From: Candidatus Staskawiczbacteria bacterium | GTDB lineage: Bacteria; Patescibacteriota; Minisyncoccia; Minisyncoccales; Staskawiczbacteraceae | Assembly: GCA_023245145.1 (NCBI GenBank) | Contig: JAHFKW010000002.1 | Span: 54,601 to 118,600, forward strand | Direction of reading: 5' to 3' | DNA: 64,000 nucleotides | Shown here: positions 1 through 64,000 of the stretch, one piece after another | How positions within the stretch are numbered: position 1 is the first letter of the stretch | Layout of the letters: each line of letters starts with the position of its first letter | Made by a program: the position numbers and the translations under genes | Notes under the pieces: model-generated | What the model saw: the letters and a program-made list of their open reading frames with translations, nothing else | Told to the model about the DNA's origin: nothing | Databases searched by the model: none

Positions 1-762
1 TACTGTTGCATCACCATTTAAATCAGTTTTTACATTAGCCGGATTTGGCGCAATAACACCAAGGCTGGTGTTAAAATGAACGCCCATTAAGCCAAGGGGT
101 GTGGTGATCATGATGGGAGGCGTACCGTGTGGAATTCTTTTGGCATTAATAAATTTAGCTGGGCCAGTGACGCTAAAATTGGCGGTAACCGTAGAAACAT
201 CTTTGCCATCGGCTAGCAACTTATCTGGATTGGCTTTAATAGTGGCTTTAAGCCGATAAATGTCGCATTTTAGGTCCATCTTTGATACTGCCACTGGCTT
301 GCCGTCAGAGCCGAATATAGTCAGATCCACCACCTTTGGTTCTGGCAGTGTTGCTCCTTGGGGTAAAATAATATCTCCACAAATATCGTCCGGAACAGTT
401 ACGATATATCCTGAAGTATTCACAATAACCGTGGCTGGATATTTAAGCCCAGTAGTTCCGTCATATTGCATAAATGACCCACCGCCCTGCTGGACTGCGT
501 GCCAACCGTGAGGACCGGCATCGGTGAATGTGGCGGTAACCGGCTCTACGACCTGTGCATTAGCTGAAACTGCAACAGAAACCTGCCCACCTTCGGGTGT
601 GCCAGATTGTTCGGTGGCTGAATTTGTGTTGGTGTTAATTGACGGAGTTTTTGACTTATTCATATTTAGCCCCACCACCACGCCACCTACGATAATAAAA
701 AAAGCCACGGCGGTCCACACGATTCCCATAAAAGAAATTGCACCCCTTGATTGAATGTTCAT
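1..762 (-). CDS. partial CDS (N-terminal part, runs off window start): membrane-anchored extracellular protein, possible bacterial Ig-like repeat
   Basis: Absent from the ORF track because it is open at the window edge. The reverse complement of 1-762 is one uninterrupted frame from ATG at 762 (MNIQSRGAISFMGIVWTAVAFFIIVGGVVVGL..., one TM helix, then Thr/Gly/Val-rich sequence including DGKDVSTVTANFSVTG). The + ORFs 260-511 and 524-754 are antisense shadows. Confidence 0.55.
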   Translation of the reverse strand, partial: MNIQSRGAISFMGIVWTAVAFFIIVGGVVVGLNMNKSKTPSINTNTNSATEQSGTPEGGQVSVAVSANAQVVEPVTATFTDAGPHGWHAVQQGGGSFMQYDGTTGLKYPATVIVNTSGYIVTVPDDICGDIILPQGATLPEPKVVDLTIFGSDGKPVAVSKMDLKCDIYRLKATIKANPDKLLADGKDVSTVTANFSVTGPAKFINAKRIPHGTPPIMITTPLGLMGVHFNTSLGVIAPNPANVKTDLNGDATV

Positions 763-820
763 ATTTTTATGTAATTAAATTATTACTTATATCTTACGTC
801 TGGCAAAAATAAAATACAAG

Positions 821-857
821 TAATAAAAACCGCTGGTGCTTTCGCAACCCAGCGGGT
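821..857 (-). terminator. intrinsic terminator downstream of the 875-1402 gene
   Basis: Stem aaaccgctgg / ccagcgggttt (826-835 / 848-857), followed on the minus strand by a T-run (821-828). Confidence 0.6.
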
Positions 858-874
858 TTCTTGGACTCATTGAC

Positions 875-1402
875 TCATTTCCCATCCAAAAATCGCGTGA
901 TGCGATTAGTGGTTTGGTTAAAGTCATTACTAATTTGATTCAAATTGTGACGCGTGTTTTTTTGACGTAGCTTGAAGCTCAATGACCTACATTTGATGAG
1001 CTCCAAAAATACATTATAGATTAAATCCTGCTCACCACGAGGCATATTTCCCCCAAAAGACATCCCTATCATCTGATCGATGAGATTATGCTCGTCTTCA
1101 TTTGAAGGAAAGTGTTTGGCATCTTGCCCACCGGCCATGATTTTCAGGATTTTCAACCTATTGGAAAAGTACAGGTAATCTTTCCGGTCAAACCACGGCT
1201 GACAGCGTCTAAGCACCTCCCATGCCACATCGTGACAAACACGTCTCTCGTATGTGACTATGATCAGGTGAAGTTTGTCAGCCGATTTTCGATCTTCAAC
1301 GATTTGTTGATGATGGAAACGCAATATGAAAACCGTCCCCACCAAACTTAACATAAACACCAAGAAGGCAACGTTTGATAAGAACGTTTGTCTTTTTGCC
1401 AC
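875..1402 (-). CDS. hypothetical membrane-anchored protein
   Basis: 175-aa ORF with a GTG start preceded by gggaga (SD-like) and an N-terminal hydrophobic helix (VAFLVFMLSLVGTVFIL). Its own terminator lies downstream. No recognisable family motif. Confidence 0.5.
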   Translation of the reverse strand: MAKRQTFLSNVAFLVFMLSLVGTVFILRFHHQQIVEDRKSADKLHLIIVTYERRVCHDVAWEVLRRCQPWFDRKDYLYFSNRLKILKIMAGGQDAKHFPSNEDEHNLIDQMIGMSFGGNMPRGEQDLIYNVFLELIKCRSLSFKLRQKNTRHNLNQISNDFNQTTNRITRFLDGK

Positions 1403-1590
1403 GTCATTCTCCCGTAAAAGAGTTTGATTTTTTTGATTATGTATATCATATTCTTGGCAGAAAGTCTATGACTTGTCGCATAATAAGAGTTCTTGTTTGC
1501 ATATTTTAGTGACGGGCGTATGATGATATAAAAGGAAGTTGTAATGACGTAACTGCTCTTTCCCAATTCTTTCACGGGAGGATTCACATC

Positions 1591-2556
1591 GTGAAAACCA
1601 TCGTTGTTTTTCTCTTAGTTTTGGCGGTACCGGCCATGATTATTGGTCAGCAATCGTCAAACAAGACGCACCTTGCTGAAGTCAGATTCCATGACGGCAG
1701 TATCGTGCGCATGACCATTTTGCAAGAGAATCTGGAGGTACAAACCAAGTATGGTAAGCTCACCGTTCAGCTCGCTGATGTGCGTCGCGTGGAATTCGGC
1801 TTACACGTACCACCCGAAACCGCCCAAAAAGTCGCTCAGTCAATCAAGCGACTGGCTAGCGATTTTCACAAGGAACGTGACACCGCAACAAGAGATCTGG
1901 TTCAATTAGGACGCTTCGCTTTATGGCCTCTGTTGAAGGCCTCCAAAAGTGGTGATCAGGAAGTTGCTTACCGTGCCATCGGTGCGTTAAAGCAAATTGA
2001 GGAAAGAGTGTCTCCCGATTTACTGAAACTCCAAGAAGAGGATGTGGTTTACACCGTTGAGTTTATGATGATTGGCAAAATTTGTTCGCCGACTATCAAG
2101 GCCCACTCACCATATTTTGGAGAAGTGGTGTTGAAACTTAGCGAACTACGTACCATGCACGTGAAGCATCAAAGTGGTAATCTTCATTTAGTCCTTGATG
2201 CGACCAAACATGGTAGTGCGTTGGATCAGTGGTGTGATACAGGTATGATGGTTGATACCGGCCAACGCCTAGTCATTACCAGTGAGGGGCAGGTTGACTT
2301 GTGGCCCCAGGGCGCCGGTCAATATATGGCTTCGCCCAAAGGCTACAACACGACTGGCAAAGGCGGACAATTTATGGCTGGGGCCCTGATTGGTAAAATC
2401 GGCGAAAATGGTAAAACTTTCTTCATTGGTGAGCAATATAATAGTAACGTCAATGAGGAAGGTAAACTCTATTTGCTGATTGTACCAAATCCATGGAACA
2501 GCGGCTCCACGGGTAAGTACAAGGCGCGTATTGTAACGGACTATAGTGGCCGATAG
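1591..2556 (+). CDS. secreted protein, HEAT-like helical segment plus C-terminal PA-IL/LecA-like beta-sandwich (tentative)
   Basis: GTG start with gggagga SD 7 nt upstream and a signal-peptide-like N-terminus (MKTIVVFLLVLAVPAMIIGQQ). The C-terminal pattern GQRLVITSEGQVDLWPQG...GALIGKIGENGKTFFIG...GKLYLLIVPNPWNSGSTGKYKARI resembles the PA-IL lectin as I recall it. Visibly GC-richer than the core genes. Confidence 0.55.
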   Translation: MKTIVVFLLVLAVPAMIIGQQSSNKTHLAEVRFHDGSIVRMTILQENLEVQTKYGKLTVQLADVRRVEFGLHVPPETAQKVAQSIKRLASDFHKERDTATRDLVQLGRFALWPLLKASKSGDQEVAYRAIGALKQIEERVSPDLLKLQEEDVVYTVEFMMIGKICSPTIKAHSPYFGEVVLKLSELRTMHVKHQSGNLHLVLDATKHGSALDQWCDTGMMVDTGQRLVITSEGQVDLWPQGAGQYMASPKGYNTTGKGGQFMAGALIGKIGENGKTFFIGEQYNSNVNEEGKLYLLIVPNPWNSGSTGKYKARIVTDYSGR

Positions 2557-2565
2557 TCATGCACA

Positions 2566-2601
2566 AGCCGAAGAACAAGAGAGAGTTCTTCGGCTTTTTT
2601 A
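2566..2601 (+). terminator. intrinsic terminator after 1591-2556
   Basis: agccgaagaac / gttcttcggct stem followed by tttttt. Confidence 0.75.
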
Positions 2602-2644
2602 TTTCACCCTTGTCGCATAATCATAATTTTGATAGAATAATAGT

Positions 2645-3133
2645 ATGAAGAAAGAAAAATTTAACATCGTAAATTTGGTAAATAATTCCGGCTGTTTTGA
2701 TTTGCAATTTCGCAAAGATACTCGGCACAAACGCACTAACTCCCCCACCTATTACCGTTGGAAAATCCAATTCGTCATCACCTTACCTAAATTGGAAATT
2801 GAAGCGTTAAAAAAAGCAGCTAGCCTGATAAGCTGTGGCAATATAACGGTAACGGGAAACCAAGCCAGGCTTTCCGTGCAAAACATTGATGAGATTTATG
2901 AGGCGGTAATCCCCTACTTTAAGAAAAATTTACTCGCGGGTGAAAAGAAAAAAGATTTTTCCATTTGGCAAAAAGCCGTAGAAATTGTGTACAAAAATAA
3001 AGGTAAAAAAATTACGACTTGGGAAAAAAGCGACTTGAGCTCGCTCATAGAAATTCATAAATTATCGGCAAAATATAAAGGAAGGACACACTCTGGAAAA
3101 TGGATTAACATGGCACGGACGCTAACCCGTTAA
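2645..3133 (+). CDS. free-standing LAGLIDADG-family homing-endonuclease-like protein with degenerate motif
   Basis: 162 aa. Layout matches single-motif LAGLIDADG proteins: helix IVNLVNNSGCF, then beta strands, ...CGNITV..., VIPYFKKNLLAGEKKKDFSIWQKAVEIV, then a helical tail. The acidic residues of LAGxxDGDG are replaced (NNSG). Confidence 0.5.
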   Translation: MKKEKFNIVNLVNNSGCFDLQFRKDTRHKRTNSPTYYRWKIQFVITLPKLEIEALKKAASLISCGNITVTGNQARLSVQNIDEIYEAVIPYFKKNLLAGEKKKDFSIWQKAVEIVYKNKGKKITTWEKSDLSSLIEIHKLSAKYKGRTHSGKWINMARTLTR

Positions 3134-3140
3134 TTCTTAA

Positions 3141-3827
3141 TTATTTTCCATACCGACGTTGCCTTGCCTCAAATTCTTCCAGCACCAAATTAAAATCCGT
3201 TTCATTAAAATCCGGCCAAAGTTTATTGGAAAAATAAAGCTCTGAATAAGCTCCTTGCCAGAGTACAAAATTGGATAGACGCATTTCACCTCCGGCTCGA
3301 ATGATAAGATCCGGTTCGGGTAGACCAGCAGTTGAAAGATAACTGGCAAACACCTCTTCGGTAATAGCTTCGGGATTAATCCCGCTCTTCATTAATTCCT
3401 TAACTGCGTTGACGATATCCCAGCGCCCTCCATAACTGACAGCCAAATTCAAATGCATGGCCGTATTATTTCTTGTGGCTTCTTCCACTTTTTCAATTAC
3501 TTTTTTAAGGGAGTTAGAAAGTTTGTATTTTTGTCCAATAATTTTTACTCGCACACCTTCCTGATTAAAACTTTCAATCCCCTCCCCCAAATATCTTTCA
3601 AAGACGTGCATTAAAAAATCAATCTGATCTTGCGGTCTTTGCCAATTTTCACTGGAAAATCCAAAAACCGTCACCACGTTAACTCCGCTTTTTTTGCACC
3701 AATGCAAAAAGTCGTTAAATTTATCCTTACCCTTTAAATATCCTTCTTTAATGCTAATGCCGTTAGTTTCTGACCAACGACGATTGCCATCGGGAAATAA
3801 TACGATGTGTTGTGGAATATTTTTCAT
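3141..3827 (-). CDS. uppS: undecaprenyl-diphosphate synthase (cis-prenyltransferase)
   Basis: HIVLFPDGNRRW, ENWQRP and IRAGGEMRLSNFVLWQGAYSELYF motifs; 228 aa. Confidence 0.9.
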   Translation of the reverse strand: MKNIPQHIVLFPDGNRRWSETNGISIKEGYLKGKDKFNDFLHWCKKSGVNVVTVFGFSSENWQRPQDQIDFLMHVFERYLGEGIESFNQEGVRVKIIGQKYKLSNSLKKVIEKVEEATRNNTAMHLNLAVSYGGRWDIVNAVKELMKSGINPEAITEEVFASYLSTAGLPEPDLIIRAGGEMRLSNFVLWQGAYSELYFSNKLWPDFNETDFNLVLEEFEARQRRYGK

Positions 3828-3851
3828 ATCTATTGATTCTATCTATATATT

Positions 3852-3880
3852 TTGACAAATTCAAGTATATTTGCTAAGAT
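3852..3880 (+). promoter_or_regulatory. sigma70-type promoter of rpmA, near-leaderless
   Basis: TTGACA (3852-3857), 17-nt spacer, TAAGAT (3875-3880). The ATG at 3887 is only 6 nt after the -10 and has no SD. Confidence 0.55.
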
Positions 3881-3886
3881 ACAAAC

Positions 3887-4159
3887 ATGTCAACAAGTAA
3901 ATCTACAGGAGCATCCAGATTAGGCAGAGATTCGGCCGCCCAGCGTCTTGGAATTAAAATTTCCGGTGGACAAACCGCGAAAATCGGGCAGATTATCGTA
4001 CGTCAACGTGGTACGCGATATTTAGTTGGAAAAAATGTAAAAATGGGTTCTGATAACACCCTTTATGCGATGAAAGATGGTGTGGTAAAATTCACTACCA
4101 AACAAAAAAATCTATTCAATGGTAAGCAAAGAATGGCAGCCATGGTGCACGTTATGTAG
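3887..4159 (+). CDS. rpmA: 50S ribosomal protein L27
   Basis: [19 protein letters not shown]....G.IIVRQRGT...GKNV..G.D.TLYA..DG.VKF pattern; 90 aa. Confidence 0.9.
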
Positions 4160-5774
4160 TGCAAGCCCTTATAAAGGCTAAAAATAACGGATGCGGAGCA
4201 AGCGGATGAGACAAAAATTCAGGATGAAATTGAGTACCCAACATAAACGGGTGCTCTTTTTTTGATAGTTCCGCTATTTCCATTAAACGTTCATCGGGCG
4301 AAACACCGCTAAAAACCAGTCCGGCTTCTTTGAGTTTTACAATATATTCCGGATTTACTTCATAACGATGGCGGTGGCGTTCACGCACTTCATCTTTGCC
4401 ATAAGCGTCGCGGGCAATAGTGTTGGCGTTTAATTTACAAGCGTATCCCCCCAAACGCATAGTGCCGCCAAAACTCTGACGAGCCATGTTTTCTTTTTGT
4501 TCGGGCATATAATCAATGACGGTATTTTGGGCATCGGGTTTTATTTCGGCGGTATGAGCATCGGGAATTTTAGCCACATTTCGTGCGTATTCAACCACCA
4601 TCAACTGCATGCCATAACAAAGTCCCAAATAAGGAATTTTATTTTCACGCACAAATTGAATGGCACTAATAATGCCTTCCACTCCCCGACTGCCAAACCC
4701 TCCGGGCACCAGCACTCCGTCGTATTGTTTTAATTCTTGTAATTTAGCCGGGTTAATTTCATAGACTTCCGAATCAAGATACGAAAGTTTCACTCCCAAA
4801 TCCTGATGAGCACTGGCATGTTTTAAGGCTTCAATCACAGAAATATACACATCCGAAAGCACATAATCCCCCGACATAAAGTATTTTCCCAGTACCGCGA
4901 TATGTAATTTTTTATTACCATTTTTGGTTTTATCAACAAACCCCTGCCAGCTTAAAAGATCGGTGCTGCGATGTTTTAAATTCAATACATCGCATAAAAT
5001 ATCCCCCAAACCATCTTTTTCAAAATTCAGCGGGACGTCGTAAATACTTTCAACATCGGGAGCTGAAATAACGCGCTCCGGAGAAATATTACAAAAAGTG
5101 GCTATTTTTTCTTTACGTTTGGCGTCCAATGATGTGGAGGCGCGAGCTAAAATAACATCAGCTTGCAGGCCCACCGAATTTAATTCCCGACTGGCATACT
5201 GGGTTGGCTTGGTTTTCATTTCACCGATATTCTGGGGAATAGGCACGTATGAAAGCATTACCACCGCCACGTCGGTCGGACACTCGTGCTTGAGCATACG
5301 AGCCGCTTCCAAAAAAATAATATTTTGGTATTCGCCGATGGTTCCGCCCACTTCAATCAATGTCACATCTGCTTTTGCCTTTGTGGTGGCCTCCTTAATA
5401 CGGCGAATTACTTCCAATGGCACATCCGGCACCACCTCAACATTTTTACCTTTGTACTCCAAGTTGCGTTCGCGACGAATGACTTCCTGATAGACCCGAC
5501 CGGTGGTCATGTAGTTAATAGATGGCAAAGTTTCATCCAAGAATCTTTCATAATTGCCCATATCCTGATCGGTCTCATAGCCGTCGTCCAAAACAAAAAC
5601 CTCGCCGTGTTCGGTGGGGTTCATGGTACCCGCGTCAACATTTATGTATGGATCAATTTTTATTGCAGTGACCCCAAAACCCTTGTTTTTTAAAATACTA
5701 CCAATGGAAGCGGTTGCCACACCTTTGCCAATACCGCTCATAACTCCACCCACGATAAAAATATATTTTGCCAT
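4152..5774 (-). CDS. pyrG: CTP synthase
   Basis: [17 protein letters not shown]-terminus and a C-terminal glutamine amidotransferase domain ([15 protein letters not shown]); 540 aa. Confidence 0.95.
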
Positions 5775-5780
5775 AAAAAC

Positions 5781-6251
5781 CTATTCTTGTTCTTCTATTT
5801 TTTCTCCCAATTCTTCGGTAATAACCACATTAATAACTGCCTCTAAGTTATGGTCTAACTTTAGGGTAACTGGATATTCTCCTAATTCCTTGATCGGCTT
5901 TACCAATATGACGTGAGATTTTTTAACTTCAAATCCCATTTCTTTTAATTTATCTGTTATTTTTGAAGCAGTAATTGATTCAAATAACTTTTTACCATCA
6001 TGAGCTTTAACCATCATCAAAACATCAATGTCATCCAATTTAGAGGCCATTTCTTGAGCTTTTTTTAAATCCTCCTCGCTAATCTTTTCAATCACTTCTT
6101 GCTGAGCTTTTAGCCATGTTAGGTTTTCCCGATTAGCCAATTTCACCAAATTTTGGGGGATTAAAAGATTTCTGGCGTAGCCATTTTTGACCTCCTTAAT
6201 TTCAAACTTTTTCCCCACATTTTCTATGTCTTGTAATAGTATTACTTTCAT
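5781..6251 (-). CDS. rplI: 50S ribosomal protein L9
   Basis: MKVILLQDIENVGKKFEIKEVKNGYARNLLIPQ N-terminus. Confidence 0.9.
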   Translation of the reverse strand: MKVILLQDIENVGKKFEIKEVKNGYARNLLIPQNLVKLANRENLTWLKAQQEVIEKISEEDLKKAQEMASKLDDIDVLMMVKAHDGKKLFESITASKITDKLKEMGFEVKKSHVILVKPIKELGEYPVTLKLDHNLEAVINVVITEELGEKIEEQE

Positions 6252-6275
6252 ATCTTTTTATGTTTCTCTATCATT

Positions 6276-7487
6276 CTACTGTAAGCCACTAATTATTTCA
6301 AGGGCTTTATCAAGCTGTGGATCTTTTTTGGCTTCAAAATCGGCCTCGGTGAATTCTACTTTTACATCTGGAGTCAAACCTACCTCTGAAATAGAATTTC
6401 CTTTAGGAGTTAACCAGTGCGCAATAGTTATTTTTAGAAAAGAAGCATTATCTTTTAGGGCGACTACTTCTTGCACCGAACCCTTGCCAAAAGATTTTTC
6501 ACCAACAAGTTTCACATTTATATTATCTCGTAAAGCACCCGCCAAAATTTCTGACGCTGAAGCTGAACCCTTATTTAATAAAACCACTATTGGGTAACTA
6601 GCAAACACCCCATTCCCTTCAGACTTATAAATATGCTTTTCTTTAGCTTTACCAAAATCTTCAATGGTCACCACCTGACCCTGTTTTAAAAACCAACCGG
6701 CGATTTCCTGGCAGACTTCCAAATATCCACCGGGATTATTCCTAACATCTAAAATAATTTTTCGAGCTGGACTCTTTAAAACTTCGTTAGCCACTTTTTT
6801 AAAATCAGTCGAAAGACTTTGGTCAAACTGGTGAATGGTAATATGTGCTACGTCATTATTTTTTAACTCCCAATCTATGGAATTTACTTTAATAGTGGCA
6901 CGAATAATCGTGATATCTTTTGACTGCGTCCAATCGTCGCGAAATACGGTGAGCGTAACTGATGTGCCACCCTTGCCACGTATGAGTGTTACCGCCTCTT
7001 CGGTCTGCATATCAGAAGTACTTTTGCCATTAATCTTAAGAATTAAATCGCCAGGTTTTATTCCCGCTTTTTCAGCCGGTGAATCTTTCAGTGGTGCCAC
7101 CACTGTTAACTGATCTTTTTTAATCGCAATTTCAGCGCCAACGCCCTCAAAAGAACCAGCTAAATCCTGCTGGAAAGCTTTGGCCTGCTTGGGGTCAAAG
7201 AAATCGGTGTACGGGTCGCCCAAACTGCGCGTCATACCGGCGATAGCGCCATAGGTAACCTTTTCATCACTAATTTTTTCCGGAGTAATAAACTTTTGAT
7301 GCAACACATCATATGCATTCCAAAACAGCGAAAAATTGAAATTTGAAGACTGGGCAGAAAGCATCGCGTGCTTTTGTCCGGCCGAAAATCCCGAACCAAA
7401 AACAACTAGTGACACGACTAGTACTACCAAATAACTAAATATTTTTGAATGGAACCTTAACATTGTTAAATTTATTCTACTATCCAA
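6276..7487 (-). CDS. S41 carboxy-terminal processing peptidase (PDZ-containing)
   Basis: PDZ-like GIKPGDLILKINGKS, catalytic-serine region NKGSASASEILAGAL and an N-terminal TM helix. Confidence 0.85.
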   Translation of the reverse strand: MDSRINLTMLRFHSKIFSYLVVLVVSLVVFGSGFSAGQKHAMLSAQSSNFNFSLFWNAYDVLHQKFITPEKISDEKVTYGAIAGMTRSLGDPYTDFFDPKQAKAFQQDLAGSFEGVGAEIAIKKDQLTVVAPLKDSPAEKAGIKPGDLILKINGKSTSDMQTEEAVTLIRGKGGTSVTLTVFRDDWTQSKDITIIRATIKVNSIDWELKNNDVAHITIHQFDQSLSTDFKKVANEVLKSPARKIILDVRNNPGGYLEVCQEIAGWFLKQGQVVTIEDFGKAKEKHIYKSEGNGVFASYPIVVLLNKGSASASEILAGALRDNINVKLVGEKSFGKGSVQEVVALKDNASFLKITIAHWLTPKGNSISEVGLTPDVKVEFTEADFEAKKDPQLDKALEIISGLQ

Positions 7488-8541
7488 TTAGTTTCAGCAC
7501 AACCCCAATAATTGCCAGAACGATGCCAATAATCCAGGCGCGCATAACCACTTTATACGCTGGCCAACCAATAGCCTCAAAATGATGATGAATGGGCGTG
7601 GATAAAAATATTTTTTTCTTACGAATTTTTTTTGACACTAACTGAATAATAACCGAGGCAACTTCCAGCACCAAAAGTCCTGCGATAACCGGCAAAACCA
7701 ATACCGAATCAGTTAAAAATGCGACAGTTGCCAAAACCGCCACCAACCCCAAGCTTCCCGTTTCGGACATATAAAACCTGGCCGGTGGAATATTAAACCA
7801 CAAAAAGGCGAATAAGGTACCGGTAATTACCGCGCAAAAGGTAGCTAAGTCAACCTTGCCTTGAGAAAAAGCAATAATGGTAAACGCTCCAAAAATAGAA
7901 GCAAATGTACCACCCGAAAGTCCATCCAAACCATCAATAATTCCGCCAGACCAGCAAGCCACCATTACAATTACAAAAAGCGGGATGTAAAAAATACCGA
8001 TAGAAAATTGTCCCATGAGTGGAATACTAATAACATCCCAGTCTAATTTATAGTAAAACCACAAACCGGCCAAAAGTCCCATAAGAGCAATCACCAGTAA
8101 TCTTTTGGAAAAAGATAATCCCCCGCCAACGTATTTTCCCAGATTAGAAACCACTAATATGTCATCTAAAAGTCCAAAGAGTGACGCCCCCACCAGCACC
8201 AACAACGGCAACCAGGTTTGACTTCTGGTTAAAAAATTAAGATTGGCGAATATGGAATTTGGCATTAATAAAAATCCCGTGTAGTAAAATAAAGCAACTA
8301 ATAACACCGTACCCCAAATAATCAATCCTCCCATGCGAGGCACACTGACTTCTCTTTCTTTGTGTAAACTGTTAAAGACTACGGCCTCCTCGCCACTAAT
8401 GGCTTTTTTACCGCCAGTTTTTTTCCAAAGTTTGTGCTTGTATAAAAAATCAATTAAAATTGGCGACCACAAAACAGCAATAATAGAGGCAACCGAAGAT
8501 GTGCCCAATACTTTTATCACATTAAAGGTTAGGAGTGTCAT
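7480..8541 (-). CDS. mraY: phospho-N-acetylmuramoyl-pentapeptide transferase
   Basis: Polytopic membrane protein with GLLDD, IDGLDGL and PIHHHFE motifs. Confidence 0.9.
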   Translation of the reverse strand: MTLLTFNVIKVLGTSSVASIIAVLWSPILIDFLYKHKLWKKTGGKKAISGEEAVVFNSLHKEREVSVPRMGGLIIWGTVLLVALFYYTGFLLMPNSIFANLNFLTRSQTWLPLLVLVGASLFGLLDDILVVSNLGKYVGGGLSFSKRLLVIALMGLLAGLWFYYKLDWDVISIPLMGQFSIGIFYIPLFVIVMVACWSGGIIDGLDGLSGGTFASIFGAFTIIAFSQGKVDLATFCAVITGTLFAFLWFNIPPARFYMSETGSLGLVAVLATVAFLTDSVLVLPVIAGLLVLEVASVIIQLVSKKIRKKKIFLSTPIHHHFEAIGWPAYKVVMRAWIIGIVLAIIGVVLKLIG

Positions 8542-9484
8542 TTTGAACTAGATTAATTAATTTTTGCATTTCTAAAAATCGATCTTCGGCGCCCAAAACA
8601 ATATGTACAAAATAATTTCCGTTTGGTCCAGTTTTCTGTATAACCATAAAACAACCCCTAGCTTCGTTCGTCCAACCAGTTTTACCACCAATAATACCAG
8701 CCGTCCCCAATAATTTGTTAGTGTTAACCAATCGATGATGCAACACCCCATTTACATATAAATTATACTCTTTTAAGCTAATAATTTCATTAAACAATGG
8801 GTAATGTAAAAATAAATATTCTGAAAGTTTTGCCAAGTCTTCGGCGGTAGAATAAGATTGACCGCCCAGCCCCGTACTATCGGTAAAATGAGTATTTATC
8901 ATACCAAGATCTAAAGATTTTTTATTCATAGCTGATAAAAATTCCGGCAGACCCATTACTTCCGAAAGTGCATAAGTGGCTCGATTACTTGATTCAATCA
9001 GTGATATATATAAAAGATCTTTTACGGATAAAGATTCGTTTAATGTTAAGCGCCCCTGTTCGCCTTCTTGCGCCATAGCATTTTTACTAATAACAATCTT
9101 GCTATTTAATTCATAATTTTCGAGTACCACTAAGGCGGTCATTAACTTTGTCAGGCTGGCGATGGGTAGTTTTTTTTGAGCCTCTTTTGAGAATATTCTA
9201 ACTGGCACACCCTGACTAAATCCAAGAGATATTGCCGAATCCGCATCCAGCTTTAAGTGTACTGTTGGTTTTAATGGAGGTTTTTGAGCGGCAACGGTTC
9301 CAGCGACAAACACATTTGAATCATAATAACCTATAGTGCCGGTAAAAAAACTTTGTACGCTATTGGAAAACCACTGTACTCCCATTAAAGTCACAAACAG
9401 CAATACGGTGAAAGTAAAAAATAGCACAAAATAATCAAATATTTTTTTGACAAAGTGTTTTTTTGAAGTTGGCGGTAAAATCAT
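8522..9484 (-). CDS. D-alanyl-D-alanine carboxypeptidase (S11-type PBP)
   Basis: SLTK (SxxK), SSN (SxN) and KTGWT (KTG) motifs; N-terminal TM helix. Confidence 0.8.
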   Translation of the reverse strand: MILPPTSKKHFVKKIFDYFVLFFTFTVLLFVTLMGVQWFSNSVQSFFTGTIGYYDSNVFVAGTVAAQKPPLKPTVHLKLDADSAISLGFSQGVPVRIFSKEAQKKLPIASLTKLMTALVVLENYELNSKIVISKNAMAQEGEQGRLTLNESLSVKDLLYISLIESSNRATYALSEVMGLPEFLSAMNKKSLDLGMINTHFTDSTGLGGQSYSTAEDLAKLSEYLFLHYPLFNEIISLKEYNLYVNGVLHHRLVNTNKLLGTAGIIGGKTGWTNEARGCFMVIQKTGPNGNYFVHIVLGAEDRFLEMQKLINLVQNDTPNL

Positions 9485-10902
9485 TTCACTCTTAATTTAG
9501 ATTGATTGGATTTTGAATTTTGAATGTGAAGTTCTTTTAATTGTTTCGGATAAATTTGGCTAGGTGCATCCATCATCAAATCTCTGCCATCACCGGTTTT
9601 GGGGAAAGCAATAACTTCACGGATGTTGGGTTCGCCCATAAGAAGCGCTATCAGGCGATCAATACCAAAACCAATACCACCATGATTTGGGGCGCCATAA
9701 CTGTAAGCTTCAATCATATGGCCGAATTTTTCATGAATTTCTGCTTTTTTATACCCCATCACTTCAAAAACGGCTTCGATAGACTCCGGAGTGTTATTAC
9801 GAATTCCCCCACTGCCCAATTCCCAACCGTTCATGGCAATATCGTATTGATTAGCCATAATTTGAGCAATGTTTTTCTTAGCCAACAGGTCAGCCATATA
9901 TTCTGACTTGGGGGCAGAAAATGGATTGTGCACAAAGGTCCAACCGCCTTCGTCGGTTTTCTCGAAAAACGGAAAATCCACAATCCAGCAAAAGGCTAAA
10001 AGATTTGGATCGTTTTTATCTTTGCGTAAATCCGGTTTATCTGACTGATATTTTTCCATCGCCTCTTTGTAGGAAATTCTTGGAAATGGAATTTGCTGGA
10101 TAACTTTTTTTGGAAAAACTGTTTTCACCATATTAATTAACATGCGCTCAAATAATTCCAAAAAATCATCGCGTTCAATGAAACTCATTTCCATATCCAA
10201 CTGGGTATGTTCGGGTTGACGATCCCCTCTTAAGTCCTCATCCCGCATGGCACGCGCAATTTGAAAGTACTTTTCAAGACCGGCTACCATGAGCAACTGT
10301 TTGTATTGCTGTGGACTTTGCGGCAGGGCGTAAAACTTTCCGGGGTGTAAACGTGATGGCACCACAAAGTCTCGTGCACCTTCCGGAGTGGATTTGGTCA
10401 GCATGGGTGTTTCAATTTCGGTAAATCCTTCATCGGAAAAAAAGTTACGCATAAATTGCACTGTCTTGTGTCGCATAATAAGATTTTGCTGAAGTCTTGG
10501 TCGGCGTAAATCCAGGTAACGATATTTCATTCTCACCTCTTCATTAACTTCCATGCCGTCGGTCGTCACATCAAACGGCAAAGTTTGAGCCTTAGCTAGC
10601 ACGGTAATGGATTCTACGGCCAACTCCACTTCGCCCGTCACGATGTCTTTATTAATCATATTCTCCGGCCGTTTGACAATTTGACCCATCAATTCCACCA
10701 CCCATTCTGTTCGAATTTCTTGTGCCGTTTGATGAGCTTCCTTATTGACCGAAGGCACAAACACACATTGCAAAACCCCTGATTTATCTCGTAAATCAAT
10801 AAACACCAGTTTACCATGCGCCCGGCGCACACTCACCCACCCGGCTACTTTTACTTTCTCGCCAATATGTTTAGCTGTTTCTGAAATTAGAAATCGTTGC
10901 AT
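9481..10902 (-). CDS. aspS: aspartate--tRNA ligase (short form without the large bacterial insertion domain)
   Basis: OB-fold N-terminus and class II motifs (FQIARAMRDEDLRGDRQPEHTQLD, GSGGIRN, GIGFGIDRL); 473 aa. Confidence 0.85.
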   Translation of the reverse strand: MQRFLISETAKHIGEKVKVAGWVSVRRAHGKLVFIDLRDKSGVLQCVFVPSVNKEAHQTAQEIRTEWVVELMGQIVKRPENMINKDIVTGEVELAVESITVLAKAQTLPFDVTTDGMEVNEEVRMKYRYLDLRRPRLQQNLIMRHKTVQFMRNFFSDEGFTEIETPMLTKSTPEGARDFVVPSRLHPGKFYALPQSPQQYKQLLMVAGLEKYFQIARAMRDEDLRGDRQPEHTQLDMEMSFIERDDFLELFERMLINMVKTVFPKKVIQQIPFPRISYKEAMEKYQSDKPDLRKDKNDPNLLAFCWIVDFPFFEKTDEGGWTFVHNPFSAPKSEYMADLLAKKNIAQIMANQYDIAMNGWELGSGGIRNNTPESIEAVFEVMGYKKAEIHEKFGHMIEAYSYGAPNHGGIGFGIDRLIALLMGEPNIREVIAFPKTGDGRDLMMDAPSQIYPKQLKELHIQNSKSNQSKLRVK

Positions 10903-10907
10903 AATTT

Positions 10908-11402
10908 TTATTTAATTATCTTAAAATTAACTACATTGCTTCTTTTACCCCAGGGCTCTACGTACACTTTATAAATTCCGGGAACCAATTCAACATAATC
11001 GCACTCGCTTTCAATGCCCGAATATTCTCCAGTGATTTTTTCCCCTTTTTGGCACGGCTCAATTAATTTGACTTTCATAAAAGTATCTCCTGTTTTCACA
11101 TAATCTTCATCATGATCAGTTAGCATTGTTCTTTTTCCATCTTTGCGCTCAAAATAAACATTTAAGTCACCTTCAAAACCCGCCAATCCCGTTCCTTTTA
11201 TTTCAACTATAGTTCCTTTGGGCCCACTACCAGGATTAATGTTCTGTATCTTGGGTGCACCATCCTGTTCTAAACCACCAATATCTAGACCGCTCTTTTC
11301 GTAAAACCAAAAATAATAAATCGCGCCGTAGGCTAAGGCGGCAATAATTACATACAGAACTATCCACTTTAAGATTGATTTTTTGGGGTAATTATAGTTC
11401 AT
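10908..11402 (-). CDS. membrane-anchored protein with IPT/TIG-like beta domain (tentative)
   Basis: N-terminal TM helix; INPGSGPKGTIVEIKGTGL resembles the first IPT/TIG strand. Confidence 0.4.
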   Translation of the reverse strand: MNYNYPKKSILKWIVLYVIIAALAYGAIYYFWFYEKSGLDIGGLEQDGAPKIQNINPGSGPKGTIVEIKGTGLAGFEGDLNVYFERKDGKRTMLTDHDEDYVKTGDTFMKVKLIEPCQKGEKITGEYSGIESECDYVELVPGIYKVYVEPWGKRSNVVNFKIIK

Positions 11403-11617
11403 TACTTTTCTGCTTTAATTTGTGCGATTAATTCTTCAAGTGTCCCTATCTGATCCATAACTCCTTTAGACTTTTTATTTAAGACGGGGGTCAAATTTTT
11501 CAGCTTTTCAACTAGCAAATAGAAATCACTTACAACCCCTATTTTCTGGGTGTCAGACAGGTTGTAGTAAATCTCCCGCTGGATTTTTTCAGCTTGTTTT
11601 GGATTTATCATATCCAT
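11402..11617 (-). CDS. small hypothetical protein (start trimmed)
   Basis: The track ORF 11402-11707 overlaps the upstream gene by 86 nt. The internal ATG at 11617 (MDMINPKQAEK...) lies 4 nt after the upstream stop at 11622. Confidence 0.4.
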   Translation of the reverse strand: MDMINPKQAEKIQREIYYNLSDTQKIGVVSDFYLLVEKLKNLTPVLNKKSKGVMDQIGTLEELIAQIKAEK

Positions 11618-11621
11618 TTTT

Positions 11622-11957
11622 TTAAAAATATTTTGCCGATGCGGCGGCGTTAAAGAAGTAAAAATAGCTGTTCCAACTTTCTTCGGTGGAGCCATATTCA
11701 TTATCACCCATAAAATAATCCCCCAGCACTTCTTTTAATCTGCACAGCTCTTTTAATTTACCGCCACGGTTTTTTGAATCTTCAATGGTTAAATCAAGCA
11801 GTTCTATCCCCCGCTCAAACGCTTTCTGACTTAATCGCTCATCTTTCTTTTTCCAGATCATTGCCCTATCAACCTCGGCGCCCACATTCGCCAACTGCTG
11901 GACCAGGGAAAATTCAAACCAACGTCCGTTCGCTAAATTTTTATGGATATGACTCAT
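11622..11957 (-). CDS. conserved-looking helical hypothetical protein
   Basis: 111-aa ORF tightly packed with its neighbours; no family assigned. Confidence 0.5.
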   Translation of the reverse strand: MSHIHKNLANGRWFEFSLVQQLANVGAEVDRAMIWKKKDERLSQKAFERGIELLDLTIEDSKNRGGKLKELCRLKEVLGDYFMGDNEYGSTEESWNSYFYFFNAAASAKYF

Positions 11958-12295
11958 ACTACTAATTTCTTTATAACACTTTTTATTTTGTCTTGGATTT
12001 GAAAACTATCCACTCCCCTATTCTTATTTCCAAACCCCGGTTTTATATTTACCATCGAATTAAATTCAATAAAATCTTCCCCCGTTTTTTCCGGATAAAT
12101 ATTAATACCCCAAATGTTTTTTGGTTCTGACGATTCTTGCTCCATTAAAAACGTCAATAAATCCATATGTAATTCGCCGTCCACCGCCATCATTTCTTTT
12201 TCAATATCAACCACGGCTTTGACAAAATCACCAGAAAAATCTTTGGCCATTTTTTGCAATTCTGAAATTTCAATGTGGTCTTTTATGATTTTCAT
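11954..12295 (-). CDS. hypothetical protein (start trimmed to MKIIKDHIE...)
   Basis: ATG at 12295 lies 4 nt downstream of the upstream stop (12300). The longer track start would overlap that gene by about 95 nt. Confidence 0.5.
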   Translation of the reverse strand: MKIIKDHIEISELQKMAKDFSGDFVKAVVDIEKEMMAVDGELHMDLLTFLMEQESSEPKNIWGINIYPEKTGEDFIEFNSMVNIKPGFGNKNRGVDSFQIQDKIKSVIKKLVV

Positions 12296-12299
12296 ATAT

Positions 12300-13265
12300 T
12301 TAAGCACCTCCGCAGAAATGTTCTGAATCGGGAATAGACCAACTTTCACCTGTTTGAAGATTGACTGCTTTGTAAACCTTACCCCTATCGTCACCAGGAG
12401 GACAATCTTCAGGAATCGATACCAAACATAAATTTACCTGGTCTCCAACTTTAGAATTCTCTATCTCTACAACAGTTTCATAAGAAACCCCATAAATACC
12501 ATTGCCGTATTCTATGGCACTTCCACTGCCTTGAATTTCTTGACCCGTGCTCGCATCAATCAGTCTTGTCTCAATTCTTAATATGGTAGTTTTTACACAC
12601 TCACCAATTATCATTGGAATAGAATTATCGATCTGAGACCGTGTTTGAGTTTGATACACATTTTGAGCTTGTGGTAAATTATGCGATTTTACGTAAGGCA
12701 GATAAATAAAAAATACACAAGATAAACCGATTACTAGAAATACTATCCAAAATAGAATAAAACCCAATATATCAGCCCCCAATACTTTCCCATAAGAAAT
12801 ATTATTGATTTTAGACAAACCAGAAAAATATAAAAAGAATACCCAAATACCAACTATTGCTGATATAAATGGTAAAAAACTAAAAAGTAAAAGAGGTGTA
12901 ACGCTATAGATAAAAACTTGAAAAGTTTTTCCGTAAGATGACTCTACCTTAAGAATCTTTAACCCTAAAAAAATAAAGGTCGTGTTAATAAAAATAAAGG
13001 CTACAATGGTAATTGCGTAAACTAAAAATACTATTACCAAAAGTGATGCATCGGGAACACCAAGTTTTAAAGAAAGGCTTCCTATCTTTTCCACAATATT
13101 GCTATTGGGGAAAAATATGAAACTAAGAAAGTTTGTTATTACAAAAAATAGTAATAATGGCATTAAATACAAGAATGCCTTAAAAACGCCACTCTCTATT
13201 ATCAGCCCATCCCAACATGTTCTGGGATGTAAAATGATTGATTTTACTTTATCAATAAATGACAT
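12300..13265 (-). CDS. Yip1-like polytopic membrane protein with C-terminal soluble domain (tentative)
   Basis: Five or six hydrophobic helices followed by about 110 aa of soluble beta-rich tail. Confidence 0.4.
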   Translation of the reverse strand: MSFIDKVKSIILHPRTCWDGLIIESGVFKAFLYLMPLLLFFVITNFLSFIFFPNSNIVEKIGSLSLKLGVPDASLLVIVFLVYAITIVAFIFINTTFIFLGLKILKVESSYGKTFQVFIYSVTPLLLFSFLPFISAIVGIWVFFLYFSGLSKINNISYGKVLGADILGFILFWIVFLVIGLSCVFFIYLPYVKSHNLPQAQNVYQTQTRSQIDNSIPMIIGECVKTTILRIETRLIDASTGQEIQGSGSAIEYGNGIYGVSYETVVEIENSKVGDQVNLCLVSIPEDCPPGDDRGKVYKAVNLQTGESWSIPDSEHFCGGA

Positions 13266-13270
13266 TTATT

Positions 13271-14470
13271 TTACTTTAATTTAACCTTCACAAACTTTCT
13301 TTTCCCAAATTGGAAAACCATGCCATCCTCAATTGTAATTTCTTGTTTCCAACTTTCAACTTTATAACTTGATGAACTTGATAACTTCACCGTCACTCCT
13401 CCGCCTTCAATCACCCGCCGTGCGTCATTTTTTGATTCGGCTAATTTCGCATCAACTAATAGATCTAAAACTGGGTATGGATTTTTAGAGGTTTCAAAAA
13501 CCGGAATTTCATCGGGCGCTTCGTGCCGGCGGAAAATTTTGATAAAATTTTCCGCCGCTAAACCAGCGACTTTATCACCATGATACATTCTCACAATTTC
13601 TTTGGCGAGCAACGCTTTTTGATCCCGAGGATTTCCCAATTTCTTAATTTGAGCTATTTCCTCTAATGACACTCGCGTTACCAACGTAAAATATTTTACA
13701 ATCAATTCATCGGGAATAGACATGGTTTTACCAAACATTTCATCGCCAGAATCAAGAAGGTTGATAGTGTTTCCCCAACTTGAGCTCATTTTCCGACCAT
13801 CAGTGCCTTCAATTAAAGGATTGGTTATAATATCTTGTGGTTCTTGTTTATAGTGTTTTTGTATATCGCGTCCTGCTAGTAAATTAAAGCGCTGATCAGT
13901 TCCACCCAGCTCAACGTCTGCTTGCACGGCAACCGAATCATACCCCTGCATCAAAGGATAGATCACTTCACGCAGTGAAACGCGTTTGCCTGCGTTAAGA
14001 CGCTTTGCGATATTCTCTCGAGCATTAAACTCGTGCACCGAAAAAAGTTCAGCCAATTCACTAAAGTCATAGTAATTTAATTTTTTCAACCACTTGGAAT
14101 TATATTTCACTTCGCACTTTCGCATATCTAAAATCTTTCCGGCTTGTTTGGCGTAATTTTTCATATTCTCTTTAATTGTTTTTACATCCAGCATTGGTCG
14201 TTCACTATCTTTATCTGAAGTGTCACCAATAATTCCGGTAAAATCTCCAATAATTAAAACCACCTTGTGTCCAAGGTTTTGAAAATCTCTCAATTTAAGC
14301 AACGGAATAGACCGCCCAATGTGAATGTTGGGACTGGTCGGATCTATGCCTAATTTAATCCGAAGCACTTTACCCGAAAGCAGTTTTTTCTTGAGGCTCT
14401 CTTTGTCTATTACCTCGTCCACTCCCCTCGTCAATACTTCCTCAATTTTTTGCGGGTCGATATTAGTCAT
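13271..14470 (-). CDS. tyrS: tyrosine--tRNA ligase
   Basis: HIGH-like PNIHIGR, KMSKS-like KMSSS and a C-terminal S4 domain (RRVIEGGGVTV); 399 aa. Confidence 0.85.
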   Translation of the reverse strand: MTNIDPQKIEEVLTRGVDEVIDKESLKKKLLSGKVLRIKLGIDPTSPNIHIGRSIPLLKLRDFQNLGHKVVLIIGDFTGIIGDTSDKDSERPMLDVKTIKENMKNYAKQAGKILDMRKCEVKYNSKWLKKLNYYDFSELAELFSVHEFNARENIAKRLNAGKRVSLREVIYPLMQGYDSVAVQADVELGGTDQRFNLLAGRDIQKHYKQEPQDIITNPLIEGTDGRKMSSSWGNTINLLDSGDEMFGKTMSIPDELIVKYFTLVTRVSLEEIAQIKKLGNPRDQKALLAKEIVRMYHGDKVAGLAAENFIKIFRRHEAPDEIPVFETSKNPYPVLDLLVDAKLAESKNDARRVIEGGGVTVKLSSSSSYKVESWKQEITIEDGMVFQFGKRKFVKVKLK

Positions 14471-14485
14471 ATTAAGTTTAGTATA

Positions 14486-14758
14486 CTACTTTTTCCGATA
14501 AATCCAAAATTGCCCCAAGATAATTATCATGCACAACGTTCCCAGTGACTGCGGAATGGTTAAAAAAATATCTTGCCGAAAAAATCCATACATCAGCCAT
14601 GAAAAATACGAATAACCAGCCAAGGTAATCCACCACAACGAAAGGCCTTCACAGCTTTTTCGCCTCCAGTTTTTTATTACCTGCGTCACCAGACCAATCA
14701 CCACTCCCAGCAGGCCGGCCAGCGATGCGTTGTAACCCAGAATTTGAATAATCTCCAT
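14486..14758 (-). CDS. PQ-loop / SemiSWEET-like 3-TM protein
   Basis: 90 aa with three TM helices and a loop QVIKNWRRKSCEGLSL like the PQ-loop motif. Confidence 0.5.
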   Translation of the reverse strand: MEIIQILGYNASLAGLLGVVIGLVTQVIKNWRRKSCEGLSLWWITLAGYSYFSWLMYGFFRQDIFLTIPQSLGTLCMIIILGQFWIYRKK

Positions 14759-14761
14759 GTT

Positions 14762-16003
14762 TTAAAATTTATCAAACAACTTATACACATCTCCCGCGCC
14801 CATAATAATTAAAACGTCCCAATTTCCTGTTTCTGAATGCACAAAAGCTTCAGCCATATCAAGCGGTAAATATCGTACATTCTTTTTGTTTATTTTTCCA
14901 ACCAACATTTGTGAATCAACTTTCGCGTTTATATTTTTGGTTTCCCGTCCCGCCACATCATAAATATCCGTAATAATTATTTTATTAATCTTGACACCCT
15001 TAAACAGTTTTACAAAATCTTTAAATAAATAATAGGTGCGTTGATGTTGATGAGGCTGAAAAATACACCAAATTCGCTTTTTAGGGAACTTTTCCCGCGC
15101 AGCTTTTAAGGTTGCCATAACTTCGGTTGGATGGTGACCGTAGTCTGAAATAATTTGAAATTTGAAATTTGAAATTTGAACTGTTTTCATTTCAAATCGG
15201 CGCCAGCTTCCCGCATATGCGTTAAGTGATTTAAAAGAAATCGCATCTTTGACACCCAAAACCCGAGCTACCGCCAAAGCCATTAAGGCATTAGAAATAT
15301 TATGCTGGCCAGGAATTTTGAGTTTTAGTTTTTTGGCATCCTTAGTTTGAGTCTGTCGCAGGGTTTTTTCAGTAATTAAAATACCGTTTTTGGGTAATCG
15401 TTTGGTAAAGTTTTTAAAAGCTTTTTTGACATTGGTAAAAGTTTTAAAATAATCCAAGTGCTCTTTATCCACATTAGTAATCACGGCGATTTGTGGTGAA
15501 TATTCTAAAAATGAGCCGTCGTATTCACAGGCCTCAATCACTAAATATTTGCTTTTTCCCATTCTGAAATTTGAATCACCAAATTCCTTTAACTTTGTAC
15601 CTACTATTACTGTAGGGTCAATGCCAGCCCTTATGAGGATTAGGGCCGTCATGGCCGTTGTGGTACTTTTGCCATGACTGCCAGCGATGGCGATGGTTTC
15701 ATATTGGCGCGTCAATTCGCCAAGGGCCTCGGGATAGCTTTTTGCCTGAAGCTTAAAACGTAAAACCTGAAGCATTTCGGGGTTGTCGGATTTGACAGCC
15801 GGACTATAAATCACTAAATCAAAATCAGAGCTGATGTTTTCAGCTTTATTACCAATCATGATTTTCACGCCTTTATTTTTTAAAAATTCCGTAATTTCCG
15901 AAGCCGACAAATCCGAGCCTGAAATATCATGCCCTTTTTCTAAATAATATTGTGCCAAGGCGGACACCCCAATCCCCCCAATGCCAATAAAGTGAATTTT
16001 CAT
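14762..16003 (-). CDS. murC: UDP-N-acetylmuramate--L-alanine ligase
   Basis: MKIHFIGIGGIGVSALA, GSHGKSTTT P-loop and DYGHHPTE. Confidence 0.9.
   Translation of the reverse strand: MKIHFIGIGGIGVSALAQYYLEKGHDISGSDLSASEITEFLKNKGVKIMIGNKAENISSDFDLVIYSPAVKSDNPEMLQVLRFKLQAKSYPEALGELTRQYETIAIAGSHGKSTTTAMTALILIRAGIDPTVIVGTKLKEFGDSNFRMGKSKYLVIEACEYDGSFLEYSPQIAVITNVDKEHLDYFKTFTNVKKAFKNFTKRLPKNGILITEKTLRQTQTKDAKKLKLKIPGQHNISNALMALAVARVLGVKDAISFKSLNAYAGSWRRFEMKTVQISNFKFQIISDYGHHPTEVMATLKAAREKFPKKRIWCIFQPHQHQRTYYLFKDFVKLFKGVKINKIIITDIYDVAGRETKNINAKVDSQMLVGKINKKNVRYLPLDMAEAFVHSETGNWDVLIIMGAGDVYKLFDKF
15153..15197. repeat. 4 x 7-bp tandem repeat (atttgaa) plus an inverted copy, inside murC
   Basis: atttgaa x4 at 15153-15180, spacer ctgttttc, then atttcaaat (15189-15197), the reverse complement of atttgaaat. 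Encodes ...QISNFKFQIIS... Confidence 0.8.
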
Positions 16004-16011
16004 CGCGACAT

Positions 16012-16581
16012 TTATTTTAATTCTATGGATTCAATAAGTGTATACTGTGGCCCGCCTTTTTTTATTTCCGACTCCATCACGTCAATGGTTTCAGCCGTAA
16101 AAATTAAATCCAAATTTTGCAGAACTTCCGGTCGTTCTTCGGGTTCAATGGCTTTCCAAGCAAATGCAGAGATTCTGGCCAACGTCACATGTGGAGCAAA
16201 ACCTTTTTTATCCGGATCAAAATTAACTATTTTTTCCAGCAGAGCTTCCTCCAAATCTTTCTTTAATACTGATAAGGGTTGTGATTTTGCGCCTGAAGCC
16301 CACAACATTTTTGGCGGTAGTTTTTCGCTTGGTCCATACCCAATGCTCGTAAGATTGATATCCACTGCTTCATGCAAAGTTGCCACTTTTTTGGTAATCA
16401 CGCACACTTCGCCCAGTTCCACATCCGTCAAATCCCCCAAAAAAACTAACGTAATATGTAAATTTTCCGGTGGCGTCCATTTGGCGGGTAGCTCTGAAAA
16501 CGTAGTTTCATACTTTGCCAACGCTCTTTTTACCTCTTTTGGTAAATTGATGGCAATAAAAATTCTATGTCTTTTTTGCAT
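16012..16581 (-). CDS. thpR: RNA 2',3'-cyclic phosphodiesterase / 2'-5' RNA ligase family
   Basis: Two H-x-T-x motifs (HITLVFLG, HVTLAR); 189 aa. Confidence 0.85.
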   Translation of the reverse strand: MQKRHRIFIAINLPKEVKRALAKYETTFSELPAKWTPPENLHITLVFLGDLTDVELGEVCVITKKVATLHEAVDINLTSIGYGPSEKLPPKMLWASGAKSQPLSVLKKDLEEALLEKIVNFDPDKKGFAPHVTLARISAFAWKAIEPEERPEVLQNLDLIFTAETIDVMESEIKKGGPQYTLIESIELK

Positions 16582-16680
16582 AATTTCATTCTATCAGAAA
16601 TTTGTAGCTTTTCACTATTGACTCAAAGGCATTAAGATGATATTGTTTAATTAGGATTCCCAACCCCAAGGAGATGCATC

Positions 16681-16785
16681 ATGGAAAGCGAGTTCCTATT
16701 CTATGCCCTCACCCATAACCAGAACGGAGAATGGGTGATGTACGGGGTTTTAGATGATGGCACCTACCAAAAAGTCGCCGTCTAG
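16681..16785 (+). CDS. 34-aa small ORF with SD and terminator
   Basis: AAGGAG (16668-16673) lies 7 nt before the ATG. Product MESEFLFYALTHNQNGEWVMYGVLDDGTYQKVAV, followed by a strong terminator. Below the ORF-track size cutoff. Confidence 0.4.
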   Translation: MESEFLFYALTHNQNGEWVMYGVLDDGTYQKVAV

Positions 16786-16796
16786 GTCGCCACATG

Positions 16797-16837
16797 AGCT
16801 CCGGATGTTTTACGCGAACATCCGGGCTATTTTTTTA
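16797..16837 (+). terminator. intrinsic terminator
   Basis: ccggatgtt / aacatccgg stem, then gctattttttt. Confidence 0.75.
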
Positions 16838-16862
16838 CTTAAAAATGGACTAGTATAAAAGT

Positions 16863-17531
16863 ATGAACGAAGAGATTTCACACATCTTCAACGAAATGGC
16901 TCGATTACTGGAAATCAAGGGTGATTCGGCTTTTCGAATTAATGCCAACAAACGAGTAGCTAAGATTTTGGAGTTATTGCCCACTGATGTTTCGGAAATT
17001 TACCAGCAAAAAAAAATAAAAGGTTTAATGGAAATAAAGGGCATCGGGGAAAGCAGTGCCAAAAAAATTGAGGAATTTATCAAGCGAAGTAAAATTAAAA
17101 GTTTTGAGACATTAAAAGACGAAACCGGTATTCAGCAAATTATTACCCATTTCTTCAAATCCAAGGGCTTGGGGTTGCAAGAATTGAAAGAAAATGCTAA
17201 AAAAAGAAAGATAATCTATTCTCGCTACACTAAAGTAGCTAAACAGTTAATAGAACTGGCGGGAGGAGTGGAGCTAGCTAAAAAAGCTATTGACACGGTG
17301 GCAGTTTGGGCTAATTCTAGAAAATTAGATTACGCCATTGAAACTGTCTTTAAAAAATGGTTGGAATTGGACAGACTAAAGCCCAAAGCCATTGTCAAAA
17401 AGCCGTTTTATTTGGGTGACCCGATGATTTTTGTGGAATCCAAGAAAAAATGGTTTGTGATTGGTAAGTCAGGCGAATGGCTACAATTTATGGATAAAGA
17501 ATCCAAAATTGAATGGAGAGAACAAAAATAG
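16863..17531 (+). CDS. helix-hairpin-helix protein, Pol X N-terminal-like domain fused to unknown C-terminal domain
   Basis: The N-terminus IFNEMARLLEIKGDSAFRINANKRVAKILE...IKGIGESSAKKIEEFI matches the Pol X family 8-kDa/HhH region. No polymerase palm motifs are seen. Confidence 0.5.
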   Translation: MNEEISHIFNEMARLLEIKGDSAFRINANKRVAKILELLPTDVSEIYQQKKIKGLMEIKGIGESSAKKIEEFIKRSKIKSFETLKDETGIQQIITHFFKSKGLGLQELKENAKKRKIIYSRYTKVAKQLIELAGGVELAKKAIDTVAVWANSRKLDYAIETVFKKWLELDRLKPKAIVKKPFYLGDPMIFVESKKKWFVIGKSGEWLQFMDKESKIEWREQK

Positions 17532-17601
17532 TTATCAAGCTTCAAGTTATCAAGTTCATCAAGTCGACTTTATAACTTTCAACTTTATAACTTTATAACT
17601 T
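17531..17601 (+). repeat. ~80-bp quasi-palindromic repeat element, copy 1 (abuts efp start codon)
   Basis: gttatcaag-type units, centre tcgac, then ctttataac-type units. Core atcaagtcgactttataact is shared with copy 3 (58501-58580), and the reverse complement of copy 2 (32665-32755) is similar. Confidence 0.8.
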
Positions 17602-17603
17602 CG

Positions 17604-18170
17604 ATGTTAACGCATACTGATTTAAAAAAGGGTACGCAATTTATTTTTGAGGACCAGCCATTTGAAGTGGTTGATTCGCTGTTGGTTAAAATGGCTCAAC
17701 GTCGGCCCGTGGTGCAAACCAAAATCAAAAACTTAATGAATGGTAGCGTGCAAGAAAGAAACTTTCAGCAGGGTGATATGTTTGACGAGGCCGATTTGGT
17801 TAAAAAGAATATTAAGTTTTTGTACGCCACTAAGGGCCAGTACTTTTTTTGCGAAGAAAACGACCCATCCAAAAGATTTTCATTCACCGAAGAACAAATT
17901 GGCAAGCCGGGGAAATTCTTTAAACCCAATTCACTTTTACAGGGTATCATTTTTAATGAAAATATTATCAACGTAGTCTCCCCCATTAAGGTGACGCTCA
18001 AAATTAAGGAATCCGCACCAGGGGTAAAAGGCGACCGGGCCCAAGGCGGAACCAAAGAAGCTATTTTAGAATCCGGTGCAGTTATCCAAGTTCCTCTTTT
18101 CATTGAAGAAGGCGATATGATTGAGATAAACACGGAATTGGGAGAGTACGTAAAACGCGCATCGGAGTAA
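17604..18170 (+). CDS. efp: elongation factor P
   Basis: 188 aa. N-terminal KOW-like DLKKGTQFIFEDQPFEVVD and a three-domain length. The loop MAQRRPVVQTKIKN occupies the position of the modified Lys/Arg. Confidence 0.85.
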   Translation: MLTHTDLKKGTQFIFEDQPFEVVDSLLVKMAQRRPVVQTKIKNLMNGSVQERNFQQGDMFDEADLVKKNIKFLYATKGQYFFCEENDPSKRFSFTEEQIGKPGKFFKPNSLLQGIIFNENIINVVSPIKVTLKIKESAPGVKGDRAQGGTKEAILESGAVIQVPLFIEEGDMIEINTELGEYVKRASE

Positions 18171-18255
18171 TTTCCAATGACCAATTTTGAGAGTCGGCCT
18201 CTTGGTCGATTTTATTGTCTATAATTTCCGAAGCTTGGGTTTTTACGGACAAATT

Positions 18256-18298
18256 AGCGGTAGTGTAAAAAACGAAGCTTTGTTTTTTACACTACCGC
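18256..18298. repeat. perfect 17-bp inverted repeat between convergent terminators
   Basis: gcggtagtgtaaaaaac ... gttttttacactaccgc with a 9-nt loop. Confidence 0.8.
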
Positions 18299-18359
18299 AG
18301 TAATTTTTGACAAAAAAATCCCGCACACGAGTGTGGGGATAATAAACACACTGTAAAAA

Positions 18360-20825
18360 CTACTTTCTCGACAGTGGTGGTGGGGTTTGGGGGGCGATGG
18401 GTTGAGACGTAAATGACCGGCGGACAATGTCCTCCTCCACCATGGCTTTTGGCTTGCCATATTTTAATTTTGATATTTTACGCAAAGCTTCCACAATTTC
18501 CGGCCGGCCTACCTTGGGCGGATAGGTTTCCATTTTAAAGGGCGTAGAGGTTTTATTATTTAACATCATTTTCATCACCAAAGTAAAGTTGTCCAAATTC
18601 ACCAAATCAAAACGTGAAAAACCCGGCTCAAACTGCTTTTCCAAAAACTCGGCGTCTTCCGCGCCAATCCTAAACGCTCCCATACTGCCCACGTTGCCCA
18701 AAACCGCATCCCGAATTTGCTCGGTTAACTGGGGCATGTATTGGTGCGCAATGGTTAAATTTAATTTATACTTTCTGGCTTCGGACAAAATGGTGGCTAT
18801 GCTGTCCGTGGTAAAATTTTGGAACTCATCCACGTATAAATAAAAATCTTTGCGATCATCTTCTTTTATTCTGGCGCGCTTCATGGCCGCCATTTGCATT
18901 TTAGAAACCAAAATTAATCCCAAAAGTGAACTGTTGACCTCCCCTGTCTGACCCTTGGATAAATTGGCTAAAAATATTTTCCCCTCGTCCATGACTTTGC
19001 CCAAATCAAAAGCGCTGCGACTTTGCCCAATAATATTTCTCATCATTTCATTTTCAATAAACCGACCAATTTTACTGACCACGTAGCCCAACATATCACT
19101 CCGGGTATTTCCTGTTGTCGCCGCCCATTCTTTCAGCCAGAAACTGCGTACTACCGGATCCGTTACTTTTTGCATTTTTTCGGCCAAAAAAGCTGGGTCA
19201 GTAAACATTTTGGGAATTTCTACCAGGGTACCGGGGTTATCTTTATCTGCCATGAGCGCCAGCATGGCGTTACGCATGTAGTGCTCAAACATGGGCCCGA
19301 TAATTTCGGGCGGAAACAACTTATAAAAAATGGAAATCATTTCCTGCACGGCGAAATCTTTTTGTTCGGGCGTATCGTATTCTAACATATTTAAACCCAT
19401 CGGTCGCTCTATATCAAACGGCTCAAACAAAATCACATCGTCCACTCGGTTTTTAGGGATATTGGCCAGCGTGTGCTCAACCAAATCTCCGTGCGGATCA
19501 ATCACCGCCACACCTTCGCCATTGGCAATATCTTGATTAATCATACCCTCCAAAAATCCGGATTTTCCCGTACCCGTTTGACCAATGACATACAAATGCC
19601 GGCGTCGATCCGCTCTTGAGGCAAAATAAATTTTCTTTTCTTCGCCACGAAAATTAACGCGCCCCAGCAGATTAACACCCGTTTCAGGCAAATCAGCCGG
19701 CGGTGGAGCCACCTGCGATTTGGCCGCTTTAATATAAGGAGTTTCGGTGTAATGGGTTGGAAAATGGTAAATGCTGGCCAATTCTTCCACATTCAAAATA
19801 CTTTTTTGAGCGTCATTAAAAAGTCTAAAACTAAAATCATAGACAAACTTTTTTAATGCGCCACCTTTTAATTCTTTAACCTCAAAACTATTCACCGCCG
19901 ATAACGAAAACTGACTAAATGAATCACTAATATGACTTAAAATTTCTTCGGCTCTTTCTTTGGATTTTGCCGAAGCTATTAGGCGGATATTGGCTTCAAA
20001 TGGCTGTTTTTGGATTTTTGATTGAATGGCATCATATCCAATTTGGTCAATCCCCTGCTCTTTTTCTTTGTACGCTTCATTCTCTTTTTTCTTCTTGGGA
20101 CTAGTTTTAAAAATTTCCCTGACGACGGACCAAAACCAATGATCCATGACTTCGCGAGCCGCCACCCTGACGTGTTTACCTTCTCTAATTTTAGTCAGTG
20201 CTTTTTCCCCTTTTTTGCGCAAGTTGATACCCGACAATGGCCGAATAATAACCTGCAGTGCCGCTCCTTCGTTGGCAGATATTTTACTGACATTATTAGT
20301 GATGCTGGCCAAAGGATCTTTTTCCAAAGTTTGATAGGTGGAAATGGGAAAGAGTGAATTTTCTGTTAATTTCAAAAAGGCACCCGCCACTTCACCCTGC
20401 GGTTCAAACACCGTATAGTCCTGCGGTACTTTATCAATAATGGCGTTGGTATAAACACCTTGCACATACTTTTCAAAAACAGATTCCAAATATTTGGGCA
20501 CCGAAACATAAAAAGAAATGTCGGTACCACCGATTTGAGAGGCAATTTCCAGTGAAATGGAGGGTTGAACCTGAAAAGCTTTTGGTTTTTTTAAATACAA
20601 AAAATTGGCCAAAACTTGTTCCATCTGGGAAATTAACATCTTCTCTTCTTTTTTTATTTCGTCTTCTTTTTTTGATTGGTTTTTGGGCATCAGCACCAAA
20701 AATAAAACTGTTTCCAAACCACCAAACACCGCCTGTTTTTCCGATTGTTCGGAAGCCAGTGCAGCCACAAAAGCCAGAAGCAACAAAAAAGATATTATTA
20801 TAAATCCGTATATAATAATCGGCAT
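18360..20825 (-). CDS. TraD/TrwB/VirD4-family (type IV secretion coupling-protein-like) membrane ATPase
   Basis: N-terminal TM helix, Walker A VIGQTGTGKS, DPHGD, Walker B YLYVDEFQNF; 821 aa. Confidence 0.7.
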   Translation of the reverse strand: MPIIIYGFIIISFLLLLAFVAALASEQSEKQAVFGGLETVLFLVLMPKNQSKKEDEIKKEEKMLISQMEQVLANFLYLKKPKAFQVQPSISLEIASQIGGTDISFYVSVPKYLESVFEKYVQGVYTNAIIDKVPQDYTVFEPQGEVAGAFLKLTENSLFPISTYQTLEKDPLASITNNVSKISANEGAALQVIIRPLSGINLRKKGEKALTKIREGKHVRVAAREVMDHWFWSVVREIFKTSPKKKKENEAYKEKEQGIDQIGYDAIQSKIQKQPFEANIRLIASAKSKERAEEILSHISDSFSQFSLSAVNSFEVKELKGGALKKFVYDFSFRLFNDAQKSILNVEELASIYHFPTHYTETPYIKAAKSQVAPPPADLPETGVNLLGRVNFRGEEKKIYFASRADRRRHLYVIGQTGTGKSGFLEGMINQDIANGEGVAVIDPHGDLVEHTLANIPKNRVDDVILFEPFDIERPMGLNMLEYDTPEQKDFAVQEMISIFYKLFPPEIIGPMFEHYMRNAMLALMADKDNPGTLVEIPKMFTDPAFLAEKMQKVTDPVVRSFWLKEWAATTGNTRSDMLGYVVSKIGRFIENEMMRNIIGQSRSAFDLGKVMDEGKIFLANLSKGQTGEVNSSLLGLILVSKMQMAAMKRARIKEDDRKDFYLYVDEFQNFTTDSIATILSEARKYKLNLTIAHQYMPQLTEQIRDAVLGNVGSMGAFRIGAEDAEFLEKQFEPGFSRFDLVNLDNFTLVMKMMLNNKTSTPFKMETYPPKVGRPEIVEALRKISKLKYGKPKAMVEEDIVRRSFTSQPIAPQTPPPLSRK

Positions 20826-20826
20826 A

Positions 20827-21192
20827 TTACTTTAAAAAATCTTTATAATATCCATTCTCCGCCAATTTGTCGTGAAGTAAATCTAATATATATGGGTCAT
20901 TCATTTTTTTGGCAACCGTAACGGCAAAAATAACCCCTTTTGATTTTGCCAACTTTAACAGCTCTGCCAGCTTTTGCTCTTCTTCAATTAAAGTCAAATT
21001 TTGAGCCGTGGTTTGGGTTTGAAGCTTGACATCATCATCAATCTGCATACCCTCAATAATTCGTTTGGCTTTTTGTAAGTCTTCACGCTCAATCATTCCA
21101 CCCACCTCTTTTGATTCCTGTTTTTTTTCAACCATTTCTAAAATATCAGGCAATGAGGCGGATTCTTTGGATTTTTCTTTGATGTCATCCAT
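20827..21192 (-). CDS. acidic helical hypothetical protein
   Basis: 121-aa ORF packed between neighbours with 1-2 nt gaps. Confidence 0.5.
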   Translation of the reverse strand: MDDIKEKSKESASLPDILEMVEKKQESKEVGGMIEREDLQKAKRIIEGMQIDDDVKLQTQTTAQNLTLIEEEQKLAELLKLAKSKGVIFAVTVAKKMNDPYILDLLHDKLAENGYYKDFLK

Positions 21193-21194
21193 AA

Positions 21195-21788
21195 TTATTG
21201 TGTAATGTTTAAGTCTAAAAGAGTATTTTGCATCTTTGAAGATTTGGGCGTTTGAGCCATCACTTCCAACTTTAAGCCGGTAGAAATTTTGGCCACCTCG
21301 TAATATTTAACACAAGGCGTTGGGGCAAAACCCGGTTTGAGCACAAAACCACATAAATCCGGCGAAGGTAGCCAAGAATAAGCTTTATCATTAATAGGAG
21401 AAAATATTCTTCCGTCAGAATCAATAATATTACCCAAATCCCACGCATACTGTATAGTATTGATTTTACCGGTATTTTCAGCTTGCACGGTCACTTTCAA
21501 AAACTTTTCAGTGGTGACTAAATCGGTTTGGTAATTGGGGAAACGAGAGATTTTTCCGCTTAACACTTTGCCAAAACTTTTTACATTAGTGAATGTAAAT
21601 TGAATATCTCCAACACTGGCCTGATACACCGGTTGAGGAATTTCGACAGTATTGGGAAGCGTGCTGATAGATTTTTTATTAAAAGTATAACGAGTAACTC
21701 CGTACACCAAACCCGCCATAAGTAAAACAACCACGGCTAAAATAATAATGGTTCGTGAGGCCAATCCCGATGACATTTTAAATTTCAT
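21195..21788 (-). CDS. membrane-anchored beta-rich protein (DUF4352-like, tentative)
   Basis: N-terminal TM helix followed by an extracytoplasmic beta-rich domain (KFLKVTVQAENTGKINT). Confidence 0.4.
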   Translation of the reverse strand: MKFKMSSGLASRTIIILAVVVLLMAGLVYGVTRYTFNKKSISTLPNTVEIPQPVYQASVGDIQFTFTNVKSFGKVLSGKISRFPNYQTDLVTTEKFLKVTVQAENTGKINTIQYAWDLGNIIDSDGRIFSPINDKAYSWLPSPDLCGFVLKPGFAPTPCVKYYEVAKISTGLKLEVMAQTPKSSKMQNTLLDLNITQ

Positions 21789-21812
21789 AGATGCAATATA
21801 TGTTTAATTAAC

Positions 21813-22559
21813 TTATTGTACCACCACGTAGCGGACTTTGCCATACTGATCTTTGCAAAAATCCCATTTTTTGTATTTCATTTTTTTGAGCAATGCATTG
21901 ATGGCTGGTTTTTGCTTGGTATCAAATTCCATGTAGATTTTACCATGTTGAGTCAGGTGGTTTTTGGCATCGGCCAAAAACCGCGCAACAAAAAACATTC
22001 CGTCTTTATCTCCAAAAAGCGCCACATGCGGCTCATAATCAATCACCGAAGATTGTATCTTTTTTTTTTGCGTCAGCGGTATATATGGCGGATTAGCAAA
22101 AATGTAATCAAACGTTCCCTCCACATTCTCAAAAATATCGGACTTTACAACTTCATATCTTTTTTTCGCAATGCCATTTTTTTTACAATTTATTTTAATT
22201 TGTTTAACCGCTTCTTTTTCTGATTCCACAAACGTCACATGTGAATTTTTTACATGCTTTAAAACCGCGATCCCAATGCACCCCGACCCCGCAAACATAT
22301 CAAGAACTTTATAACTTGATAACTTGATAACTTTTAACTCATCTATCGCTTGTTCTGTCCAAAACTCCGTTTCCACCCTTGGAATGAGCACATGTTTGTT
22401 GACCCAAATCTTGCAACCCAAAAAATCGGTAAATCCGATAATATGATCCAACGGCTCACCTTTTTTAAGTCTTTCAATATCTTTCTTGGCCGCAGCAGTT
22501 AGCTTGCCATTATATTTTTCCTGAAGGATCCACTGAATTTGTCTTTCTATGTTTTCCAT
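21813..22559 (-). CDS. prmC: release-factor glutamine N5-methyltransferase (HemK/PrmC)
   Basis: SAM motif VLDMFAGSGCIG and catalytic NPPY (FANPPYIP). Confidence 0.85.
   Translation of the reverse strand: MENIERQIQWILQEKYNGKLTAAAKKDIERLKKGEPLDHIIGFTDFLGCKIWVNKHVLIPRVETEFWTEQAIDELKVIKLSSYKVLDMFAGSGCIGIAVLKHVKNSHVTFVESEKEAVKQIKINCKKNGIAKKRYEVVKSDIFENVEGTFDYIFANPPYIPLTQKKKIQSSVIDYEPHVALFGDKDGMFFVARFLADAKNHLTQHGKIYMEFDTKQKPAINALLKKMKYKKWDFCKDQYGKVRYVVVQ
22305..22340. repeat. in-CDS copy of the cttgataac/ctttataac tandem motif (inside prmC)
   Basis: aactttataacttgataacttgataacttttaactc, encoding ELKVIKLSSYKV. Confidence 0.75.
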
Positions 22560-22621
22560 GACTTCATACTATCTTTATTTTATAAATTAAAAAAGACCCA
22601 AGCTTCCCTGGGTCAAATATA

Positions 22622-22921
22622 TTATAAGCACCTATCCACCGTTCCATTTCGCTTCTTTATTCTTTTGAGAACGGTGAGGTAACCTTGAGACACAGCACAC
22701 TGTTTTTTCTGCAACCTCATGATTCGCGCCTGTAATCTCCTCAAGCCACGCACATGCTCCAGATACGTGATGGGATCAAGAAGGTGTTTGGATCTAGTGT
22801 CCCATAGCACATTAATCACTTCGTGCTCCTCTATGAGTGCACATGTAAGCAAATCTCGATTCTTCTGCATCTGCAAAAGAATTTCTTGTGCGTTTTCCCA
22901 GAACCGCTTTTTCTTATTCAT
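22622..22921 (-). CDS. hypothetical helical protein, GC-richer, SD-bearing
   Basis: 99-aa ORF with gggggaaga immediately before the ATG and a terminator gaccca/tgggtc plus T-run downstream (22593-22620). Confidence 0.5.
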   Translation of the reverse strand: MNKKKRFWENAQEILLQMQKNRDLLTCALIEEHEVINVLWDTRSKHLLDPITYLEHVRGLRRLQARIMRLQKKQCAVSQGYLTVLKRIKKRNGTVDRCL

Positions 22922-22975
22922 TCTTCCCCCAGAAAAAAATCAACGAGGTAAAACAAAACCCGAAACGATCGGGTT

Positions 22976-23290
22976 TTATGCAATACTTACAATTTCAACT
23001 TCCGTAAACTTCTGACGATGTCCGATTTTTCTCTTGTAGCGTTTCTTGGATTTATACTTAAAAATAATCAATTTATCGCCTTTTTTCTCGCCCAGTATTT
23101 TGGCTTTCACTTCTGCTCCTTTAATCATCGGCATTCCAATCTGCAACTTTCCCTCTTTGTCGCATAATAAAACCTCGCTGAAGATAACTTCAGCCTGTCC
23201 TTCTTTCACATCCAATTTTTCCACTTGTAATTTATCGCCGGGTGCAACAAGATATTGTTTGCCTCCCGTTTTTATTACTGCAAATGTCAT
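22976..23290 (-). CDS. rplU: 50S ribosomal protein L21
   Basis: MTFAVIKTGGKQYLVAPGDKL.VEKL...G; 104 aa. Confidence 0.9.
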   Translation of the reverse strand: MTFAVIKTGGKQYLVAPGDKLQVEKLDVKEGQAEVIFSEVLLCDKEGKLQIGMPMIKGAEVKAKILGEKKGDKLIIFKYKSKKRYKRKIGHRQKFTEVEIVSIA

Positions 23291-23314
23291 ACTTAAATAC
23301 TAGCAAAATTAGTC

Positions 23315-24349
23315 CTATTCGTCAAGCAACGGCCTCTGGATTTCATCTATCTTTACCTTACTGTCGCCATCTGTAATTTTAACCACATCCTTGTCCACCT
23401 TCAAAAATTCCGCCCGAGCCTTATTGTAACTGCTGACCGTTTTATCTAAATTATCCCCCACCCTATTTACGTACTCCGAATACGCAAACATGTGCTTGCC
23501 CAAACGCTCCACTTCCTTAATAATCATTTGTGCTTGCTCGGAAATTTTCTGGTTTTTCATGCCCTGCAAAACGGTTTGCAAATAGGCCAAGAATGATGTG
23601 GGTGAAACCACCACCACCTTTTTCTTGCCCGCGTAATACACCAGATTTTGGTTGTCATCGGCAATTACCCCCACTTTATTAATCAATAAATCGTAATACA
23701 CCGCTTCCGAAGGGATAAACATAAAAGCAAAATCAGTAGTTTTTTCTTCCGGTTTTACATATTTGGCCGTTTCGTCAATACGAAGCTTTAAATCACTGAT
23801 AAACGCCATTTCCAATCGCTTTTTTTCTTGAGGTTCGTGAGCTTCCACCATGCGATTGTAATTTTCCAAGCTGAATTTGGAGTCCACTGGAATAATTAAT
23901 TTGTCCACAAACACCACGGCGTCCACAATCACGCCATCAGAAAATCCATACTGCATTTGAAAACTTCCCGGCGGTAAAACATTTTTTAACACCGTTTCCA
24001 AATAATATTCGCCTAAAATTCCGCGCTGTTTTGGGTTTTTTAAAATGTCTTGCAGATTTTGCAGTTGCCCGGCAAAATTGACCACCTGTTTATTGGTTTC
24101 ATCTAATTTAGCCAACCTTTCACGCACATCCCCAATAATTTTTGAAGATTCGGCAAACTGAAATTGCTGACTTTTATTTGACTCGGATAATTTTAAATCC
24201 AATGTTTGCGAAATATGGTTAATTTGCTGTTGCAACATCAACAGCTGACCATCGTCTTTCTTTGGTTCCTCTTTTTTCCTAATCTGCAACCAAATCACCG
24301 CCCCAATCCCCAGGATTATAAGTATGTAAAATATTATTGAAGTGTCCAT
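23315..24349 (-). CDS. rmuC: DNA recombination protein RmuC
   Basis: N-terminal TM helix, a long coiled coil and a C-terminal RmuC nuclease-like region (DFAFMFIPSEAVYY...VVVVSPTSF). Confidence 0.8.
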   Translation of the reverse strand: MDTSIIFYILIILGIGAVIWLQIRKKEEPKKDDGQLLMLQQQINHISQTLDLKLSESNKSQQFQFAESSKIIGDVRERLAKLDETNKQVVNFAGQLQNLQDILKNPKQRGILGEYYLETVLKNVLPPGSFQMQYGFSDGVIVDAVVFVDKLIIPVDSKFSLENYNRMVEAHEPQEKKRLEMAFISDLKLRIDETAKYVKPEEKTTDFAFMFIPSEAVYYDLLINKVGVIADDNQNLVYYAGKKKVVVVSPTSFLAYLQTVLQGMKNQKISEQAQMIIKEVERLGKHMFAYSEYVNRVGDNLDKTVSSYNKARAEFLKVDKDVVKITDGDSKVKIDEIQRPLLDE

Positions 24350-24354
24350 TGGTA

Positions 24355-26754
24355 TTATTGTATATTAGTTTTAGCTACTTTAAAATAGTGAAAATAGATT
24401 AATTTTACAAATTCAGAGGCAAAAAAGTAAAGACCGACGAGGAAAAATACTATTAATAACGGTAAAATCGGCGGAATGACAAAATGGAAAAAGCTTTGGC
24501 CAAAGGGTAAAAATGGTAAGAGGATAATAAATACGGCATCGGCAATCGTAAAAAGTAACAGCCAAAAGTTGGGACGCTTCGCCTTCCAAAATTGCTTACG
24601 TGTGCGGATAATAAAAATCAAAGCAAGTTCGGTCAAAATGCTCATAACAAACCACAGGGTTTGAATGGTGCCAGAGCTTTGTCCGTGAAATATAGTAAAA
24701 AAAATAAAATCAAATACGGTACTCACTAAGGCCAGCGAAATAATTAAGGGCAGAACATTATGCAATTGATACATTTTGGGTTTTCGTAATTCTTCCAAAT
24801 CCACCGAATCACTGACGATAGAAATTAAAGGAAAATCGGAAAGTAAATTACCCAATAAAATTTGCACTGGCAACATGGGCAAAAAAGGTACAAACAGAGA
24901 AATGACGGCGATGGAATAAAAATTACCAAAATTGCTAGCCAGTGCGCATTTAATATATTTATTGATGTTGGCAAAAATATTCCGGCCATGCTTGATACCG
25001 TTGACAATGACTCGTAAATCTTTTTTTAATAAAACTACATCGCTAGCTTCCCGAGCAATATCAGAGGCCTCGGCCACTGCAATCCCCACATCCGCAATTT
25101 TTAAGGCTGGGGCATCGTTAATCCCCTCTCCCAAAAATCCGACTTCGTACTTTTTTTGGAGCGACTTAATAATCTGATATTTTAATTCCGGTGAAATTCT
25201 GGCAAAGACCACATTTTCTTCACAAGCCATTGCAAAATCATCGCGCGACATTTTTTGTAACTCTTCACCCAATAAAACCTCTGCTTGGTTTTTTATCAAT
25301 CCCACCTTTTTAGCTACAAATCCGGCGACTTCCTTTGCATCCCCCGTAATTATTTTTATCGCCACACCCATTTTTTTTGACAGACGAATAGCTTCCTCAG
25401 CCGTGGTTTTTAACGGATCTTCAAAGACAAAATACCCCAAAAATGTTAAGCCCTGCTCGCTTTGTTTAACACCCGCTGTTAAACATTTTTTATAGGCAAT
25501 AGCTAATACGCGTTTTCCGATCTGACCTTCACGGGCAATGTCTTCTTTTAATTCTTTTTTATTAAAACTGGCCGGAAATTTATTGCACAATTTTAAAACC
25601 ACTTCGGGCGCACCTTTTACAATGAGTAACTTTTCCGTGCCATTTTCAACCAAACAACTTGACTTCATTTTAAAAGAATTAAAAGTTGATTCAGTAATCA
25701 AATGATATTTTTTGACTTTTTGTAACATACCACGCCCAGCCCTTTCAAAAAAAGCCTTATTGAATGGATCCAAGCTGTTTTCATCAACTCCCACGAGAGC
25801 GTACAAAAGCGCCTTATTTGCACCAATAACTTTTTCCAGCGACAATGTATTTTGCGTTAACGTGCCCGTTTTATCCGTACACAAAACTTCAATATTACCT
25901 AAATCTTCAATACTGCTTAAGCGCTTTACCACCACATGGTCGTTGGCCATTTTTAAACTGCCTCGACTTAACGCCAACACCACAATGGCTGGCAATGCCT
26001 CGGGTAAAATGGAAATAATTAACGCCACGCAAAATAAAGAAAAAGGAAAAATATTTTCTTTGCCATTAATAATCAAATTCAGTAAAAAAATCACTGCCAT
26101 AGTGATAACCACAATTTTTAATATCAGTCGACAAAAATACAGCAGATTTTTTTCATAGGCTCCGCCATGACGCTCGTGGCCAACCAAGGCGGTAATTTTT
26201 CCGAGCTGGGTATTTTTTCCCGTCACCAAGACTTTGGCCAGCGCTTTTCCAAAAACCACCGACGTGCCCGCAAACAGCATTTGTTTTGCCGTAGGAACCG
26301 ATTCCCCCGTCAAAGCCGATTCATCCACCAAAAAGTTCTGTGACTGAATAACTTGTAATTCCGCCGGAATAATATCTCCCGTTTTGAGTAAAATTACATC
26401 ATCTGGCACTAGATATTTCTTTTCAAGTAAAGACTCTTTTCCATCCCGCATGACTGTGATTTTTTTTATAATTAAATTATTCAACATTAAAACGGCTCGC
26501 TCGGCTCGATATTCTTGAATAAAACCAATACATAAATTCAGCGCTACAAAAACCATAATCACGGCGCTATCAATTTTTTCGCCCAGTAAAAGTGAAATAA
26601 TTCCCGCCGTGGCTAAAAAATAAAAAAAGGGAGACCGGCACTGCCTTAAAAAAATATCCCAAGCATGATGCTCGTGAATATTAGTTTCATTGAGGCCATA
26701 CTCCAACAACCGCGCCTTGGCCTCTTTTTCCGAAAGTCCCTGAATATGTTCCAT
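24355..26754 (-). CDS. cation-transporting P-type ATPase (type II/III, Ca2+/Mg2+-like)
   Basis: TGES, CTDKTGTLTQN, TGDAKEVA and GEGINDAPALK motifs. No CPC motif and no HMA domain; 799 aa. Confidence 0.85.
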   Translation of the reverse strand: MEHIQGLSEKEAKARLLEYGLNETNIHEHHAWDIFLRQCRSPFFYFLATAGIISLLLGEKIDSAVIMVFVALNLCIGFIQEYRAERAVLMLNNLIIKKITVMRDGKESLLEKKYLVPDDVILLKTGDIIPAELQVIQSQNFLVDESALTGESVPTAKQMLFAGTSVVFGKALAKVLVTGKNTQLGKITALVGHERHGGAYEKNLLYFCRLILKIVVITMAVIFLLNLIINGKENIFPFSLFCVALIISILPEALPAIVVLALSRGSLKMANDHVVVKRLSSIEDLGNIEVLCTDKTGTLTQNTLSLEKVIGANKALLYALVGVDENSLDPFNKAFFERAGRGMLQKVKKYHLITESTFNSFKMKSSCLVENGTEKLLIVKGAPEVVLKLCNKFPASFNKKELKEDIAREGQIGKRVLAIAYKKCLTAGVKQSEQGLTFLGYFVFEDPLKTTAEEAIRLSKKMGVAIKIITGDAKEVAGFVAKKVGLIKNQAEVLLGEELQKMSRDDFAMACEENVVFARISPELKYQIIKSLQKKYEVGFLGEGINDAPALKIADVGIAVAEASDIAREASDVVLLKKDLRVIVNGIKHGRNIFANINKYIKCALASNFGNFYSIAVISLFVPFLPMLPVQILLGNLLSDFPLISIVSDSVDLEELRKPKMYQLHNVLPLIISLALVSTVFDFIFFTIFHGQSSGTIQTLWFVMSILTELALIFIIRTRKQFWKAKRPNFWLLLFTIADAVFIILLPFLPFGQSFFHFVIPPILPLLIVFFLVGLYFFASEFVKLIYFHYFKVAKTNIQ

Positions 26755-26758
26755 GTAA

Positions 26759-27724
26759 TTAATGCTTCATGAATACTTCAATAATTAAAAATGCAATGTA
26801 TAACAGCAGTAACACGAGCCCCTCTTTATAAGTAACTTTTTTGCCTGTTTTGATAAATATTAATGATAAAAGCGCGGCTAAAATTAATACCATCCGTGCC
26901 GTAGCAAATGGTGCAAAATCCAGAATTTCAAAAGGCGCAATTAAAGCCACTGTACCGAGCACCAACGTGGCACAAATAATCACCGAACCCATAATATCAC
27001 CCAGTACCAACCAATTTTCGTCACGTCGCGCCGATACAATAGAAAAATACATATCGGGAAAGGCATTACCCAGCCCCACAATTAAAATTCCCACCAAGGC
27101 CAATGAAATATTTAAAGAAGTTGAGAAAAATTCAGCCGAAGCCACCACGGCCTGCGAAGCGACCAAAAGAAGTATCAACAAGATAATAATTTTTACTAAG
27201 TTAAATAAAAACCCCTTGAAACCAGCCGTAACGCCGTGTTTGACGGACTTATAACGTTTTTTAAAGTGTTCCGATTTGGAAAACAACCACCATGAATACA
27301 GAAAAAATGTGACAATTAAAATTACCCCGTCTATCCTATCCAAACGACTATCTAAAATTAATAAAAGTGGTAACACGGCAATAATAGCGGTAAAAATGGC
27401 GGACTTTTGCACCATAGCACTACCTGTTTCTAATCCCCTTTTACTGAAAAAAACAGCGATGGCTAATACGAGCGTCAAATCCACTAAATTTCCGCCCAAA
27501 ATATCTCCCAGGGCTAATGCGGGTTTACCTTGTATAACCGCATTAATGCAAATAAACAAATCCGGCAAAGAAGCCGCCACCGCCATAACAAAAAAAGCGA
27601 TAATAAATTCCCGCCAACCCAAATATTTAGCCACCGATACCAGTGAGGCAACCAAACGAGAACTTAACCACGAAAGTATTCCGCATGATAAAATGAATAT
27701 GGCGACAATAAAAATCCAAGACAT
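26759..27724 (-). CDS. Na+/Ca2+ exchanger family (CaCA/YrbG-like) membrane protein
   Basis: Two alpha-repeat-like motifs (GDILGGNLVDLT; GLGNAFPDM), about 10 TM helices, 321 aa. Confidence 0.75.
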   Translation of the reverse strand: MSWIFIVAIFILSCGILSWLSSRLVASLVSVAKYLGWREFIIAFFVMAVAASLPDLFICINAVIQGKPALALGDILGGNLVDLTLVLAIAVFFSKRGLETGSAMVQKSAIFTAIIAVLPLLLILDSRLDRIDGVILIVTFFLYSWWLFSKSEHFKKRYKSVKHGVTAGFKGFLFNLVKIIILLILLLVASQAVVASAEFFSTSLNISLALVGILIVGLGNAFPDMYFSIVSARRDENWLVLGDIMGSVIICATLVLGTVALIAPFEILDFAPFATARMVLILAALLSLIFIKTGKKVTYKEGLVLLLLYIAFLIIEVFMKH

Positions 27725-27736
27725 AGGTGTGAATTT

Positions 27737-28813
27737 TTAATTTCTAATTTCCCTGCCGGCCGGCCGGTAGGTAATTTTTAAATACATCAACACAATCAAG
27801 ACCGCGTCAATGGAAAGCAACGGGCCTCCAATAAAAGAAACAATGCCAATAAATTGTGTCATACCAAGTAAGAATAATACCAACGGCGGGAAAATAGCTA
27901 GTACAAAAGAAAAAAATGGTGAAAGCCTCAAATCAAAGCGTAAAGTTTGATGAAAAATATGGCCTTGGACTACAAAGGAAATAAAGGTGGTTAAAACTCC
28001 CATAAAAACTGCTATGGAAATGACACCGTTTCCCAACAATCCCTTGATTCCGTCCAAAGCCGATTGCGTAGTCTCGGGCCCAGTAACCCCTAAAATAATC
28101 ACCATAAAAACAGTGTAGAAAATAGCAGGGATTAAGGTGGAAATAATGATAATATATTTTAGAACTTTTTTACGCCTGACTACCAGTTCTTCGGTTTCGG
28201 GAATTAAACCCGTGCCCCACAGCGAAAACACAATCGGACCAAAAGCTAAAAGTAAATTTGAAATTTGTCCGCCAACTGACGGATTAAAGTTTGAAATAAA
28301 GAAGTTACTAATATTAATATGTGAAAATCCGCTAAAAAATATAATACCAAGAGCTAAAAGCAAAATCACCAGCCCCAAAAATTCAATGCGACTAATGATC
28401 CGAATTCCAAACATAATTAATATTGCCGCCAACAAAAAATACACCAGTGCCCATATTATGGTGTGACCACCAAAAATGGTACTTAAAAATTGTGAACCGA
28501 CAATTAAATAGGCCAGTAACGTGCCGTAGACCCCCACTATCATCAGCAAAAAAGCAACTACTCCCAAAGTCTTACCAAGGTGATACTCAACAAACCCAGG
28601 AAAACGCTTGAAATCAGGTGTGTGCATAGAAATTTCTCCGAACATGATATGCAATATTGTCACCAAAGTTGTAAAAAGAATCATGTAAAAAATCATCGGC
28701 CAAAATCCTACCTGCAATGCCACATAGGGCAGAGCCAAAAAACCCACGCCGATAATGCCTCCTGAAAGAGTGGCAATGGGCAAGATATAATTTTTAAAAA
28801 ATTGATGAAGCAT
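27737..28813 (-). CDS. amino-acid permease-like polytopic membrane protein
   Basis: 358 aa with about 10-11 TM helices. The N-terminal pattern resembles aromatic/neutral amino-acid permeases. Confidence 0.45.
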   Translation of the reverse strand: MLHQFFKNYILPIATLSGGIIGVGFLALPYVALQVGFWPMIFYMILFTTLVTILHIMFGEISMHTPDFKRFPGFVEYHLGKTLGVVAFLLMIVGVYGTLLAYLIVGSQFLSTIFGGHTIIWALVYFLLAAILIMFGIRIISRIEFLGLVILLLALGIIFFSGFSHINISNFFISNFNPSVGGQISNLLLAFGPIVFSLWGTGLIPETEELVVRRKKVLKYIIIISTLIPAIFYTVFMVIILGVTGPETTQSALDGIKGLLGNGVISIAVFMGVLTTFISFVVQGHIFHQTLRFDLRLSPFFSFVLAIFPPLVLFLLGMTQFIGIVSFIGGPLLSIDAVLIVLMYLKITYRPAGREIRN

Positions 28814-28850
28814 TTATATATTTTACCTCATGTGGTATAACATAGCAAAT

Positions 28851-28925
28851 GCTCCCATCGTCTATCGGCCAGGACACTTGGTTCTCATCCAAGAAAGCGG
28901 AGTTCAATTCTCCGTGGGAGCGCCA
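28851..28925 (+). tRNA. tRNA-Glu (anticodon CTC), CCA encoded
   Basis: Hand-drawn cloverleaf: acceptor GCTCCCA/TGGGAGC, D region TCGTCTATCGGCCAGGACA (classic Glu pattern), anticodon stem CTTGG/CCAAG with loop TTCTCAT, T arm CGGAG-TTCAATT-CTCCG, then G-CCA. Confidence 0.85.
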
Positions 28926-28967
28926 CGCGTGGTACATTCACAACTTAACTCCTCCAAGGGGATTCCC

Positions 28968-29243
28968 ATGGCAAAAAAGAACCCAGACAGAAGGAATGCT
29001 CCAATTGAACTTTTTGAGTTAGAGGAAATGATTAAGAAGCTACCCGCCGATCTTCGCAATAAAATGTTGCCCCTCGTGGAAAGGCTTAAACATTACTCAA
29101 GACTGCATGCGCGACTTCTAAATATATCCCAAGAAAAGGTGGATGAATTGGAATTGTATAATAAATATCTTCAATTCGATTTAGAGGCCACTAGCCGTGA
29201 GCTCGAGGAGAAAATCCGTAAACTGGAGGAGGATGGAGAATAG
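28968..29243 (+). CDS. small coiled-coil hypothetical protein (start trimmed off the tRNA)
   Basis: The track ORF 28830-29243 begins inside tRNA-Glu. The internal ATG at 28968 has aagggga 5 nt upstream (MAKKNPDRRNAPIELFELEE...). Terminator ccttcgg/ccgagg plus T-run at 29253-29282. Confidence 0.5.
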   Translation: MAKKNPDRRNAPIELFELEEMIKKLPADLRNKMLPLVERLKHYSRLHARLLNISQEKVDELELYNKYLQFDLEATSRELEEKIRKLEEDGE

Positions 29244-29281
29244 CCATAGCTCTAACCTTCGGCAATCAACCGAGGGTTTTT

Positions 29282-30991
29282 TTATTGAGTGCTTACCGGA
29301 TAATCCGGCGGAATTTGCCAATAATTAATAATATACTGCGCCATTTTTTTAAAAATTGGGGCGGCGGAAAGCGAAGATTTCGGAACTTTTGGATTGTCCA
29401 ATTTTACTAACACCAAAAATTCGGGTTTTAAAGCCGGCCCAAACCCGATAAAACTTTGAATGGTTCTGTCCGCATAATATCCTTTACCATTGGTAATGGG
29501 AACTTCGGCCGTTCCGGTTTTTCCTGCCAAATAATAACCCTTGATTTTAGCCGAACTGCCAAATCCCTTATCAACTACGTTCATTAACATTTTCGTAACT
29601 TCAAAGGCTGTTTTTTCCGAAATAATCTGTTCGGAAAGCTGGGGCTTAGTGATGTTTTGATTTTGATTATAGGTTATTTTTTGTGCCACATAAGGCTTAG
29701 GAATCCTTCCACCGTTAGCAAATATACAAAAAGCCTTAACTAACTGCAAGGGAGTCATTTCAATACCCTGACCGAAAGAACTTGTCGCATAATCAAATTC
29801 CGAACCGCTCTTCAAACGCGCGTTAGAAGAAGAAACCTCTCCCTGTAAATCTACCTCGGTTTTATCATTAAAACCCAACCTGTTTAAATAATCAAAAAAA
29901 GTAGTGTGAGGAATTTTCTGTTCCACATAGACCGCACCCGTATTAATCGATTTTTCCAAAATACCCGACATGGTTTGTAAACCATATTTTTCCCGATCAA
30001 AGTTATACAAAGTATCGGGTCCAATTTTAATAGAACCGGTATCAGTAAAGGTGGCATCGGGCGTAATCTTGCCTTCTTGTAATCCCATAGCCATGGTAAA
30101 GGGCTTAAAAACCGAACCCGGCTCAAATACTTTTTGCACGGCACTATTTTGAAAAATCCCAAAATCCCTTTCCTTTCCGTAAGTATTTGGGTCAAATTGC
30201 GGGAAATTAGCCATCGCCAGAATCCTTCCCGAATCCGGTTTTAAAACAATGATCTGACCGGAATCTATATCAATATTTTTTTTAGCTTCTTTAAGCAAAG
30301 CTTCGGCCTGAAATTGAATATTATAATCTATGGTTACATACACATCCGAGCCATTTAAACCCTCTTGTCCAACCGGAGAATATATTAAATCAAACCCCCG
30401 CTTTTCTTCCTTAATACCGGCCTTACCCTTTAAAATGTCGTTGTAGTGGCCTTCTAGACCATATTGACCTTCATTTTCTCCGCCCAAAAATCCTATCACT
30501 TGAGAGGCCAGTTTTTCTTGAGGATAGTATCGGTCCGTAGATTTTTCAAAAGACAACCCTTCTAACTTTAATTTCTTTAAAACTTCCACCACTTGAGTGG
30601 TGACACCTTTTTTTAAAACAACATATGAACTTGATGTAACCACCTTAGCCAATATGTCTTTTTTTGTCATGCTTAACGGTTCGCCCACTAATTGGGCAAA
30701 ATAATCCATATCCTTGATGTTTTTAGGAACGGCGGAGATAATCCATGACTCTTTATTAATAGCCAAACTCTTTGTATCACCCAAACCAATCGCTCCACGA
30801 CTATCTTTGCTACTTTCAAAAAAGACTTCTCCCCTCTCTCCGATAATTTCAGTAAAACCCATCTGTTGACCCAGAGCTTGAGACTGATAAAACTTACCAT
30901 TGATGACTTGTACATAAAATAAGCGGCCAATGATAATTGCCGCCACCAAAAAAGTAAAAAATAATAATGGCAAAAGTCTCCAATGTTTCAT
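29282..30991 (-). CDS. class B penicillin-binding protein / peptidoglycan transpeptidase (FtsI/PBP2-like)
   Basis: N-terminal TM helix, SVFKP (SxxK), SIN (SxN), KTGTA; sits in the dcw cluster. Confidence 0.85.
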   Translation of the reverse strand: MKHWRLLPLLFFTFLVAAIIIGRLFYVQVINGKFYQSQALGQQMGFTEIIGERGEVFFESSKDSRGAIGLGDTKSLAINKESWIISAVPKNIKDMDYFAQLVGEPLSMTKKDILAKVVTSSSYVVLKKGVTTQVVEVLKKLKLEGLSFEKSTDRYYPQEKLASQVIGFLGGENEGQYGLEGHYNDILKGKAGIKEEKRGFDLIYSPVGQEGLNGSDVYVTIDYNIQFQAEALLKEAKKNIDIDSGQIIVLKPDSGRILAMANFPQFDPNTYGKERDFGIFQNSAVQKVFEPGSVFKPFTMAMGLQEGKITPDATFTDTGSIKIGPDTLYNFDREKYGLQTMSGILEKSINTGAVYVEQKIPHTTFFDYLNRLGFNDKTEVDLQGEVSSSNARLKSGSEFDYATSSFGQGIEMTPLQLVKAFCIFANGGRIPKPYVAQKITYNQNQNITKPQLSEQIISEKTAFEVTKMLMNVVDKGFGSSAKIKGYYLAGKTGTAEVPITNGKGYYADRTIQSFIGFGPALKPEFLVLVKLDNPKVPKSSLSAAPIFKKMAQYIINYWQIPPDYPVSTQ

Positions 30992-30995
30992 AGTA

Positions 30996-31352
30996 TCATT
31001 TTACCATACCCAAAGCCGGACTCCATGGCGTTATCTGAACATATTTTATTTGGGTTGTTTTTTCAAAATTCATGGCACCAGCTTTTTCTTGAACGTTACC
31101 CAAAAAGTCACTCTTAGCAAAATGTGTTTCCAGTGTCTTATTTTCAACCAGCAAGACATTCATCTCTTGATTGTAACTTTTAATCAAATACGAACCGCCG
31201 GTTAACTGGTTGATCAGATAGATGTAAGAAACCAACATTAATCCCAAACACACCACACCTAAAATATACCAAGTTTTCCAAGGAATACTGGGCAAAGTGA
31301 GTAATCTTATTTTTTGATGGACGGCACGATAGCCTAATGTGAGAGTCGTCAT
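30996..31352 (-). CDS. FtsL-like cell-division protein (tentative)
   Basis: 118-aa bitopic protein between rsmH and the PBP gene, which is the canonical ftsL position. Confidence 0.45.
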   Translation of the reverse strand: MTTLTLGYRAVHQKIRLLTLPSIPWKTWYILGVVCLGLMLVSYIYLINQLTGGSYLIKSYNQEMNVLLVENKTLETHFAKSDFLGNVQEKAGAMNFEKTTQIKYVQITPWSPALGMVK

Positions 31353-32230
31353 AGTTTTATTATGGCCCTTAGTTTGGCCGAACGTGAACGTGGATTTATT
31401 AAAACCTCGTTTTGCGTCGCAATTATCGGTTTTTTAGTTAATATGCGTACCATTGCCAATTTTTCCTGTTCTTGAAAAAAGAGCTTGACTATCCTATCCT
31501 CCAGTGAATGAAAAGAGATAACCACCAACCTGCCTCCCGGCACCAACACCTGCAAAGCACCTTCCAGACCCTTTTGTAAATTTTGTAATTCATCATTGAC
31601 CGCGATACGTAAGGCTTGAAACGTTCTTGTCGCATAATGAATTCCACCGCGTTGAAATTTTGATGGAATTGCTTCTTCTATTACTTTCACTAATTCAAAT
31701 GTACTTTGGATCGGCCTGATTTTTCTTTGCTTTAAGATGCCACGCGCAATTTGACGTGCAAACTTTTCTTCTCCATATTCTTCAATAATTTTTTGCAACT
31801 CTTTTTCCGGCCAAGTATTAACAATGATTCCTGCTGTCAATTCTCCGTTGGCAAAACGCATATCTAATGCCTCATCTTTTTGAAAAGAAAACCCCTTGCC
31901 TGATTCATCCACATGGTAAGAAGAATAACCCAAGTCAAGCAACAACCCATCCACCGGATTAAATCTGGCTTCTTTGACAATCTCCGCCACATTGGCATAC
32001 GAATCATTCACCAACACCACTCTTTCTTGATAATGCCTCACCATTTCCCGCGCGCGCTTCACTTGCTCTTTATCCGCATCAAGACCCAGTAATCTCCCCA
32101 GTAAACCCGTTTTCTCCAGAATCAACACCGCGTGTCCGGCGCCACCAATCGTGCCATCAATAAAATTCTCATTTGGCTTAGGATTAAGATTTTCTAAGAC
32201 TTCTTTAGTAAGTACTGGTATGTGTGGCAT
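31349..32230 (-). CDS. rsmH: 16S rRNA (cytosine1402-N4)-methyltransferase
   Basis: HIPVL, DGT.GGAGH, DLGYSS and FHSLEDR motifs. Confidence 0.9.
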   Translation of the reverse strand: MPHIPVLTKEVLENLNPKPNENFIDGTIGGAGHAVLILEKTGLLGRLLGLDADKEQVKRAREMVRHYQERVVLVNDSYANVAEIVKEARFNPVDGLLLDLGYSSYHVDESGKGFSFQKDEALDMRFANGELTAGIIVNTWPEKELQKIIEEYGEEKFARQIARGILKQRKIRPIQSTFELVKVIEEAIPSKFQRGGIHYATRTFQALRIAVNDELQNLQKGLEGALQVLVPGGRLVVISFHSLEDRIVKLFFQEQEKLAMVRILTKKPIIATQNEVLINPRSRSAKLRAIIKL

Positions 32231-32232
32231 GA

Positions 32233-32664
32233 TTATATTCCCAATGGTCCTAATTTTGATACTATTTCCTCCACTCCCTTTTCCGCACTTTCACTATACT
32301 TTTTCCAAGCCGCCTCATCCCAAATTTCCAGTCGGGTAGATAGTCCTGCAATTACCACATTCTTGGTAAATCCTGCATATTCTTTTAAATAGTCCGGTAC
32401 TAAAATTCTTCCCAGTTTATCTAGCTCAACCTCCATAGCACTGGATAAAATATGTCTGGTAAAATTTCTGGCTTCGCCCTGCGACACCGGCAGATTAGCT
32501 AATTTGGCGGACATTACTTCCCATTCTTTTTGAGTGTAAAGCACCAGACAATTTTCCACCCCCTTGGTGATAATAACTGTGGTTCCCAATTCAGCACGGA
32601 ATTTAACCGGCAGAGCCAGACGCTTTTTAGCATCAATAGTATGTTGGTACTGCCCAATTAACAT
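32233..32664 (-). CDS. mraZ: transcriptional regulator MraZ
   Basis: MLIGQYQHTIDAKKRLALP and a second DKLGRILVP SpoVT/AbrB-like repeat; 143 aa. Confidence 0.9.
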   Translation of the reverse strand: MLIGQYQHTIDAKKRLALPVKFRAELGTTVIITKGVENCLVLYTQKEWEVMSAKLANLPVSQGEARNFTRHILSSAMEVELDKLGRILVPDYLKEYAGFTKNVVIAGLSTRLEIWDEAAWKKYSESAEKGVEEIVSKLGPLGI

Positions 32665-32755
32665 CGTAGTTTATCAGGTTATAAAGTTGAAAGTTATAAA
32701 GTTATTTGACTTGATAACTTTATGAACTGATAACCTTTAACTTCAAGTTATGCAC
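32665..32755 (-). repeat. ~80-bp quasi-palindromic repeat element, copy 2 (abuts mraZ start codon)
   Basis: The reverse complement reads gaagttaaaggttatcagttcataaagttatcaagtcaaataactttataactttcaactttataacctgataaactacg-ATG. It is near-collinear with copies 1 and 3. Confidence 0.8.
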
Positions 32756-32771
32756 ACATAACTGTAGTTTT

Positions 32772-32796
32772 CCCACTTTTATCCACTTTTATCCAC
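32772..32796 (-). promoter_or_regulatory. MraZ-type operator: three GTGG boxes at exact 10-bp spacing
   Basis: The minus strand reads GTGGataaaaGTGGataaaaGTGGg (CCAC at 32773-76, 32783-86, 32793-96 on +). It lies just downstream of the putative -10. Confidence 0.65.
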
Positions 32797-32805
32797 TACA
32801 CAGTA

Positions 32806-32835
32806 TTTATAGCCTACTTTAAGCACTTCGGTCAA
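32806..32835 (-). promoter_or_regulatory. putative dcw-operon promoter
   Basis: Minus strand: TTGACC (32830-35), 18-nt spacer, TATAAA (32806-11). Confidence 0.5.
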
Positions 32836-32840
32836 CACCT

Positions 32841-32874
32841 AAAACCAAAAAGCCATTTTGTTCGTAAAATGGCT
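32841..32874 (-). terminator. intrinsic terminator after the Clp-like gene
   Basis: agccatttt / aaaatggct stem with a T-run on the minus strand. Confidence 0.7.
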
Positions 32875-32904
32875 TATTTATCCACACTTTATTCACATTT
32901 AGCC

Positions 32905-35610
32905 CTACCCAAACTTCACCACTTCAAACGTTTCTGGATGTATTTCAAATTTTTCACCCTTCACTAATTTGTCGGACAATAAAGCTTCTGCAATACTATT
33001 TTCCACTTTATCCTGCACGACTCTTCTCATTTCGCGCGCGCCAAATTCCGGTTTATACGAAAGCTCCACTATTTTAACTTTTAAAGCTTCACTAATCACG
33101 AATTCAATATCTTTTTCTTTCAGGTTTTTTTGGAGCGAAGCTAAAGTTAGCTGTGCGATGGCCATTAAATTTTCGCGGGTTAAGGGATGAAAAATAACTG
33201 TCGCATCAAATCGATTGATAAATTCGGGTCGAAACATTCCCTTGTCAAATAAGAAACTCAAAAACTTATCCTTGTCCACCGTATTAGCCAATTCCACGGC
33301 TTTAAAAATTTCGACCGCCCCCGCGTTAGAAGTGCAAATAATAATCGTGTTGGTAAACATCACACGTCGCCCTTGACCATCGGTAATATGGCCTTCATCA
33401 AATACCTGCAAAAATAAATTTAAAATGTTAGGATGAGCTTTTTCAATTTCATCCAGCAACACCAATGAAAAAGGATTTTCGCGCACGGGGGTAGTCAAAA
33501 GACCCTGCTCTTCTACCGGTGAAACTGCTCCCAATAATCTTGGAATATCGGCTATGGCCTGAAATTCAGACATATCTAGCCTGATCATTTTTTCTTGACC
33601 ACCAAAATAAATTTCGGCTAAGGCCTTAGCGGTTTCCGTTTTACCTACGCCCGTTGGTCCCAAAAATAAAAATGTTCCCATGGGTCGTTTTTTTGATTCA
33701 ATGCCACTGCGAGCCCGACGCATAGCCACCGAAATATCCGTGACCGCTTCGGCCTGATTGACGATTCTTTCATGGATTAACTTTTCCAAATTGAGCAGTA
33801 CAGATTTTTCTTTAAATTCCATTTTACCCACCGGAATCTGCGTTTTATCGGAAATAACTTTGGCAATATGATGAGGCAAAATAACTTTTTCTTTTAAAGT
33901 TTTTACGTATACGGCAGTTTCTTGCAGAATATCAATCGCTTTTTTAGGAAACGGCATGGATGAAAAATATCGGCCCGACAAATTAACAATCTCTCGGATA
34001 GATGGATACAACACTAGTATTTTTTCCCGATGCTCAATTTCCAACGCCAAATTTTGTAATATGCGGATAGTCTCTATTTCTGAAACTTCTTGCACCTCAA
34101 TTTTTCTAAAGTATTCCAAAAAAGATGAATTTTGTTCCAGTTTTCTGTGCAAACCATCAAACGAGGTAATACCCACAAATTGAAAATTAGGTAGTTTTAA
34201 ATACTTGGACAAAATCGTGGAAATATCAATTTCTCCCGGCATAGCTATGGTGTGGGCCATAAAGTGGTCTAATTCATCAATCACCAAAATCACGTTACCA
34301 GCTGATTGTACCTCTTGAAAAATTTCATCCAAAATACTTTCCACTTTTTCTTGACTTTGAATTTGACTTAAAAGTGCTACCATATCCAATTCCACCACCC
34401 TTTTACCCGCCAAATTTGGTGAACCGGTGCCCAAATAACAGCGCGAAGACAAAGCCTCCACTACGCTTTTTCGGCCCACACCCACGTCACCAACAATCAA
34501 AGCATTATGTAAACTAGACGTATCCAAAGCTACTTCCAACTCTTCAATTTCTTTTTGGTGTCCAATAATTTGATTAAAACCGGAGCGCAAAGCCACCTTT
34601 TCCCAATCAATGGAATACTCATCTAATCTGATGGTATACCCCGATGCAAAATCTCTACCCAACGATCCCGCCCGTGCCAAATTTTCGCGAGTCCAAAACC
34701 TTTTACTTTGGCTAATTTGATTTTCCAAGGCGTCCAGCCACAAAGTAATATTTTGAACATCTTGCTCTTTTACATCGTAAGCCACCAATACCTTTTGAAA
34801 AAAATCATCGTGCATGGCCAGCGCCACGAACAATTCTTTGACACCCATTTCTTTCTTATTTCTTGCCACAAAAACACGCTCGGCCTCTGCTAACACTTTT
34901 TTAAAAGATTCCGAAAACCCAATACTGGATTTTTTAGTTTTAGGTAACTTTTCCAAGTAATTTTTTACGTCCATATGCAATTTTTTGTAATCTATCCCAA
35001 GACGAAACAACAAGCTTCTGATTTCCTTGCTTTCTTCAATGGCCGCCAAAAAAAGAGCTTCTGAAATCACTTCCGGCAATCGCCCTTTTTTACAAATGTT
35101 TTTAGCTCGCTGTACGATGTGCCCACACTCGTCTCTTACAACCGTTAAGGAAAAAAATAAATATAGCTCCCAAACAAAAATTACCAAAAAAGTTCCCAGT
35201 AAAAAAAGTCTTATATAAGTAAAAAAGTACACTGCCCAAAATAATCCGATGAGTAACAGTGGTATAGCCAACCAAAAGAGTATTCCGACTATTCCAATAA
35301 TTAAAATGAACGCCAACACCAAAAGACCAAACATAATCAACACCAACCGACACCACATTCCCACCACACGTGAAAACAGATTGGAAATAAATATATTGGC
35401 ATATTGGCCCACGTCAAAGCCCCGTGGATACCGCCACTTAAACTTTCTCCACGGAGAAATCAGGGTCGCCAAAAGTAAGGGGATAGAAAAATAATCTAAA
35501 CCAAACGAAATATAATTTCCCCACACGCCGACTAAAAATTTGGGTGTTAACCAAAAGCGCCAAACCACCCAAGTAATAATGATATTTTCTTTTTTAACGA
35601 CCTGATTCAT
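32905..35610 (-). CDS. membrane-anchored ClpA/B/C-type double-AAA+ ATPase
   Basis: About 170 aa of N-terminal TM helices, then Clp_N-like repeats. NBD1 has the atypical Walker A GDVGVGRKS with Walker B VIDELD. NBD2 is canonical (GPTGVGKTETAKALA, LLDEIEKAHP); 901 aa. Confidence 0.8.
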   Translation of the reverse strand: MNQVVKKENIIITWVVWRFWLTPKFLVGVWGNYISFGLDYFSIPLLLATLISPWRKFKWRYPRGFDVGQYANIFISNLFSRVVGMWCRLVLIMFGLLVLAFILIIGIVGILFWLAIPLLLIGLFWAVYFFTYIRLFLLGTFLVIFVWELYLFFSLTVVRDECGHIVQRAKNICKKGRLPEVISEALFLAAIEESKEIRSLLFRLGIDYKKLHMDVKNYLEKLPKTKKSSIGFSESFKKVLAEAERVFVARNKKEMGVKELFVALAMHDDFFQKVLVAYDVKEQDVQNITLWLDALENQISQSKRFWTRENLARAGSLGRDFASGYTIRLDEYSIDWEKVALRSGFNQIIGHQKEIEELEVALDTSSLHNALIVGDVGVGRKSVVEALSSRCYLGTGSPNLAGKRVVELDMVALLSQIQSQEKVESILDEIFQEVQSAGNVILVIDELDHFMAHTIAMPGEIDISTILSKYLKLPNFQFVGITSFDGLHRKLEQNSSFLEYFRKIEVQEVSEIETIRILQNLALEIEHREKILVLYPSIREIVNLSGRYFSSMPFPKKAIDILQETAVYVKTLKEKVILPHHIAKVISDKTQIPVGKMEFKEKSVLLNLEKLIHERIVNQAEAVTDISVAMRRARSGIESKKRPMGTFLFLGPTGVGKTETAKALAEIYFGGQEKMIRLDMSEFQAIADIPRLLGAVSPVEEQGLLTTPVRENPFSLVLLDEIEKAHPNILNLFLQVFDEGHITDGQGRRVMFTNTIIICTSNAGAVEIFKAVELANTVDKDKFLSFLFDKGMFRPEFINRFDATVIFHPLTRENLMAIAQLTLASLQKNLKEKDIEFVISEALKVKIVELSYKPEFGAREMRRVVQDKVENSIAEALLSDKLVKGEKFEIHPETFEVVKFG

Positions 35611-35941
35611 ATTGTTTTTCTAATTCTTCTCTTATTTCTTTTGGAATAGGAATACTTTCTCCCGGCTTAGAAATACCCGGGTATCTCCATGCACTAATAA
35701 TTTTTCTGAAATATTGATTGTCTTGGTACATTAACCAAATTTCACCCTTCGCCCGACCGTAGCCTTTGGCGGAGGCGGGGTTAGCCGTCTTCATGACTGC
35801 AGTTGTATCGACCGCAATCCCCTCTTCTTTTCTATCCGGCTTACGTAATACATTCATTAGCTTCATTTTTGAAAGCCCGTACTGGCGCATTTTTAGTTTC
35901 ACATGTTCCGTCCAATGGATTTTACGGTATTTTTCCAGCAT
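35594..35941 (-). CDS. hypothetical protein
   Basis: 115-aa ORF overlapping the Clp-like start by 17 nt; no motif recognised. Confidence 0.45.
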   Translation of the reverse strand: MLEKYRKIHWTEHVKLKMRQYGLSKMKLMNVLRKPDRKEEGIAVDTTAVMKTANPASAKGYGRAKGEIWLMYQDNQYFRKIISAWRYPGISKPGESIPIPKEIREELEKQYESGR

Positions 35942-35997
35942 TCCATATATTCTACCACATTAAAAAAGGAGTTGCCATCAAGGGCAACCCCACGTTA

Positions 35998-36090
35998 CTA
36001 ATGTGCCATTATGGCCACTAACACTATTATAAGCGCCAAGCCGAATATTCTCGCTAAATGAAACAGGTGATCTACAAACTCGGGAGTCAT
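35998..36090 (-). CDS. 30-aa hydrophobic peptide with SD and own terminator
   Basis: GGAGG lies 5 nt before the ATG. Product MTPEFVDHLFHLARIFGLALIIVLVAIMAH. Terminator gttgcc/ggcaac plus T-run at about 35965-35990. Below the ORF-track cutoff. Confidence 0.45.
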   Translation of the reverse strand: MTPEFVDHLFHLARIFGLALIIVLVAIMAH

Positions 36091-36191
36091 ATGAACCTCC
36101 GAAAAAAAATTAAATCCAACCCACTATCCATTATACAACTAAAAACAGCCCCGTCAAGGGCTGTTTTCTTTTCCTGAGCCACGTCGAAGGA

Positions 36192-36593
36192 CTATTTAAT
36201 TTCCACTTTGGCGCCCGCGGTGGCAAACTTCTTGGCAATTTCGTCAGCTTCTTCTTTCTTCACATTTTCTTTAATCATTTGGGGAGCGGTGGCAGCGGCA
36301 TCTACCAAATCTTTGGATTCTTTTAATCCCTTGGCGGTTACGTCGCGCACAGCTTTGATAACTTCAATTTTTTGGGCTCCCACTTCTTTTAATTCCACAT
36401 TAAAAGAAGTTTTTTCCTCCTTGGGCTCGCCGGAGCTAACAGCGGAGGCGGCAACTGGCGCCGCAGCCGAAACACCAAATTTAGCTTCCAAAACTTTGAC
36501 TAATTCGGCTAATTCCACTACTGGCATTTTCTCAATTTCCGCTACGATTTTTTCGAACTTAGCAGGTACATCCACTTTTACTTCATCTGACAT
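36192..36593 (-). CDS. rplL: 50S ribosomal protein L7/L12
   Basis: Ala-rich hinge and a C-terminal domain KIEVIKAVRDVT..GLKE.KDLV...P..IKE.V.KEEA.EIKKK..A.GA.VE.K. Confidence 0.95.
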   Translation of the reverse strand: MSDEVKVDVPAKFEKIVAEIEKMPVVELAELVKVLEAKFGVSAAAPVAASAVSSGEPKEEKTSFNVELKEVGAQKIEVIKAVRDVTAKGLKESKDLVDAAATAPQMIKENVKKEEADEIAKKFATAGAKVEIK

Positions 36594-36597
36594 AGTT

Positions 36598-37092
36598 TTA
36601 TTGTTTATTACTAATTTTATCTAATACTCTTGCAAGACTCGACATAGGGCTTGCGAGTGATCCAACCAATCTACCCAACAATTCATTTCGCGTCGGCAGA
36701 TTAGCTAAGACTAATACTTTTTCTCGGTCAATAAACCGTTTTTCAAAAATTCCACCTAAAATTTTGAAGTTTTCGTGGGTTTTGGCAAATTGGTTGGAAA
36801 TTCTGGCCGGAGCGATTTCATCCTCCATGCCAAACACCAAGGCCAATTGTCCGGGAATTACGCTTTTAATTTTATTCCAGTACGTAATACCTGATTGACC
36901 AAAGGCAATTCTAATCAGTGTTTTTTTGCCGACTTGCAAAGCACAACCCGCTTCTTTTAACGTTTTTCGCAACGTAAATAAATTAGCGGAATCCACTTTG
37001 GAAAAGTCCACAAAAATAACTGACTTTTGCTTGGCGATTTTTTCCTTAATCGCCGCTAATGATTTCTGTTTTTTTTCTTTGGTTAATGCCAT
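36598..37092 (-). CDS. rplJ: 50S ribosomal protein L10
   Basis: 164 aa, directly upstream of rplL; VIFVDFSKVDSANLFTLRKTLKEAG pattern. Confidence 0.9.
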   Translation of the reverse strand: MALTKEKKQKSLAAIKEKIAKQKSVIFVDFSKVDSANLFTLRKTLKEAGCALQVGKKTLIRIAFGQSGITYWNKIKSVIPGQLALVFGMEDEIAPARISNQFAKTHENFKILGGIFEKRFIDREKVLVLANLPTRNELLGRLVGSLASPMSSLARVLDKISNKQ

Positions 37093-37300
37093 ATCTCATG
37101 GAACATGGAGCATGGAACATGAAACAAAAACCTTTTCGTTTGCTTCATGCCTTATGCTTCATGCTTTATGATTTTTAACTAAAAAGCCTGCGACCAGCAG
37201 ACATACAACAAAAATATACGTTGTACCTCGGCGGGATTTTTACTGACCTTTCGGCCTCCCCGCTATCTACGGCTTTATATTGCTATACTAGTCTAATTCT
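37093..37300 (-). promoter_or_regulatory. structured rplJ 5' leader with attenuator-like terminator and tandem-repeat hairpin
   Basis: On the minus strand: hairpin gtctgc-tggtc-gcaggc plus ttttt (37181-37202). Then a long imperfect hairpin of catgNNNN units (37097-37170) ends 4 nt before the ATG. No SD. Confidence 0.4.
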
Positions 37301-37309
37301 AAAAATATG

Positions 37310-38323
37310 TCAAGAATTCAAATACTTCGAAATGGAACTGGTGTGCTCCTCGTAAGTCTTACTGAAAATGGTTTTGCCGTTACCCGAAGCCGACAAATAG
37401 AACCAATATTCTGTCTTAATGGGGTTAATGGCGGCCATCAAACTCTCCAGGCCCGGATTGGAAATAGGCCCCAATGGCAAGCCGTAATATTTATAGGTGT
37501 TATAGCGCGAATCAATTTTACTGTCGGCCAAGGTCACTCGAGAATCACTCTTGCCTGTCGCATAATTAACCGTGGAATCCAACTGCAAAGGCATGCCAGT
37601 GACAATACGTTTCCATAAAATCCCCGCCACCATTTTTTTATCAATTAAAGTGGGAACTTCTTTTTCCAAAATGGAAGCCATAGTCACTACTTGATAAATT
37701 GACCGTTTGTCAGCCGTGATTTTTTTACGTAACTCTGGTGTCAATTTTTTTCCAAAATTATTTAATGCCAAAGTCAAAAAGTCCTTGGCCGAACTTTCCA
37801 CCGGCACATAATAAGTATCAGGAAAAATGTAGCCCTCCAAACCCATACCTTTCGGCTTACTGTACAAAAAGTCAAACTCTTTAGAAAAATCCATTTTCAA
37901 TGCCTTATTAAATTCTTCCCTTGTATAAAACTTTTTTTCTTCCAAATAGTCAGCCATATCTGTTACATCCCAGCCTTCCAAGATCTTAATTTTATGTTTT
38001 GCTACATCCCCTGTCGCCATTTTTTTAACCAACGCGGCAATGGACATAGACGGTGAAATATCATACAACCCGGCTTGCAATCTAGCACTTTGGCCGGTCA
38101 GCAACGCATAGGCATTAAACCAAAAACTACTTTTAATTATCTTTTCATCTTTTAAATCTTGAGCAATTTTGGTACCGCCCAAACCGGCTTTGGCACTGTA
38201 AAAAATAGTTTCACTGGCACCAAAATCTCGAGGCACGTAAATTTGCCAAGCCGAAATTAAAAGCACCACCGCCACAAAGATAGCCAGCCCAGTAATGATT
38301 TTTTTCTTTAAATTTTGATCCAT
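37310..38323 (-). CDS. mltG: endolytic murein transglycosylase MltG (YceG-like)
   Basis: N-terminal TM helix, ASILEKE, and LQLDSTVNYA...YNTYKYYGLPLGPISNPG. Confidence 0.85.
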   Translation of the reverse strand: MDQNLKKKIITGLAIFVAVVLLISAWQIYVPRDFGASETIFYSAKAGLGGTKIAQDLKDEKIIKSSFWFNAYALLTGQSARLQAGLYDISPSMSIAALVKKMATGDVAKHKIKILEGWDVTDMADYLEEKKFYTREEFNKALKMDFSKEFDFLYSKPKGMGLEGYIFPDTYYVPVESSAKDFLTLALNNFGKKLTPELRKKITADKRSIYQVVTMASILEKEVPTLIDKKMVAGILWKRIVTGMPLQLDSTVNYATGKSDSRVTLADSKIDSRYNTYKYYGLPLGPISNPGLESLMAAINPIKTEYWFYLSASGNGKTIFSKTYEEHTSSISKYLNS

Positions 38324-38372
38324 GGTTTTACTTTAACATAAATTAACACTTTTGTTCATTTTAGCAACTATA

Positions 38373-39017
38373 TTATATTTTCTTTTTTAATGAAAAGATA
38401 TAAGCGATACCATCAATCTTCTGAAATTCGGCAACTTCCATATTACATTCCTCGGCTAATGCTTCAAATGATTTTTTTTGAAACTGCTCTGATGAATTCG
38501 CCCCTATTTTCTCATTGAAAATAACCCTTGTGCCCTCTACTTTATCAATAGGCACACTAATAATTTTATACATTTCCATTCTTGCGGGTAGAGCATCTTC
38601 AGAATAAACACTAATAATTACTTTTCCGCTATCTTTAACTACACGATACATTTCTTTTAATGCTTTGATTTTATTTTCCCCAAAATTAACTAGTGTCATC
38701 AACAAAATAACAGTATTAAATGATTCATCATCAAAAGGAAGATCAAACGCATCGGCAAGTAGAATATTTGAAGCAACAATAGGCAATCTGCTTTTAGTAG
38801 TTGCTATTGCCTTTTCATCATTATCAATACCGAAAACATCAGCAGTAATTGGTAAAATGGTTTCTATATTCCTACCATTGCCACAACCAATATCTAAAAC
38901 TTTTGAATCTTTTTCTATGTGGCTGATTAAAAACTCCTTTTCAGAATCTAAAAGTTTTTTATATGTTGGTGTGGGATTTCGCACTATTTTTTCCCAGTAA
39001 TCTGTATTTGTATTCAT
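38373..39017 (-). CDS. class I SAM-dependent methyltransferase
   Basis: Motif I VLDIGCGNGRN and post-I/II spacing typical of the Methyltransf_11/25 type. Confidence 0.75.
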   Translation of the reverse strand: MNTNTDYWEKIVRNPTPTYKKLLDSEKEFLISHIEKDSKVLDIGCGNGRNIETILPITADVFGIDNDEKAIATTKSRLPIVASNILLADAFDLPFDDESFNTVILLMTLVNFGENKIKALKEMYRVVKDSGKVIISVYSEDALPARMEMYKIISVPIDKVEGTRVIFNEKIGANSSEQFQKKSFEALAEECNMEVAEFQKIDGIAYIFSLKKKI

Positions 39018-39076
39018 GCTAGTTTTTAAAATATTCTTTGAGCATTGTCATTAATGTTGTTCTGCCCCGATTGGTT

Positions 39077-39316
39077 TTAATTACTTAAAAAGTGTTTATT
39101 TAGAAATGCCCTCCCAGATCCTGATTTTAAATATCTCTCAAAGTTAAAAGCTTTATATTTATCCTCTATGGCAATATAAAAGTTTAAACTCACGGGTAAA
39201 ACTTTAGCGGTTGTAGGAACCTCTCCTTTTTTATGTCTTCCCATTCTATCCTTAAGGTTATTTGTACATCCTATATAGTAACCTATTTTACACTTTAGAT
39301 TGTATACATAGTACAT
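39077..39316 (-). CDS. GIY-YIG domain protein
   Basis: MYYVYNLKC..GYYIGCTNNLKDRMGRH (GIY...YIG...R...H/N pattern); 79 aa. Confidence 0.7.
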   Translation of the reverse strand: MYYVYNLKCKIGYYIGCTNNLKDRMGRHKKGEVPTTAKVLPVSLNFYIAIEDKYKAFNFERYLKSGSGRAFLNKHFLSN

Positions 39317-39528
39317 ATTGAAATCCCGCCTTCGCGAATCTTCTAGCAGGCTTTGCCTTGCCGAAGCTTCGCTATGGCGAAGCGAAGGCAGGAGATGTTA
39401 AACGAAGTGAGAATTTATTTTAGCACGCTAGATCGATACGATCCATTCCCGAATTTCAGCCTAATTACCACAAATAATAGCACAATTTGACGGTTTTTGG
39501 TAGCATTCGCTAACAAAACACTTTTCTA

Positions 39529-39569
39529 TAAAAAAACAAGGCTTGCAGAGAACGAATCCTCCGCAAGCC
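39529..39569 (-). terminator. intrinsic terminator ending the GC-rich four-gene cassette
   Basis: ggcttgc / gcaagcc stem, with ttgttttttta following on the minus strand. Confidence 0.7.
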
Positions 39570-39585
39570 CATTGACCCACTCCTC

Positions 39586-39933
39586 CTAATGAAAGGCGGA
39601 GAAAAACGCATCGACCAAGGTGACCCAGACGAAGCCTTTCATACCCGGAGGCAGAAGACCTTGAACGGCCGCCGCCATGTCGTCAGTGCGAAGCTGACCC
39701 GTCAAGATGCGAGCTTCAAACTTCGTGGCGATGATCAAGACATCGAGGTCACCCTCCACGACGTTGAACTGCGAATCCTGAACCCGGATTGAGATGTCAG
39801 CGGGTGTCAGCTCCGTGAGGTGATTTTCGGGCACGGTGAGGTGCTCAGCCACAATGGCTGGCAGCTTTGCCACCACCTCCCTGAGTAACTCGTCGCCAAC
39901 CTTGGCAGAACGACAGAGAAGCACGACTGGCAT
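39586..39933 (-). CDS. hypothetical protein, possible tautomerase-superfamily fold (Met-Pro N-terminus, two beta-alpha-beta units)
   Basis: 115 aa; MPVVLLCRS...GDELLREVVAKLPAIVAEHL...ISIRVQD, then DVLIIATKF...MAAAVQGLL...GFVWVTLVD. SD aaagga upstream. GC-rich. Confidence 0.3.
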   Translation of the reverse strand: MPVVLLCRSAKVGDELLREVVAKLPAIVAEHLTVPENHLTELTPADISIRVQDSQFNVVEGDLDVLIIATKFEARILTGQLRTDDMAAAVQGLLPPGMKGFVWVTLVDAFFSAFH

Positions 39934-39936
39934 GGT

Positions 39937-40254
39937 TTATTCCTTTCTGGTTAAAGTAGGTGTTCGAAAAAGATCAGCTCGAAATGGTTTGGCAGTTCCA
40001 TTCGCTTGGTAGCGTGATTGAACTTGCCAATTTGATAGTTCGGCTATTTTGGCTTCCAACGCCTCCTCTGTCCGAGCCATCAACACGAGCTTGATGACCG
40101 CTTTGCCATCGATGATTTCGGAGTCCCAAACCAAGGTTGCTTGGTCGGGTTGGTAGGCTTCATGCACCACGACAGTCAAAGTCGCAATGCCAAGCAGAGC
40201 CAGAAAACCAATAACAACTGTGGCCACAGTTTTTCCATCTGGAGATGGAATCAT
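39937..40254 (-). CDS. small membrane-anchored hypothetical protein
   Basis: 105 aa; TM helix TVATVVIGFLALLGIATLTVVV; strong SD aaggaga upstream. Confidence 0.55.
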   Translation of the reverse strand: MIPSPDGKTVATVVIGFLALLGIATLTVVVHEAYQPDQATLVWDSEIIDGKAVIKLVLMARTEEALEAKIAELSNWQVQSRYQANGTAKPFRADLFRTPTLTRKE

Positions 40255-40289
40255 ATTGCTCTCCTTTCTGAAAATGATTGAACTGTCGA

Positions 40290-40583
40290 TTACTCGAGAA
40301 TCTTTTTCACTTCCACTTGGATTTTCTCCTTATCAGAACCGATACTCCAAGTTTGATGTTCAAGATTGAAACGGATTTCCCGAATCAACGTGCCACCGAC
40401 GTAGATTTGCAAGTATTTCCTGTCGTCGTAGTCAGTCGCCAAAAAGCGACTTACCACATGCACCTCTTCGCAGAAATACTTGTAGTGCTTGTTGAGCAGT
40501 GGCTCTCCTTGGATTGGTGTGATTTGCACCAGATCACCAACACATGGGACTTCGGGCGGAAAAACTGATTCAAGCATGATCAA
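40290..40583 (-). CDS. hypothetical protein
   Basis: 97 aa; SD ggag upstream; first gene behind the 40693-40721 promoter and an ~110-nt structured leader. Confidence 0.55.
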   Translation of the reverse strand: MIMLESVFPPEVPCVGDLVQITPIQGEPLLNKHYKYFCEEVHVVSRFLATDYDDRKYLQIYVGGTLIREIRFNLEHQTWSIGSDKEKIQVEVKKILE

Positions 40584-40692
40584 GCTCCGTGTAACTAGTA
40601 AAAGAACTCCTCTAGCTTCGTCGTTTCTGACTCCCTAGCAAGAGCAACGCACTCTTACAACGGGGTCGATACGGGGAAGTATCGATGCCACT

Positions 40693-40721
40693 ATTCTACT
40701 ATTTTTATAAGATAATGTCAA
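40693..40721 (-). promoter_or_regulatory. near-consensus sigma70 promoter
   Basis: Minus strand: TTGACA (40716-21), 17-nt spacer, TAGAAT (40693-98). Confidence 0.6.
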
Positions 40722-40788
40722 TATTTTAATTTTGGCAAATAATAAAAAAGCACACCACATCCCGAGGGATTGATGTGCTAAAGACTCT

Positions 40789-41436
40789 TTAGAGCCATTC
40801 GATATTATCGCAGTCGATCACGGGTGGAAGTTTAACATCAGGGCTACTCGTCCATTTCTGGGCAATCCTTTCTTCCTTGATACTGCAGTCCATTCCTCCA
40901 CCAGCTTCCTTGAGATACTTGGTGAGTATGGGAAGCAGTTGATAGATTTGCTTTCGCAAACCCGACATCGTGTAAACACGCCTGATGCCCTTGGGCGTGG
41001 GGAGTTGACCCATGTAAAGTCCCATCGCCTCGAGAGCATCGAACAACCTCGCGTCAGACTGGTCGCGCAGGAGGGAGACATGAATCTCATCCTGCTTGAA
41101 CTGACCGGGTAAAAGATTTTTCATGCTCACTTTGAATGGCAGAGGGACAGAGTGGTCAAAGGGTTTAAACGTGATGTCCTCGTCGCTGGGAATGAACTCA
41201 CCCTCAATGTATCCTTTCAGGCCTTTTGAGCTGTCTGCATATTCTTCGAGTGCCTTGAACACATCGAAGAACTCCACGGGAGATGTGGTTTTGTAGGTCA
41301 GATGGGTGTTGGGTTCCCAGCTGTCATGGCCGGGCTCATGGAGAAAATTGTTCACCCAGAACCCAACTTCCAAAACGTGTTGCTTGAAATCGGGCGTCAT
41401 TTCTTCGGCATCAATGTGAATGTGCCACATGGTCAT
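40789..41436 (-). CDS. hypothetical protein (start trimmed to MTMWHIHIDAEE...)
   Basis: aggagac lies 5 nt upstream of the ATG at 41436. The 22-codon extension in the track ORF lacks an RBS. An imperfect hairpin plus T-run lies downstream at about 40750-40785. Confidence 0.6.
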   Translation of the reverse strand: MTMWHIHIDAEEMTPDFKQHVLEVGFWVNNFLHEPGHDSWEPNTHLTYKTTSPVEFFDVFKALEEYADSSKGLKGYIEGEFIPSDEDITFKPFDHSVPLPFKVSMKNLLPGQFKQDEIHVSLLRDQSDARLFDALEAMGLYMGQLPTPKGIRRVYTMSGLRKQIYQLLPILTKYLKEAGGGMDCSIKEERIAQKWTSSPDVKLPPVIDCDNIEWL

Positions 41437-41511
41437 AGTCGTCTCCTTTTGTTTGTGTGCTACACGAAGATTGTAAAAGGGCTGGTTGCTCATCCAGAAT
41501 GACAAAACCTG

Positions 41512-41545
41512 TTGACAAGGTCAAGTGTTTCACATATAATGTGAA
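41512..41545 (+). promoter_or_regulatory. perfect-consensus sigma70 promoter with 7-3-7 inverted repeat over the -10
   Basis: TTGACA (41512-17), 17 nt, TATAAT (41535-40). ttcacat-ata-atgtgaa (41529-45) is a perfect inverted repeat. Confidence 0.65.
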
Positions 41546-41587
41546 GAAAGAGTAAATTATTGAGACAAGTCATTAAAAAGTTTCACT

Positions 41588-42316
41588 ATGAAGATATTAA
41601 GAGAGATAGGCCTCACTGAACGTGAGTCACAAATTTATGAACTATTGTTACGGCTTGGAGAGTCGCCAGTTTCGGCTATTTTGAAAGCGACTGGAATACA
41701 CCCTCAAGTCGCCTATCGCGTAATTGATAGCCTTGTAAACAAGGGATTAGTCATAAACGCACGTCGAAACAATCGAACTTTTGTGAGCGCGGAAAATCCA
41801 AAGCGGTTGGAGAGAATAGAAGAAGATAGACTACATAAAATCCGCGAAGCGATTCCTGAGTTAATCGCGCTACAAAAGGCATCAAAAGATACTGTTGTCA
41901 GAGTTTCAAGAGGCGATGATGCTGTTAGGGCTTTGCGTTCTCGTGGCGTAGATGAACTAAAAAGGAATGCCACCTATTACATTATTGGTGGCTCTGGTGA
42001 CCGATATTACAAGGTTATGGGTTCACGCTACGAAGAAATTGAGCGCAAGAGAATCAAAAAGAAAATACATAAAAAACTCATCACTTTTTTAAGTCAGAAA
42101 AACCAGTTAGATAAAAATGATACGTTTAGGGAAATGGCAGAATTTAGATACCTGCCAAATGATTACCCTGTCGGGTCAAGCACTAATATTTTTGGCAATA
42201 CGGTTGCTATCATAATTTGGGCGGCTGATCCCGTAGTTATTACCATTGAAAGTGAGGAGGTGGCTGAGAGCTATAAAAAGTATTTTAATGTGTTGTGGCA
42301 GATTGCGCAGGCGTAA
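41588..42316 (+). CDS. TrmB-family winged-helix transcriptional regulator
   Basis: The N-terminus LREIGLTERESQIYELLLRLGESPVSAILKATGIHPQVAYRVIDSLVNKGLV is the TrmB-type wHTH; 242 aa. Confidence 0.7.
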   Translation: MKILREIGLTERESQIYELLLRLGESPVSAILKATGIHPQVAYRVIDSLVNKGLVINARRNNRTFVSAENPKRLERIEEDRLHKIREAIPELIALQKASKDTVVRVSRGDDAVRALRSRGVDELKRNATYYIIGGSGDRYYKVMGSRYEEIERKRIKKKIHKKLITFLSQKNQLDKNDTFREMAEFRYLPNDYPVGSSTNIFGNTVAIIIWAADPVVITIESEEVAESYKKYFNVLWQIAQA

Positions 42317-42754
42317 TGCATCAGCACCCCACCCGTGTCGCACCAGTTTAGCCCGTGTGACGAGATGTTAGCGAACTTGAGCATAATTAGGCAGCTTCAG
42401 CCACCGGGGCAATATGAGGGCGTGTGGCAAAATTGAATCAATTTTAATCACCAAGTGGTAAATTGGCTTGGCAAAGCGAAAAATGGTATAATACAGGTAG
42501 AAAGGCAAAATTAAACGTCAACCACCGCCAATTCGAGAGGAACAGGAGACAGCAAAGCAGAATTAGAAAAGCAAGAAAAAACCATCTAGGATTTGACCCT
42601 GAAATCAATGCAATCCGACCATGATCAATCCCTATTTGGCGCACATTAAGATTAAAGAATTAAAAAGCCGAAAATGAAGCTATTTTGGCTCAAATAATTG
42701 GCACTTACCGCATCTACCAATGCGGATTTTCCTTAATGATTTCGGCAACTAAAA

Positions 42755-43324
42755 ATGTTTCAAAGGGTGCTACTTTTTGGGAGGGGCAAAGAGGTCGTGG
42801 AGAACCAAGATTCCATCAGTATTTTTGAATTGAATAAGTGTTCAGAGTCTTGGGAACGGAACCTACAGTTCGTGGGTCCAAGAATCTTTAAACTCGGTAA
42901 CACGAGAGCGAGGCTCATCAATGACCCTCACTGGCACGATTGGTATCTGGAATTACAGGAACCGTGGGAGGGATGCGACAATACTGCCATTACAATTGTT
43001 AAAACACCCTGTCACTACGGCGGCTACCGTGAATGGTTTGAGTGTCCTAAATGCAACAAGCGAGCTGGGATTCTGTATCGAGCGGAAGACGAATTCAAGT
43101 GCCGCAAGTGCCTCAACCTTAACTATCAATCACAAAAACAAAACTACCGCACGATTGCGCCAATCATACGGCGCTGGAGGAAGTTTGAAGATATGAAACG
43201 GCCAAGGAGTTATAATTTCTACAAAGGAAAAATTACCAAACGTGCCAAGAGGTATTGGGAGCAACGAGAAAAAGTGGAGTTTGGGATGAATTTCTTAGCC
43301 GATAAGTTCGCGTATGAAGCGTAA
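42755..43324 (+). CDS. zinc-ribbon hypothetical protein
   Basis: CHYGGYREWFECPKCNKRAGILYRAEDEFKCRKCLNLNY contains two CxxC pairs; basic C-terminus; 189 aa. Confidence 0.55.
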   Translation: MFQRVLLFGRGKEVVENQDSISIFELNKCSESWERNLQFVGPRIFKLGNTRARLINDPHWHDWYLELQEPWEGCDNTAITIVKTPCHYGGYREWFECPKCNKRAGILYRAEDEFKCRKCLNLNYQSQKQNYRTIAPIIRRWRKFEDMKRPRSYNFYKGKITKRAKRYWEQREKVEFGMNFLADKFAYEA

Positions 43325-43534
43325 TTTAATACGCTATAATTTTATTATGCAGTGTGAGAAGCTGCTTTTTTTTGCATCAAACTAAGTTCTGGGGTATTCT
43401 CTACTCCCTCGTATGATGCGTTCAGAACGCTAAATTGGGAAAAGTTAAGGGTAGAAATGAATGTTTTAAGTAATATTTGACCCTGCTTGCAATTTTATTT
43501 TAAAAGGCGCAAAATTAGGGCACTAAATTGAAAC

Positions 43535-46500
43535 ATGGTAAGTGGGAATACACCTAATTTTAACGAATCGATTACGCCAAAGCCTTTTAATTTTGGCGAT
43601 AATCAAAAACAGAAATCCATTCATGAAAGACTGGGGCGGCTTGTTGGTCCCGGTCCCGCTGCTTTCTACAAAGACGCTTGTAGGCATATAACAATAGCCC
43701 CTCCATTTGAATCCTCTACTCATATTGTTGGTCATTTGGTGAGGGAAATAGAAAGTGCTCTAAGAGACGTTTTGGAGTCCATTAGCGACGAACCGGCAAA
43801 AACCCAAAAAAAGGAAGAACATAAACAAGAAATTATTGTTATTCTTAAGGCGCTTGAAATTCCCGAGCAGGATCCGATTGCGCAGGCGTGGATTAGCCTT
43901 GCAGGCGAAGATGGTTTACCAAAACGCGCCCACAGAGACAACTTAGAAGTGGCACGCCCTATTGATAAGGAATACCTTGAATTTTGGACCCAAATGGAAG
44001 TTATTCTTGATGTAGTATTGGATAAATTTGAAGGTCAGTATGTTAAGGTTTTTGCCCTATTGGATGCTCTTGCACAAAAACTTGATCCTACAGCAGAAGA
44101 TGCCAAAATAATTCATTTGCATGTGCCAAATAACCTTGTTGCTCACCAAAGATTTTTTGGCCAGCTAGCTAATCCCAAATGGCTACCTTTTTTAAATACA
44201 CAAGGCTTATTTTCTGACCCACCAAAGGTTGAGCAAGATCCCGAGAGCGGTGGAGTTAGACATTTGCCATGGCCAGCTTTATTTTATTTAGAAAAAATAG
44301 CACCGACCAATCCGGATCTTGTAACAGAAATTTTATTGGCAGTTAAGGACACAGAAAACTCAAGCGTAAAAAGAGATTTACTCAAAATTACGGCTATTCT
44401 CCCAAAGGAAAAAAAGTTATTACTTACAGCAAAGATTGGATCTTGGCTACAAACAAGTAATTCATTTTTTCAATACGGACTAATCGAGCCAGGCAGTGCT
44501 CTAATGAAGGGCTTTACTGAAGATGGCGAAGAAGAATTTGCTTTTGAGATTGCGAAAAGATTTTTAGAAATCCTTCCAGATCCTCAACCGCCCCAGGGAG
44601 ACGATTTTTATACTCCTGATTCCAGACCAACAACAAGATTGGAGTCCTGGTATTATCAAAAATTCTTAAATGAAGATTTTCGGAAACTTATCACGGTCAA
44701 TCCAAAAAAGTCCTTTGTTTTTGTTTGCGACCTGCTGGTTAATTATCTAAAACTCGAGAGGCAAAACAAGAGCCAGGAAGATAAGGAATATTATAGGGAT
44801 TACTCATACATCAAAAGGCCAGCGGTAGAAAATCATGAACAAAATCACGATCGGGATGACACAGAAAATCTACTTATTAATGCTATCCGTGACATTGGTT
44901 TGCAGGTAGTTCAACTAAATTCCCAGGAATTGAAATGGGTTATATTAGAACTGGAAGCCAGAAAGTGGGGTATTTTCAAAAGAATAGCTATACACTTTTT
45001 GGGTCAATGGCCGGAAGCGGAAAGAGATTTGACCGCCAAATATCTCACAGATGAATCCTTATTTAATGAATCTGATTTTCAGCATGAACAGGGTCAGTTA
45101 ATGAATAAGGGATTTAAGCTACTAGACACAAAAGAACAAAATACGATACTAGAATGGATTGAAAATGCCCAAGAAGCTCGCGATTTCATTGAAGTCAGAA
45201 AAAAAGAAACTTCCGTTACACCCGCGCAGGAAAAAAAGAAAATAAATGCTTGGCAGAGAGATCAGCTTTTTTATATGAAAAACGACCTGCCAGAAGAATG
45301 GAAGAAGCGGTATGCGGAATTTGCACTAGAGTATGGAGAGCCAGAACACCCAGATTTTCCCACCTATATGACTAGTTGGGTTGGTCCCACTAGCGAAGTT
45401 AATTCTCAAGAGTTAGTCGAGATGGATGCACAAAATATTATCAAGCTCCTTAAAACCTGGATACCTAAAGATGAAGTTCATGGCTTTGGTTCCACAAAAG
45501 AAGGGTTAGGACGTGAATTGACCTTAGCAATAAAGGCTAAACCAGATAAATTCGAGGATTTAGTAGAGGAATTCAAAGATCTAGATCCCACATATGTTAG
45601 AGCTTACGTTCAAGCTTTTAGCGAATTAATCCAAGGTAATTACCAATTAAGTTGGGCGAGAATTCTTGACCTCTGTTTTTGGGTTGTTCAACAGCCAAGA
45701 GCAATAATAGACAGGAAAAGCAAAGGCTTGGATCAGGATCCCGACTGGGGCTGGTGTCGAAGAACAATCGCATCACTTCTTTCACGAGGGCTGAATGATG
45801 GCAGCATACCATTTGAACTAAGAGAGACTGTTTGGAAAATTATTGAGCCCTTGACTCAGGATCCTGATCCTAGACCAGAAGATGAAAGTAAACGGGAAGA
45901 ACAAAGCGATGATGCATACACAGATGCCATTAATCGCACAAGAGGGGAAGCTATGAATGCAACTGTAGAATATGCCTTATGGACTCATCGATCTATTGAA
46001 AAAGAAATCGATGGCAAAGAGAAACTAAAGGAAGGATTTAATTTGATGCCTGAGGTAAGAATTGTGCTTGAATGGCACTTAAAGGCTCAAAATGACCCAT
46101 CGAGAGCAGTGCGTTCGATTTACGGGAGATTTTTGCCGTGGCTCATGCTTATCGATAGAAAATGGGTTTTGGAAAATATCGATAAGATTCTGCCCCCAGG
46201 CCAATTTGAAGATCGGCTTTATATCGCAGCGTGGAATACATTAATGTTATACGTTCCAGTTTACAATGACCCTTTTGATTTATTAAAAGATCGCTATCAG
46301 GAGGCAATTCAAAATTTGGGTAAAATCGATAAAAAGAGAACGAGACACATAGATAGAGACGAAAGAGTTGTTGAGCATTTAATGCTTCAATATGGAAGGG
46401 GTAAAATTGAACTAAATGAACCACTTTTGGTGAGCTTTTGGAAATTAGCAGATGATAAATTACGAGGCCATGCCATCGGTTTTATAGGTAGAGGATTGCG

Positions 46501-46972
46501 AAGCGAAAAAGAGGAGATAGATCCGAAAACATATGTAAGAATGAAGGCACTATGGGAAAGTCGTCTAAATGAAGCCAAGTCTGCTGAAAATAAAGCAGAT
46601 TACAAAGAAGAAATGTCCGCCTTCGGATGGTGGTTCATCTCTAATAAATTTGAAGATAAGTGGTTATGTGAACAATATTCGGAAGCCTTAGAGATTGGGA
46701 AGAATATCCAACTGGACTACGTTGTTCTTGAGCGATTAGCTGAAATAAGTAAGAGTTTACCCGCTGAGGCTTTGAATATTTTAGCTAAACTAGTTTTATC
46801 GGATCAACCCGGGTGGGCTGTAATTGGCAATAAAGGGGAAATAGTTCAGATTCTGACCATTGCCTTAGCTTCGCCGGAAAAAAATGCTCAAGTTATCGCC
46901 ACTGAACTTATAAATCGTTTAGTATCTAGGGGTCACGCAGAATTTAATGACTTGCTACAAAAAAACCGCTAA
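43535..46972 (+). CDS. 1145-aa all-helical (HEAT/ARM-like) protein of unknown function
   Basis: Longest ORF in the window. I found no P-loop, nuclease or peptidase motif by eye. The C-terminus looks like helical repeats (LERLAEISKSLPAEALNILAKLVLSD...). The start codon is uncertain because there is no RBS. Confidence 0.65.
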   Translation: MVSGNTPNFNESITPKPFNFGDNQKQKSIHERLGRLVGPGPAAFYKDACRHITIAPPFESSTHIVGHLVREIESALRDVLESISDEPAKTQKKEEHKQEIIVILKALEIPEQDPIAQAWISLAGEDGLPKRAHRDNLEVARPIDKEYLEFWTQMEVILDVVLDKFEGQYVKVFALLDALAQKLDPTAEDAKIIHLHVPNNLVAHQRFFGQLANPKWLPFLNTQGLFSDPPKVEQDPESGGVRHLPWPALFYLEKIAPTNPDLVTEILLAVKDTENSSVKRDLLKITAILPKEKKLLLTAKIGSWLQTSNSFFQYGLIEPGSALMKGFTEDGEEEFAFEIAKRFLEILPDPQPPQGDDFYTPDSRPTTRLESWYYQKFLNEDFRKLITVNPKKSFVFVCDLLVNYLKLERQNKSQEDKEYYRDYSYIKRPAVENHEQNHDRDDTENLLINAIRDIGLQVVQLNSQELKWVILELEARKWGIFKRIAIHFLGQWPEAERDLTAKYLTDESLFNESDFQHEQGQLMNKGFKLLDTKEQNTILEWIENAQEARDFIEVRKKETSVTPAQEKKKINAWQRDQLFYMKNDLPEEWKKRYAEFALEYGEPEHPDFPTYMTSWVGPTSEVNSQELVEMDAQNIIKLLKTWIPKDEVHGFGSTKEGLGRELTLAIKAKPDKFEDLVEEFKDLDPTYVRAYVQAFSELIQGNYQLSWARILDLCFWVVQQPRAIIDRKSKGLDQDPDWGWCRRTIASLLSRGLNDGSIPFELRETVWKIIEPLTQDPDPRPEDESKREEQSDDAYTDAINRTRGEAMNATVEYALWTHRSIEKEIDGKEKLKEGFNLMPEVRIVLEWHLKAQNDPSRAVRSIYGRFLPWLMLIDRKWVLENIDKILPPGQFEDRLYIAAWNTLMLYVPVYNDPFDLLKDRYQEAIQNLGKIDKKRTRHIDRDERVVEHLMLQYGRGKIELNEPLLVSFWKLADDKLRGHAIGFIGRGLRSEKEEIDPKTYVRMKALWESRLNEAKSAENKADYKEEMSAFGWWFISNKFEDKWLCEQYSEALEIGKNIQLDYVVLERLAEISKSLPAEALNILAKLVLSDQPGWAVIGNKGEIVQILTIALASPEKNAQVIATELINRLVSRGHAEFNDLLQKNR

Positions 46973-47058
46973 TTGAAGGACAAAAATGACCTTAAAGCGG
47001 CGTGTGTGGCCTAAATTTGAACTGTGTGCAGGCTATTTTGTAAATCTTGGCAAAGGTA

Positions 47059-47487
47059 TCAGCTATGGCTTTTATTGATTAGACCTCGGGCAATATTGAC
47101 GGCCTGTTGAAATAGGTTAAACTTTTGAGTAGTAAATGGGATTGCATAGTTACTTTTCCAGGCACTACTCTGTTTTTGTGCCCAATATCCAAGATTTGCA
47201 TTTTGTGTAGCTGCTGAAATTACCTCTAAGGTTCCCGTAATTAGATTTTTCTTAATCTCAATACCTACTACATTACGGTAATCGAAAGCAGTGCAACGTC
47301 CTCCGAACGTATTACCGGTCATGTAGCCCCATTTTATAATGTAAATATGACGGTCTGTAAGCACGAAAGCTTGTCCCCATGGCGCCTTTAGTTTTACGAC
47401 GATCTTCTCACTTGGCTGCATATTTGCGGCAAGATGTTTTTCACCACGCGATCCTAACGATTCGATGAGAGAAGTATTATTATTCAT
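47059..47487 (-). CDS. bacterial PH-domain-like (YokE-type) protein, start trimmed to MNNNTSL...
   Basis: GEKHLAANMQPSEKIVVKLKAPWGQAFVLTDRHIYIIKWG...FDYRNVVGIEIKKNLITGTLEVI follows the bPH pattern as I recall it. Confidence 0.4.
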   Translation of the reverse strand: MNNNTSLIESLGSRGEKHLAANMQPSEKIVVKLKAPWGQAFVLTDRHIYIIKWGYMTGNTFGGRCTAFDYRNVVGIEIKKNLITGTLEVISAATQNANLGYWAQKQSSAWKSNYAIPFTTQKFNLFQQAVNIARGLINKSHS

Positions 47488-47751
47488 GGTTTTTATTTTT
47501 AATAATATTTGACTGCGGGTAAACAAAAAGTCCACCACAGGTAGCGGCCGAAGCCGCCCATATAGGTTTCCCTATACGACCGAACAAACGGATCCCATGA
47601 TGGATTCTTTATGTTTGTTCGGATTTTTTACCATGCCCATAGAAAAACCCATGGGTTTAGGCAAACGATATTAAATTGTTGCTTGATTATAGCTTCTTTC
47701 GGGTTTCTTATCAACTCTTGTAAATCCTTACAATAAAATCATTCTGCACAT

Positions 47752-47960
47752 TTGACAATATCTTTGGACCTGCTAAAATGGAGGCAAGGTAGTGTTCTTT
47801 CAAGGAAATAAATAGAAAAACAAAAACTTTTCGTAACCTCTTCAGAGCAACTTTTGAGGCAACTCAACGACAAAAGTAGGTTCGTCACGTGTTAGTGGCG
47901 GCTCTTCTTTTGTTTTTGGAAAAAAGCAAGACCCTACAAACACATAGGGTCTTTTTGTTG
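47752..47960 (+). ncRNA. candidate ~170-nt sRNA (consensus promoter to intrinsic terminator, no ORF)
   Basis: TTGACA (47752-57), 16 nt, TAAAAT (47774-79). Terminator agacccta/tagggtct plus ttttgtt (47929-60). The only ATG gives 4 codons. Confidence 0.35.
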
Positions 47961-47963
47961 TAG

Positions 47964-48397
47964 ATAATCTTGAACGCCAAAAATCCAAGGAAGCCCATTG
48001 CTCACTTGGCAAGTCTTAGAACTGGCGTTCAAGAACTTGCTAAGCGAATAGTGGGCTTCTTTATTTTTTCTAACAATACTCTTGCCCGAGCAGATGAGAT
48101 CGCTCGTCTATTCAGGCAAGAGAATTAAAATCTCTTGGAGCAAATACTATCACTGAGTATCAGTGACTATTCAAGCCCTAGGGCGAATTCCATAGGGGGC
48201 TTGTAAATCAAAATAGCTATGGACTTGATAATAACTGCCTTATACGGGAAGCATTATCAAAACACTGATCACGTTAAAGCTAAATGTTCTTGGGAGTGAT
48301 CAGGTTTACGGCTCGGAAGCGATAGTATCCAAGTTAGAGCAAGAGCTAAGTCGTCTCCCAGAGAAAAGGGATAAAAGACGCTGCGAACTTCTGGAAT
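47964..48397 (+). pseudogene. possible decayed coding remnants in three frames
   Basis: Hand translation gives protein-like stretches interrupted by stops and frameshifts: ...NPRKPIAHLASLRTGVQELAKRIVGFFIFSNNTLARADEIARLFRQEN*, ...DLIITALYGKHYQNTDHVKAK, then with a shift VLGSDQVYGSEAIVSKLEQELSRLPEKRDKRRCELLE*. Confidence 0.25.
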
Positions 48398-48490
48398 GAA
48401 AATTCCTTGGGGGTAAGGGGGCTCTTGAAATTCAGCCATACCGGGAAGCAGTTATCAAAAGGTCGAAAAGTTAACAAAAAAATAAAACTT

Positions 48491-48634
48491 ATGAACAAAA
48501 CATCACAAAGTTTAGCAAGCAAAAAACTTGAGGAAGAAATCAGCAAGAGCTATGCGACGCATTACAGAAAGCAGCATTCAGAATCTATCAAGAGAGGTTT
48601 AGCGGCGGCAAAGGCAAGAAAAAAATCTTTTTAA
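48491..48634 (+). CDS. small basic hypothetical protein (internal start of track ORF 48407-48634)
   Basis: MNKTSQSLASKKLEEEISKSYATHYRKQHSESIKRGLAAAKARKKSF; weak support. Confidence 0.3.
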   Translation: MNKTSQSLASKKLEEEISKSYATHYRKQHSESIKRGLAAAKARKKSF

Positions 48635-48668
48635 CAGGGAATAATTAATAAAAACACTCGACCCTCTC

Positions 48669-49088
48669 ATGTTATCGCACGAAGCCATAAAAAAATACCA
48701 GAAGATTTACCGCAAGCTATTCGGAATAGAAATCTCTCTCGAAGAAGCGGCTGAACAAGCAACACGACTCTTGAATGTAGCCCGCGTTGTTTTTCAGCCC
48801 ATGCCAAAATCATTTGAAAAACGATATAACGAATTACTGCAAGAAAAGCATTTGAAAGCTCAAAGAGAGAAAATCATCTACCAGAAAGTAAAGCCAAGAC
48901 TGCAATACGTTTACGCGACAGACGTTTGTGCAGAAGCCGATTACATGCAATCCGTGGCTGGCGATAACTTGCAAACGAATAACCGTGGCCTTGTCACAGA
49001 TCTTTTGGCTTTGAGGCAAAGCTGTGCAATAATGCTGGGCTTCGGAGCCAGCAGAGGAATTACGGCAGCTAATTTGGCGTGCGGATAG
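48669..49088 (+). CDS. hypothetical protein upstream of the recombinase
   Basis: 139-aa ORF. The N-terminal ~75 aa are helical and protein-like, while the C-terminal part looks less so, so the real end is uncertain. Confidence 0.4.
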   Translation: MLSHEAIKKYQKIYRKLFGIEISLEEAAEQATRLLNVARVVFQPMPKSFEKRYNELLQEKHLKAQREKIIYQKVKPRLQYVYATDVCAEADYMQSVAGDNLQTNNRGLVTDLLALRQSCAIMLGFGASRGITAANLACG

Positions 49089-49130
49089 GATTGCTATGTC
49101 ACACGGACCCGCTATAATGTTAATAATGTT

Positions 49131-50873
49131 ATGAAAAAACAAGAAATCATAAAACTTGCGGGCTATTTTAGAAAGTCCTCTGAAGACAATGATCGTCAGA
49201 TTTTAAGTATTCCGGCACAAATTCCATGGGCTGAAAACCTAGTAGCGCGCCTCGGTCTAGAAATGCAAGAAATATTCAAAGAAGAACGCTCGGCAACGAC
49301 ACCCTACCGACGACCGGAATTTGACAACCTCGTCGCAAAAATCAGAAGTGGAACAATTAATGCGATTGTTTGCTGGAAACTTGACCGTCTCGCCCGTAAT
49401 CCCGAAGAAGCAGGTATTATTCTTGGCCTACTAAAGCGAGGAGAACTCAAGCGCATCATAACCAATGACCGCGAGTATCGTCCTGAAGACAATACTATTA
49501 TTTCTTACGTGGACTTCGGCATGGCTGATCAGTTTTCCCGTGATTTAAGTAAAAATGTAAAACGTGGTCTGTGGCAAAAAGCCAGCGCAGGTGAACGGCC
49601 GGGCGCCCTTCCTCTGGGCTACATTCAAAAACCGGGCATGGCTAGAGGTGAAGCAGTAAACATTCCCGATCCGGATCGATTTGAACTGGTAGAGCGCATG
49701 TTTCATCTTTTTTTAGCCGGCACCTACTCTGTCAGGGAATTGCAACGAGAAACAGTAAAATGGGGACTTAAAACTCGGCAAACCAAGCGACAAGGAGGTA
49801 AAGATGTTAGTATTTCCCAAATTTACAATATGCTGGGAGACCCATTTTATTGTCGCTTGTATTGGTGGATGAATAACGATACCGGAGAAATTGAACAGCG
49901 CATTGGCAATCACAAAGCGATGATTACCGAAGAAGAACACGAAATCATTTTAAGAAAACTGGGTAATAGAAGAAAATCAAGGCCAAAGAATAAAAACAAG
50001 CAACTCCCCTACCTTGGAAAAATGGAATGTGGAGAGTGTGGCTGTGCAGTTACCGGAGAAGATAAATACCAAATTATTTGCACCATTTGTAAAAGAAAAT
50101 CAGCGCTCACCGACAAAAGAAAAGATTGTCCGGGATGTAGCACAAAAATTGAAGAAATGAGAGAACCGAAAATTCTCCATTACATTTATTATCATTGCAC
50201 CAAGAGAAAAAATCGAAAATGCACTCAGTATTCGGTAACAGTGGGACAACTGGAAAAAATAGTTGATTCGGCTATTGAAGAATTCACACTCTCTGAAGCC
50301 TTCACGACATGGGCGCTGGAGGAACTCGAAAAAGATACTAATTACCAAATCAAAAGCCAAAACACCGTCATCAACTCGCAGCAAGAGCAATACAAGATCA
50401 CCGTCGCCTCACTCCAAAACCTTACGAAACTCTACACCTCACCCAAAAACGTGAATGGTGCGTTGCTTTCCATGGAAGAATACCAAACGCAACGAGAAGA
50501 ACTCCTTGCAGAAAAAAAGCGACTCGAGAAAGATCAACAAGTCACAGGACGCAAAATTGAAGAATGGATTGATTGGGCGACTAACTCTTTTGACTTTGCA
50601 ACAGCCGCAAGGGTTTGGTTTGAAAAGGGATCACCCCAACAGAAACGAGACATCTTCTTCTCGCTCTCCGGTTCGAACCTAATTTTGAAAGATGAAAAGC
50701 TAGGTATTTCCCTAAAGAAACCACTAGACTTCTATTCCGCCATCGCAATTGCTTACCCTTCAACAAAAATCAGGTTAGAACCTGAAAAAATGACCCAAAA
50801 TGAAGCTAAATACCTTCCTTTCGCGGCAGATATTCCACGCTTGCAGGGGAACTGGGAATCGAACCCAGGCTAA
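49131..50873 (+). CDS. large serine recombinase
   Basis: Resolvase catalytic domain (AGYFRKSSEDNDRQILSIPAQ, WKLDRLARN), a recombinase domain, Cys-rich zinc ribbon (CGECGCAVTGE...YYHCTKRKNRKC) and a coiled-coil tail; 580 aa. Confidence 0.85.
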   Translation: MKKQEIIKLAGYFRKSSEDNDRQILSIPAQIPWAENLVARLGLEMQEIFKEERSATTPYRRPEFDNLVAKIRSGTINAIVCWKLDRLARNPEEAGIILGLLKRGELKRIITNDREYRPEDNTIISYVDFGMADQFSRDLSKNVKRGLWQKASAGERPGALPLGYIQKPGMARGEAVNIPDPDRFELVERMFHLFLAGTYSVRELQRETVKWGLKTRQTKRQGGKDVSISQIYNMLGDPFYCRLYWWMNNDTGEIEQRIGNHKAMITEEEHEIILRKLGNRRKSRPKNKNKQLPYLGKMECGECGCAVTGEDKYQIICTICKRKSALTDKRKDCPGCSTKIEEMREPKILHYIYYHCTKRKNRKCTQYSVTVGQLEKIVDSAIEEFTLSEAFTTWALEELEKDTNYQIKSQNTVINSQQEQYKITVASLQNLTKLYTSPKNVNGALLSMEEYQTQREELLAEKKRLEKDQQVTGRKIEEWIDWATNSFDFATAARVWFEKGSPQQKRDIFFSLSGSNLILKDEKLGISLKKPLDFYSAIAIAYPSTKIRLEPEKMTQNEAKYLPFAADIPRLQGNWESNPG

Positions 50874-50914
50874 AGGTTTTGGAGACCTTTGTGATACCAC
50901 TTCACCATTCCCCT
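50844..50914 (-). tRNA. tRNA-Trp (anticodon CCA), no encoded CCA end
   Basis: Hand-drawn: AGGGGAA-TG-GTGA-AGTGGTA-TCAC-A-AAGGT-CTCCAAA-ACCTT-TAGC-CTGGG-TTCGATT-CCCAG-TTCCCCT-G. The 3' 30 nt overlap the recombinase ORF end in antisense. Confidence 0.85.
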
Positions 50915-50924
50915 ATTTTAATTT

Positions 50925-50953
50925 ATAATATCTAAATTTTACTGTTTCGTCAA
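50925..50953 (-). promoter_or_regulatory. tRNA-Trp promoter
   Basis: Minus strand: TTGACG (50948-53), 17 nt, TATTAT (50925-30), 10 nt before the mature 5' end. Confidence 0.55.
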
Positions 50954-50990
50954 AAAAATTCCCCCTCCTTGACTCTCGTCAAAGCGGGGG
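50952..50990 (-). terminator. strong intrinsic terminator after the lipoprotein gene
   Basis: ccccc..tttgac-gaga-gtcaagg..ggggg stem, then aattttttt on the minus strand. Confidence 0.7.
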
Positions 50991-50995
50991 TTAGC

Positions 50996-51808
50996 TCATT
51001 TCTTAGGAATATCCTCTTTGAGAAGTTTTTTCTCAAAGAAAGCTTTATTCCTCAAAAGAGCTGCTTCGAAAGCCAGTCGCCGTTCTTTCTGAAATTCAGC
51101 GAATCTGGCCAATTCGTTTTTATAGTGTTCATCATAGCCTGGTTTCATCACCAAGCTAGACGACCAAACGTTGCGAGCCACTTCCTTATGCTCACCATAG
51201 AAACAGTATGCTTTCAGCTCCCCATCTTTCTTGCTCATCTCCCTCGCCTGCAACGCGTAAAACTTACCACGTTGCACATTACAATAGGCCTCGAATTCGG
51301 TCTTTTCAATGTGATGATAGTGTCCCCACTCTTCCGAAACTAGGCCCTTCTTTACTTCCGGAGGTTTTTTAGGTGGTGGAGGTGGAAGTGCAGGCTTTTT
51401 CTTTTCACGCTCCTCCGCCGCTTTTTCGAGTGCCTCCTTAAGCTTTCTTTCGTACTCTGGCCGTAATCTTTCTTCCGCCTTTTTTGTGGCTTCAGCCAGA
51501 AGCTCATCGTCCTTGACTTTCTTGATTGCCTCCTCTTTCCTTAGACGATTCAACTCCTCCTCGACAGCAATGTCAAGAATAGCCTTCTCTTTCTTCGCCT
51601 TTTCCATGGCACGGAATGCCGCTGCATCTCTTGCATCGGCTTCCGCTTTTTTCTTAGCGGCATTTTCCTCCGGAAATGGTTCAACGATAACCTTGGGAGC
51701 AATCACCGCCGGCGGACTAGGCGGTGAACTTTTTTTCTCCTCTTTTGAGCAGCCAACAAAACCAGTAAGAGAAACCAAAAAAACCGCCAAAACCAGTTTA
51801 CGAAACAT
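50996..51808 (-). CDS. lipoprotein with charged coiled-coil and Pro-rich linker, unknown C-terminal domain
   Basis: Signal peptide plus lipobox-like LTGFVGC, Lys/Glu/Ala-rich region and PALPPPPPKKPPE. SD aaggag and promoter TTGACA-17-TACAGT (51887-51915). GC-richer. Confidence 0.65.
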   Translation of the reverse strand: MFRKLVLAVFLVSLTGFVGCSKEEKKSSPPSPPAVIAPKVIVEPFPEENAAKKKAEADARDAAAFRAMEKAKKEKAILDIAVEEELNRLRKEEAIKKVKDDELLAEATKKAEERLRPEYERKLKEALEKAAEEREKKKPALPPPPPKKPPEVKKGLVSEEWGHYHHIEKTEFEAYCNVQRGKFYALQAREMSKKDGELKAYCFYGEHKEVARNVWSSSLVMKPGYDEHYKNELARFAEFQKERRLAFEAALLRNKAFFEKKLLKEDIPKK

Positions 51809-52001
51809 GAAAAACTCCTTATCGCAATTTCAAAGGGCGAACTGCCCGAATAGACAGCAGATTACACGTTTGCCATCCATATCTTAACTGTACTACTTAT
51901 AATCTTAACTGTCAAGCATCGTCGGTTTATTTACGGTTTTATAAGAATCGCCCGGTTATCCTGGCATCTGGAAGATAAATATTGGCGGGCTTAATATAAC
52001 A

Positions 52002-54293
52002 CTACAACTTCTTACCTTTAATCCTTAACGAATTTGTTACCACTGACACGCTTGAAAACGCCATGGCCAAGCCCGCAAATACGGGACTTAACAGCCAGCC
52101 AAAGATTGGGTAAAACAATCCTGCGGCAAGCGGGATGCCAACGATATTGTAAATAAAAGCCCAAAAGAGATTTTGCTTGATACCGCGCATGGTCATCTTT
52201 GAGAGCTTGATGGCTTTGACTAATTTTGAAATATCACCGCCAAGCAACGTGATGCCAGCCGATTCGATAGCTACATCGGTTCCAGTTGCCATAGCAATGC
52301 CTACATCGGCCTGGGCTAATGCTGGAGCGTCATTTACTCCATCTCCTGCCATTGCCACAATTTTATTATTTGCTTGAAGCTCTTTTATTTTATCAATTTT
52401 ATTTTCAGGAGTTGCTTCTGCTACGACCTCATCAATACCAACTTTATCGGCAATGTATTTTGCCGTGTTTTTATTGTCTCCGGTTAGCATCACTACCTTA
52501 ATACCGAGTTTCTGCAACTTTTCAACTGCTTTAATCGATTCGGGTTTTATAGCGTCAGCAACCATAATAATGCCGAGTATTTTTTCTTTCGTGGCAAGGA
52601 TTACGGGAGTTTTTCCTTCAAGAGTTTCTTTTTCTATCAAATTTTTATCAAAAGAAATTTTTAAATCTTCTAAAAGTTTAGTGTTTCCTGCAAAATATTC
52701 TTTTTTATTTATTACTCCTTTTAAGCCCTTGCCTTTCATGGCTTCAAAATTATTGACTGGCAATAAAGATAATTTTTTTGCTTTAGCATAAGAAACAACT
52801 GCATGGGCGATGGGGTGTTCTGATTTATTTTCTAGAGACGCCAGAATAGAAATTATTTCGTCATCACTCTTTTCGGAAAAGTTTTTGATGGATACCAGCT
52901 CTGGCTTCCCCTTCGTAATAGTTCCTGTTTTATCAACCACTACCACATTTACTTTGTGGAGTTTTTCAAGTGTGGCTGCATCCTTGATGAGAATGCCTTC
53001 CTTGGCGCCCTTTCCAACGCCGACAATAATGGCAGTTGGCGTGGCCAGACCCAAGGCACAGGGACATGCAATGACTAAAATGCCAACAAAAGAAACTAAC
53101 CCGTATGAAAGAGCCTGCGAGAATCCAAGATAATATGTTCCTAAAACAAGCCACGTTCCAAGAGATACAAATGCCAAGACTAATACTACTGGCACAAATA
53201 CACTTGAAATCTTATCAGCCAGGGCTTGTATGGGTGCTTTACTTCCTTGAGCTTCTTGAACCATGGCAATAATATGAGCCAGCATTGTTTCAGAACCGAC
53301 TTTTGTCGCCTTAAACGTAAATGAGCCACTGGTATTAATAGTTCCTGCAGCCACAGTGTCTCCCATATTTTTTTCTACTGGCATTGGCTCTCCCGTCACC
53401 ATAGATTCATCAATAAACGAAGACCCTTCAACGATAACTCCATCAACAGGAATCTTGCCTGCTGGCTTTACAATAATTTGATCGCCATGTTTTACGTCAT
53501 TGACTGGGACTTCCATTTCTTTACCATCATGAATAACCAGTGCTGTTTTAGCCTGCATATTTAAGAGTTTTTCTATGGCGTCCCCCGTTTTCAATTTTGA
53601 TTTCGCCTCCAAATACTTTCCCAGAGCGATAAATGTGATGACGACGATAGTAACATCGTAATAAGTATGAGTTGTTTTTATATACGCCGAAAGCGGAGCT
53701 TCAAATGCAGTAATAATAAAACTATAAACATAGGCAACTGATGTACCTATGCCGATGAGCGTATCCATATTCGCTTTTCCATAGCGCAGGAATCGGTAAA
53801 ATCCTAAAAGATAAGGTTTGCCCACCACAAAAAGAGTGTAGGTAGCCATCAATGGCAACAAGTGATGAAAAAATTCTGACCAAAAGTATGGAATACCAGG
53901 TGCAATTTTAAATTGTCCCAAAATTTCCCAACCCATTACAAAAATACTGAACATGGCAAGCGGAATAGCAGATAATACCTGATTTCGCTGAGTCTGTATT
54001 TCTTTTAACTTTTCTTCTTTTGACTGGTTAAGTCCAAGATGCTGTGCGTGTTCACTTGCACTCATACCCATTTCGTGTGCTGTCGGCATGACTAAAGAAT
54101 AGCCCAAAGGTTCAATTTTCTTTGAAAGATTTTCGGGCGTTACTTTTGACTCATCAAAAGAAACTTTTACCGATTCGTTTCCATAATTCGCTTCAGCCAA
54201 AACCACCCCATCAGTTTTCTTGAATTTTCTTTCAATGATGCTGGCGCAGGAAGCGCAGTGCATGCCCTTAACTTTGAATGTTTTGTTTTCCAT
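52002..54293 (-). CDS. copA: copper-translocating P1B-type ATPase
   Basis: N-terminal HMA (GMHCASCA), CPC motif (ACPCALGLATP), DKTGT, HP, GDGVNDAPAL; 763 aa. Confidence 0.95.
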   Translation of the reverse strand: MENKTFKVKGMHCASCASIIERKFKKTDGVVLAEANYGNESVKVSFDESKVTPENLSKKIEPLGYSLVMPTAHEMGMSASEHAQHLGLNQSKEEKLKEIQTQRNQVLSAIPLAMFSIFVMGWEILGQFKIAPGIPYFWSEFFHHLLPLMATYTLFVVGKPYLLGFYRFLRYGKANMDTLIGIGTSVAYVYSFIITAFEAPLSAYIKTTHTYYDVTIVVITFIALGKYLEAKSKLKTGDAIEKLLNMQAKTALVIHDGKEMEVPVNDVKHGDQIIVKPAGKIPVDGVIVEGSSFIDESMVTGEPMPVEKNMGDTVAAGTINTSGSFTFKATKVGSETMLAHIIAMVQEAQGSKAPIQALADKISSVFVPVVLVLAFVSLGTWLVLGTYYLGFSQALSYGLVSFVGILVIACPCALGLATPTAIIVGVGKGAKEGILIKDAATLEKLHKVNVVVVDKTGTITKGKPELVSIKNFSEKSDDEIISILASLENKSEHPIAHAVVSYAKAKKLSLLPVNNFEAMKGKGLKGVINKKEYFAGNTKLLEDLKISFDKNLIEKETLEGKTPVILATKEKILGIIMVADAIKPESIKAVEKLQKLGIKVVMLTGDNKNTAKYIADKVGIDEVVAEATPENKIDKIKELQANNKIVAMAGDGVNDAPALAQADVGIAMATGTDVAIESAGITLLGGDISKLVKAIKLSKMTMRGIKQNLFWAFIYNIVGIPLAAGLFYPIFGWLLSPVFAGLAMAFSSVSVVTNSLRIKGKKL

Positions 54294-54300
54294 GGTTTTA

Positions 54301-54536
54301 TTAAGAATTTAGTTCAACTTTGTATTGACCCAACCCTTCAACCTCTTTTTTGAATTCTTGCAAATTAGCATCTTCATCGTATTCAATTTCGGTTTTTCCG
54401 GTTGCAAAATCAACGACACAAGAGTTAATGCCCTGTATGTCTTTTGCAACATCCTCAATGAGTGCTTTGCAGGCATTACAATGAGTGCTTTGCAGGCATT
54501 ACAATGAGTCCCTTGAATAGTAATAGTAGTTTTCAT
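54301..54536 (-). pseudogene. copZ: copZ-like HMA metallochaperone disrupted by a 23-bp tandem duplication
   Basis: Two tandem 23-bp copies of caatgagtgctttgcaggcatta lie in 54456-54501, with a partial third repeat to 54509. Removing one copy restores a 70-aa HMA protein MKTTITIQGTHCNACKALIEDVAKDIQGINSCVVDFATGKTEIEYDEDANLQEFKKEVEGLGQYKVELNS ending at 54301. Confidence 0.8.
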
Positions 54537-54539
54537 TAA

Positions 54540-55067
54540 TTATTTAAACTGTAATTCGATTTTATCTTTATCTTGCATAATATAATTTTCGTACTCGGTA
54601 TTTTCTTTCCCGTTGACGGTCATCTTTATGTTAGTGCCCAGTGAGCCCATGTCTTTACCCCAACTCTTAAAAAAACTGCCGAGCCTTAAGTCTTCTTTTT
54701 TCACCAATCGATTAAACTCCATATGAACCACATTATCAGCCTCATGAGTATGAACCCCCATTTCTGTGCCTGATAATCCTATGCCCTTGGGTATTTCCTG
54801 TTTTACTCCTTTGACGTATATTTGCAAATCAGCATGCCAATGAAGACCGTTGTAAGATACAATGTCAGACTCCAAAATAGGCGGCCTTGTCGCAATATAC
54901 CAATCAATTCCTCCGATTGCGACTTCTATCAAAATGATGCCCAAAAACCAAAAAGCAATTTCTTTGAAACGATTTTTTTTAAGAGCCACTTCTTGAGCCC
55001 TTATTTTTTCTTGCCTTTTAAGTTCGTATTTTTCTTGATTGGTTAATAATGGTGGCTGAGTTTCCAT
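54540..55067 (-). CDS. membrane-anchored protein with conserved His motifs (HWH, HTHE), unknown function
   Basis: 175 aa; one TM helix; NGLHWHADLQIYV...GVHTHEADNVVHME; sits in the copper/Dsb operon. Confidence 0.5.
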   Translation of the reverse strand: METQPPLLTNQEKYELKRQEKIRAQEVALKKNRFKEIAFWFLGIILIEVAIGGIDWYIATRPPILESDIVSYNGLHWHADLQIYVKGVKQEIPKGIGLSGTEMGVHTHEADNVVHMEFNRLVKKEDLRLGSFFKSWGKDMGSLGTNIKMTVNGKENTEYENYIMQDKDKIELQFK

Positions 55068-55068
55068 A

Positions 55069-55812
55069 TTACTTGGTTAGCAATTGATCGATGATGATCT
55101 TAAATGCTGAATATGACTGGGCGCCGACGATACTAGTGCCCATTATTACTCCGTCATTGCTTGATTTTCCTACAAAAAAACTAGGTGTCCCATTTATTCC
55201 TAAGGTGCTTCCGTAAGCTATATCTTTTTCTACTTCATCTTTAAACTTATTTGAATCTAAGCATTGCACAAATGTTCCTACATTTAAACCGATATTTTTT
55301 GCGATAATGGGTAACTCACTTTGATCAAGCCCATTGCCATTTGAAGTGGTTTTAGTGAAAATTTGGTCATGGAACTTATAATATGCACCATCGCCCGTTT
55401 GATCCTTGGCGCATTGTGCTGCCATGGCTTCAAAAGTTGCCAATGGGTTGTGGCGCGGTACGGCAATAAAATCCCTATACACTAATTTCAGTTTACCCGT
55501 TTCTATATAATCTTTTTTTATCTTTGGATACACATCGGTAAAATGCCTTTTGCAAAATGGACATTCATAATCTGAAAATTCAATCATCGTTAAAGGGGCG
55601 TTGGAGTCACCCAGCACTGCGTCATCATCCACAGAAACTTTTACCGGCCCGCTTGGCTGATTATTAGTTGGCTGGTTATTGTTGATGACCACACTTTCTT
55701 TTTTGGAATTAGTGTATAAAATGGTGCCACTAGTTATAACTGCCAAAGCTATAATAGTGAGACATATCCATTTTATCATTGCCGAACCTTGAGTTTGAGT
55801 TTGATTTTCCAT
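55069..55812 (-). CDS. DsbA-family thiol:disulfide oxidoreductase
   Basis: Thioredoxin-fold CxxC (YECPFC), an N-terminal TM anchor and GINGTPSFFVG. Confidence 0.85.
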   Translation of the reverse strand: MENQTQTQGSAMIKWICLTIIALAVITSGTILYTNSKKESVVINNNQPTNNQPSGPVKVSVDDDAVLGDSNAPLTMIEFSDYECPFCKRHFTDVYPKIKKDYIETGKLKLVYRDFIAVPRHNPLATFEAMAAQCAKDQTGDGAYYKFHDQIFTKTTSNGNGLDQSELPIIAKNIGLNVGTFVQCLDSNKFKDEVEKDIAYGSTLGINGTPSFFVGKSSNDGVIMGTSIVGAQSYSAFKIIIDQLLTK

Positions 55813-55852
55813 AGTATATTTTCTTTTTTATTTAGTAATACTTTCAATTTTT

Positions 55853-56275
55853 CTAATTAACTACTTCTAAAGTTCCTCTGACCATTCCCATGGGGCAGGT
55901 AAATTGATACGTTCCAACATTTTTGGGAGTAAATTCTTTAACGGTGACTTGCCCTGCGTTTGGATTAAGATAAACCGCTCCGTCAAGCAAGCCATTTGCA
56001 ATCATAGACCCTGAATCGCATCCGGGCTGGCCTGAAGAAGTTATCTCCCATCTTACTGGGACACCGACCTTTACCTTAAAATAATTGGGATCATATTTTG
56101 ACGGATATACCGTCATTGCCACCACTTGTTTTCCATCAACCACTAAAGCCATGCCTTCTGTACCTTGGGTTACTGTCTGATTATCGCCAGGCTTTAAGAT
56201 AAGGTAACCCGAAACAGCAACGGCAATAACGATGATTGACAGTAAGACATATTGTATAATTTTATCTTTGTTCAT
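55853..56275 (-). CDS. cupredoxin-like domain protein
   Basis: N-terminal TM helix; FKVKVGVPVRWEI...GTYQFTCPMGMVRGTLEVV, typical of small cupredoxin-like proteins next to copper ATPases. Confidence 0.6.
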   Translation of the reverse strand: MNKDKIIQYVLLSIIVIAVAVSGYLILKPGDNQTVTQGTEGMALVVDGKQVVAMTVYPSKYDPNYFKVKVGVPVRWEITSSGQPGCDSGSMIANGLLDGAVYLNPNAGQVTVKEFTPKNVGTYQFTCPMGMVRGTLEVVN

Positions 56276-56297
56276 AGGAATTTTTAATAATTTATTT

Positions 56298-57344
56298 TTA
56301 CTTTACAAACAATCCTAATACATTTATTTGGTTATAGATATTGTACAGAGCGAAAAATAATACCAAGAATCCGGCCACTTTTGAGAATGTTTCTGCCAAA
56401 AGGGGCTTTTCTAAGAATTTCACACTGGAAAGCCCGATGAATAAAAGCATGGGTGCAGTCCCTAAGGCAAAAATTCCCATGATCAAACCTCCCTGGATTG
56501 CACTACCCGACAACAGGGCTAAACTTTGAGCAGTTATCGTAAATCCGCAAGGCAAGAAAAAAGTTAAAGCTCCCATCACAAACGGCATATACTTTCCATT
56601 AAAGTTATTTTCATTGGCTATTTTTCTGGTTATAAACTTTGGCATTGCGAATTGAAATCTACGGAAAGCACTGACTCCCAGCATTTGAAGTCCTAAGGCC
56701 ATCATCAAGAACGAAATGACAATAACTAATAACGCCGTCAACGTAAAAGATATTTGTAACCTGCTTCCAATGAGTCCCAAGAATCCGCCCAATGTGGCAT
56801 AGGATAAAATTCTCCCCACATTAAAGAGTATATGCGGCTGGAATTTTTGGTAACTGCTCTGCTCGTTGACGTATAACTCCTGCCACTGCTTTGACATTGA
56901 TAGCACAATGCCCCCTACCAATGCGGCACAGCTTGAAAGACCGGCCAAAAGTCCGAGTCCAAAAAATGAGATTAATGAAGACTTTGATCCGACATTCAAA
57001 AACCCTGATATGACCAATTTTTCTAAGAATAAAAATACAACCACTATGCAAAGAGAGATAGTAAAAGCTATCAAAGTCTTACTAAGGGGCTTCTCATTCG
57101 TGCTATTTTGTAATTCAGTTTTAGTTTCGTATGCATTGTTAAAAAAAGAGTAGTTATTTTCCTTGAAGATGGTATTTAAAGTTTCAATGCTCGGCTTTTC
57201 GTTGTCGTATTCAATAATGGCTTTCCCATTGGCAGTTGAAACCTCAACCGATTTTATTCCTGTAATTTCTAACAACTTTTTCTCAACTAGTATCTCGCAG
57301 GCAGCACAATGCATTCCTTTTACAAAATATGTGTGTTCATTCAT
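56298..57344 (-). CDS. HMA-domain fused to a DsbD_2/CcdA/TauE-like membrane protein
   Basis: N-terminal GMHCAACE HMA domain, then about 6-7 TM helices with the LPCGFT motif. Confidence 0.6.
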   Translation of the reverse strand: MNEHTYFVKGMHCAACEILVEKKLLEITGIKSVEVSTANGKAIIEYDNEKPSIETLNTIFKENNYSFFNNAYETKTELQNSTNEKPLSKTLIAFTISLCIVVVFLFLEKLVISGFLNVGSKSSLISFFGLGLLAGLSSCAALVGGIVLSMSKQWQELYVNEQSSYQKFQPHILFNVGRILSYATLGGFLGLIGSRLQISFTLTALLVIVISFLMMALGLQMLGVSAFRRFQFAMPKFITRKIANENNFNGKYMPFVMGALTFFLPCGFTITAQSLALLSGSAIQGGLIMGIFALGTAPMLLFIGLSSVKFLEKPLLAETFSKVAGFLVLFFALYNIYNQINVLGLFVK

Positions 57345-57434
57345 TATTTTTTATTAATTTAAAACTATTGTAAAACAAAAGTCCCGCAATGATATTTACC
57401 AAATATAGCTAATTACGTTGGTAAATATACAGGA

Positions 57435-57893
57435 CTAAATAGCTAGTGGGTAAATTTTAGAATTTAAAATGCCTTGAGAGAATGCTTCTTGTAAATAATT
57501 GAGAGGTAAAATATGAAGATTTTGTTTTGTATAAAGATGATATTGTAAAGTCAGTTTACGGCTCTCGAAAAATAAATTCCTGCCTAGTGTAGCAACAAGT
57601 AAAATTGCCATGATGCCCAGCATAAGCAGGTCTAACGAAACAACATTTTGAAGAGACATAGCAGATATTCCCTGCCAAATGCTGATGTGCTGTGCAAGAG
57701 TCATATTACATACATGCCCTTGCAAACCAAAGAAACAATCATTCATGGTGCCCAATCCATTACTATCCATTCTCATGCTATTCATAGAAGCAATAAGTCC
57801 AAAAATGCTAAATGTCAAAAAGACCAGTATAATTATAGCAAAGATTATTTTGATTAAAATTCTACTCTTACTATTTTGATTCATGTATTTCAT
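57435..57893 (-). CDS. membrane protein of unknown function, first gene of the copper operon
   Basis: 152 aa, two TM helices, Met/Cys/His-containing loop (MNSMRMDSNGLGTMNDCFFGLQGHVCNM). Confidence 0.5.
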   Translation of the reverse strand: MKYMNQNSKSRILIKIIFAIIILVFLTFSIFGLIASMNSMRMDSNGLGTMNDCFFGLQGHVCNMTLAQHISIWQGISAMSLQNVVSLDLLMLGIMAILLVATLGRNLFFESRKLTLQYHLYTKQNLHILPLNYLQEAFSQGILNSKIYPLAI

Positions 57894-57907
57894 TATACAG
57901 TAAGTTT

Positions 57908-57925
57908 ATACCCCCCATGGGGTAT
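57908..57925. promoter_or_regulatory. CsoR-type operator-like inverted repeat inside the operon promoter
   Basis: ATACCCC-ccat-GGGGTAT. On the minus strand it fills the spacer after TTGACA (57926-31) and before a TA-rich -10. Confidence 0.5.
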
Positions 57926-57934
57926 TGTCAAATG

Positions 57935-57965
57935 CTATGCAAAACAAAACCCCGCTCTGCGGGGC
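57935..57965 (-). terminator. intrinsic terminator after rpmG
   Basis: ccccgc-aga-gcgggg, followed by ttttgtttt on the minus strand. A second GC hairpin gcctgcc/ggcaggc lies just upstream. Confidence 0.7.
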
Positions 57966-58003
57966 TTTGTCGCCTGCCTGCCGGCTGGCAGGCACAATAA
58001 AGA

Positions 58004-58168
58004 CTAAGCCTTTTTGTTTTCCTTGTGCGGGGTGTGTTTTTTGCACGTATTGCAAAACTTAGACATCTCTAACTTATTATCCCCCATTGCTTTGGTTTTT
58101 TTGAGGAAATAGTTGAAGTTTTTGCACTTGGTACACTGAATTTTTAGAAATGGTTTTTTTGTGGCCAT
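58004..58168 (-). CDS. rpmG: 50S ribosomal protein L33
   Basis: Below the ORF-track cutoff. Hand translation gives MATKKPFLKIQCTKCKNFNYFLKKTKAMGDNKLEMSKFCNTCKKHTPHKENKKA (CxxC...CxxC L33 pattern). Confidence 0.85.
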   Translation of the reverse strand: MATKKPFLKIQCTKCKNFNYFLKKTKAMGDNKLEMSKFCNTCKKHTPHKENKKA

Positions 58169-58245
58169 GATTTTAGAAAATAGAAATTAGAAATATAGAA
58201 ACTAGAATATAAAAATACTAACACATTCTAATCAATAATGCAATG

Positions 58246-58496
58246 AGCCGATGGTGGGAATTGGACCCACGACCTTTTCCTTCGCCTATACCTCTTTTTT
58301 ATGTATTGAAGAGGGCTAGACTGTATCTTTTCGCCAGAGGCGAACCCTTGTCAGTCGTTCGGGCGCTGAATGCGCCACGGTCTTGGCCATTAAAGTGGCT
58401 ATTAACCGTAATTCGGGATTCATTACTAAATTGCTTTAATAATGGGCAGGCTTTGCGAGCCACCATGGAAATGCTCTACCACTGAGCTACATCGGC
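58246..58496 (-). tRNA. tRNA-Thr (anticodon GGT) interrupted by a 179-nt intron between nt 36 and 37
   Basis: Exon 1 (58496-58462) is GCCGATG-TA-GCTC-AGTGGTA-GAGC-A-TTTCC-ATGGT. Exon 2 (58282-58246) is AA-GGAAA-AGGTC-GTGGG-TCCAATT-CCCAC-CATCGGC-T. The acceptor and anticodon stems pair only across the insert. Confidence 0.8.
58283..58461 (-). ncRNA. group I intron (compact, no ORF)
   Basis: The 5' exon ends in U and the insert ends in G. P1-P9 can be drawn by hand, including a P2 GNRA (GCAA) hairpin, J3/4 GAAUU, J5/4 CAAGA, J8/7 AAAGAUA and P7 GACUG/CAGUC with a bulged C. See finding. Confidence 0.7.
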
Positions 58497-58500
58497 AAAC

Positions 58501-58580
58501 TAAGTTAAAGGTTATCAAGTTTTAAAGTTTATCAAGTCGACTTTATAACTTTTAACTTTATAACTTGAAACTTCACACTG
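58501..58580 (+). repeat. ~80-bp quasi-palindromic repeat element, copy 3 (between tRNA-Tyr and tRNA-Thr)
   Basis: taagttaaaggttatcaagttttaaagtttatcaagtcgactttataacttttaactttataacttgaaacttc. Confidence 0.8.
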
Positions 58581-58663
58581 TGGGCAGGATAGGACTTGCA
58601 CCTATGAAGGGGAAACCCCGCTAGATTTACAGTCTAGTGCCTTTGCTGCTCAGCCACCTGCCC
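58581..58663 (-). tRNA. tRNA-Tyr (anticodon GTA), long variable arm
   Basis: GGGCAGG...CTAGA-CTGTAAA-TCTAG-CGGGGTTTCCCCTTC-ATAGG-TGCAAGT-CCTAT-CCTGCCC-A; 83 nt. Confidence 0.85.
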
Positions 58664-58692
58664 ATGCAAAAATCATACCAAAAATTTCTTAT

Positions 58693-59355
58693 TTATTCAA
58701 TCACCTTTCCGTGCCCCCCTTTCCACGCTTCAATTTTTTTGTGGTCGCCAGATAATAATACTTTTGGGACCCGCCAGTTTTTAAAAACTTCAGGGCGAGT
58801 ATATTGCGCATACTCAATGAATCCCCCGCTTTTGGTCACGCGCTCTTTTAGTAATTCTTTTTTCCCAATCACCCCTGGCACTAAACGCGAAATCGCTTCC
58901 ATACACACCATCGCCGGCAGTTCTCCACCCATCAAATCGTAATCGCCAATGGACAACTCCATGTCCGCAATTTTTTGTGCCACTCTTTCATCCACGCCCT
59001 CATAACGCCCACAAATAAAAATAATCTGGTCCAGCTTTGAAAGCTTATGCGCCATTTTTTGGTTGAACTTTTCACCGCGCGGAGTAAATAAAACAACTTT
59101 TCTTTTTTTACTTGATAACTTTAAACTTGATAACTTGATAACTGCTTTATGTATCGGCTCAACTTTTAACACCATCCCCAATCCCCCGCCAAACGGCCGA
59201 TCATCCACCGTGCCACGCTCGTCATCGGCAAAATCCCGTAAATTATGGGCATTAATTTTTATCAGTTTTAACTTTTGTGCGCGCGCAATCAAACTCTCGC
59301 TCAAATATGAGCTAAACATTTCAGGAAAAATAGTAATAATATCAAATTTAATCAT
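58693..59355 (-). CDS. trmD: tRNA (guanine37-N1)-methyltransferase (start trimmed to MIKFDIITIFPEMF)
   Basis: TrmD motifs (ITIFPEMF, GRYEGVDERV, SIGDYDLMGGELPAM). The longer track start would include the upstream terminator hairpin. Confidence 0.9.
   Translation of the reverse strand: MIKFDIITIFPEMFSSYLSESLIARAQKLKLIKINAHNLRDFADDERGTVDDRPFGGGLGMVLKVEPIHKAVIKLSSLKLSSKKRKVVLFTPRGEKFNQKMAHKLSKLDQIIFICGRYEGVDERVAQKIADMELSIGDYDLMGGELPAMVCMEAISRLVPGVIGKKELLKERVTKSGGFIEYAQYTRPEVFKNWRVPKVLLSGDHKKIEAWKGGHGKVIE
59111..59143. repeat. in-CDS copy of the cttgataac tandem motif (inside trmD)
   Basis: cttgataactttaaacttgataacttgataact, encoding AVIKLSSLKLSSKK. Confidence 0.75.
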
Positions 59356-59361
59356 ACTTTT

Positions 59362-59397
59362 TACAACAAAAAACTGCGGTAATAGTACCACAGTTTT
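59362..59397 (-). terminator. intrinsic terminator after the KH-domain gene
   Basis: Minus-strand stem aaaactgtgg / ccgcagtttt (one G.U pair) followed by a T-run. Confidence 0.65.
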
Positions 59398-59410
59398 TCG
59401 TTTTTTTCAA

Positions 59411-59731
59411 TTAAAGCGAGATGTTATCCAAATCGTCTGATGCCACTTCTTTCTTTTCAGAAGTTTTCATCATTCTACCACCCTCGGGTTCCTCAATTTT
59501 AAGGTTAACGCGAGCATGGTTTTTCAATCCCACAATTCTCACCAAGTTTCTGATAGCTTTGGCGGTTGAGCCTTCTCGTCCGATGATTTGCCCCATATCC
59601 GCAGGGTTGACCATCAGTGAAAGTAAAACTCCCATTTCGTCAACTTTCCTTTCCACTTTTACGTCTTTGGGATTGTCAACTAAGGCGCGAACCACATATT
59701 CAAGAAACTCTTTGTCAAAATCTTGTGCCAT
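59411..59731 (-). CDS. KH-domain RNA-binding protein (YlqC/UPF0109-like) with acidic C-terminal extension
   Basis: LEYVVRALVDNPKDVKVE...GQIIGREGSTAKAIRNLV (GxxG KH motif), in the usual position upstream of trmD. Confidence 0.8.
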   Translation of the reverse strand: MAQDFDKEFLEYVVRALVDNPKDVKVERKVDEMGVLLSLMVNPADMGQIIGREGSTAKAIRNLVRIVGLKNHARVNLKIEEPEGGRMMKTSEKKEVASDDLDNISL

Positions 59732-59874
59732 GGTTTTGTTCTGTTAATTTTATATTTCTGTCTCGCTGTGCGAGATCTGGCGTAGCCAGACAGCCGACCT
59801 ATCTGCACGTAATTTAATTGTAGCTATTTTAAACATTATGTCAAACTTTTTAAGAGATATATCGGGTTTGGAAT

Positions 59875-61689
59875 TTATCCTTTCGATTTTCGTTCAGCTT
59901 GTTTTTGGGCGATTTCAGTAAGATACATTTTCCGAATACGTACATTTTTGGGCGTAATTTCAACTAGCTCATCGTCGCCGATGTATTCTAGGGCGTCTTC
60001 CAAACCCATGTCTTTGGGAATATTAAAATGCTCATCACTGCCCTCGCCCTTGCTTCGCATATTGGAAAGTTGTTTGGTTTTGCACACGTTAACACGAATA
60101 TCTTCACCGCGTGAATTTTGCCCCACCACTTGACCTTCGTAGATTTGTATACCATGATCCAAAAACATAACCCCTCTATCTTGTACGTTAATTAAACCAT
60201 AAAAATTAGTGACTCCACTCTCTGAAGCAATTAGTGAGCCATTAATCCGTTCTTTCCAACTTCCTGGATCGGGCAAATACTGATGAAATGAAGTGTTCAT
60301 AATTCCAAGTCCTTTAGTATCTGTCAGAAATTCGTTTCTGTACCCAAATAATCCTTTGGTAGGAACGATAAATTCCAAAAATACAATGCCATTGTTAGTC
60401 CGCATTTCCTTGAGTTCTGCCTTACGTTCGCCCATTTTCTGCATAATAGAGCCTTGATATTGCTCGGGGACTTCAATAAAAATCTTTTCGTAGGGGGCGT
60501 AAGCTTTGCCTTCCACTTGTCGCATAATAACTTGTGGACGGGAAACCTGAAATTCATAGCCTTCTCTTCGCAAACGTTCAATCAAAATGGCTAAATGTAG
60601 CTCTCCGCGTCCCGAAACAATCCAGTGAGTTGGGTCAATTTCTTCCACGCGTAAAGCCACGTCGGTTTCCAACTCTTTAAATAATCTTTCCTTAATCTGA
60701 CGTGAAGTGCAAAATTCTCCTTCTTTTCCGGCAAAAGGACTGTCGTTAACCATGAAGGTCATTTTGACGGTTGGTTCTTCGATGTTAATGAGTGGCAGAG
60801 CTTCTGGACTTTCCACATCGGCAATAGTCTCTCCAATAGTGGCATCTTCAATTCCGGCCACGGCCACAATATCACCGGCCTGTGCTGCCTCTGTCTCAAT
60901 TTTTCCAAGACCCGCAAACGTCATCAATGAAGTCAGTTTATATTTCTTCTGAACTCCTTGGCGATTAATTTGCATTACTTCTTGTCCAGCCTTAATCGCT
61001 CCATTATAAATTCGGCCAATAGCAATTCTGCCCTTGAAGTTGTCGGCGGTAATAGAAGTTACCAACATTTGTAAAGGTTTTGCGGTGTCAGCAATCGGTG
61101 AAGGAATATGTTGAGCAATGGCTTCAAAAAGTGGCGTAATGTCGGTCATTTGTGACAAATCTGCTTCCACGCCAGCTTTACCATCTCTGCCTGAAGCGTA
61201 AAGTACTGGAAAATCAAACGAATGGTCACCGGCTCCCAGTTCCAAAAACAATTCAAAGGTGGCATCCAATGCAAATTGGCAACGCGCACCGGGTTTATCA
61301 ATTTTATTAATCACAATAATAATTTTATGGCCCATTTCCAAGGCTTTTTTCAAAACGAAACGGGTTTGAGGCATTGGGCCCTCTTTGGCATCAATCAACA
61401 AAAGACAACCGTCGGCCATGTTTAAAACTCGCTCCACTTCTCCGCCAAAATCCGCGTGGCCGGGCGTGTCAATAATGTTGATTTTAATACCTTGATACTG
61501 CACGGAAGCATTTTTGGAAAAAATGGTGATCCCCCGTTCTCGCTCTAATTCATTGCTATCCATAATCATTTCCTGATCTTTGGCTTCTTTGTTTAAGTGA
61601 GTTTTTGATTGACGCAAAAGCGCGTCCACCAAAGTGGTCTTTCCGTGGTCAACGTGAGCAATAATGGCAATATTTCGGATATTAATCAT
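59875..61689 (-). CDS. typA: translational GTPase TypA/BipA (start trimmed to [19 protein letters not shown])
   Basis: G1 [10 protein letters not shown]3 DTPGH, G4 NKID and the BipA-type C-terminal domain. Confidence 0.9.
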
Positions 61690-61781
61690 GTTCTCAATTA
61701 TAATACAAAAAACTATAAATGTAAACAAAAACCCTGCCTACCATCAGTAGGCGTCCCCGATTAGAGCGATTTTAGGTGATA

Positions 61782-62279
61782 TTATTCTACGATAATTTTT
61801 CCGAATTTTGAGGCATTCACGTGGTTATGATACCCAAAGCTACCTGCTTTAGTGAAGGTAAAAGACCAAGATTCACCCGAAGCAACAGATTTACATTCAT
61901 CAAAAGAAGTATTGGCCGTATCGGGGCAATGCGACTTTAAATCAGTTCCGCTATAAACAATATGCGAAGGATGCATTGCCGAACCAACCCACATTCCTTC
62001 TGAGCTTTGGTTTTTCCAAATAACCGTATCCCCCACTTTAATATTCAGGTTTGAAGGTGAAAATCCAGAATCGGTATAAACTACTTCATGGTTTTTTAGA
62101 ACACCAACCTCGATTTTAACGTCCGGATTTTCAGCGGTAATAATGTTTTCATTATTAGTCGGTTGAGTGTTGCCAACATCTTGAACCACCGGGACTGAAC
62201 TTTTGGGACTCATAAAAAACCAGGCTCCCACGATGATTAAAACAACCACGATGATACTGATGATAATATTTTTACTCAT
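61782..62279 (-). CDS. membrane-anchored cupredoxin-like protein
   Basis: TM helix, then FSPSNLNIKVGDTVIWKNQS...GYHNHVNASKFGKIIVE. Confidence 0.5.
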   Translation of the reverse strand: MSKNIIISIIVVVLIIVGAWFFMSPKSSVPVVQDVGNTQPTNNENIITAENPDVKIEVGVLKNHEVVYTDSGFSPSNLNIKVGDTVIWKNQSSEGMWVGSAMHPSHIVYSGTDLKSHCPDTANTSFDECKSVASGESWSFTFTKAGSFGYHNHVNASKFGKIIVE

Positions 62280-62325
62280 TATATGTCTTGTTAATTATAT
62301 TGATTTTATTATATACTAAAATAAA

Positions 62326-62925
62326 ATGAAAAACAAAATCATTCGTTATACTATTATAGCTTTGGCTTGGATTGCCGTACTGTATCCTCTTTGGATGCGC
62401 ATTGGCAGTCTGCCATGGATTTTTAATAAATCACTTTTAACTAATCTATTTCCCCTATTTGGTATTTTGGCCTTTACGTTATTATGGCTTCATTCTGTGG
62501 CTGGAGCTTTTGAATCTTTTTTACGAAGATATATTAATTTTGATTGGTTCGTTCACATTACTGCCAGCATTATTTTCTGGTGCATTCTATTGCATCCGCT
62601 ATTACTTTTGGTAAGTCTGGATTTTAATATTTCTAATTTATTTTTTTACTACGGAGTGAAATTTGTACTTCTGGGAATAATTGGGTGGCTCCTGCTACTA
62701 ACCTATGACGTTTCAAAGGCGTTAAAAAAACATGCGTTTTTTTCTAGGAACTGGAATACGGTTTTGATTGTTAGTAATTTGGGTTTCGTACTAACATTTT
62801 TTCACTCTTTGTATTTGGGTAGCGATTTGCAGAGTGGACCACTTAGAACACTTTGGATTTTCTATGGTACTACGGCTATTATTTGTCTCATATATACTTA
62901 TGTAATCAAAAAGCACCTCCGTTAA
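62326..62925 (+). CDS. six-TM membrane protein, possible ferric-reductase/MsrQ-like haem-binding domain
   Basis: Conserved-looking His residues in TM helices (LWLHSVAG, ILLHPLLL, FFHSLYLG). Weak assignment. Confidence 0.35.
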   Translation: MKNKIIRYTIIALAWIAVLYPLWMRIGSLPWIFNKSLLTNLFPLFGILAFTLLWLHSVAGAFESFLRRYINFDWFVHITASIIFWCILLHPLLLLVSLDFNISNLFFYYGVKFVLLGIIGWLLLLTYDVSKALKKHAFFSRNWNTVLIVSNLGFVLTFFHSLYLGSDLQSGPLRTLWIFYGTTAIICLIYTYVIKKHLR

Positions 62926-62941
62926 GTGAGGTGCTTTTTTG

Positions 62942-63412
62942 CTAATCAATTTTTAAGAGTTCTACTTCAAATGTCAATGTGGCACTTGGTGGAATAGTCA
63001 TAAAGCCACCACTTCCATATGCTAAATCAGGCGGAATGGTTAATTTTCTCTTTTCTCCCACTTTCATCCCAGCTACTCCCAAATCCCAACCCTTAATCAC
63101 TTTTCCCTGTCCTAAAGTGAAAGAATAGGGGGCATTGCGATCTATACTTGAGTCAAATTTAACGCCATTGGCCAATACTCCTACATAATTGACTGTTACG
63201 CGGTCATTATTTTTGGCAGCCACTCCCGTTCCTGTTTTTAATACTTCCACTTTCATGCCGTCAATATCAAAACTTTGAGTAGTTGGGCTTTTGTCTCCAT
63301 TTTGATTATTAGTAGGGTTAGTATTTTTGTCTGAACCCATAAAGACAAAATATAATCCTACGGCTAGGATTACTAGCACTAAAACAATGATGATTAATGT
63401 TATTCTTTGCAT
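62942..63412 (-). CDS. FKBP-type peptidyl-prolyl cis-trans isomerase, membrane-anchored
   Basis: VTVNYVGVLANGVKFDSS....PYSFTLGQGKVIKGWDLGVAGMKVGEKRKLTIPPDLAYG. Confidence 0.85.
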   Translation of the reverse strand: MQRITLIIIVLVLVILAVGLYFVFMGSDKNTNPTNNQNGDKSPTTQSFDIDGMKVEVLKTGTGVAAKNNDRVTVNYVGVLANGVKFDSSIDRNAPYSFTLGQGKVIKGWDLGVAGMKVGEKRKLTIPPDLAYGSGGFMTIPPSATLTFEVELLKID

Positions 63413-63469
63413 ATTATTTTTTTAACATTATGTATATATTACGACCTTTATATTTGATGTTGATCATTA

Positions 63470-64000
63470 TTAACGGCTAACTGGTTCGGCTGGTAAAGTA
63501 AATTCTACGTTAGGCCGATTTATATTAGACACTGAATCGGTTGAATTTACAATGAATTTTTTAAGATTGGAAGTGCCGCCGTCGCAAGATTGACTCTGAC
63601 TCAAACTCGTCGGAGCACCGCAAACATCAGATATCCCCAAATAAGAACAGCTAATCATATTTTGTCCATAGAGTACACAGGAGTTTTTATTTAATCCCAC
63701 ATCTTTCGCCTGTTGGGTATCAAAGGCTCCGTTTTCTGCTTCGGCACCACATTGAACTTGATATGCCTCTGCTTCAATTTGACAACATTTGGTAGCGGTA
63801 TCTGCCAGCTGATATCCAACCGGCTGTTCGGCTGTTTGTCTGGCATGAGTTAATTCATGACGAAATAGATAATACATACCCCCGTTACCGGTAGTCGGAT
63901 AAGAAAAACACAAATTAATGTTACCAGATGCATCCATGTAGTCGGTGTGTCCACTGGTGCCACTACACGAATTAATGCCGGCATTGCAAGTGATATTGAG
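63470..64000 (-). CDS. partial CDS (C-terminal part; frame stays open to the window end): Cys-rich protein with HExxH motif
   Basis: HELTH occurs in LFRHELTHARQ. The frame upstream of the track Met at 63937 is open to 64000. Confidence 0.4.
   Translation of the reverse strand, partial: LNITCNAGINSCSGTSGHTDYMDASGNINLCFSYPTTGNGGMYYLFRHELTHARQTAEQPVGYQLADTATKCCQIEAEAYQVQCGAEAENGAFDTQQAKDVGLNKNSCVLYGQNMISCSYLGISDVCGAPTSLSQSQSCDGGTSNLKKFIVNSTDSVSNINRPNVEFTLPAEPVSR

Follow-up and report, generated by a model that had tools for sequence, protein, structure and literature searches.

Shine-Dalgarno-led units and start-adjacent promoters: two start styles in a genome segment of a Patescibacterium

Background

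Bacteroidota that initiate translation independently of Shine-Dalgarno (SD) pairing, group B of the GeneMarkS-2 classification, possess Kozak-like start regions. In this group one non-SD motif precedes all genes and the mRNAs are leadered. Group C of the same classification is characterized by frequent leaderless transcription, e.g. in Actinobacteria and Deinococcus-Thermus (Lomsadze et al. 2018, PMC6028130). There, leaderless and SD-led genes occur in one genome, the Pribnow (-10) box lies 6–8 nt from the start of first operon genes, internal operon genes are normally SD-led and genes of atypical GC content are treated as likely horizontal transfers (PMC6028130). Only 48% of the 16S genes of Parcubacteria have a detectable anti-SD, and for the lineages lacking it SD-independent initiation of most genes is implied (Tsurumaki et al. 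2022, RNA 28:1041, PMC9297842). Horizontal transfer into Patescibacteria is documented as well, reaching up to 13% of genome length, mostly as exchange within Patescibacteria with occasional donors from other phyla, Planctomycetes not among them (mSystems 2025, PMC12455944). A full-text literature search returned no paper joining leaderless and Shine-Dalgarno with Patescibacteria, and in a broader search combining leaderless with names of the Candidate Phyla Radiation (CPR) the word "leaderless" was absent from the top-ranked papers.

Here we analysed a stretch of 64,000 nt (from here: the window). Its source is a Patescibacterium (CPR), probably of the Parcubacteria: the metagenome-assembled genomes holding relatives of its genes carry for the most part the labels Paceibacterota, Parcubacteria, Minisyncoccia or Andersenbacteria, and neighbours on the contigs of such relatives include DUF5671, DUF5674 and 23S_rRNA_IVP. 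The window shares with group C the spacing of 6–8 nt between the -10 box and the start in first genes and the coexistence of leaderless-looking and SD-led genes, some of them of atypical GC content, but 29/30 of its internal operon genes have no SD. As in group B, upstream regions are A-rich and G-poor, with A at -3, -6 and -8/-9, and core genes are nearly SD-free, whereas start-adjacent promoters explain a third of the starts here. Anti-SD-less Parcubacteria belong to the same group and would likewise initiate most genes without SD; unlike in those lineages, conserved SDs on leadered genes suggest that pairing was retained here. The work on them covers rRNA and ribosomal proteins, not mRNA starts, whereas the present evidence consists of mRNA start regions alone. 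Atypical composition, patchy presence in relatives, a recombinase beside a tRNA gene and exchange mostly within Patescibacteria are features in common with the described genomic islands; expression signals are not part of that description, and acquired genes here are marked by a leader-plus-SD architecture. The pattern is a clear instance of known phenomena and involves no new mechanism.

Results

A strong SD was defined as an anti-SD duplex energy of ≤ -7 kcal/mol and scored on a refined list of 70 window genes. Strong SDs precede 12/70 gene starts, compared to 4.4% of random positions (binomial p=5e-5), while the median duplex energy at gene starts (-0.8) is weaker than at random positions (-1.7). 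The core genes that the initial annotation had described as SD-less (uppS, pyrG, rplI, mraY, aspS, tyrS, murC, thpR, efp, prmC, rplU, rplL, mltG, copA, dsbA-like, typA, trmD and the FKBP gene) were confirmed in their identities, and none has an SD. The SD motifs it had listed were all found, 4–8 nt before the start and in one case abutting it. The SD-positive share, ~17% of genes, consists mostly of GC-richer genes for small proteins of unknown function; the longer proteins have membrane, secretion-signal or lipoprotein N-termini. According to curated labels 2/12 SD-positive genes are annotated versus 38/59 SD-negative ones (Fisher p=0.003), a contrast slightly weaker than this p value since a further SD-positive gene proved to encode a GIY-YIG domain in a later Pfam scan.

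A -10-like hexamer ends 5–9 nt before the start of 22/70 genes versus 5.2 ± 2.1 at random ATGs, and the distance from its end to the start peaks at 6 nt (10 genes). In case of rpmA (3828-4159, plus strand) the promoter TTGACA-17-TAAGAT ends exactly 6 nt before the ATG. Full -35/17/-10 promoters ending at this distance also precede rplU (23290), thpR (16581), the LAGLIDADG gene (2645), the permease gene (28813) and typA (ATG 61689), and prmC (22559) shows the same geometry; relatives preserve it in front of their thpR, tyrS and HHH_8 orthologues. First genes of operons would accordingly carry a sigma-70-type promoter with the -10 end ~6–8 nt before the ATG, so that the 5' end of the mRNA would coincide with the start codon or adjoin it; from promoter geometry alone, these transcripts look leaderless.

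Among operon-internal genes, 22/30 follow the preceding gene at a gap of ≤8 nt and a single one has an SD. The tightly coupled core operons at 4152-16003 (minus strand; pyrG, rplI, S41 protease, mraY, carboxypeptidase, aspS ... tyrS, murC) show gaps of -20 to +24 nt and A-rich upstream regions without SD, except for the DUF5674 gene. Start regions are enriched in A at -3, -6, -8 and -9 and depleted of G at -1 and -4. Such downstream genes, overlapping or separated by a few nt, would be translated by coupling or re-initiation, and the SD-less internal genes appear to rely on tight coupling together with A-rich starts. The absence of SDs from core genes would thus follow from promoters that abut the start codons and from tight coupling within operons. 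Of 41 first genes, 16 (efp, mraZ, rplJ, FKBP and others) lack both signals, the SD and the start-adjacent -10 box; therefore a further initiation mode exists. Genes with both signals number 0 versus 5.2 expected in the farther relatives; in the window there is one, the GAGGT of which directly abuts its TAAAAT -10 box.

The stand-alone SD-led units share a layout of promoter, ~30–80 nt from the -10 box to the start, SD 4–8 nt before the start, ORF and intrinsic terminator, and would represent leadered mRNAs with a classical SD-dependent start. A hairpin plus T-run is located downstream of every one. At 875-1413 (minus strand), SD GGGAGA (1408-1413, spacer 5 nt) precedes the GTG start of gene 875-1402 for a 175-aa membrane protein of unknown function, followed by a hairpin terminator. 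The unit at 16618-16845 (plus strand) comprises promoter TTGACT-17-TATTGT, SD AAGGAGA (16668-16674, spacer 6 nt), a 34-aa ORF (16681-16785) and a hairpin terminator; it occupies a variable intergenic hot spot between thpR and HHH_8, where close relatives carry different promoter-SD-ORF-terminator units. The unit 22560-22930 (minus strand), flanked by the rplU terminator and by prmC, encodes a 99-aa protein of unknown function (22622-22921), has its own terminator and carries the G-rich SD GGGGGAAGA (22922-22930), which abuts the ATG (spacer 0). A further unit, 28956-29290 (plus strand), adjoins tRNA-Glu (28851-28925); here SD AAGGGGA (28956-28962, spacer 5 nt) leads the gene for a 91-aa coiled-coil-like protein (28968-29243), again with a terminator after it. 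In 35968-36157 (minus strand) a 30-aa hydrophobic ORF (35998-36090), also called by gene callers on other assemblies, lies behind promoter TTGACG-16-TATAAT (36157-36130; -10 end to ATG 39 nt) and SD GGAGGT (36095-36100, spacer 4 nt) and before a terminator at 35991-35968. The unit beside tRNA-Trp, 50996-51915 (minus strand), encodes a 270-aa lipoprotein (50996-51808, GC 0.46) with promoter TTGACA-17-TACAGT (51915-51887; -10 end to ATG 78 nt), SD TAAGGAG (51815-51821, spacer 6 nt) and a terminator after the gene. Consensus TTGACA promoters and own terminators, ascribed to several SD units before, are indeed present, but the promoters are not SD-specific, being found at rpmA, rplU, uppS and typA too; they belong to the host's own repertoire and are no mark of foreign DNA.

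The unit at 1576-2600 (plus strand; GC 0.475, GC3 0.49) has SD GGGAGGA (1576-1582, spacer 8 nt), gene 1591-2556 for a secreted 321-aa protein with a C-terminal domain similar to the lectin LecA, and a hairpin terminator after the stop codon. This protein has 349 homologues at 60–70% identity, and every named one is from Planctomycetes or Gemmataceae. A Gemmataceae copy has a GC of 0.61, a GC3 of 0.78 and the SD GAAGGAGG. From this donor-like copy to the window copy GC3 falls from 0.78 to 0.66 to 0.49, and the SD was kept through this fall in two Patescibacteria lineages (0.66, 0.49), whose upstream sequences are no longer alike. Judged by these sequence relationships, 1591-2556 was acquired from Planctomycetes and the unit is demonstrably foreign.

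A GC-rich four-gene cassette at 39539-41449 (minus strand) ends in a strong terminator (39570-39539). Its cas4-like gene (40789-41436, minus strand, GC 0.49) is led by SD AAAGGAGA (41442-41449, spacer 5 nt) and gene 39937-40254 by SD AAAGGAGAG (40259-40267, spacer 4 nt), both on the minus strand. The other two genes, also on the minus strand, have weak motifs only, GGAG before 40290-40577, with promoter TTGACA-17-TAGAAT at 40721-40693, and AAAGGAA (39940-39946, spacer 6 nt) before 39586-39933 (GC 0.57). No homologue was found for 39586-39933, the cas4-like family is found mainly in Patescibacteria, and the cassette is missing from related loci L001-L008. Divergent from the cas4-like gene lies its conserved partner, a TrmB-type helix-turn-helix regulator gene (41588-42316, plus strand) of native GC (0.41) and without SD. 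The intergenic region 41437-41587 between them contains the palindromes TCACA..TGTGA and TTGAC..GTCAA and can be aligned as orthologous across three Patescibacteria lineages, including the cas4-like leader and SD, with cas4-like proteins 51–53% identical. The cas4-like gene has GC 0.49–0.50 in hosts of 0.40–0.43 while its regulator partner tracks host GC; hence, a simple recent transfer is no explanation. The adjoining GC-elevated, strand-flipped stretch (41588-50914, plus strand) is a probable mobile defence element, with a gene for a Dsr1-like 1145-aa protein (43535-46972, plus strand), a LOOT RNA (47543-47663) and a large serine recombinase gene (49131-50873) abutting tRNA-Trp (50843-50914). 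An att repeat was looked for in this stretch and none was found.

Within the window, SD and composition are modestly associated (GC 0.422 vs 0.396, p=0.016; GC3 p=0.004), and an in-gene decoy gave p=0.058. The claim that every GC-richer small gene has an SD failed: nine genes with GC ≥0.43 are without a strong SD, e.g. 42755-43324, 48669-49088, 14486-14758 and the partial gene 2-762, and six SD-positive genes are not GC-rich. One exception among the latter is the operon-internal, AT-rich DUF5674 gene (11954-12295, minus strand, GC 0.32), whose SD GGAGGTG (12305-12311, minus strand), the strongest in the window, is embedded in the 3'-terminal part of the gene upstream and is missing in the L013 orthologue. 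At independent loci of closer relatives, SD-positive genes (5/128) exceed locus GC by 0.087 (p=1e-6), at those of farther relatives (47/419) by 0.021 (p=0.001). At in-gene decoys both sets lacked this association (p=0.35 and 0.19); at upstream decoys it was weaker among the close relatives (+0.041, p=0.028) and absent from the farther ones. The close relatives' SD-positive genes are accessory and lie 6–13 GC points over their locus (purC-like, GNAT and HAD-like). The proposed correlation of SD energy with composition is therefore present in the window and strong in relatives, but modest in the window and with exceptions both ways. The two initiation styles initially described hold for the motifs and the SD-less core, but not for the GC rule or promoter specificity.

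Discussion

With moderate confidence, we favour an account in which the difference between the two start styles goes back to transcript architecture (leaderless or coupled as opposed to leadered) no less than to gene origin. Accessory and horizontally acquired genes are over-represented in the SD-bearing minority. For SD units other than 1591-2556 horizontal acquisition is plausible; some occupy sites varying between relatives or lie beside the recombinase-bearing element, foreign origin otherwise being suggested by composition. Repeated acquisition from an SD-using, higher-GC donor fits the Planctomycete gene, but there is no single donor because the cas4-like family is mainly a patescibacterial one and 39586-39933 is without homologues. 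The acquisition scenario is partly supported: one foreign unit and the accessory enrichment stand, the single donor and the foreign promoters do not, and the SDs are probably in use.

SD pairing is probably functional in the host and not a foreign relic, because the cas4-like SD and leader are conserved in three Patescibacteria lineages beside a regulator of native composition. As SDs persisted while gene composition drifted toward that of the host, and one of them is shared by Patescibacteria orthologues, a working anti-SD in the host ribosome is most likely. The statement that the host does not rely on SD pairing thus describes most core starts, but probably not the leadered genes. A stricter version of it, in which the host ribosome would operate without SD pairing and the motifs would be non-functional leftovers that arrived with recent acquisitions from SD-using, higher-GC donors, is unlikely. 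The SD potential of core genes below that of random sequence speaks for it, as do the 3.9% SD-positive starts of close relatives, not above decoys and all five in GC-rich accessory genes, the low anti-SD frequency in Parcubacteria 16S genes and the absence of the DUF5674 gene SD from the L013 orthologue. So does rplJ-rplL, here without preceding rplK-rplA, as anti-SD-less lineages overlap uL1-less ones (PMC9297842). Nevertheless, the SD of the Planctomycete-derived gene outlived a GC3 fall from ~0.78 to 0.66 and 0.49 in two lineages, and the cas4-like leader and SD are conserved although the proteins have diverged to 51–53% identity. Moreover, spacers are in the canonical range of 4–8 nt in all units but one, and SDs and start-adjacent promoters are mutually exclusive, as would follow from SDs acting on leadered mRNAs.

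Even less probable is a reading in which the SD-led GC-richer genes are native to the host and form a class with regulated, leadered transcripts that selection on expression or mRNA properties keeps distinct, horizontal transfer being incidental. The conserved TrmB-type regulator/cas4-like pair with its operator-like palindromes and the constant GC and SD of its cas4-like member would fit such a class, and in the Andersenbacteria locus L012 (GC 0.495) start-adjacent -10 boxes and SD-led starts are mixed with no GC contrast. However, 1591-2556 is clearly Planctomycete in origin, units differ among close relatives at the same site, and the cassette is patchy, with one gene lacking homologues. 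Ribosomal-protein genes of the window, expectedly highly expressed, have a low GC3 of 0.32–0.41, hence high GC3 is no expression signature here.

An artefact, be it chance SD-like motifs in GC-richer DNA with starts picked by motif or chimeras and contamination, is very improbable. GC-richer DNA does yield more chance matches, as the in-gene decoy of the window indicates, several ORFs are tiny (30–34 aa), and the initial annotation took internal starts for 28968 and 41436. Against this, SD-positive starts are enriched over random positions, the relatives' in-gene decoys show no GC link and their upstream decoys a far weaker one than true starts. Database proteins share the exact starts (P0001, 215 aa; genes of 95, 105, 115 and 30 aa are also called), and homologues are of matching size (213–230 aa and about 321–330 aa). 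The concern that the inserts might be assembly chimeras was settled by independent assemblies from at least four samples, which have the same joins; one of them, a 99.2%-identical strain variant, has the Planctomycete-like gene joined to uppS.

Gene content of the window

The window has a GC content of about 0.40 and carries most of its genes on the minus strand. The curated list comprises 70 genes, with starts corrected where family alignments or other assemblies demanded it. For typA, the S41 protease gene, trmD and 47059-47538, internal ATGs replaced the start of the longest ORF, and the plus-strand ORFs 260-511 and 524-754 were discarded as spurious antisense frames of a partial gene (2-762, minus strand). 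This partial gene, which runs off the left end of the window, encodes a secreted or membrane-anchored protein and has a GC content of about 0.45 and no Shine-Dalgarno (SD) motif. Family searches bore out the core gene names proposed in the initial annotation, i.e. uppS, rpmA, pyrG, rplI, mraY, aspS, tyrS, murC, thpR, efp, prmC, rplU, rplJ/rplL, mltG, mraZ/rsmH, copA, trmD and typA as well as the genes for a PBP2-type transpeptidase, a DsbA-like protein and an FKBP. RNA genes are represented by three tRNA genes and one LOOT RNA; no rRNA genes were found within the window. Relatives of the window genes occur in MAGs labelled Paceibacterota, Parcubacteria, Minisyncoccia or Andersenbacteria, and the contigs of these relatives bear the families DUF5671, DUF5674 and 23S_rRNA_IVP, which are typical of the Candidate Phyla Radiation. 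These findings place the host among the Patescibacteria, probably in the Parcubacteria.

SD motifs and base composition

All SD motifs reported previously for the GC-richer genes are present, with spacers of 4-8 nt and the single exception of 22622-22921, in which the motif abuts the ATG. With the threshold for the anti-SD duplex energy set at -7 kcal/mol, 12 of the 70 genes (17%) were SD-positive compared to 4.4% of random positions (binomial p=5e-5), whereas the median duplex energy at gene starts (-0.8) was weaker than at random positions (-1.7). SDs are hence depleted in most genes and strong in a minority, which points to two classes of SD use in the window. Because raw counts of SD 5-mers followed by ORFs are confounded by in-gene starts, gene starts were instead tested against decoy positions.

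Within the window, SD-positive genes are richer in GC (0.422 vs. 0.396 for the rest, p=0.016) and in GC3 (0.459 vs. 0.386, p=0.004), shorter (median 109 aa vs. 197 aa) and largely unannotated (Fisher p=0.003). In-gene decoys came close to significance for GC (p=0.058), therefore part of this window-level link is compositional. The five SD-positive genes among 128 genes of close relatives (tyrS identity 62-76%) exceeded the GC content of their loci by 0.087 (p=1e-6), and in farther relatives (419 genes) the excess was 0.021 (p=0.001). In-gene decoys showed no GC link in either set of relatives, while upstream decoys showed a weaker one in the close set only (+0.041, p=0.028). The link is real, but the claim that every visibly GC-richer small gene has an SD was overstated, with exceptions in both directions: nine genes with a GC content of at least 0.43 have no strong SD, and six SD-positive genes fall outside the GC-rich class. 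The DUF5674 gene (11954-12295), which is AT-rich and operon-internal, has the best SD of the window (GGAGGTG). This SD was rejected as evidence of native SD use, as the orthologue in the close relative L013 lacks an SD.

Predicted leaderless and coupled starts of core genes

The lack of SDs at core genes is explained by a predicted leaderless plus coupled architecture, a cause missing from the initial annotation. A -10-like hexamer ends 5-9 nt before the start of 22 of the 70 genes, compared to 5.2 +/- 2.1 at random ATGs, and the distance between the -10 box and the start peaks sharply at 6 nt (10 genes). Complete promoters, consisting of a -35 element, a 16-18 nt spacer and a -10 box, stop exactly 6 nt before the ATG at six genes, namely rpmA (TTGACA-17-TAAGAT), rplU, thpR, a LAGLIDADG gene, an amino-acid permease gene and a small ftsL-like gene; in typA, TATAAT is located 7 nt upstream of the true ATG. 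A -10 box located 6 nt upstream of the ATG implies that transcription begins with the A of the start codon itself, hence leaderless mRNAs are predicted for these genes. Relatives show this geometry at the orthologous thpR, tyrS and HHH_8 genes. In farther relatives, an SD and a start-adjacent -10 box were never observed on the same gene (0 vs. 5.2 expected).

Operon-internal genes follow their upstream neighbour at a gap of 8 nt or less in 22 of 30 cases, including six overlaps, and a single one of the 30 has an SD. Start regions are rich in A at positions -3, -6, -8 and -9 and poor in G at positions -1 and -4. The short gaps and A-rich starts of these internal genes fit coupling or re-initiation. 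Of the 41 first genes of operons, 11 are SD-led, and 16 show neither of the two signals (SD or start-adjacent -10 box), so that at least one further initiation mode is expected besides the leaderless, coupled and SD-led ones. The 16 include efp, mraZ, rplJ and the FKBP gene, some of them with repeat-containing leaders. Native genes would be divided mainly between leaderless and coupled initiation, while leadered mRNAs would be served by SD initiation.

This arrangement resembles the bacterial leaderless-transcription genome style defined as group C by GeneMarkS-2 (PMC6028130), in which a -10 (Pribnow) box likewise lies about 6-10 nt upstream of first-gene starts. It differs in that internal operon genes of group C use SDs, as do leadered first genes, whereas the internal genes of the window do not (1/30). 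The ingredients, i.e. leaderless genomes, SD-poor Parcubacteria, horizontal transfer into Patescibacteria and genes of atypical GC content, are already known; full-text searches found no paper joining leaderless transcription, Shine-Dalgarno and Patescibacteria, and none that mentions leaderless genes among the 15 top-ranked papers of a broader search on the Candidate Phyla Radiation. Start models of the SD type or with a single motif underlie gene finding and expression prediction in Patescibacteria, and a mixture of leaderless, coupled and SD-led starts would explain mis-called starts in their MAGs.

Architecture of the SD-led units

The SD-led units share a layout of a promoter, where recognisable, a stretch of about 30-80 nt separating -10 box and start codon, an SD, the ORF and a hairpin with T-run. 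The latter closes each unit, in agreement with the earlier description of own terminators, and terminator-like sites are enriched between 35.5 and 52.5 kb (33 vs. 17.9). Consensus TTGACA promoters had also been noted on several of the units. They are no hallmark of foreign DNA: core genes use TTGACA-type promoters as well, which makes them a host feature. A promoter scan of the same 35.5-52.5 kb yielded 34 sites vs. 35.4 in shuffles, i.e. no excess, and claims on promoters therefore rest on individual near-consensus sites and their geometry.

No significant Pfam family was found for ten GC-richer proteins (the eight longer SD-unit proteins plus 40290-40583 and 42755-43324). At the N-terminus, the products of 875-1402 and 39937-40254 have a hydrophobic membrane-type segment, that of 1591-2556 a secretion signal and that of 50996-51808 a lipoprotein signal. 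The site between thpR and the HHH_8 gene is occupied in the window by a 34-aa unit (16681-16785) and in the relatives L019 and L024 by other units, both of them equipped with an SD and a TTGACA promoter; the L019 unit is visibly rich in GC, and a hairpin terminator closes it. The SD-positive genes of close relatives are accessory (purC-like, GNAT, HAD-like) and have the architecture of the window units. The combination of leader, SD and terminator offers a cheap marker of accessory or acquired genes in such genomes.

A gene of planctomycete origin

Horizontal transfer into Patescibacteria is documented (PMC12455944). For the protein encoded by 1591-2556 (plus strand), 349 homologues share 60-70% identity, and all those that carry a name belong to Planctomycetes or Gemmataceae. 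Its closest relatives therefore lie in a phylum other than that of the host, which argues for horizontal transfer of the gene. A Gemmataceae copy has a GC content of 0.61, a GC3 of 0.78 and the SD GAAGGAGG. A second Patescibacteria lineage (L098/L099, background GC 0.40) has a copy in a different genomic context (L098, 5001-5966), which has a terminator, a GC3 of 0.66 and the SD TAAGGGGA and is 80% identical to the Planctomycete cluster; a further family member is located at 213-1202 of L094. The window copy has diverged furthest (at most 70% identity) and come closest to host composition (GC3 0.49), with its SD GGGAGGA kept. Repeated acquisition of self-contained units, as initially proposed, is supported, with one donor phylum now identified, but more than one donor is involved instead of a single SD-using one. 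Overall, the initial observation of two initiation styles is real but overstated, and its interpretation is partly right but incomplete.

In the 1591-2556 model (pLDDT 77), a fold similar to that of the lectin LecA/PA-IL is seen over the C-terminal ~130 residues (Foldseek E=8e-5). LecA is a galactose-binding lectin; the product could be an adhesin and hint at a partner organism. Between this gene and uppS lies a free-standing LAGLIDADG homing-endonuclease gene (2645-3133, plus strand) whose promoter is of the leaderless type (TAGAAT 6 nt upstream of the ATG); neither an rRNA nor an intron context was detectable for it.

The cassette and the neighbouring, probably mobile stretch

The GC-rich four-gene cassette (39586-41436) is absent from the comparison loci L001-L008. 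Its gene 39586-39933 has no homologue, and the family of its cas4-like gene (40789-41436) occurs mainly within Patescibacteria. Assembly chimeras at the inserts are excluded: the cassette and both flanks are present in at least four samples, and in a 99.2%-identical variant the LAGLIDADG gene and uppS are likewise linked to the Planctomycete-like gene. For a phage origin of the cassette and its neighbouring genes, neither a relative in viral contigs nor a PHROG match was found.

The cassette adjoins a strand-flipped, GC-elevated stretch with a Dsr1-like gene and a large serine recombinase gene. The former (43535-46972, plus strand) encodes 1145 aa, of which residues 414-1143 match PADLOC Dsr1 (defence-associated sirtuin 1; E=7e-54). 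It was the sole match in the defence-system scan; the protein has no Pfam or NCBIfam match, and its N-terminal 400 residues lie outside the Dsr1 match. The recombinase gene (49131-50873, plus strand) overlaps the end of tRNA-Trp (50843-50914, minus strand). Because both genes co-occur also in L001, L002, L003 and L005, they probably form a mobile defence element in Patescibacteria. No convincing att-type direct repeats were found in 38000-52500. The same GC-elevated stretch contains the LOOT RNA (47543-47663, minus strand; Rfam RF03000, 94 bits) directly upstream of a small gene (47059-47487). Between the cassette and a methyltransferase gene, a stand-alone gene encodes a 79-aa protein with a GIY-YIG nuclease domain (39077-39316, minus strand; GC 0.30), preceded by the weak SD-like motif GAAGGCGGGA.

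Probable retention of SD pairing on leadered mRNAs

In three Patescibacteria lineages, the cas4-like gene is divergently paired with a gene for a TrmB-type regulator. The intergenic regions (window 41437-41587, L012 5849-6000, L100 4860-5000; 141-152 nt) align across the three lineages and have in common a -10-like element, a purine-rich SD ahead of the cas4-like ATG and two palindromes, TCACA-N-TGTGA and TTGAC-N3-GTCAA, as likely operators. The cas4-like gene has a GC content of 0.49-0.50 in both low-GC hosts and the regulator gene has host composition, hence simple recent co-transfer fails to explain the pair. The cas4-like protein model (pLDDT 96) has the invariant residues H5, H7, D9, E78, E80 and H119; its fold search gave no PDB match at E below 1e-3.

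The initial annotation held that the host does not rely on SD pairing. The SD-depleted core agrees with this, and an anti-SD is detectable in only 48% of Parcubacteria (PMC9297842). A function of the SDs is favoured, however, by the cas4-like leader and SD being conserved in three lineages, and by the Planctomycete-derived gene, which kept a canonical SD in two lineages although its synonymous sites drifted strongly to the host and the upstream sequences are no longer alike. SD pairing is thus probably still used for leadered mRNAs. SDs conserved where half of the 16S genes are reportedly without an anti-SD raise the question whether SD pairing was truly lost. The search for 16S rRNA genes in 93 sequences yielded a sole one, in the distant locus L087. 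In Parcubacteria lacking both the anti-SD and uL1, the 16S 3' end is without CCTCCT and rplA is absent (Tsurumaki 2022). Upstream of rplJ-rplL (36192-37092), the window has mltG in place of rplK-rplA, and downstream it has small genes and a ClpB-like gene in place of rpoB. The absence of rplK-rplA at this position is no more than suggestive with regard to the reported overlap of uL1 loss and anti-SD loss. The region upstream of rplJ (within 36192-37130, minus strand) contains CATGTTCCATG repeats.

A wider reading would treat the leadered, SD-led, GC-richer genes as a maintained second expression channel in SD-poor Parcubacteria and not just as foreign DNA in passage: classical SD initiation would persist under selection in genes taken over from other bacteria, and native genes would depend on leaderless and coupled initiation. 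Planctomycetes would in addition be host or partner, as a secreted lectin-like gene in two lineages might mark them as the physical counterpart of presumed episymbionts. We consider this combined reading improbable. The lectin-like gene of Planctomycete origin is nonetheless a concrete, testable clue to the partners of an uncultured lineage.

Variable blocks and a repeated element

The tyrS-aspS block (10908-13265, minus strand) contains two genes of unknown function, the DUF5674 gene and a Yip1-domain gene, and varies among close relatives: L024 lacks it, L019 has a shorter version and L013 has part of it. At 18360-21788 (minus strand), the gene for a VirD4/TraD-like type IV coupling protein (821 aa) precedes two small genes of unknown function; this block may also be variable, because it was not seen downstream of efp in L019.

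The 26-nt element RACTTTATAACTTTYAACTTTATAAC occurs in three copies vs. 0.01 expected, upstream of efp (17566-17591, plus strand), upstream of mraZ (32678-32703, minus strand) and beside tRNA-Tyr (58539-58564, plus strand). It may be the operator of a regulator, possibly MraZ, if the AAAGTG boxes of Mollicutes are taken as a guide. Its 11-mer core has 19 matches vs. 2.8 expected, often in tandem with an 8-nt period and in some cases within genes.

Follow-up and report, generated by a model that had tools for sequence, protein, structure and literature searches.

Positions 39388-50847 of the window, which is the whole 64,000-nt stretch analyzed here, very probably represent an integrative island of about 11.46 kb that was put into the extreme 3' end of a tRNA-Trp gene by its own large serine recombinase (LSR), as judged from sequence comparison. 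The island measures 11,455 bp from core to core. Alignment with intact homologs places the putative attP in the terminal 3' coding part of the LSR gene and shows that integration exchanges the C-terminus of the enzyme. The features at the two junctions are as follows.

39388..39392, no strand: attL core GCAGG, the left junction of the island, with the same 5 nt as attR at 50843-50847.
39392..39490, plus strand: displaced LSR 3' end of 32 codons EMLNEVRIYFSTLDRYDPFPNFSLITTNNSTI and the stop, which is also the P' arm of attP.
39407..39415, plus strand: T-loop-box mimic of the P' arm, which reads GTGAGAATT and encodes V-R-I, a degenerate form of the family consensus GTTAGAACC.
49131..50873, plus strand: LSR in its integrated form, 580 aa, with Pfam matches to Resolvase and Recombinase.
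50803..50842, minus strand: hairpin and U-rich tract directly 3' of tRNA-Trp, antisense in the last LSR codons (MFE -11.6, z -1.5).
50843..50847, no strand: attR core GCAGG, which is tRNA positions 74-70, with the same 5 nt at attL.
50843/50844-50914, minus strand: intact tRNA-Trp(cca), called by ARAGORN and by Rfam (68 bits).
50859..50864, plus strand: T-loop box TCGAAC in the tRNA (B') arm, which starts 11 nt past the core.

The terminal 580-aa gene had been taken for an LSR, and its product indeed matches PF00239 (Resolvase; E 6e-17, residues 10-155) and PF07508 (Recombinase; 26.6 bits, cutoff 21.1). The match to PF13408 (Zn_ribbon_recom) reaches 16.8 bits and stays under the cutoff of 25.3, which many homologs pass. 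Cysteines C300, C303, C356, and C364 are invariant in the homolog alignment, and Y12, R14, S16, R86, and R89 are invariant in 34 homologs, with R14 and S16 as the putative catalytic residues. Over residues 6-303, the structure of the SPbeta integrase (9dxh) can be aligned with the family profile, and the AlphaFold2 model of one homolog (P0005) has long paired helices at 387-497. The LSRs of A118/LI, Bxb1, phiC31, and SPbeta (SprA) have an order of catalytic domain, recombinase domain, and zinc ribbon with coiled coil that the window LSR appears to share, its zinc ribbon with coiled coil being only putative.

The original prediction was of an integrated element of about 11.5 kb with an LSR ORF that runs into tRNA-Trp, the ORF end being antisense to the 3' 30 nt of an intact tRNA and the overlap being a junction created by integration. 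Each of these points is upheld, except that the left end lies at 39388-39392, about 30 nt further left than the proposed 39420. The last 10 codons of the ORF (LQGNWESNPG*) overlap the antisense of the 3' 30-31 nt of tRNA-Trp. Residues 1-572 of the LSR are encoded by the element, and the last 8 residues and the stop come from the antisense tRNA. The displaced ORF end is found at the other side of the island, behind the same core and in frame with the core codon CAG. It is colinear, without any indel, with an intact homolog of 67% identity (L007; ..LREALNDVRTYFSTLERYEPFPNFRL..) and with the closest relative (L105, 63% identity; ..LREMLNEVRTYFSTLETYEPFPNF..), which is inserted in tRNA-Ser and likewise shows a displaced tail; this colinearity behind a common core argues for an attP inside the 3' end of the LSR gene. 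Moreover, homology to the intact homolog jumps from attR to attL at the GCAGG core.

The identity between the island ends is limited to the 5 nt GCAGG. A repeat of the tRNA 3' end was sought at the other island end and is not present, and a 24-nt pattern of the tRNA 3' end occurs only once in the 64-kb window, allowing up to 3 mismatches, with no longer repeats. The expectation that a serine recombinase would use short att sites without long direct repeats is thus met, and A118/LI, Bxb1, phiC31, and SPbeta SprA likewise have a short identity core and no long repeats. The 3' 25-30 nt of tRNA-Trp form the B' arm of attB. The whole tRNA body stays host-derived and intact because recombination takes place within the 5-nt core at tRNA positions 70-74.

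Alignment with related genomes had been proposed as a way to find an empty site, and tRNA-Trp without the island is present both in a conspecific contig (L002) and in a related species (L110). The conspecific contig is 99.9% identical over 1026 nt and then diverges exactly at the core. In the related species, tRNA-Trp is 28 nt from YceG with no element between, and the MTase and GIY-YIG genes that lie between attL and YceG in the window are absent. The tRNA-Trp is identical in the former and has 2 mismatches in the latter, and the two trailers match at 14 of 17 nt. The exact attB of the insertion was not recovered, as the host flank at attL (CTTCGCTTCGCC..) differs from both trailers.

A scan of species-representative genomes gave 520 relatives of the LSR, and tRNA ends were assessed in the best 80 of them. 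Within these 80, 46 ORFs end in an antisense tRNA called by ARAGORN (11 isotypes) and 8 further ORFs end in a T-loop motif, which makes at least 54 of 80 that end in an antisense tRNA 3' end. The tail is intact in at least 8 of the best 80, and 10 further loci have a displaced tail upstream behind a core of 5-13 nt common with attR. In most other loci the att core spans 5-8 nt, against 5 nt in the window. Three loci (L046, L033, and L037) have target tRNAs with group I introns. Tandem arrays account for the intact LSRs that occur inside chromosomes. The hosts of the family are mainly Patescibacteria, and hundreds of related integrases also appear to insert at tRNA ends with the site in their own gene. 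The element is not a recognizable phage, and a search of IMG/VR yielded only 2 relatives with at least 30% identity. The view that a tRNA-adjacent LSR element is unusual agrees with Mageeney et al. (2020), in whose survey t(m)RNA genes were the site of only 14 of 297 serine-integrase islands and who described such usage as previously unreported. The literature search turned up no description of an LSR clade specialized in tRNA 3' ends.

Between the junctions, the island has the following genes.

39586..41505, minus strand: four cargo ORFs of unknown function (115, 105, 97, and 238 aa), the most GC-rich part of the island.
41588..42316, plus strand: TrmB-type winged-helix regulator (Pfam PF01978, E 5e-12).
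42755..43324, plus strand: zinc-ribbon protein common to other LSR elements (tblastn matches in L080, L061, and L076).
43535..46972, plus strand: 1145-aa protein whose C-terminal 730 residues are similar to the defense protein Dsr1 and whose N-terminus is unrelated.
47059..47538, minus strand: ORF for 159 aa, function unknown, which follows the LOOT RNA on its downstream side.
47543..47663, minus strand: LOOT RNA (Rfam RF03000; full length, model positions 1-121 of 121, with a score of 94 bits at a gathering threshold of 46.4).
48669..49088, plus strand: 139-aa protein whose N-terminal ~60 aa are conserved upstream of LSRs in other elements, in the same orientation.

Cargo and backbone genes recur across other LSR elements. 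The four leftmost ORFs, which account for the GC-rich stretch already seen at 39.6-41.5 kb, have no Pfam, PHROG, PADLOC, or NCBIfam match, and for the 115-aa ORF another LSR locus (L062) encodes a homolog of 56% identity. All three matches of the zinc-ribbon protein lie just upstream of an LSR. The 1145-aa protein matches the PADLOC Dsr1 profile (E 7e-54) with residues 414-1143 at profile positions 541-1223 of 1227, and has a 53%-identical homolog in the LSR element L077. The N-terminal SIR2 effector domain of DSR1 (defense-associated sirtuin 1) is absent from it, since the match begins only at profile position 541 and no Pfam family is found at E≤0.01. The 159-aa ORF has no family match in Pfam, PHROG, PADLOC, or NCBIfam and no homolog in other LSR loci. 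The LOOT RNA is also present in 22 of 85 related LSR loci. A tblastn search with the 139-aa protein gave 21 matches, of which the 12 listed all share the strand of the LSR and lie 0.2-2 kb upstream of it; the protein is inferred to be a candidate accessory or directionality factor.

Across the family, attP has a T-loop-like box, TT(A/C)GAAC, that lies exactly 5 bp further from the core than its counterpart in the tRNA arm. The box of the window starts 16 nt past the core in the P' arm and 11 nt past it in the tRNA arm, which gives the same shift of +5 bp; the shift is found in 9 of 9 other loci and in L105, and one locus (L067) has no clean +5 register. The P' box of the window is degenerate, with GAGAAT instead of TAGAAC. 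Intersecting the shared cores of 11 loci limits the crossover to tRNA positions 71-74. The Arg codon of the box is AGA or CGA in 29 of 30 tails (39% background), and the Val codon is GTT in 21 of 24 (30% background). This codon bias points to DNA-level constraint on the box. The left (trailer) half of attB has no recognizable conserved motif.

In the model published by Rutherford et al. (2013), which the +5 bp shift matches, a distal DNA motif of LSRs is 5 bp nearer to the center in attB than it is in attP, and the putative zinc-ribbon motif of A118/LI, Bxb1, phiC31, and SPbeta SprA is likewise 5 bp nearer to the center in attB. Following the Rutherford/Van Duyne model of LSR site discrimination, it is inferred that the zinc-ribbon domain would read the universally conserved T-loop box TTCGAAC of tRNA genes in attB, and in attP, 5 bp further out, the mimic TT(A/C)GAAC with its coding sense of Val-Arg-Thr. 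Because the distance between T-loop box and 3' end is the same in every tRNA, isotypes could then be switched by changing only the acceptor-stem contacts. The hairpin at the junction also belongs to the family, with a mean z of -2.41 at 47 family loci versus -0.04 in 282 control windows (p 1e-14); the hairpin of the window, at z -1.5, is weaker than this norm. Located on the tRNA-sense strand within the last ~45 nt of the LSR ORF, the hairpin and its U-tract would, by inference, replace the displaced terminator of the tRNA.

The block could instead have been inherited vertically, with the ORF/tRNA overlap as a chance read-through and the LSR as a resolvase or invertase that acts elsewhere. All four long contigs of the source organism do contain the block, and its GC (41.9% versus 39.2% in the remainder of the window) is by itself not unique within the window. 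The difference in composition first noted by eye therefore holds only in a moderate form. The tetranucleotide distance deviates within the island (z 2.0-5.7, with the peak at 39-43 kb) and speaks against vertical inheritance. This explanation also leaves open why the missing ORF end is in frame at the opposite boundary behind the same core, why the conspecific contig and the related species are without the block, and why more than 50 unrelated loci, spread over 11 tRNA isotypes, have the same architecture; next to no credence is given to it. Insertion at the tRNA by some other enzyme, such as a since-lost tyrosine integrase with the LSR as a passenger, would fit the classical targeting of tRNA 3' ends by tyrosine integrases. 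This is nevertheless very improbable: no tyrosine recombinase is present, with no Phage_integrase match in any island ORF, and no tRNA 3' segment is duplicated beyond the 5 nt of identity. The junction also cuts exactly into the ORF of the LSR itself, and only LSRs have the +5 bp box geometry.

A further explanation accepts insertion by the LSR and regards the present copy as an immobile, decaying remnant, in which the C-terminal swap is a neutral by-product of a compact int/attP module. The copy may be decaying, given its degenerate P' box and weak hairpin. In addition, a variant from another sample has an A-run that is 1 nt shorter and an LSR truncated at 548 aa; the truncated LSR retains all known domains, and therefore the tail may be dispensable. 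On the other hand, the displaced tail has kept an open frame and the conserved distal motif PFPNF, as in at least 8 other integrated loci, which suggests selection through an excised stage. This motif is outside the ~50-bp att site and is still conserved at the protein level, and the island is polymorphic for presence and absence in the population. On balance, a mere remnant is less likely than not.

With an LSR-driven island as the preferred reading, the gene in the excised circle would encode 604 aa, with the tail ..ADIPRLQ/EMLNEVRIYF..PFPNF... In the integrated form, the 99 tail-coding nt lie 11.5 kb away, at attL, and the ORF now runs for 8 codons into the antisense tRNA before its stop. 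The counterpart of this tail in the homolog P0005 is predicted by AlphaFold2, with confidence, to form a helix (residues 567-582) that spans the crossover junction. The tail swap might alter the activity, stability, or directionality of the LSR, by analogy with IntP/IntX of phage Mx8; this is speculative.

Myxophage Mx8 also targets a tRNA gene end. Its integrase gene likewise has attP in the 3' coding sequence, and integration makes a new int 3' end that is reported to change integrase behavior (PMC6070905). However, the Mx8 integrase is a tyrosine recombinase, unrelated to the window LSR in enzyme family and mechanism. The SSV-type 'suicidal' integrases of archaeal viruses and plasmids also have the site inside the integrase gene, tRNA gene targets, and an easily exchanged compact int/att module. 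They are tyrosine recombinases, known only in archaea according to a 2021 review, and integration splits their gene into two non-functional parts, whereas the window LSR exchanges only the last ~32 codons and keeps its catalytic and DNA-binding domains together. Islander/TIGER-type tRNA/tmRNA islands share the tRNA 3' end, the preserved tRNA, and tandem accretion at the same tRNA. Their tyrosine integrases restore the tRNA by a duplicated 3' segment of 15-70 bp, while the crossover at 71-74 in the window leaves only trailer and terminator to be restored, apparently by the element. In the integration-dependent immunity of mycobacteriophages, attP is likewise in a coding sequence and integration changes a protein C-terminus, but there a tyrosine integrase remodels the repressor gene and here the integrase itself is remodeled. 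In contrast to phage and ICE LSRs, which target protein-coding genes, the window LSR targets a tRNA 3' end and has attP within the integrase ORF.

A broader proposal, which remains tentative and falls short of an even chance, is that a large, mostly Patescibacteria LSR clade independently took the tRNA 3'-end niche of tyrosine integrases. It would have done so by an attB of T-loop box and acceptor stem, an attP concealed in the last codons of the enzyme with a T-loop mimic 5 bp further out, an antisense terminator for the tRNA at the same place, and a reversible remodeling of the C-terminal helix as a switch of activity or directionality on the Mx8 IntP/IntX principle, possibly with the small upstream protein, and with the LOOT RNA as a functional module.

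The habit of inserting at tRNA ends has so far been credited almost only to the unrelated tyrosine integrases. Whether tRNA genes are favored for their conservation or for something specific to tyrosine recombinases is an open question; the apparent avoidance of tRNAs by serine integrases led Mageeney et al. (2020) to favor the second answer. With a large serine-integrase clade that specializes in tRNA 3' ends, the matter can be put to a direct test. The proposed rule of a T-loop box at a fixed distance with a variable acceptor stem would explain the moves among at least 11 isotypes, and tRNA-end LSRs could be compact, cofactor-independent integrases for sites in every genome. The island also provides a bacterial serine-recombinase case of an integrase that remodels its own gene upon integration, and it points to a part of the little-known Patescibacteria mobilome with defense cargo, tandem accretion at tRNA genes, and a home for the orphan LOOT RNA.

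The large serine recombinase (LSR) and the tRNA-Trp gene overlap on opposite strands:

49131-50873, + strand, LSR ORF of 580 aa (Pfam, PHROG, profile-structure alignment)
50843/50844-50914, - strand, intact tRNA-Trp(cca) (ARAGORN and Rfam)

The final LSR codons, ..ADIPRLQGNWESNPG and stop, overlap the 3' 30-31 nt of tRNA-Trp, and the predicted run of the ORF into the tRNA was borne out by the ORF itself, Pfam, ARAGORN, and Rfam. HMM searches also confirmed the recombinase, with Pfam Resolvase (E 6e-17) and Recombinase matches above the cutoff and Zn_ribbon_recom below it only, and the PHROG integrase family phrog_95 matched at E 5e-53. A profile of the window LSR and 33 homologs is alignable with the solved SPbeta integrase across residues 6-303, while a sequence search of solved structures with the window LSR alone matched the catalytic domain only. 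R14 and S16, the putative catalytic residues, do not vary across the alignment of the window LSR and its homologs. Judged from its sequence, the enzyme meets the criteria for a large serine recombinase, with only the sub-cutoff match speaking for the zinc ribbon. The host is a Patescibacteria bacterium; for its ClpC and YceG, the top named hits come from Candidatus Staskawiczbacteria (52-65% identity). In sample ERZ27280176, the same integrase (P0001) terminates with ..YPSTKSG at 548 aa, an ending that fits one A less in the A5 run at ~50767-50771 of the LSR ORF and is either a population frameshift variant or an assembly error.

The window contains no second copy of the tRNA 3' end, and no direct or inverted repeats were found between the island ends except a 5-nt core, GCAGG, which is identical at 39388-39392 (attL) and 50843-50847 (attR) and whose CAG is in-frame alike at both. 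Among 120 homologous metagenome LSRs, many C-termini are of the RRGRDSNPR, WDSNP, or QDSNL type, which are translations of the antisense tRNA T-arm, and about one third have a longer conserved tail, ..LRG(I/L)(L/V)(N/D)(D/E)VRT(Y/W)F....(F/Y)xIPxF. The tail of the window LSR lies at the far end of the element:

39392-39490, + strand, displaced LSR tail (EMLNEVRIYFSTLDRYDPFPNFSLITTNNSTI and stop), just right of the GIY-YIG gene and directly behind the core

Fusing the LSR body with this fragment yields ..LPFAADIPRLQEMLNEVRIYFSTLDRYDPFPNFS.., which is colinear with zero indels with the intact homolog L007 (67% identical; ..LPFAADIPSLREALNDVRTYFSTLERYEPFPNFRL..). The L007 DNA tracks the window attR left of the core and the window attL right of it. 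The colinear joined gene and the switch at the core place attP in the 3'-terminal part of the LSR gene. The element measures 11,455 bp, and integration is inferred to have exchanged a 32-residue tail for 8 tRNA-encoded residues; the LSR of the excised form would have 604 aa. The predicted attP junction is CCACGCTTGCAGGAGATGTTAAACGAAG, and the predicted attB is tRNA-Trp joined to GCGAAGCGAAGGCAGGGGAACTGGG.

Look-ups of the identical LSR, GIY-YIG, and 270-aa proteins place the element in four long contigs that come from other samples but belong to this organism. The sole differing contig, L002 (1.1 kb, sample ERZ27280021), has 99.9% identity to the window across 1026 nt, stops matching within 3 nt of the core, and reads CCAGGCACAATTCTGCG.. 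beyond it. A related species, L110 (GCA_039739495.1; YceG 68% identical), has a tRNA-Trp with 2 mismatches to that of the window, followed by CAAGGTACAAGTCTGCG and, 28 nt on, YceG, without any element. This genome was reached through YceG; the contigs of ClpC relatives stop short of the site. The sequences 3' of the tRNA (trailers) of L002 and L110 agree at 14 of 17 positions, so L002 is an unoccupied tRNA-Trp of a co-occurring strain. The L002 flank was also considered as the C-terminus of another LSR, a reading that was rejected as its first 17 nt match the native L110 trailer. Searches with exact tRNA-Trp 3' patterns gave no matches in species-representative genomes or in JGI metagenomes, and thereby no empty site.

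The host flank of the window at attL differs from both trailers. Two genes lie between YceG and the element:

38373-39316, - strand, methyltransferase and 79-aa GIY-YIG protein

Both are missing from L110, where tRNA-Trp adjoins YceG. The pair could stem from an earlier insertion at this tRNA, for which no junction was found. Since a native trailer sought upstream of the window YceG left no trace, they cannot be demonstrated as part of such an insertion. Given the differing attL flank, the absence of the two genes in L110, and the missing trailer trace, the exact attB of this insertion was not recovered. An imperfect long palindrome (GCTTTGCCTTGCCGAAGCTTCGCTATGGCGAAGC, 39350-39383), located upstream of GIY-YIG on the host flank of attL, may be a leftover of the original terminator region of the tRNA; it has no match to the L002 and L110 trailers.

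The expected compositional difference is present (tetranucleotide distance z 2.0-5.7 inside the element; GC 41.9% vs 39.2%), but favours a foreign origin only moderately. The original prediction of an integrated element is real and its interpretation is supported overall by the displaced in-frame tail, the shared core, and the unoccupied L002 and L110 sites. With several independent lines of sequence evidence, the insertion model is considered very probable.

A scan of one genome per species yielded 520 relatives, mainly Patescibacteria, with the remainder in Verrucomicrobiota, Omnitrophota, Elusimicrobiota, Bacteroidota, and other phyla.

Classes of the best 80 of the 520 loci:
46, LSR ORF ending in or at an ARAGORN-called antisense tRNA
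8, T-loop motif only
8, intact tail
5, ORF running off the contig
13, unclear

The 46 targets comprise tRNAs for Asn (18), Ser (7), Gln (5), Trp (5), His (3), Leu (2), Ala (2), Gly (1), Ile (1), Lys (1), and Arg (1). Several unclear loci also have the tail motif. ARAGORN missed three tRNAs because the target genes contain group I introns (RF00028 above threshold):

L046 11639-11987, - strand, T-loop-only class
L037 11648-11912, - strand, unclear class
L033 11720-11970, - strand, unclear class

L057 has sequence similar to these intron-bearing loci without an Rfam call. The closest LSR relative, L105 (63% identity), reads into tRNA-Ser(tga), and its displaced tail EMLNEVRTYFSTLETYEPFPNF.. follows a shared TGCGG 8.8 kb upstream. 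L107, a relative with 50% identity, occupies tRNA-Trp. In ten further loci, a displaced tail is found 6-12 kb upstream; it is on the same strand and follows a core of 5-13 nt that also occurs at attR. The displaced tails remain open frames with the distal motif, which suggests, as far as sequence can tell, selection on the reconstituted LSR gene. The LSR search of JGI metagenomes gave two loci only, both distant. Intact LSRs in chromosomes are explained by tandem arrays:

L039 10001-19983, intact LSR with a second LSR ~8 kb on into tRNA-Asn
L043 467-11073, intact LSR with a second LSR ~8 kb on into tRNA-Asn
L042 11-11718, 'attL' adjoining another LSR

These pairs are two different elements at one tRNA, and the left end of the neighbouring element restores a full-length tail to the tRNA-distal integrase. 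In L058 (4151-4335), an intact integrase is followed downstream by three extra 75-nt-spaced copies of TGCGGAG + ATTAGTAAACGAAGTTAGAAC (core and element arm), which form an array of left-end stubs whose origin is unknown.

The cores were placed by frame-aware inspection, as automatic longest-common-substring placement was wrong for four, including that of the window. The attL/attR shared cores in 11 loci all include tRNA positions 71-74, which puts the inferred crossover at the discriminator base, plus or minus one base. In none of them is the tRNA body broken up. In the tRNA arm, the T-loop box TCGAAC begins 8-12 nt past the shared core, and in the element arm the box T(A/C)GAAC begins exactly 5 nt farther out. 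This shift is seen in 9/9 other loci, L105, and the window, where the element-arm box is GAGAAT, and is not clear in L067. In the model of Rutherford et al., the zinc-ribbon motif of serine integrases is at positions 16-24 in attP and 11-19 in attB, and the 5-nt shift of this family is the same signature. An inverted copy of the T-loop box was sought in the left arms without a convincing motif; the left-arm palindromes proved to be terminator-like hairpins.

The box codes for the conserved Val-Arg-Thr of the tail. Tails for codon analysis were selected by peptide and position, and a DNA-motif prefilter was dropped as circular.

Codon use in curated tails:
Arg as AGA/CGA, 29/30 (background 39%)
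Val as GTT, 21/24 (background 30%)
.TT[AC]GAAC reading, 24/31

This bias shows that the box is constrained at the DNA level. The enzyme would recognise the T-loop box, whose distance from the 3' end is the same in every tRNA, and isotype choice would be set by acceptor-stem contacts; both steps are inferred.

AlphaFold2 was applied to P0005, an intact homolog with 60% identity, using an alignment of 34 intact-tail sequences. In the model, residues 567-582 form a helix (pLDDT about 86) that spans the crossover, with disordered segments on either side. Integration would sever this helix. The distal motif (F/Y)xIPxF is conserved though it lies outside any plausible 50-bp att site. A regulatory role of the tail swap, by way of activity, stability, or directionality, is speculative and rather doubtful. 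Phage Mx8, whose attP is likewise in the 3' end of int (PMC6070905), is a precedent for the swap, but its enzyme is a tyrosine integrase and that of the window a serine one.

The 48 nt directly 3' of the tRNA, folded on the tRNA-sense strand antisense to the last LSR codons, form a hairpin and, after it, a U-rich tract; an A-run often lies alongside, resembling bidirectional terminators. The stems vary among elements yet remain paired, and their z scores differ from those of controls (Mann-Whitney p 1e-14):

3' of the tRNA, 47 loci, mean z -2.41, 57% with z < -2
Control windows of the same ORFs, n=282, mean z -0.04, 3.9% with z < -2
50803-50842, weaker copy in the window, MFE -11.6, z -1.5

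Because integration shifts the trailer of the tRNA to attL, the element is inferred to supply a replacement terminator, a reading that is somewhat favoured, although termination itself is untested.

The cargo of the window element includes a TrmB-type regulator, a zinc-ribbon protein common to three other elements, and the following features:

43535-46972, + strand, 1145-aa Dsr1-like protein matching the C-terminal two-thirds of Dsr1 (E 7e-54)
47543-47663, - strand, full-length LOOT RNA (RF03000; Rfam, 94 bits)

The N-terminus of the 1145-aa protein differs from Dsr1 in that ~410 residues without a recognisable domain replace SIR2, and the protein might represent a Dsr1 variant carrying a new effector. 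Its homologs are in the L077 LSR element (53% identity) and L031. The N-terminal 60 residues of a 139-aa protein recur just upstream of the LSR, as in 12/12 listed tblastn matches (21 found), and this protein is proposed as a candidate accessory factor. LOOT RNA is above the Rfam threshold in 7/7 related loci tested. A model built from those loci and searched across 85 related loci found 24 copies, in the window and 22 of the 85 (L005, L019, L022, L024, L030, L031, L032, L036, L038, L039, L040, L048 with 2 copies, L052, L057, L064, L076, L077, L078, L081, L082, L084, and L089), including four other elements with mapped ends. This orphan RNA of unknown function typically lies on the strand opposite the integrase, 1.5-7.5 kb upstream of it, without a fixed downstream gene. 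Outside the element, an L10_leader match (RF00557; 37171-37290, - strand; 43.1 bits, gathering score 44) upstream of rplJ is an ordinary ribosomal-protein leader. The intact-tail relatives adjoin Replic_Relax, DUF87/TrwB-like ATPase, DUF932, restriction, and RHS genes, and IMG/VR holds only two relatives at at least 30% identity. The elements look plasmid- or ICE-like rather than like phages.

The att-site geometry of the family fits the model of known serine integrases. In contrast, the family differs from them in its target, the tRNA 3' end, in the location of attP within the integrase ORF, and in the terminator-like hairpin that the end of the ORF contains. Of 297 serine-integrase islands in Mageeney et al. 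2020, 14 lie at t(m)RNA genes; the authors stated that this usage 'has not been reported previously' and has yet to be proven, in agreement with the original prediction that a tRNA-adjacent LSR element is unusual. In the main text of the large LSR survey by Durrant et al. 2022, tRNA goes unmentioned, and a 2021 review knows recombinases with a site in their own gene from archaea only. Literature searches on serine recombinases in Patescibacteria found nothing relevant, and with incomplete coverage a prior description is not excluded. The window element is apparently one member of a large and so far undescribed usage of serine integrases.

What the first reader, a model, noticed from the sequence alone, without database searches (positions are those of the whole stretch)
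58246..58496. Compact 179-nt group I intron splitting the anticodon loop of tRNA-Thr(GGU)
The minus strand gives a complete tRNA-Thr cloverleaf only if 58283-58461 is removed, that is between nt 36 and 37. The insert obeys the group I rules: the 5' exon ends in U and the insert ends in G. I can draw all core pairings by hand (intron numbering):
- P1 pairs exon GGU with G15-C17 (U.G at the splice site) and is extended by GGCU/AGCC.
- P2 is a 10-bp stem CAUUAUUAAA/UUUAGUAAUG closed by a GCAA GNRA loop.
- J3/4 is GAAUU, P4 is ACGG/CCGU, P5 is GCCA/UGGC and J5/4 is CAAGA.
- P6 is GGCGC/GCGCC.
- P7 is GACUG/CAGUC, with C105 bulged next to the G-C pair (the expected G-binding-site geometry).
- P3 is a CCC/GGG pseudoknot, though my hand-drawn P3 is short (3 GC pairs plus 2-3 more after a bulge).
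- P8 is CGCC/GGCG.
- J8/7 is AAAGAUA followed by CAGUC (compare Tetrahymena AAGAUAUAGUC as I recall it).
- P9 is CCUCUU/AAGAGG.

Group I introns in bacterial tRNA anticodon loops are established for cyanobacteria and some proteobacteria (tRNA-Leu, -fMet, -Arg, and Azoarcus tRNA-Ile). One in tRNA-Thr of an AT-rich CPR-like genome would be new to me. It has no ORF and is shorter than the ~205-nt Azoarcus ribozyme as I remember it, so it could be a useful minimal ribozyme.
Basis: partly seen in the sequence, partly recalled or inferred. Interest (0 to 1): 0.85.

Follow-up and report, generated by a model that had tools for sequence, protein, structure and literature searches.

The report
Small self-splicing intron inside tRNA-Thr gene
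A 179-base group I intron (a piece of RNA expected to cut itself out) interrupts the anticodon loop of the tRNA-Thr(GGU) gene of a Patescibacteria (CPR) bacterium; the call is correct and well supported, but this intron class was already reported in 2020-2026, so it is a new, unusually small example rather than a discovery.

Summary
Removing window 58283-58461 (minus strand) gives a 72-nt tRNA-Thr(GGU). ARAGORN calls it only after removal, and it is identical to an intron-less gene at the same locus in a related genome. The insert sits between nt 36 and 37, follows U and ends in G.

More than 110 distinct relatives from genomes and metagenomes all split tRNA-Thr(GGU) at the same site. On an unfitted alignment, 93% of cells pair (31-46% when partners are slid). 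P3 and P4 vary by compensation only in phage-borne relatives. P7 is invariant. GNRA loop L2 co-varies with a receptor-like P8.

Rfam RF00028 does not hit the window, which is the published behaviour of this class. Nakagawa et al. 2026 list tRNA-Thr(GGU) 36/37 "divergent group I introns" in three complete Patescibacteria genomes, found only by tFind. Self-splicing of this class is still untested.

Verdict: a real group I intron and a new member of a known kind. Family members run 170-256 nt, so 179 nt is not the shortest. Interest is moderate to low, mainly as a candidate minimal ribozyme.

The parts
58462..58496 (-). 5' exon of tRNA-Thr(GGU): tRNA nt 1-36, ending ...CAUGGU. U36 is the -1 nucleotide.
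   Evidence: ARAGORN on the joined exons. Identical to intron-less L003.
58283..58461 (-). 179-nt group I intron with no ORF. It is the only copy of this family in the window.
   Evidence: (198.5 bits with family model R1; single hit in 64 kb).
58246..58282 (-). 3' exon of tRNA-Thr(GGU): nt 37-73, AAGGAAA...CAUCGGCU. CCA is not encoded.
58445..58464 (-). P1. Exon G34-G35-U36 (58464-58462) pairs with guide G15-C16-C17 (58447-58445), with U36.G15 as the wobble. It is extended by intron 1-4 GGCU (58461-58458) with 10-13 AGCC (58452-58449).
   Evidence: UG in 101/103, GC in 101-102/103. The extension co-varies: GC/AU/GU/UA. Exon and guide co-vary across insertion sites in phage copies.
58421..58444 (-). 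P2, a 10-bp stem closed by GCAA (a GNRA loop, L2).
   Evidence: All 10 pairs show compensatory changes. L2 is GNRA in 108/113.
58415..58417 (-). P3 5' strand, C45-C47. It forms a pseudoknot with 58345-58347.
   Evidence: 99.4% paired, with only C->U changes in the tRNA clade. Compensatory in phage relatives: CUCC/GGAG, CACC/GGUG, CUUC/GAAG, UCGG/CCGA.
58377..58409 (-). P4-J4/5-P5-J5/4-P4' domain: ACGGUU / AAUA / GCCA...UGGC / CAA / GACCGU.
   Evidence: P4 is 100% paired. Its first pair is AU 98 / UA 5. P5 co-varies at all 4 pairs. The UA->GC and UG->GU switches of the P4 extension are read from the phage rows, not counted.
58362..58376 (-). P6: GGCGC/GCGCC with loop AUUCA.
   Evidence: All 5 pairs have compensatory changes.
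58352..58361 (-). J6/7 (CGAAC, with C105 bulged) plus the P7 5' strand GACUG. G106-C143 is the presumed guanosine-binding pair.
   Evidence: Invariant in 113 distinct tRNA-clade introns, although the last P7 pair was left free in the search pattern. Its function is inferred.
58345..58347 (-). P3 3' strand, G115-G117. It is preceded by J7/3 ACAA and followed directly by P8.
58330..58344 (-). P8: UUCGCC / UCU / GGCGAA.
   Evidence: The first three pairs each show all four Watson-Crick types. P8 type co-varies with L2 type.
58319..58329 (-). J8/7 AAGAUA plus the P7 3' strand CAGUC.
   Evidence: Conserved. Matches the RF00028 consensus AAGAUAuAGUC in the homologue alignment.
58283..58316 (-). P9.0 (G146-C178, C147-G177), enclosing P9 (CCUCUU/AAGAGG with a 12-nt loop) and ending at the terminal G179 (58283).
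   Evidence: P9.0 second pair: CG 71 / UA 21 / UG 8. Five of six P9 pairs have compensatory changes.

Best explanation
Window 58246-58496 (minus strand) is the tRNA-Thr(GGU) gene of a Patescibacteria bacterium close to Candidatus Staskawiczbacteria. A 179-nt ORF-less group I intron interrupts it between anticodon-loop nt 36 and 37.

Likely mechanism; the steps are inferred from the established group I pathway and none were shown here:

1. The pre-tRNA is transcribed.
2. Exon G34-G35-U36 pairs with the intron guide G15-C16-C17 to form P1, with the U36.G15 wobble marking the 5' splice site.
3. A free guanosine bound at the G106-C143 pair of P7 attacks after U36.
4. The 2-bp P9.0 then places the terminal G179 in the same pocket.
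5. The 3'-OH of U36 attacks after G179, joining the exons into the loop A-U-G-G-U-A-A.
6. The 5-bp anticodon stem (UUUCC/GGAAA) holds the exons together, probably in place of a strong P10.

The fold is a minimal core: P1, P2, the 3-bp P3 pseudoknot, P4-P6, P7, P8, P9.0 and P9. Docking of the L2 GNRA loop onto P8 probably braces it. The intron belongs to the already reported class of 'divergent' tRNA-Thr(GGU) 36/37 introns of Patescibacteria.
For: - **Exact excision restores a tRNA.** ARAGORN calls tRNA-Thr(ggt) only after removal. The joined exons equal the intron-less L003 gene, 72/72.
- **Matched alleles in sister genomes.** Three more intron+/intron- pairs have identical or near-identical exons: L013/L011 72/72, L010/L004 71/73 with a compensatory stem change, and L018/L012 71/72.
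- **Patchy distribution.** Among Staskawiczbacteria-like loci with conserved trmD / tRNA-Tyr / tRNA-Thr order, 4 carry the intron and 11 lack it.
- **Large family.** 124 inserts in all could be bounded, and 119 of their joined exons are called tRNA-Thr(ggt).
- **Covariation on an unfitted MAFFT alignment.** 93.0% of cells pair, against 31-46% when partners are slid. 32 pairs have compensatory changes. The score is 0.461 against 0.108 or less, and 0 of 500 shuffles reach it.
- **Covariation on 103 model-aligned sequences.** 94.2% paired, 41 pairs and 1096 cells with double changes.
- **Unguided consensus.** RNAalifold finds the same helices without my input.
- **Group I hallmarks.** U.G at the splice site in 101/103. 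P9.0 co-varies CG/UA. J8/7-P7 reads AAGAUACAGUC.
- **P3 and P4.** P3 is a standard pair in all 156 distinct sequences, with 14 compensatory variants. The first P4 pair switches A-U to U-A.
- **Guide and exon co-vary with the insertion site in phage copies.** GGU/GCC, GCU/GGC, GAU/GUC and CCGU/GCGG. Removing three copies from a phage gene restores a 443-aa major-head-protein ORF.
- **Tertiary contact.** L2 = GAAA goes with a receptor-like P8: 25/48 against 3/65, Fisher p = 5e-9, not corrected for relatedness.
- **Rfam on a homologue.** L010:4058-4240 scores 23.9 bits, E=7e-4 with RF00028.
- **Literature.** PMC13011429 Table 1 lists tRNA-Thr(GGU) 36/37 introns in three complete Patescibacteria genomes. 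RF00028 misses them, tFind's gpI_bact_tRNA model finds them, and they fall in the IA part of the authors' tree of bacterial tRNA introns.
Against: - RF00028 gives no hit on the window, even at E<=10.
- No splicing assay or RNA data exist for this intron or its class. The 2026 paper tested only Asn and Asp 35/36 introns.
- P7 never varies within the family, so only an outgroup comparison supports it.
- P3 is only 3 bp here, which is short for a group I core.
- P10 is weak or absent.
- I could not scan the rest of the genome for a second, intact tRNA-Thr(GGU).
- Such a stripped-down core may need a protein or high Mg2+ to fold.
Confidence: 0.88

Rival explanations
1. It is a group I-derived intron that no longer self-splices and depends on a host or phage protein cofactor, or splices only in vivo.
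For: - The core is minimal: a 3-bp P3, a 4-6-bp P8, and no GNRA loop in L9.
- RF00028 does not recognise it.
- No assay exists for this class.
Against: - All catalytic-core junctions (J3/4, J4/5, J6/7, J8/7), P7 and P9.0 are conserved or co-vary across more than 110 sequences in varied genomic contexts and in phages.
- The L2-P8 contact looks maintained.
- Small bacterial tRNA introns generally self-splice (PMC13011429).
Confidence: 0.08
2. The locus is a dead tRNA gene disrupted by an inactive intron relic, and a functional tRNA-Thr(GGU) lies elsewhere.
For: - Only 64 kb of the genome is visible.
- ARAGORN finds just three other tRNAs there, none of them Thr.
Against: - The exons are 72/72 identical to a working intron-less gene in a genome whose TrmD is only about 71% identical.
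- The intron keeps compensatory pairing, which means selection on its structure.
- This is the normal site of tRNA-Thr(GGU) in relatives.
Confidence: 0.03
3. The insert is not an intron but another kind of insertion (a small mobile element or a mis-assembly) that happens to fold well.
For: Neither ARAGORN nor Rfam gives a database call for the window.
Against: - The same sequence appears on independent contigs from several samples.
- Every bounded tRNA-borne copy (121, 114 distinct) sits at exactly the same site in a tRNA-Thr(GGU) gene, with a U before it and a G at its end.
- The pseudoknotted group I architecture co-varies.
Confidence: 0.01

Closest known systems
'Divergent' group I introns at 36/37 of tRNA-Thr(GGU) in Patescibacteria (Nakagawa et al. 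2026, mSystems, PMC13011429; detected by tFind, Williams 2020, bioRxiv 10.1101/2020.01.27.920355)
   Same: - Same host gene, anticodon and insertion site.
- Same phylum. Two of the three published genomes are Paceibacteria; the GTDB class of this genome was not looked up.
- Same behaviour with tools: missed by RF00028 and, in two of the three published genomes, miscalled by ARAGORN.
   Different: - The published work reports three instances from complete genomes, without a structure, covariation analysis or splicing test for this class.
- Its survey gives 184 nt as the shortest bacterial tRNA intron. This copy is 179 nt and relatives reach 170 nt.
- I could not compare sequences directly, because the Thr intron sequences are not in the held supplement.
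Azoarcus sp. BH72 pre-tRNA-Ile(CAU) group I intron (subgroup IC3, about 205 nt; recalled from memory, and listed as Ile2.5Ug in Williams 2020)
   Same: - Inserted after the third anticodon nucleotide (36/37).
- Only 3 exon nucleotides in P1, with a U.G wobble.
- No ORF and a compact P2-P9 architecture.
- An L2 tetraloop docking on P8 (recalled for Azoarcus; inferred here).
   Different: - About 25 nt shorter.
- P3 is only 3 bp.
- L9 is not a GNRA loop.
- The core sequence is different enough that RF00028 fails.
- The 2026 paper places the class with IA rather than IC introns.
[quoted passage not shown]
   Same: - Same phylum and the same anticodon-loop setting, with a U before the intron and a G at its end.
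- They group with the Thr introns in the published tree with high bootstrap support.
   Different: - Different insertion site and host tRNAs.
- Detected by RF00028.
- Longer, and some carry HNH endonuclease genes.
- P7 is GACUA/UAGUC, as in the RF00028-positive intron next door in L010, against GACUG/CAGUC here.
Multiple group I introns in single phage structural genes (for example the three introns of Staphylococcus phage Twort orf142; recalled from memory)
   Same: Phage relatives of this family interrupt a major-head-protein gene three times.
   Different: This concerns the phage relatives, not the window locus. The phage hosts are unknown.

Membership tests
Group I intron | The 5' splice site follows a U that forms a U.G wobble with an internal guide sequence in P1. 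| tested here: met
   U36.G15 in the window. UG in 27/28 and 101/103. Exon and guide co-vary across insertion sites in phage copies.
Group I intron | The intron ends in a conserved G (omega-G). | tested here: met
   With the junction fixed by intron-less alleles, G179 is the last intron base. Relatives end in ...RCG|AA, but my boundary search required a G there, so only the window and the four genome loci are independent evidence.
Group I intron | A conserved core with P4-P6 and P3-P8 stacks joined by the P3/P7 pseudoknot. | tested here: met
   All helices are present. P5, P6 and P8 co-vary strongly. P3 and P4 co-vary in phage relatives. P7 is invariant within the family and differs by one compensatory pair from an RF00028-positive outgroup.
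Group I intron | A guanosine-binding G-C pair in P7 next to a bulged nucleotide. | tested here: inconclusive
   The sequence fits: A104-U144, bulged C105, G106-C143. It is invariant in 113 introns. The geometry is compared from memory, and binding cannot be tested here.
Group I intron | P9.0 pairing just upstream of omega-G. | tested here: met
   G146-C178 and C147-G177. The second pair is CG 71 / UA 21 / UG 8.
Group I intron | Match to Rfam Intron_gpI (RF00028) at its gathering score. | tested here: not met
   No hit at gathering or at E<=10. The homologue L010:4058-4240 reaches 23.9 bits against a cut-off of 50. The model has no bacterial seed sequences and is reported to miss this class, so this is a weak test.
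Group I intron | Guanosine- and Mg2+-dependent self-splicing. | not testable with these tools
Patescibacteria tRNA-Thr(GGU) 36/37 divergent group I introns (PMC13011429) | Host gene tRNA-Thr(GGU), with the insertion between nt 36 and 37. | tested here: met
Patescibacteria tRNA-Thr(GGU) 36/37 divergent group I introns (PMC13011429) | The host is a member of Patescibacteria. | tested here: met
   The flanking TrmD is 63-82% identical to proteins of Candidatus Staskawiczbacteria and other Patescibacteria MAGs, with the same gene order.
Patescibacteria tRNA-Thr(GGU) 36/37 divergent group I introns (PMC13011429) | Sequence homology to the three published introns, or a hit by tFind's gpI_bact_tRNA model. 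| not tested
Group I subgroup (IA or IC3) | Best match to a subgroup covariance model, and presence or absence of P7.1/P7.2. | not testable with these tools
   No subgroup models are available. By inspection only ACAA separates P7 from P3', so there is no P7.1/P7.2. That looks IC3-like, whereas the literature places the class in the IA part of its tree.

The most novel reading that the evidence does not exclude
This clade may be a distinct, structurally uncharacterised subgroup of group I introns. It would hold the smallest natural self-splicing examples (170-180 nt, with a 3-bp P3, a hairpin-sized P8 and no peripheral domains). It may move between phage structural genes and the tRNA-Thr(GGU) genes of CPR bacteria by reverse splicing at short GGU-type target sites. 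If so, it would offer a new minimal model ribozyme.
Probability: 0.3. Interest if true: 0.55.

Novelty: new member of a known kind. Interest (0 to 1): 0.3.

Why it matters
- **Annotation.** Neither ARAGORN nor Rfam calls this tRNA, so the genome would look as if it lacked tRNA-Thr(GGU). Gene callers put a spurious 80-aa ORF across the intron. Both errors affect completeness estimates for CPR genomes.
- **Ribozyme biology.** The family shows how far a group I core can be trimmed, down to 170-180 nt, while still under clear structural selection. With more than 110 natural variants, it is a ready data set for designing and testing a minimal ribozyme.
- **Evolution.** The same core occurs in phage capsid genes with guide sequences matched to each insertion site. 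This links CPR tRNA introns to a phage-borne pool.

None of this changes the basic picture already published in 2020-2026.

Tried and rejected
- **Rfam on the whole window at gathering, and on 58150-58600 at E<=10.** No RF00028 hit, only a 13.8-bit half-tRNA. I did not treat this as refuting, for the reasons given in the report.
- **Rfam at E<=1 on L010 plus three phage loci together.** Nothing was found because of the larger search space. A narrow rerun on L010 gave the informative hits.
- **ARAGORN on the unspliced locus.** Nothing found.
- **Published Thr intron sequences.** I looked in the supplement of PMC13011429, but they are not held or the file is cut.
- **Literature statement on the smallest natural group I intron.** Two searches and three papers were uninformative. 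Only the 184-894 nt range of PMC13011429 is used; the Azoarcus length is from memory.
- **First splice-site finder.** A generic finder (any anticodon) was too permissive. I replaced it with a GGT-specific one checked by ARAGORN.
- **Longer P3.** AAUCC/GGGUU fits the window but fails in homologues, where the bases after GGG belong to P8. Rejected.
- **MFE pairing of the guide G15-C17 with G176-C178.** Rejected in favour of P9.0, which co-varies.
- **P10.** By eye, no consistent complement between the bases 5' of the guide and the 3' exon across homologues. Not counted formally.

Full report
**1. The observation**

On the minus strand, 58496-58462 and 58282-58246 are the two halves of a tRNA, separated by 179 nt.

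- ARAGORN lists only tRNA-Glu, tRNA-Trp and tRNA-Tyr in the window and finds nothing in the unspliced locus. After 58283-58461 is deleted, it calls tRNA-Thr(ggt) with a regular cloverleaf and the anticodon loop A-U-G-G-U-A-A.
- Shifting the deleted block by even one base destroys the ...CCATGGTAAGGAAA... junction. The insert therefore sits uniquely between nt 36 and 37, after a U, and ends in G.

**2. Context and organism**

The gene lies between tRNA-Tyr (58580-58663) and rpmG, which encodes ribosomal protein L33 (58004-58168). trmD lies just upstream (58693-59391). TrmD's closest relatives, at 63-82% identity, come from Candidatus Staskawiczbacteria and other Patescibacteria MAGs.

**3. Intron-less and intron-containing alleles**

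In species-representative genomes with the same trmD / tRNA-Tyr / tRNA-Thr order, eleven loci have an uninterrupted tRNA-Thr(GGU): L003-L009, L011, L012, L014 and L015. Four carry a homologous insert at the same position: L002, L010, L013 and L018.

- The window's joined exons are identical, 72 of 72, to the L003 gene, even though the two TrmD proteins are only about 71% identical.
- L013 against L011 is 72/72. L010 against L004 differs by one compensatory anticodon-stem pair. L018 against L012 is 71/72.

This is the presence/absence pattern expected of an intron in a functional gene. It argues against a dead tRNA.

**4. The family**

- 124 inserts could be bounded. 119 of the joined products are called tRNA-Thr(ggt) by ARAGORN.
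- Intron length runs 170-256 nt, median 195, with 114 distinct tRNA-borne sequences.
- The window's 179 nt is therefore small but not the minimum.
- A covariance model built from 28 of them finds exactly one copy in the 64-kb window, at 58277-58467 (198.5 bits).

**5. Structure and covariation**

I projected a hand structure onto a plain MAFFT alignment of 28 diverse members, which was not fitted to any structure.

| Measure | Structure as drawn | Control |
|---|---|---|
| Cells forming a standard pair | 93.0% | 31-46% (partners slid by 1-3 columns) |
| Pairs with a change on both sides | 32 | 13-23 (slid) |
| Covariation score | 0.461 | 0.108 or less (slid) |
| Shuffles reaching the observed values | 0 of 500 | n/a |

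RNAalifold, given only the alignment, predicts the same P1, P2, P4/P5, P6, P7, P8 and P9. On 103 model-aligned sequences, 94.2% of cells pair, with 41 pairs and 1096 cells showing double changes.

By helix (unless stated):

- **P1.** The exon-guide pairs are essentially fixed: GC, GC, and UG in 101/103. The P1 extension co-varies.
- **P2.** All ten pairs co-vary.
- **P5, P6, P8, P9.** These co-vary strongly. The first three P8 pairs each show all four Watson-Crick types.
- **P9.0.** Its second pair is CG 71, UA 21, UG 8.
- **P3.** In the tRNA clade it is only CCC/GGG, with occasional C-to-U changes that keep a G.U pair.
- **P4 and P7.** Both are invariant in the tRNA clade. P7 is invariant even though the search pattern left its last pair free.

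**6. The invariant core, tested on more distant relatives**

Two further scans of viral contigs recovered several dozen phage-borne relatives.

- **P3.** Across 156 distinct sequences the three P3 pairs are always standard pairs. Fourteen sequences carry compensatory variants: CUCC/GGAG, CACC/GGUG, CUUC/GAAG, CCUC/GAGG, UCGG/CCGA and UCUC/GAGG.
- **P4.** The first pair switches A-U to U-A. Read by eye from the phage rows of the alignment, its extension switches U-A/U.G to G-C/G.U.
- **P7.** It stays GACUG/CAGUC throughout. The only comparison is with a canonical intron in the tRNA-Tyr gene next door in L010. That intron has GACUA/UAGUC and is RF00028-positive at 52.2 bits.
- **Independent check of splicing.** In phage contig L083, three copies interrupt one gene. 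Removing them at U|...G| boundaries restores a 443-aa ORF with a weak major-head-protein match that spans the first two junctions.
- **Guide sequences.** Across these phage copies the guide co-varies with the exon it follows: GGU/GCC, GCU/GGC, GAU/GUC and CCGU/GCGG. This is characteristic of group I introns.

**7. A tertiary contact**

L2 is a GNRA tetraloop in 108 of 113 distinct introns. When L2 is GAAA, P8 usually carries an asymmetric CUA(A/C)G...AUG motif resembling the 11-nt receptor (recalled from memory). When L2 is GYRA, as in the window's GCAA, P8 is a plain G-C-rich hairpin. The split is 25/48 against 3/65, Fisher p = 5e-9, not corrected for relatedness. This suggests L2 docks on P8, as recalled for the Azoarcus intron. 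It is an inference.

**8. Rfam**

RF00028 gives nothing on the window, even at E<=10. I do not accept it as such, for three reasons:

- None of the model's twelve seed sequences is bacterial.
- The literature states that it fails on exactly these introns.
- A close homologue of the window intron, L010:4058-4240, reaches 23.9 bits (E = 7e-4 in a 701-nt search), anchored on J8/7-P7.

**9. What is known**

Nakagawa et al. 2026 (PMC13011429) list tRNA-Thr(GGU) introns at 36/37 in three complete Patescibacteria genomes.

- RF00028 misses them, ARAGORN miscalls two of the three, and tFind's bacterial tRNA-intron model finds them.
- The authors call them 'divergent group I introns'. In their tree of bacterial tRNA introns, these fall in the IA part, on long branches next to the Asn and Asp introns.
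- Only the Asn and Asp 35/36 introns were tested for splicing.
- Their survey of 333 bacterial tRNA introns gives a length range of 184-894 nt.
- Williams 2020 introduced the tFind model and raised the known interrupted tRNA types from 4 to 21.

The kind is therefore published. The window holds a further member. The additions here are the secondary structure with covariation support, P9.0, the L2/P8 relationship, lengths down to 170 nt and the phage relatives.

**10. Mechanism**

The steps are given under Best explanation. What is shown:

- the exon junction;
- the helices and their covariation;
- the conserved junction sequences.

What is inferred from the established group I pathway:

- guanosine attack after U36;
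- exchange of the terminal G179 into the P7 pocket with the help of P9.0;
- exon ligation assisted by the anticodon stem.

**11. Verdict**

Novelty is limited: this is a new member of a known kind. My confidence is 0.88 that it is a functional group I intron of the published class. The main residual doubt is whether so small a core splices without help.

Noticed in passing
window 47543-47663 (-): Full-length match to the LOOT RNA family (RF03000): 94 bits against a gathering score of 46.4.
   Followed up: no
window 49131-50873 (+), overlapping tRNA-Trp 50843-50914 (-): A 580-aa large serine recombinase (Resolvase and Recombinase domains). Its 3' end overlaps the tRNA-Trp gene on the other strand. 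This may be an integrated element at a tRNA gene.
   Followed up: partly
window 58246-58282 (-); also L003, L005, L011, L013, L014, and L004/L010: The T-loop of this tRNA-Thr reads UCCAAUU, with C where the near-universal U55 normally sits. Several relatives share it. L004 and L010 instead have UGCAAAU together with a D-loop lacking the usual GG.
   Followed up: no
L010 3673-3949 and 4058-4260: In this Staskawiczbacteria MAG the neighbouring tRNA-Tyr(GUA) also appears split (...GACTGT|, read by eye as 35/36). The intron there is canonical and RF00028-positive at 52.2 bits. Two intron-bearing tRNA genes therefore lie in tandem, and ARAGORN sees neither.
   Followed up: partly
L083 6280-6469, 6746-6935, 7569-7752 (same in L085 and L089): Three copies of the same compact intron family interrupt one phage gene. 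Removing them gives a 443-aa ORF with a weak major-head-protein match (phrog_9953, E=1e-5). The 5' exons end in GCU, GGU and GGU, each matched by the guide sequence.
   Followed up: partly
L209-L277 (IMG/VR contigs): Several dozen viral contigs carry relatives of this intron core. In L242 a separate 5'-half hit lies about 0.7 kb upstream of the core, so an ORF may be inserted there. L244, L249, L268 and L276 look similar. Neither the insert size nor any ORF was checked.
   Followed up: no
window 58243-58485 (+); L001 995-1237: An 80-aa ORF on the opposite strand spans the intron. It is called as a gene on the public ENA contig but has no Pfam match, so it is almost certainly a gene-calling artefact.
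   Followed up: yes
L086-L205: The intron-bearing tRNA-Thr(GGU) sits in varied contexts. Upstream neighbours within 450 nt include tRNA-Asp, tRNA-Tyr, tRNA-Thr(CGU/UGU) or no tRNA at all. The family is therefore spread over many lineages, not one operon type.
   Followed up: partly
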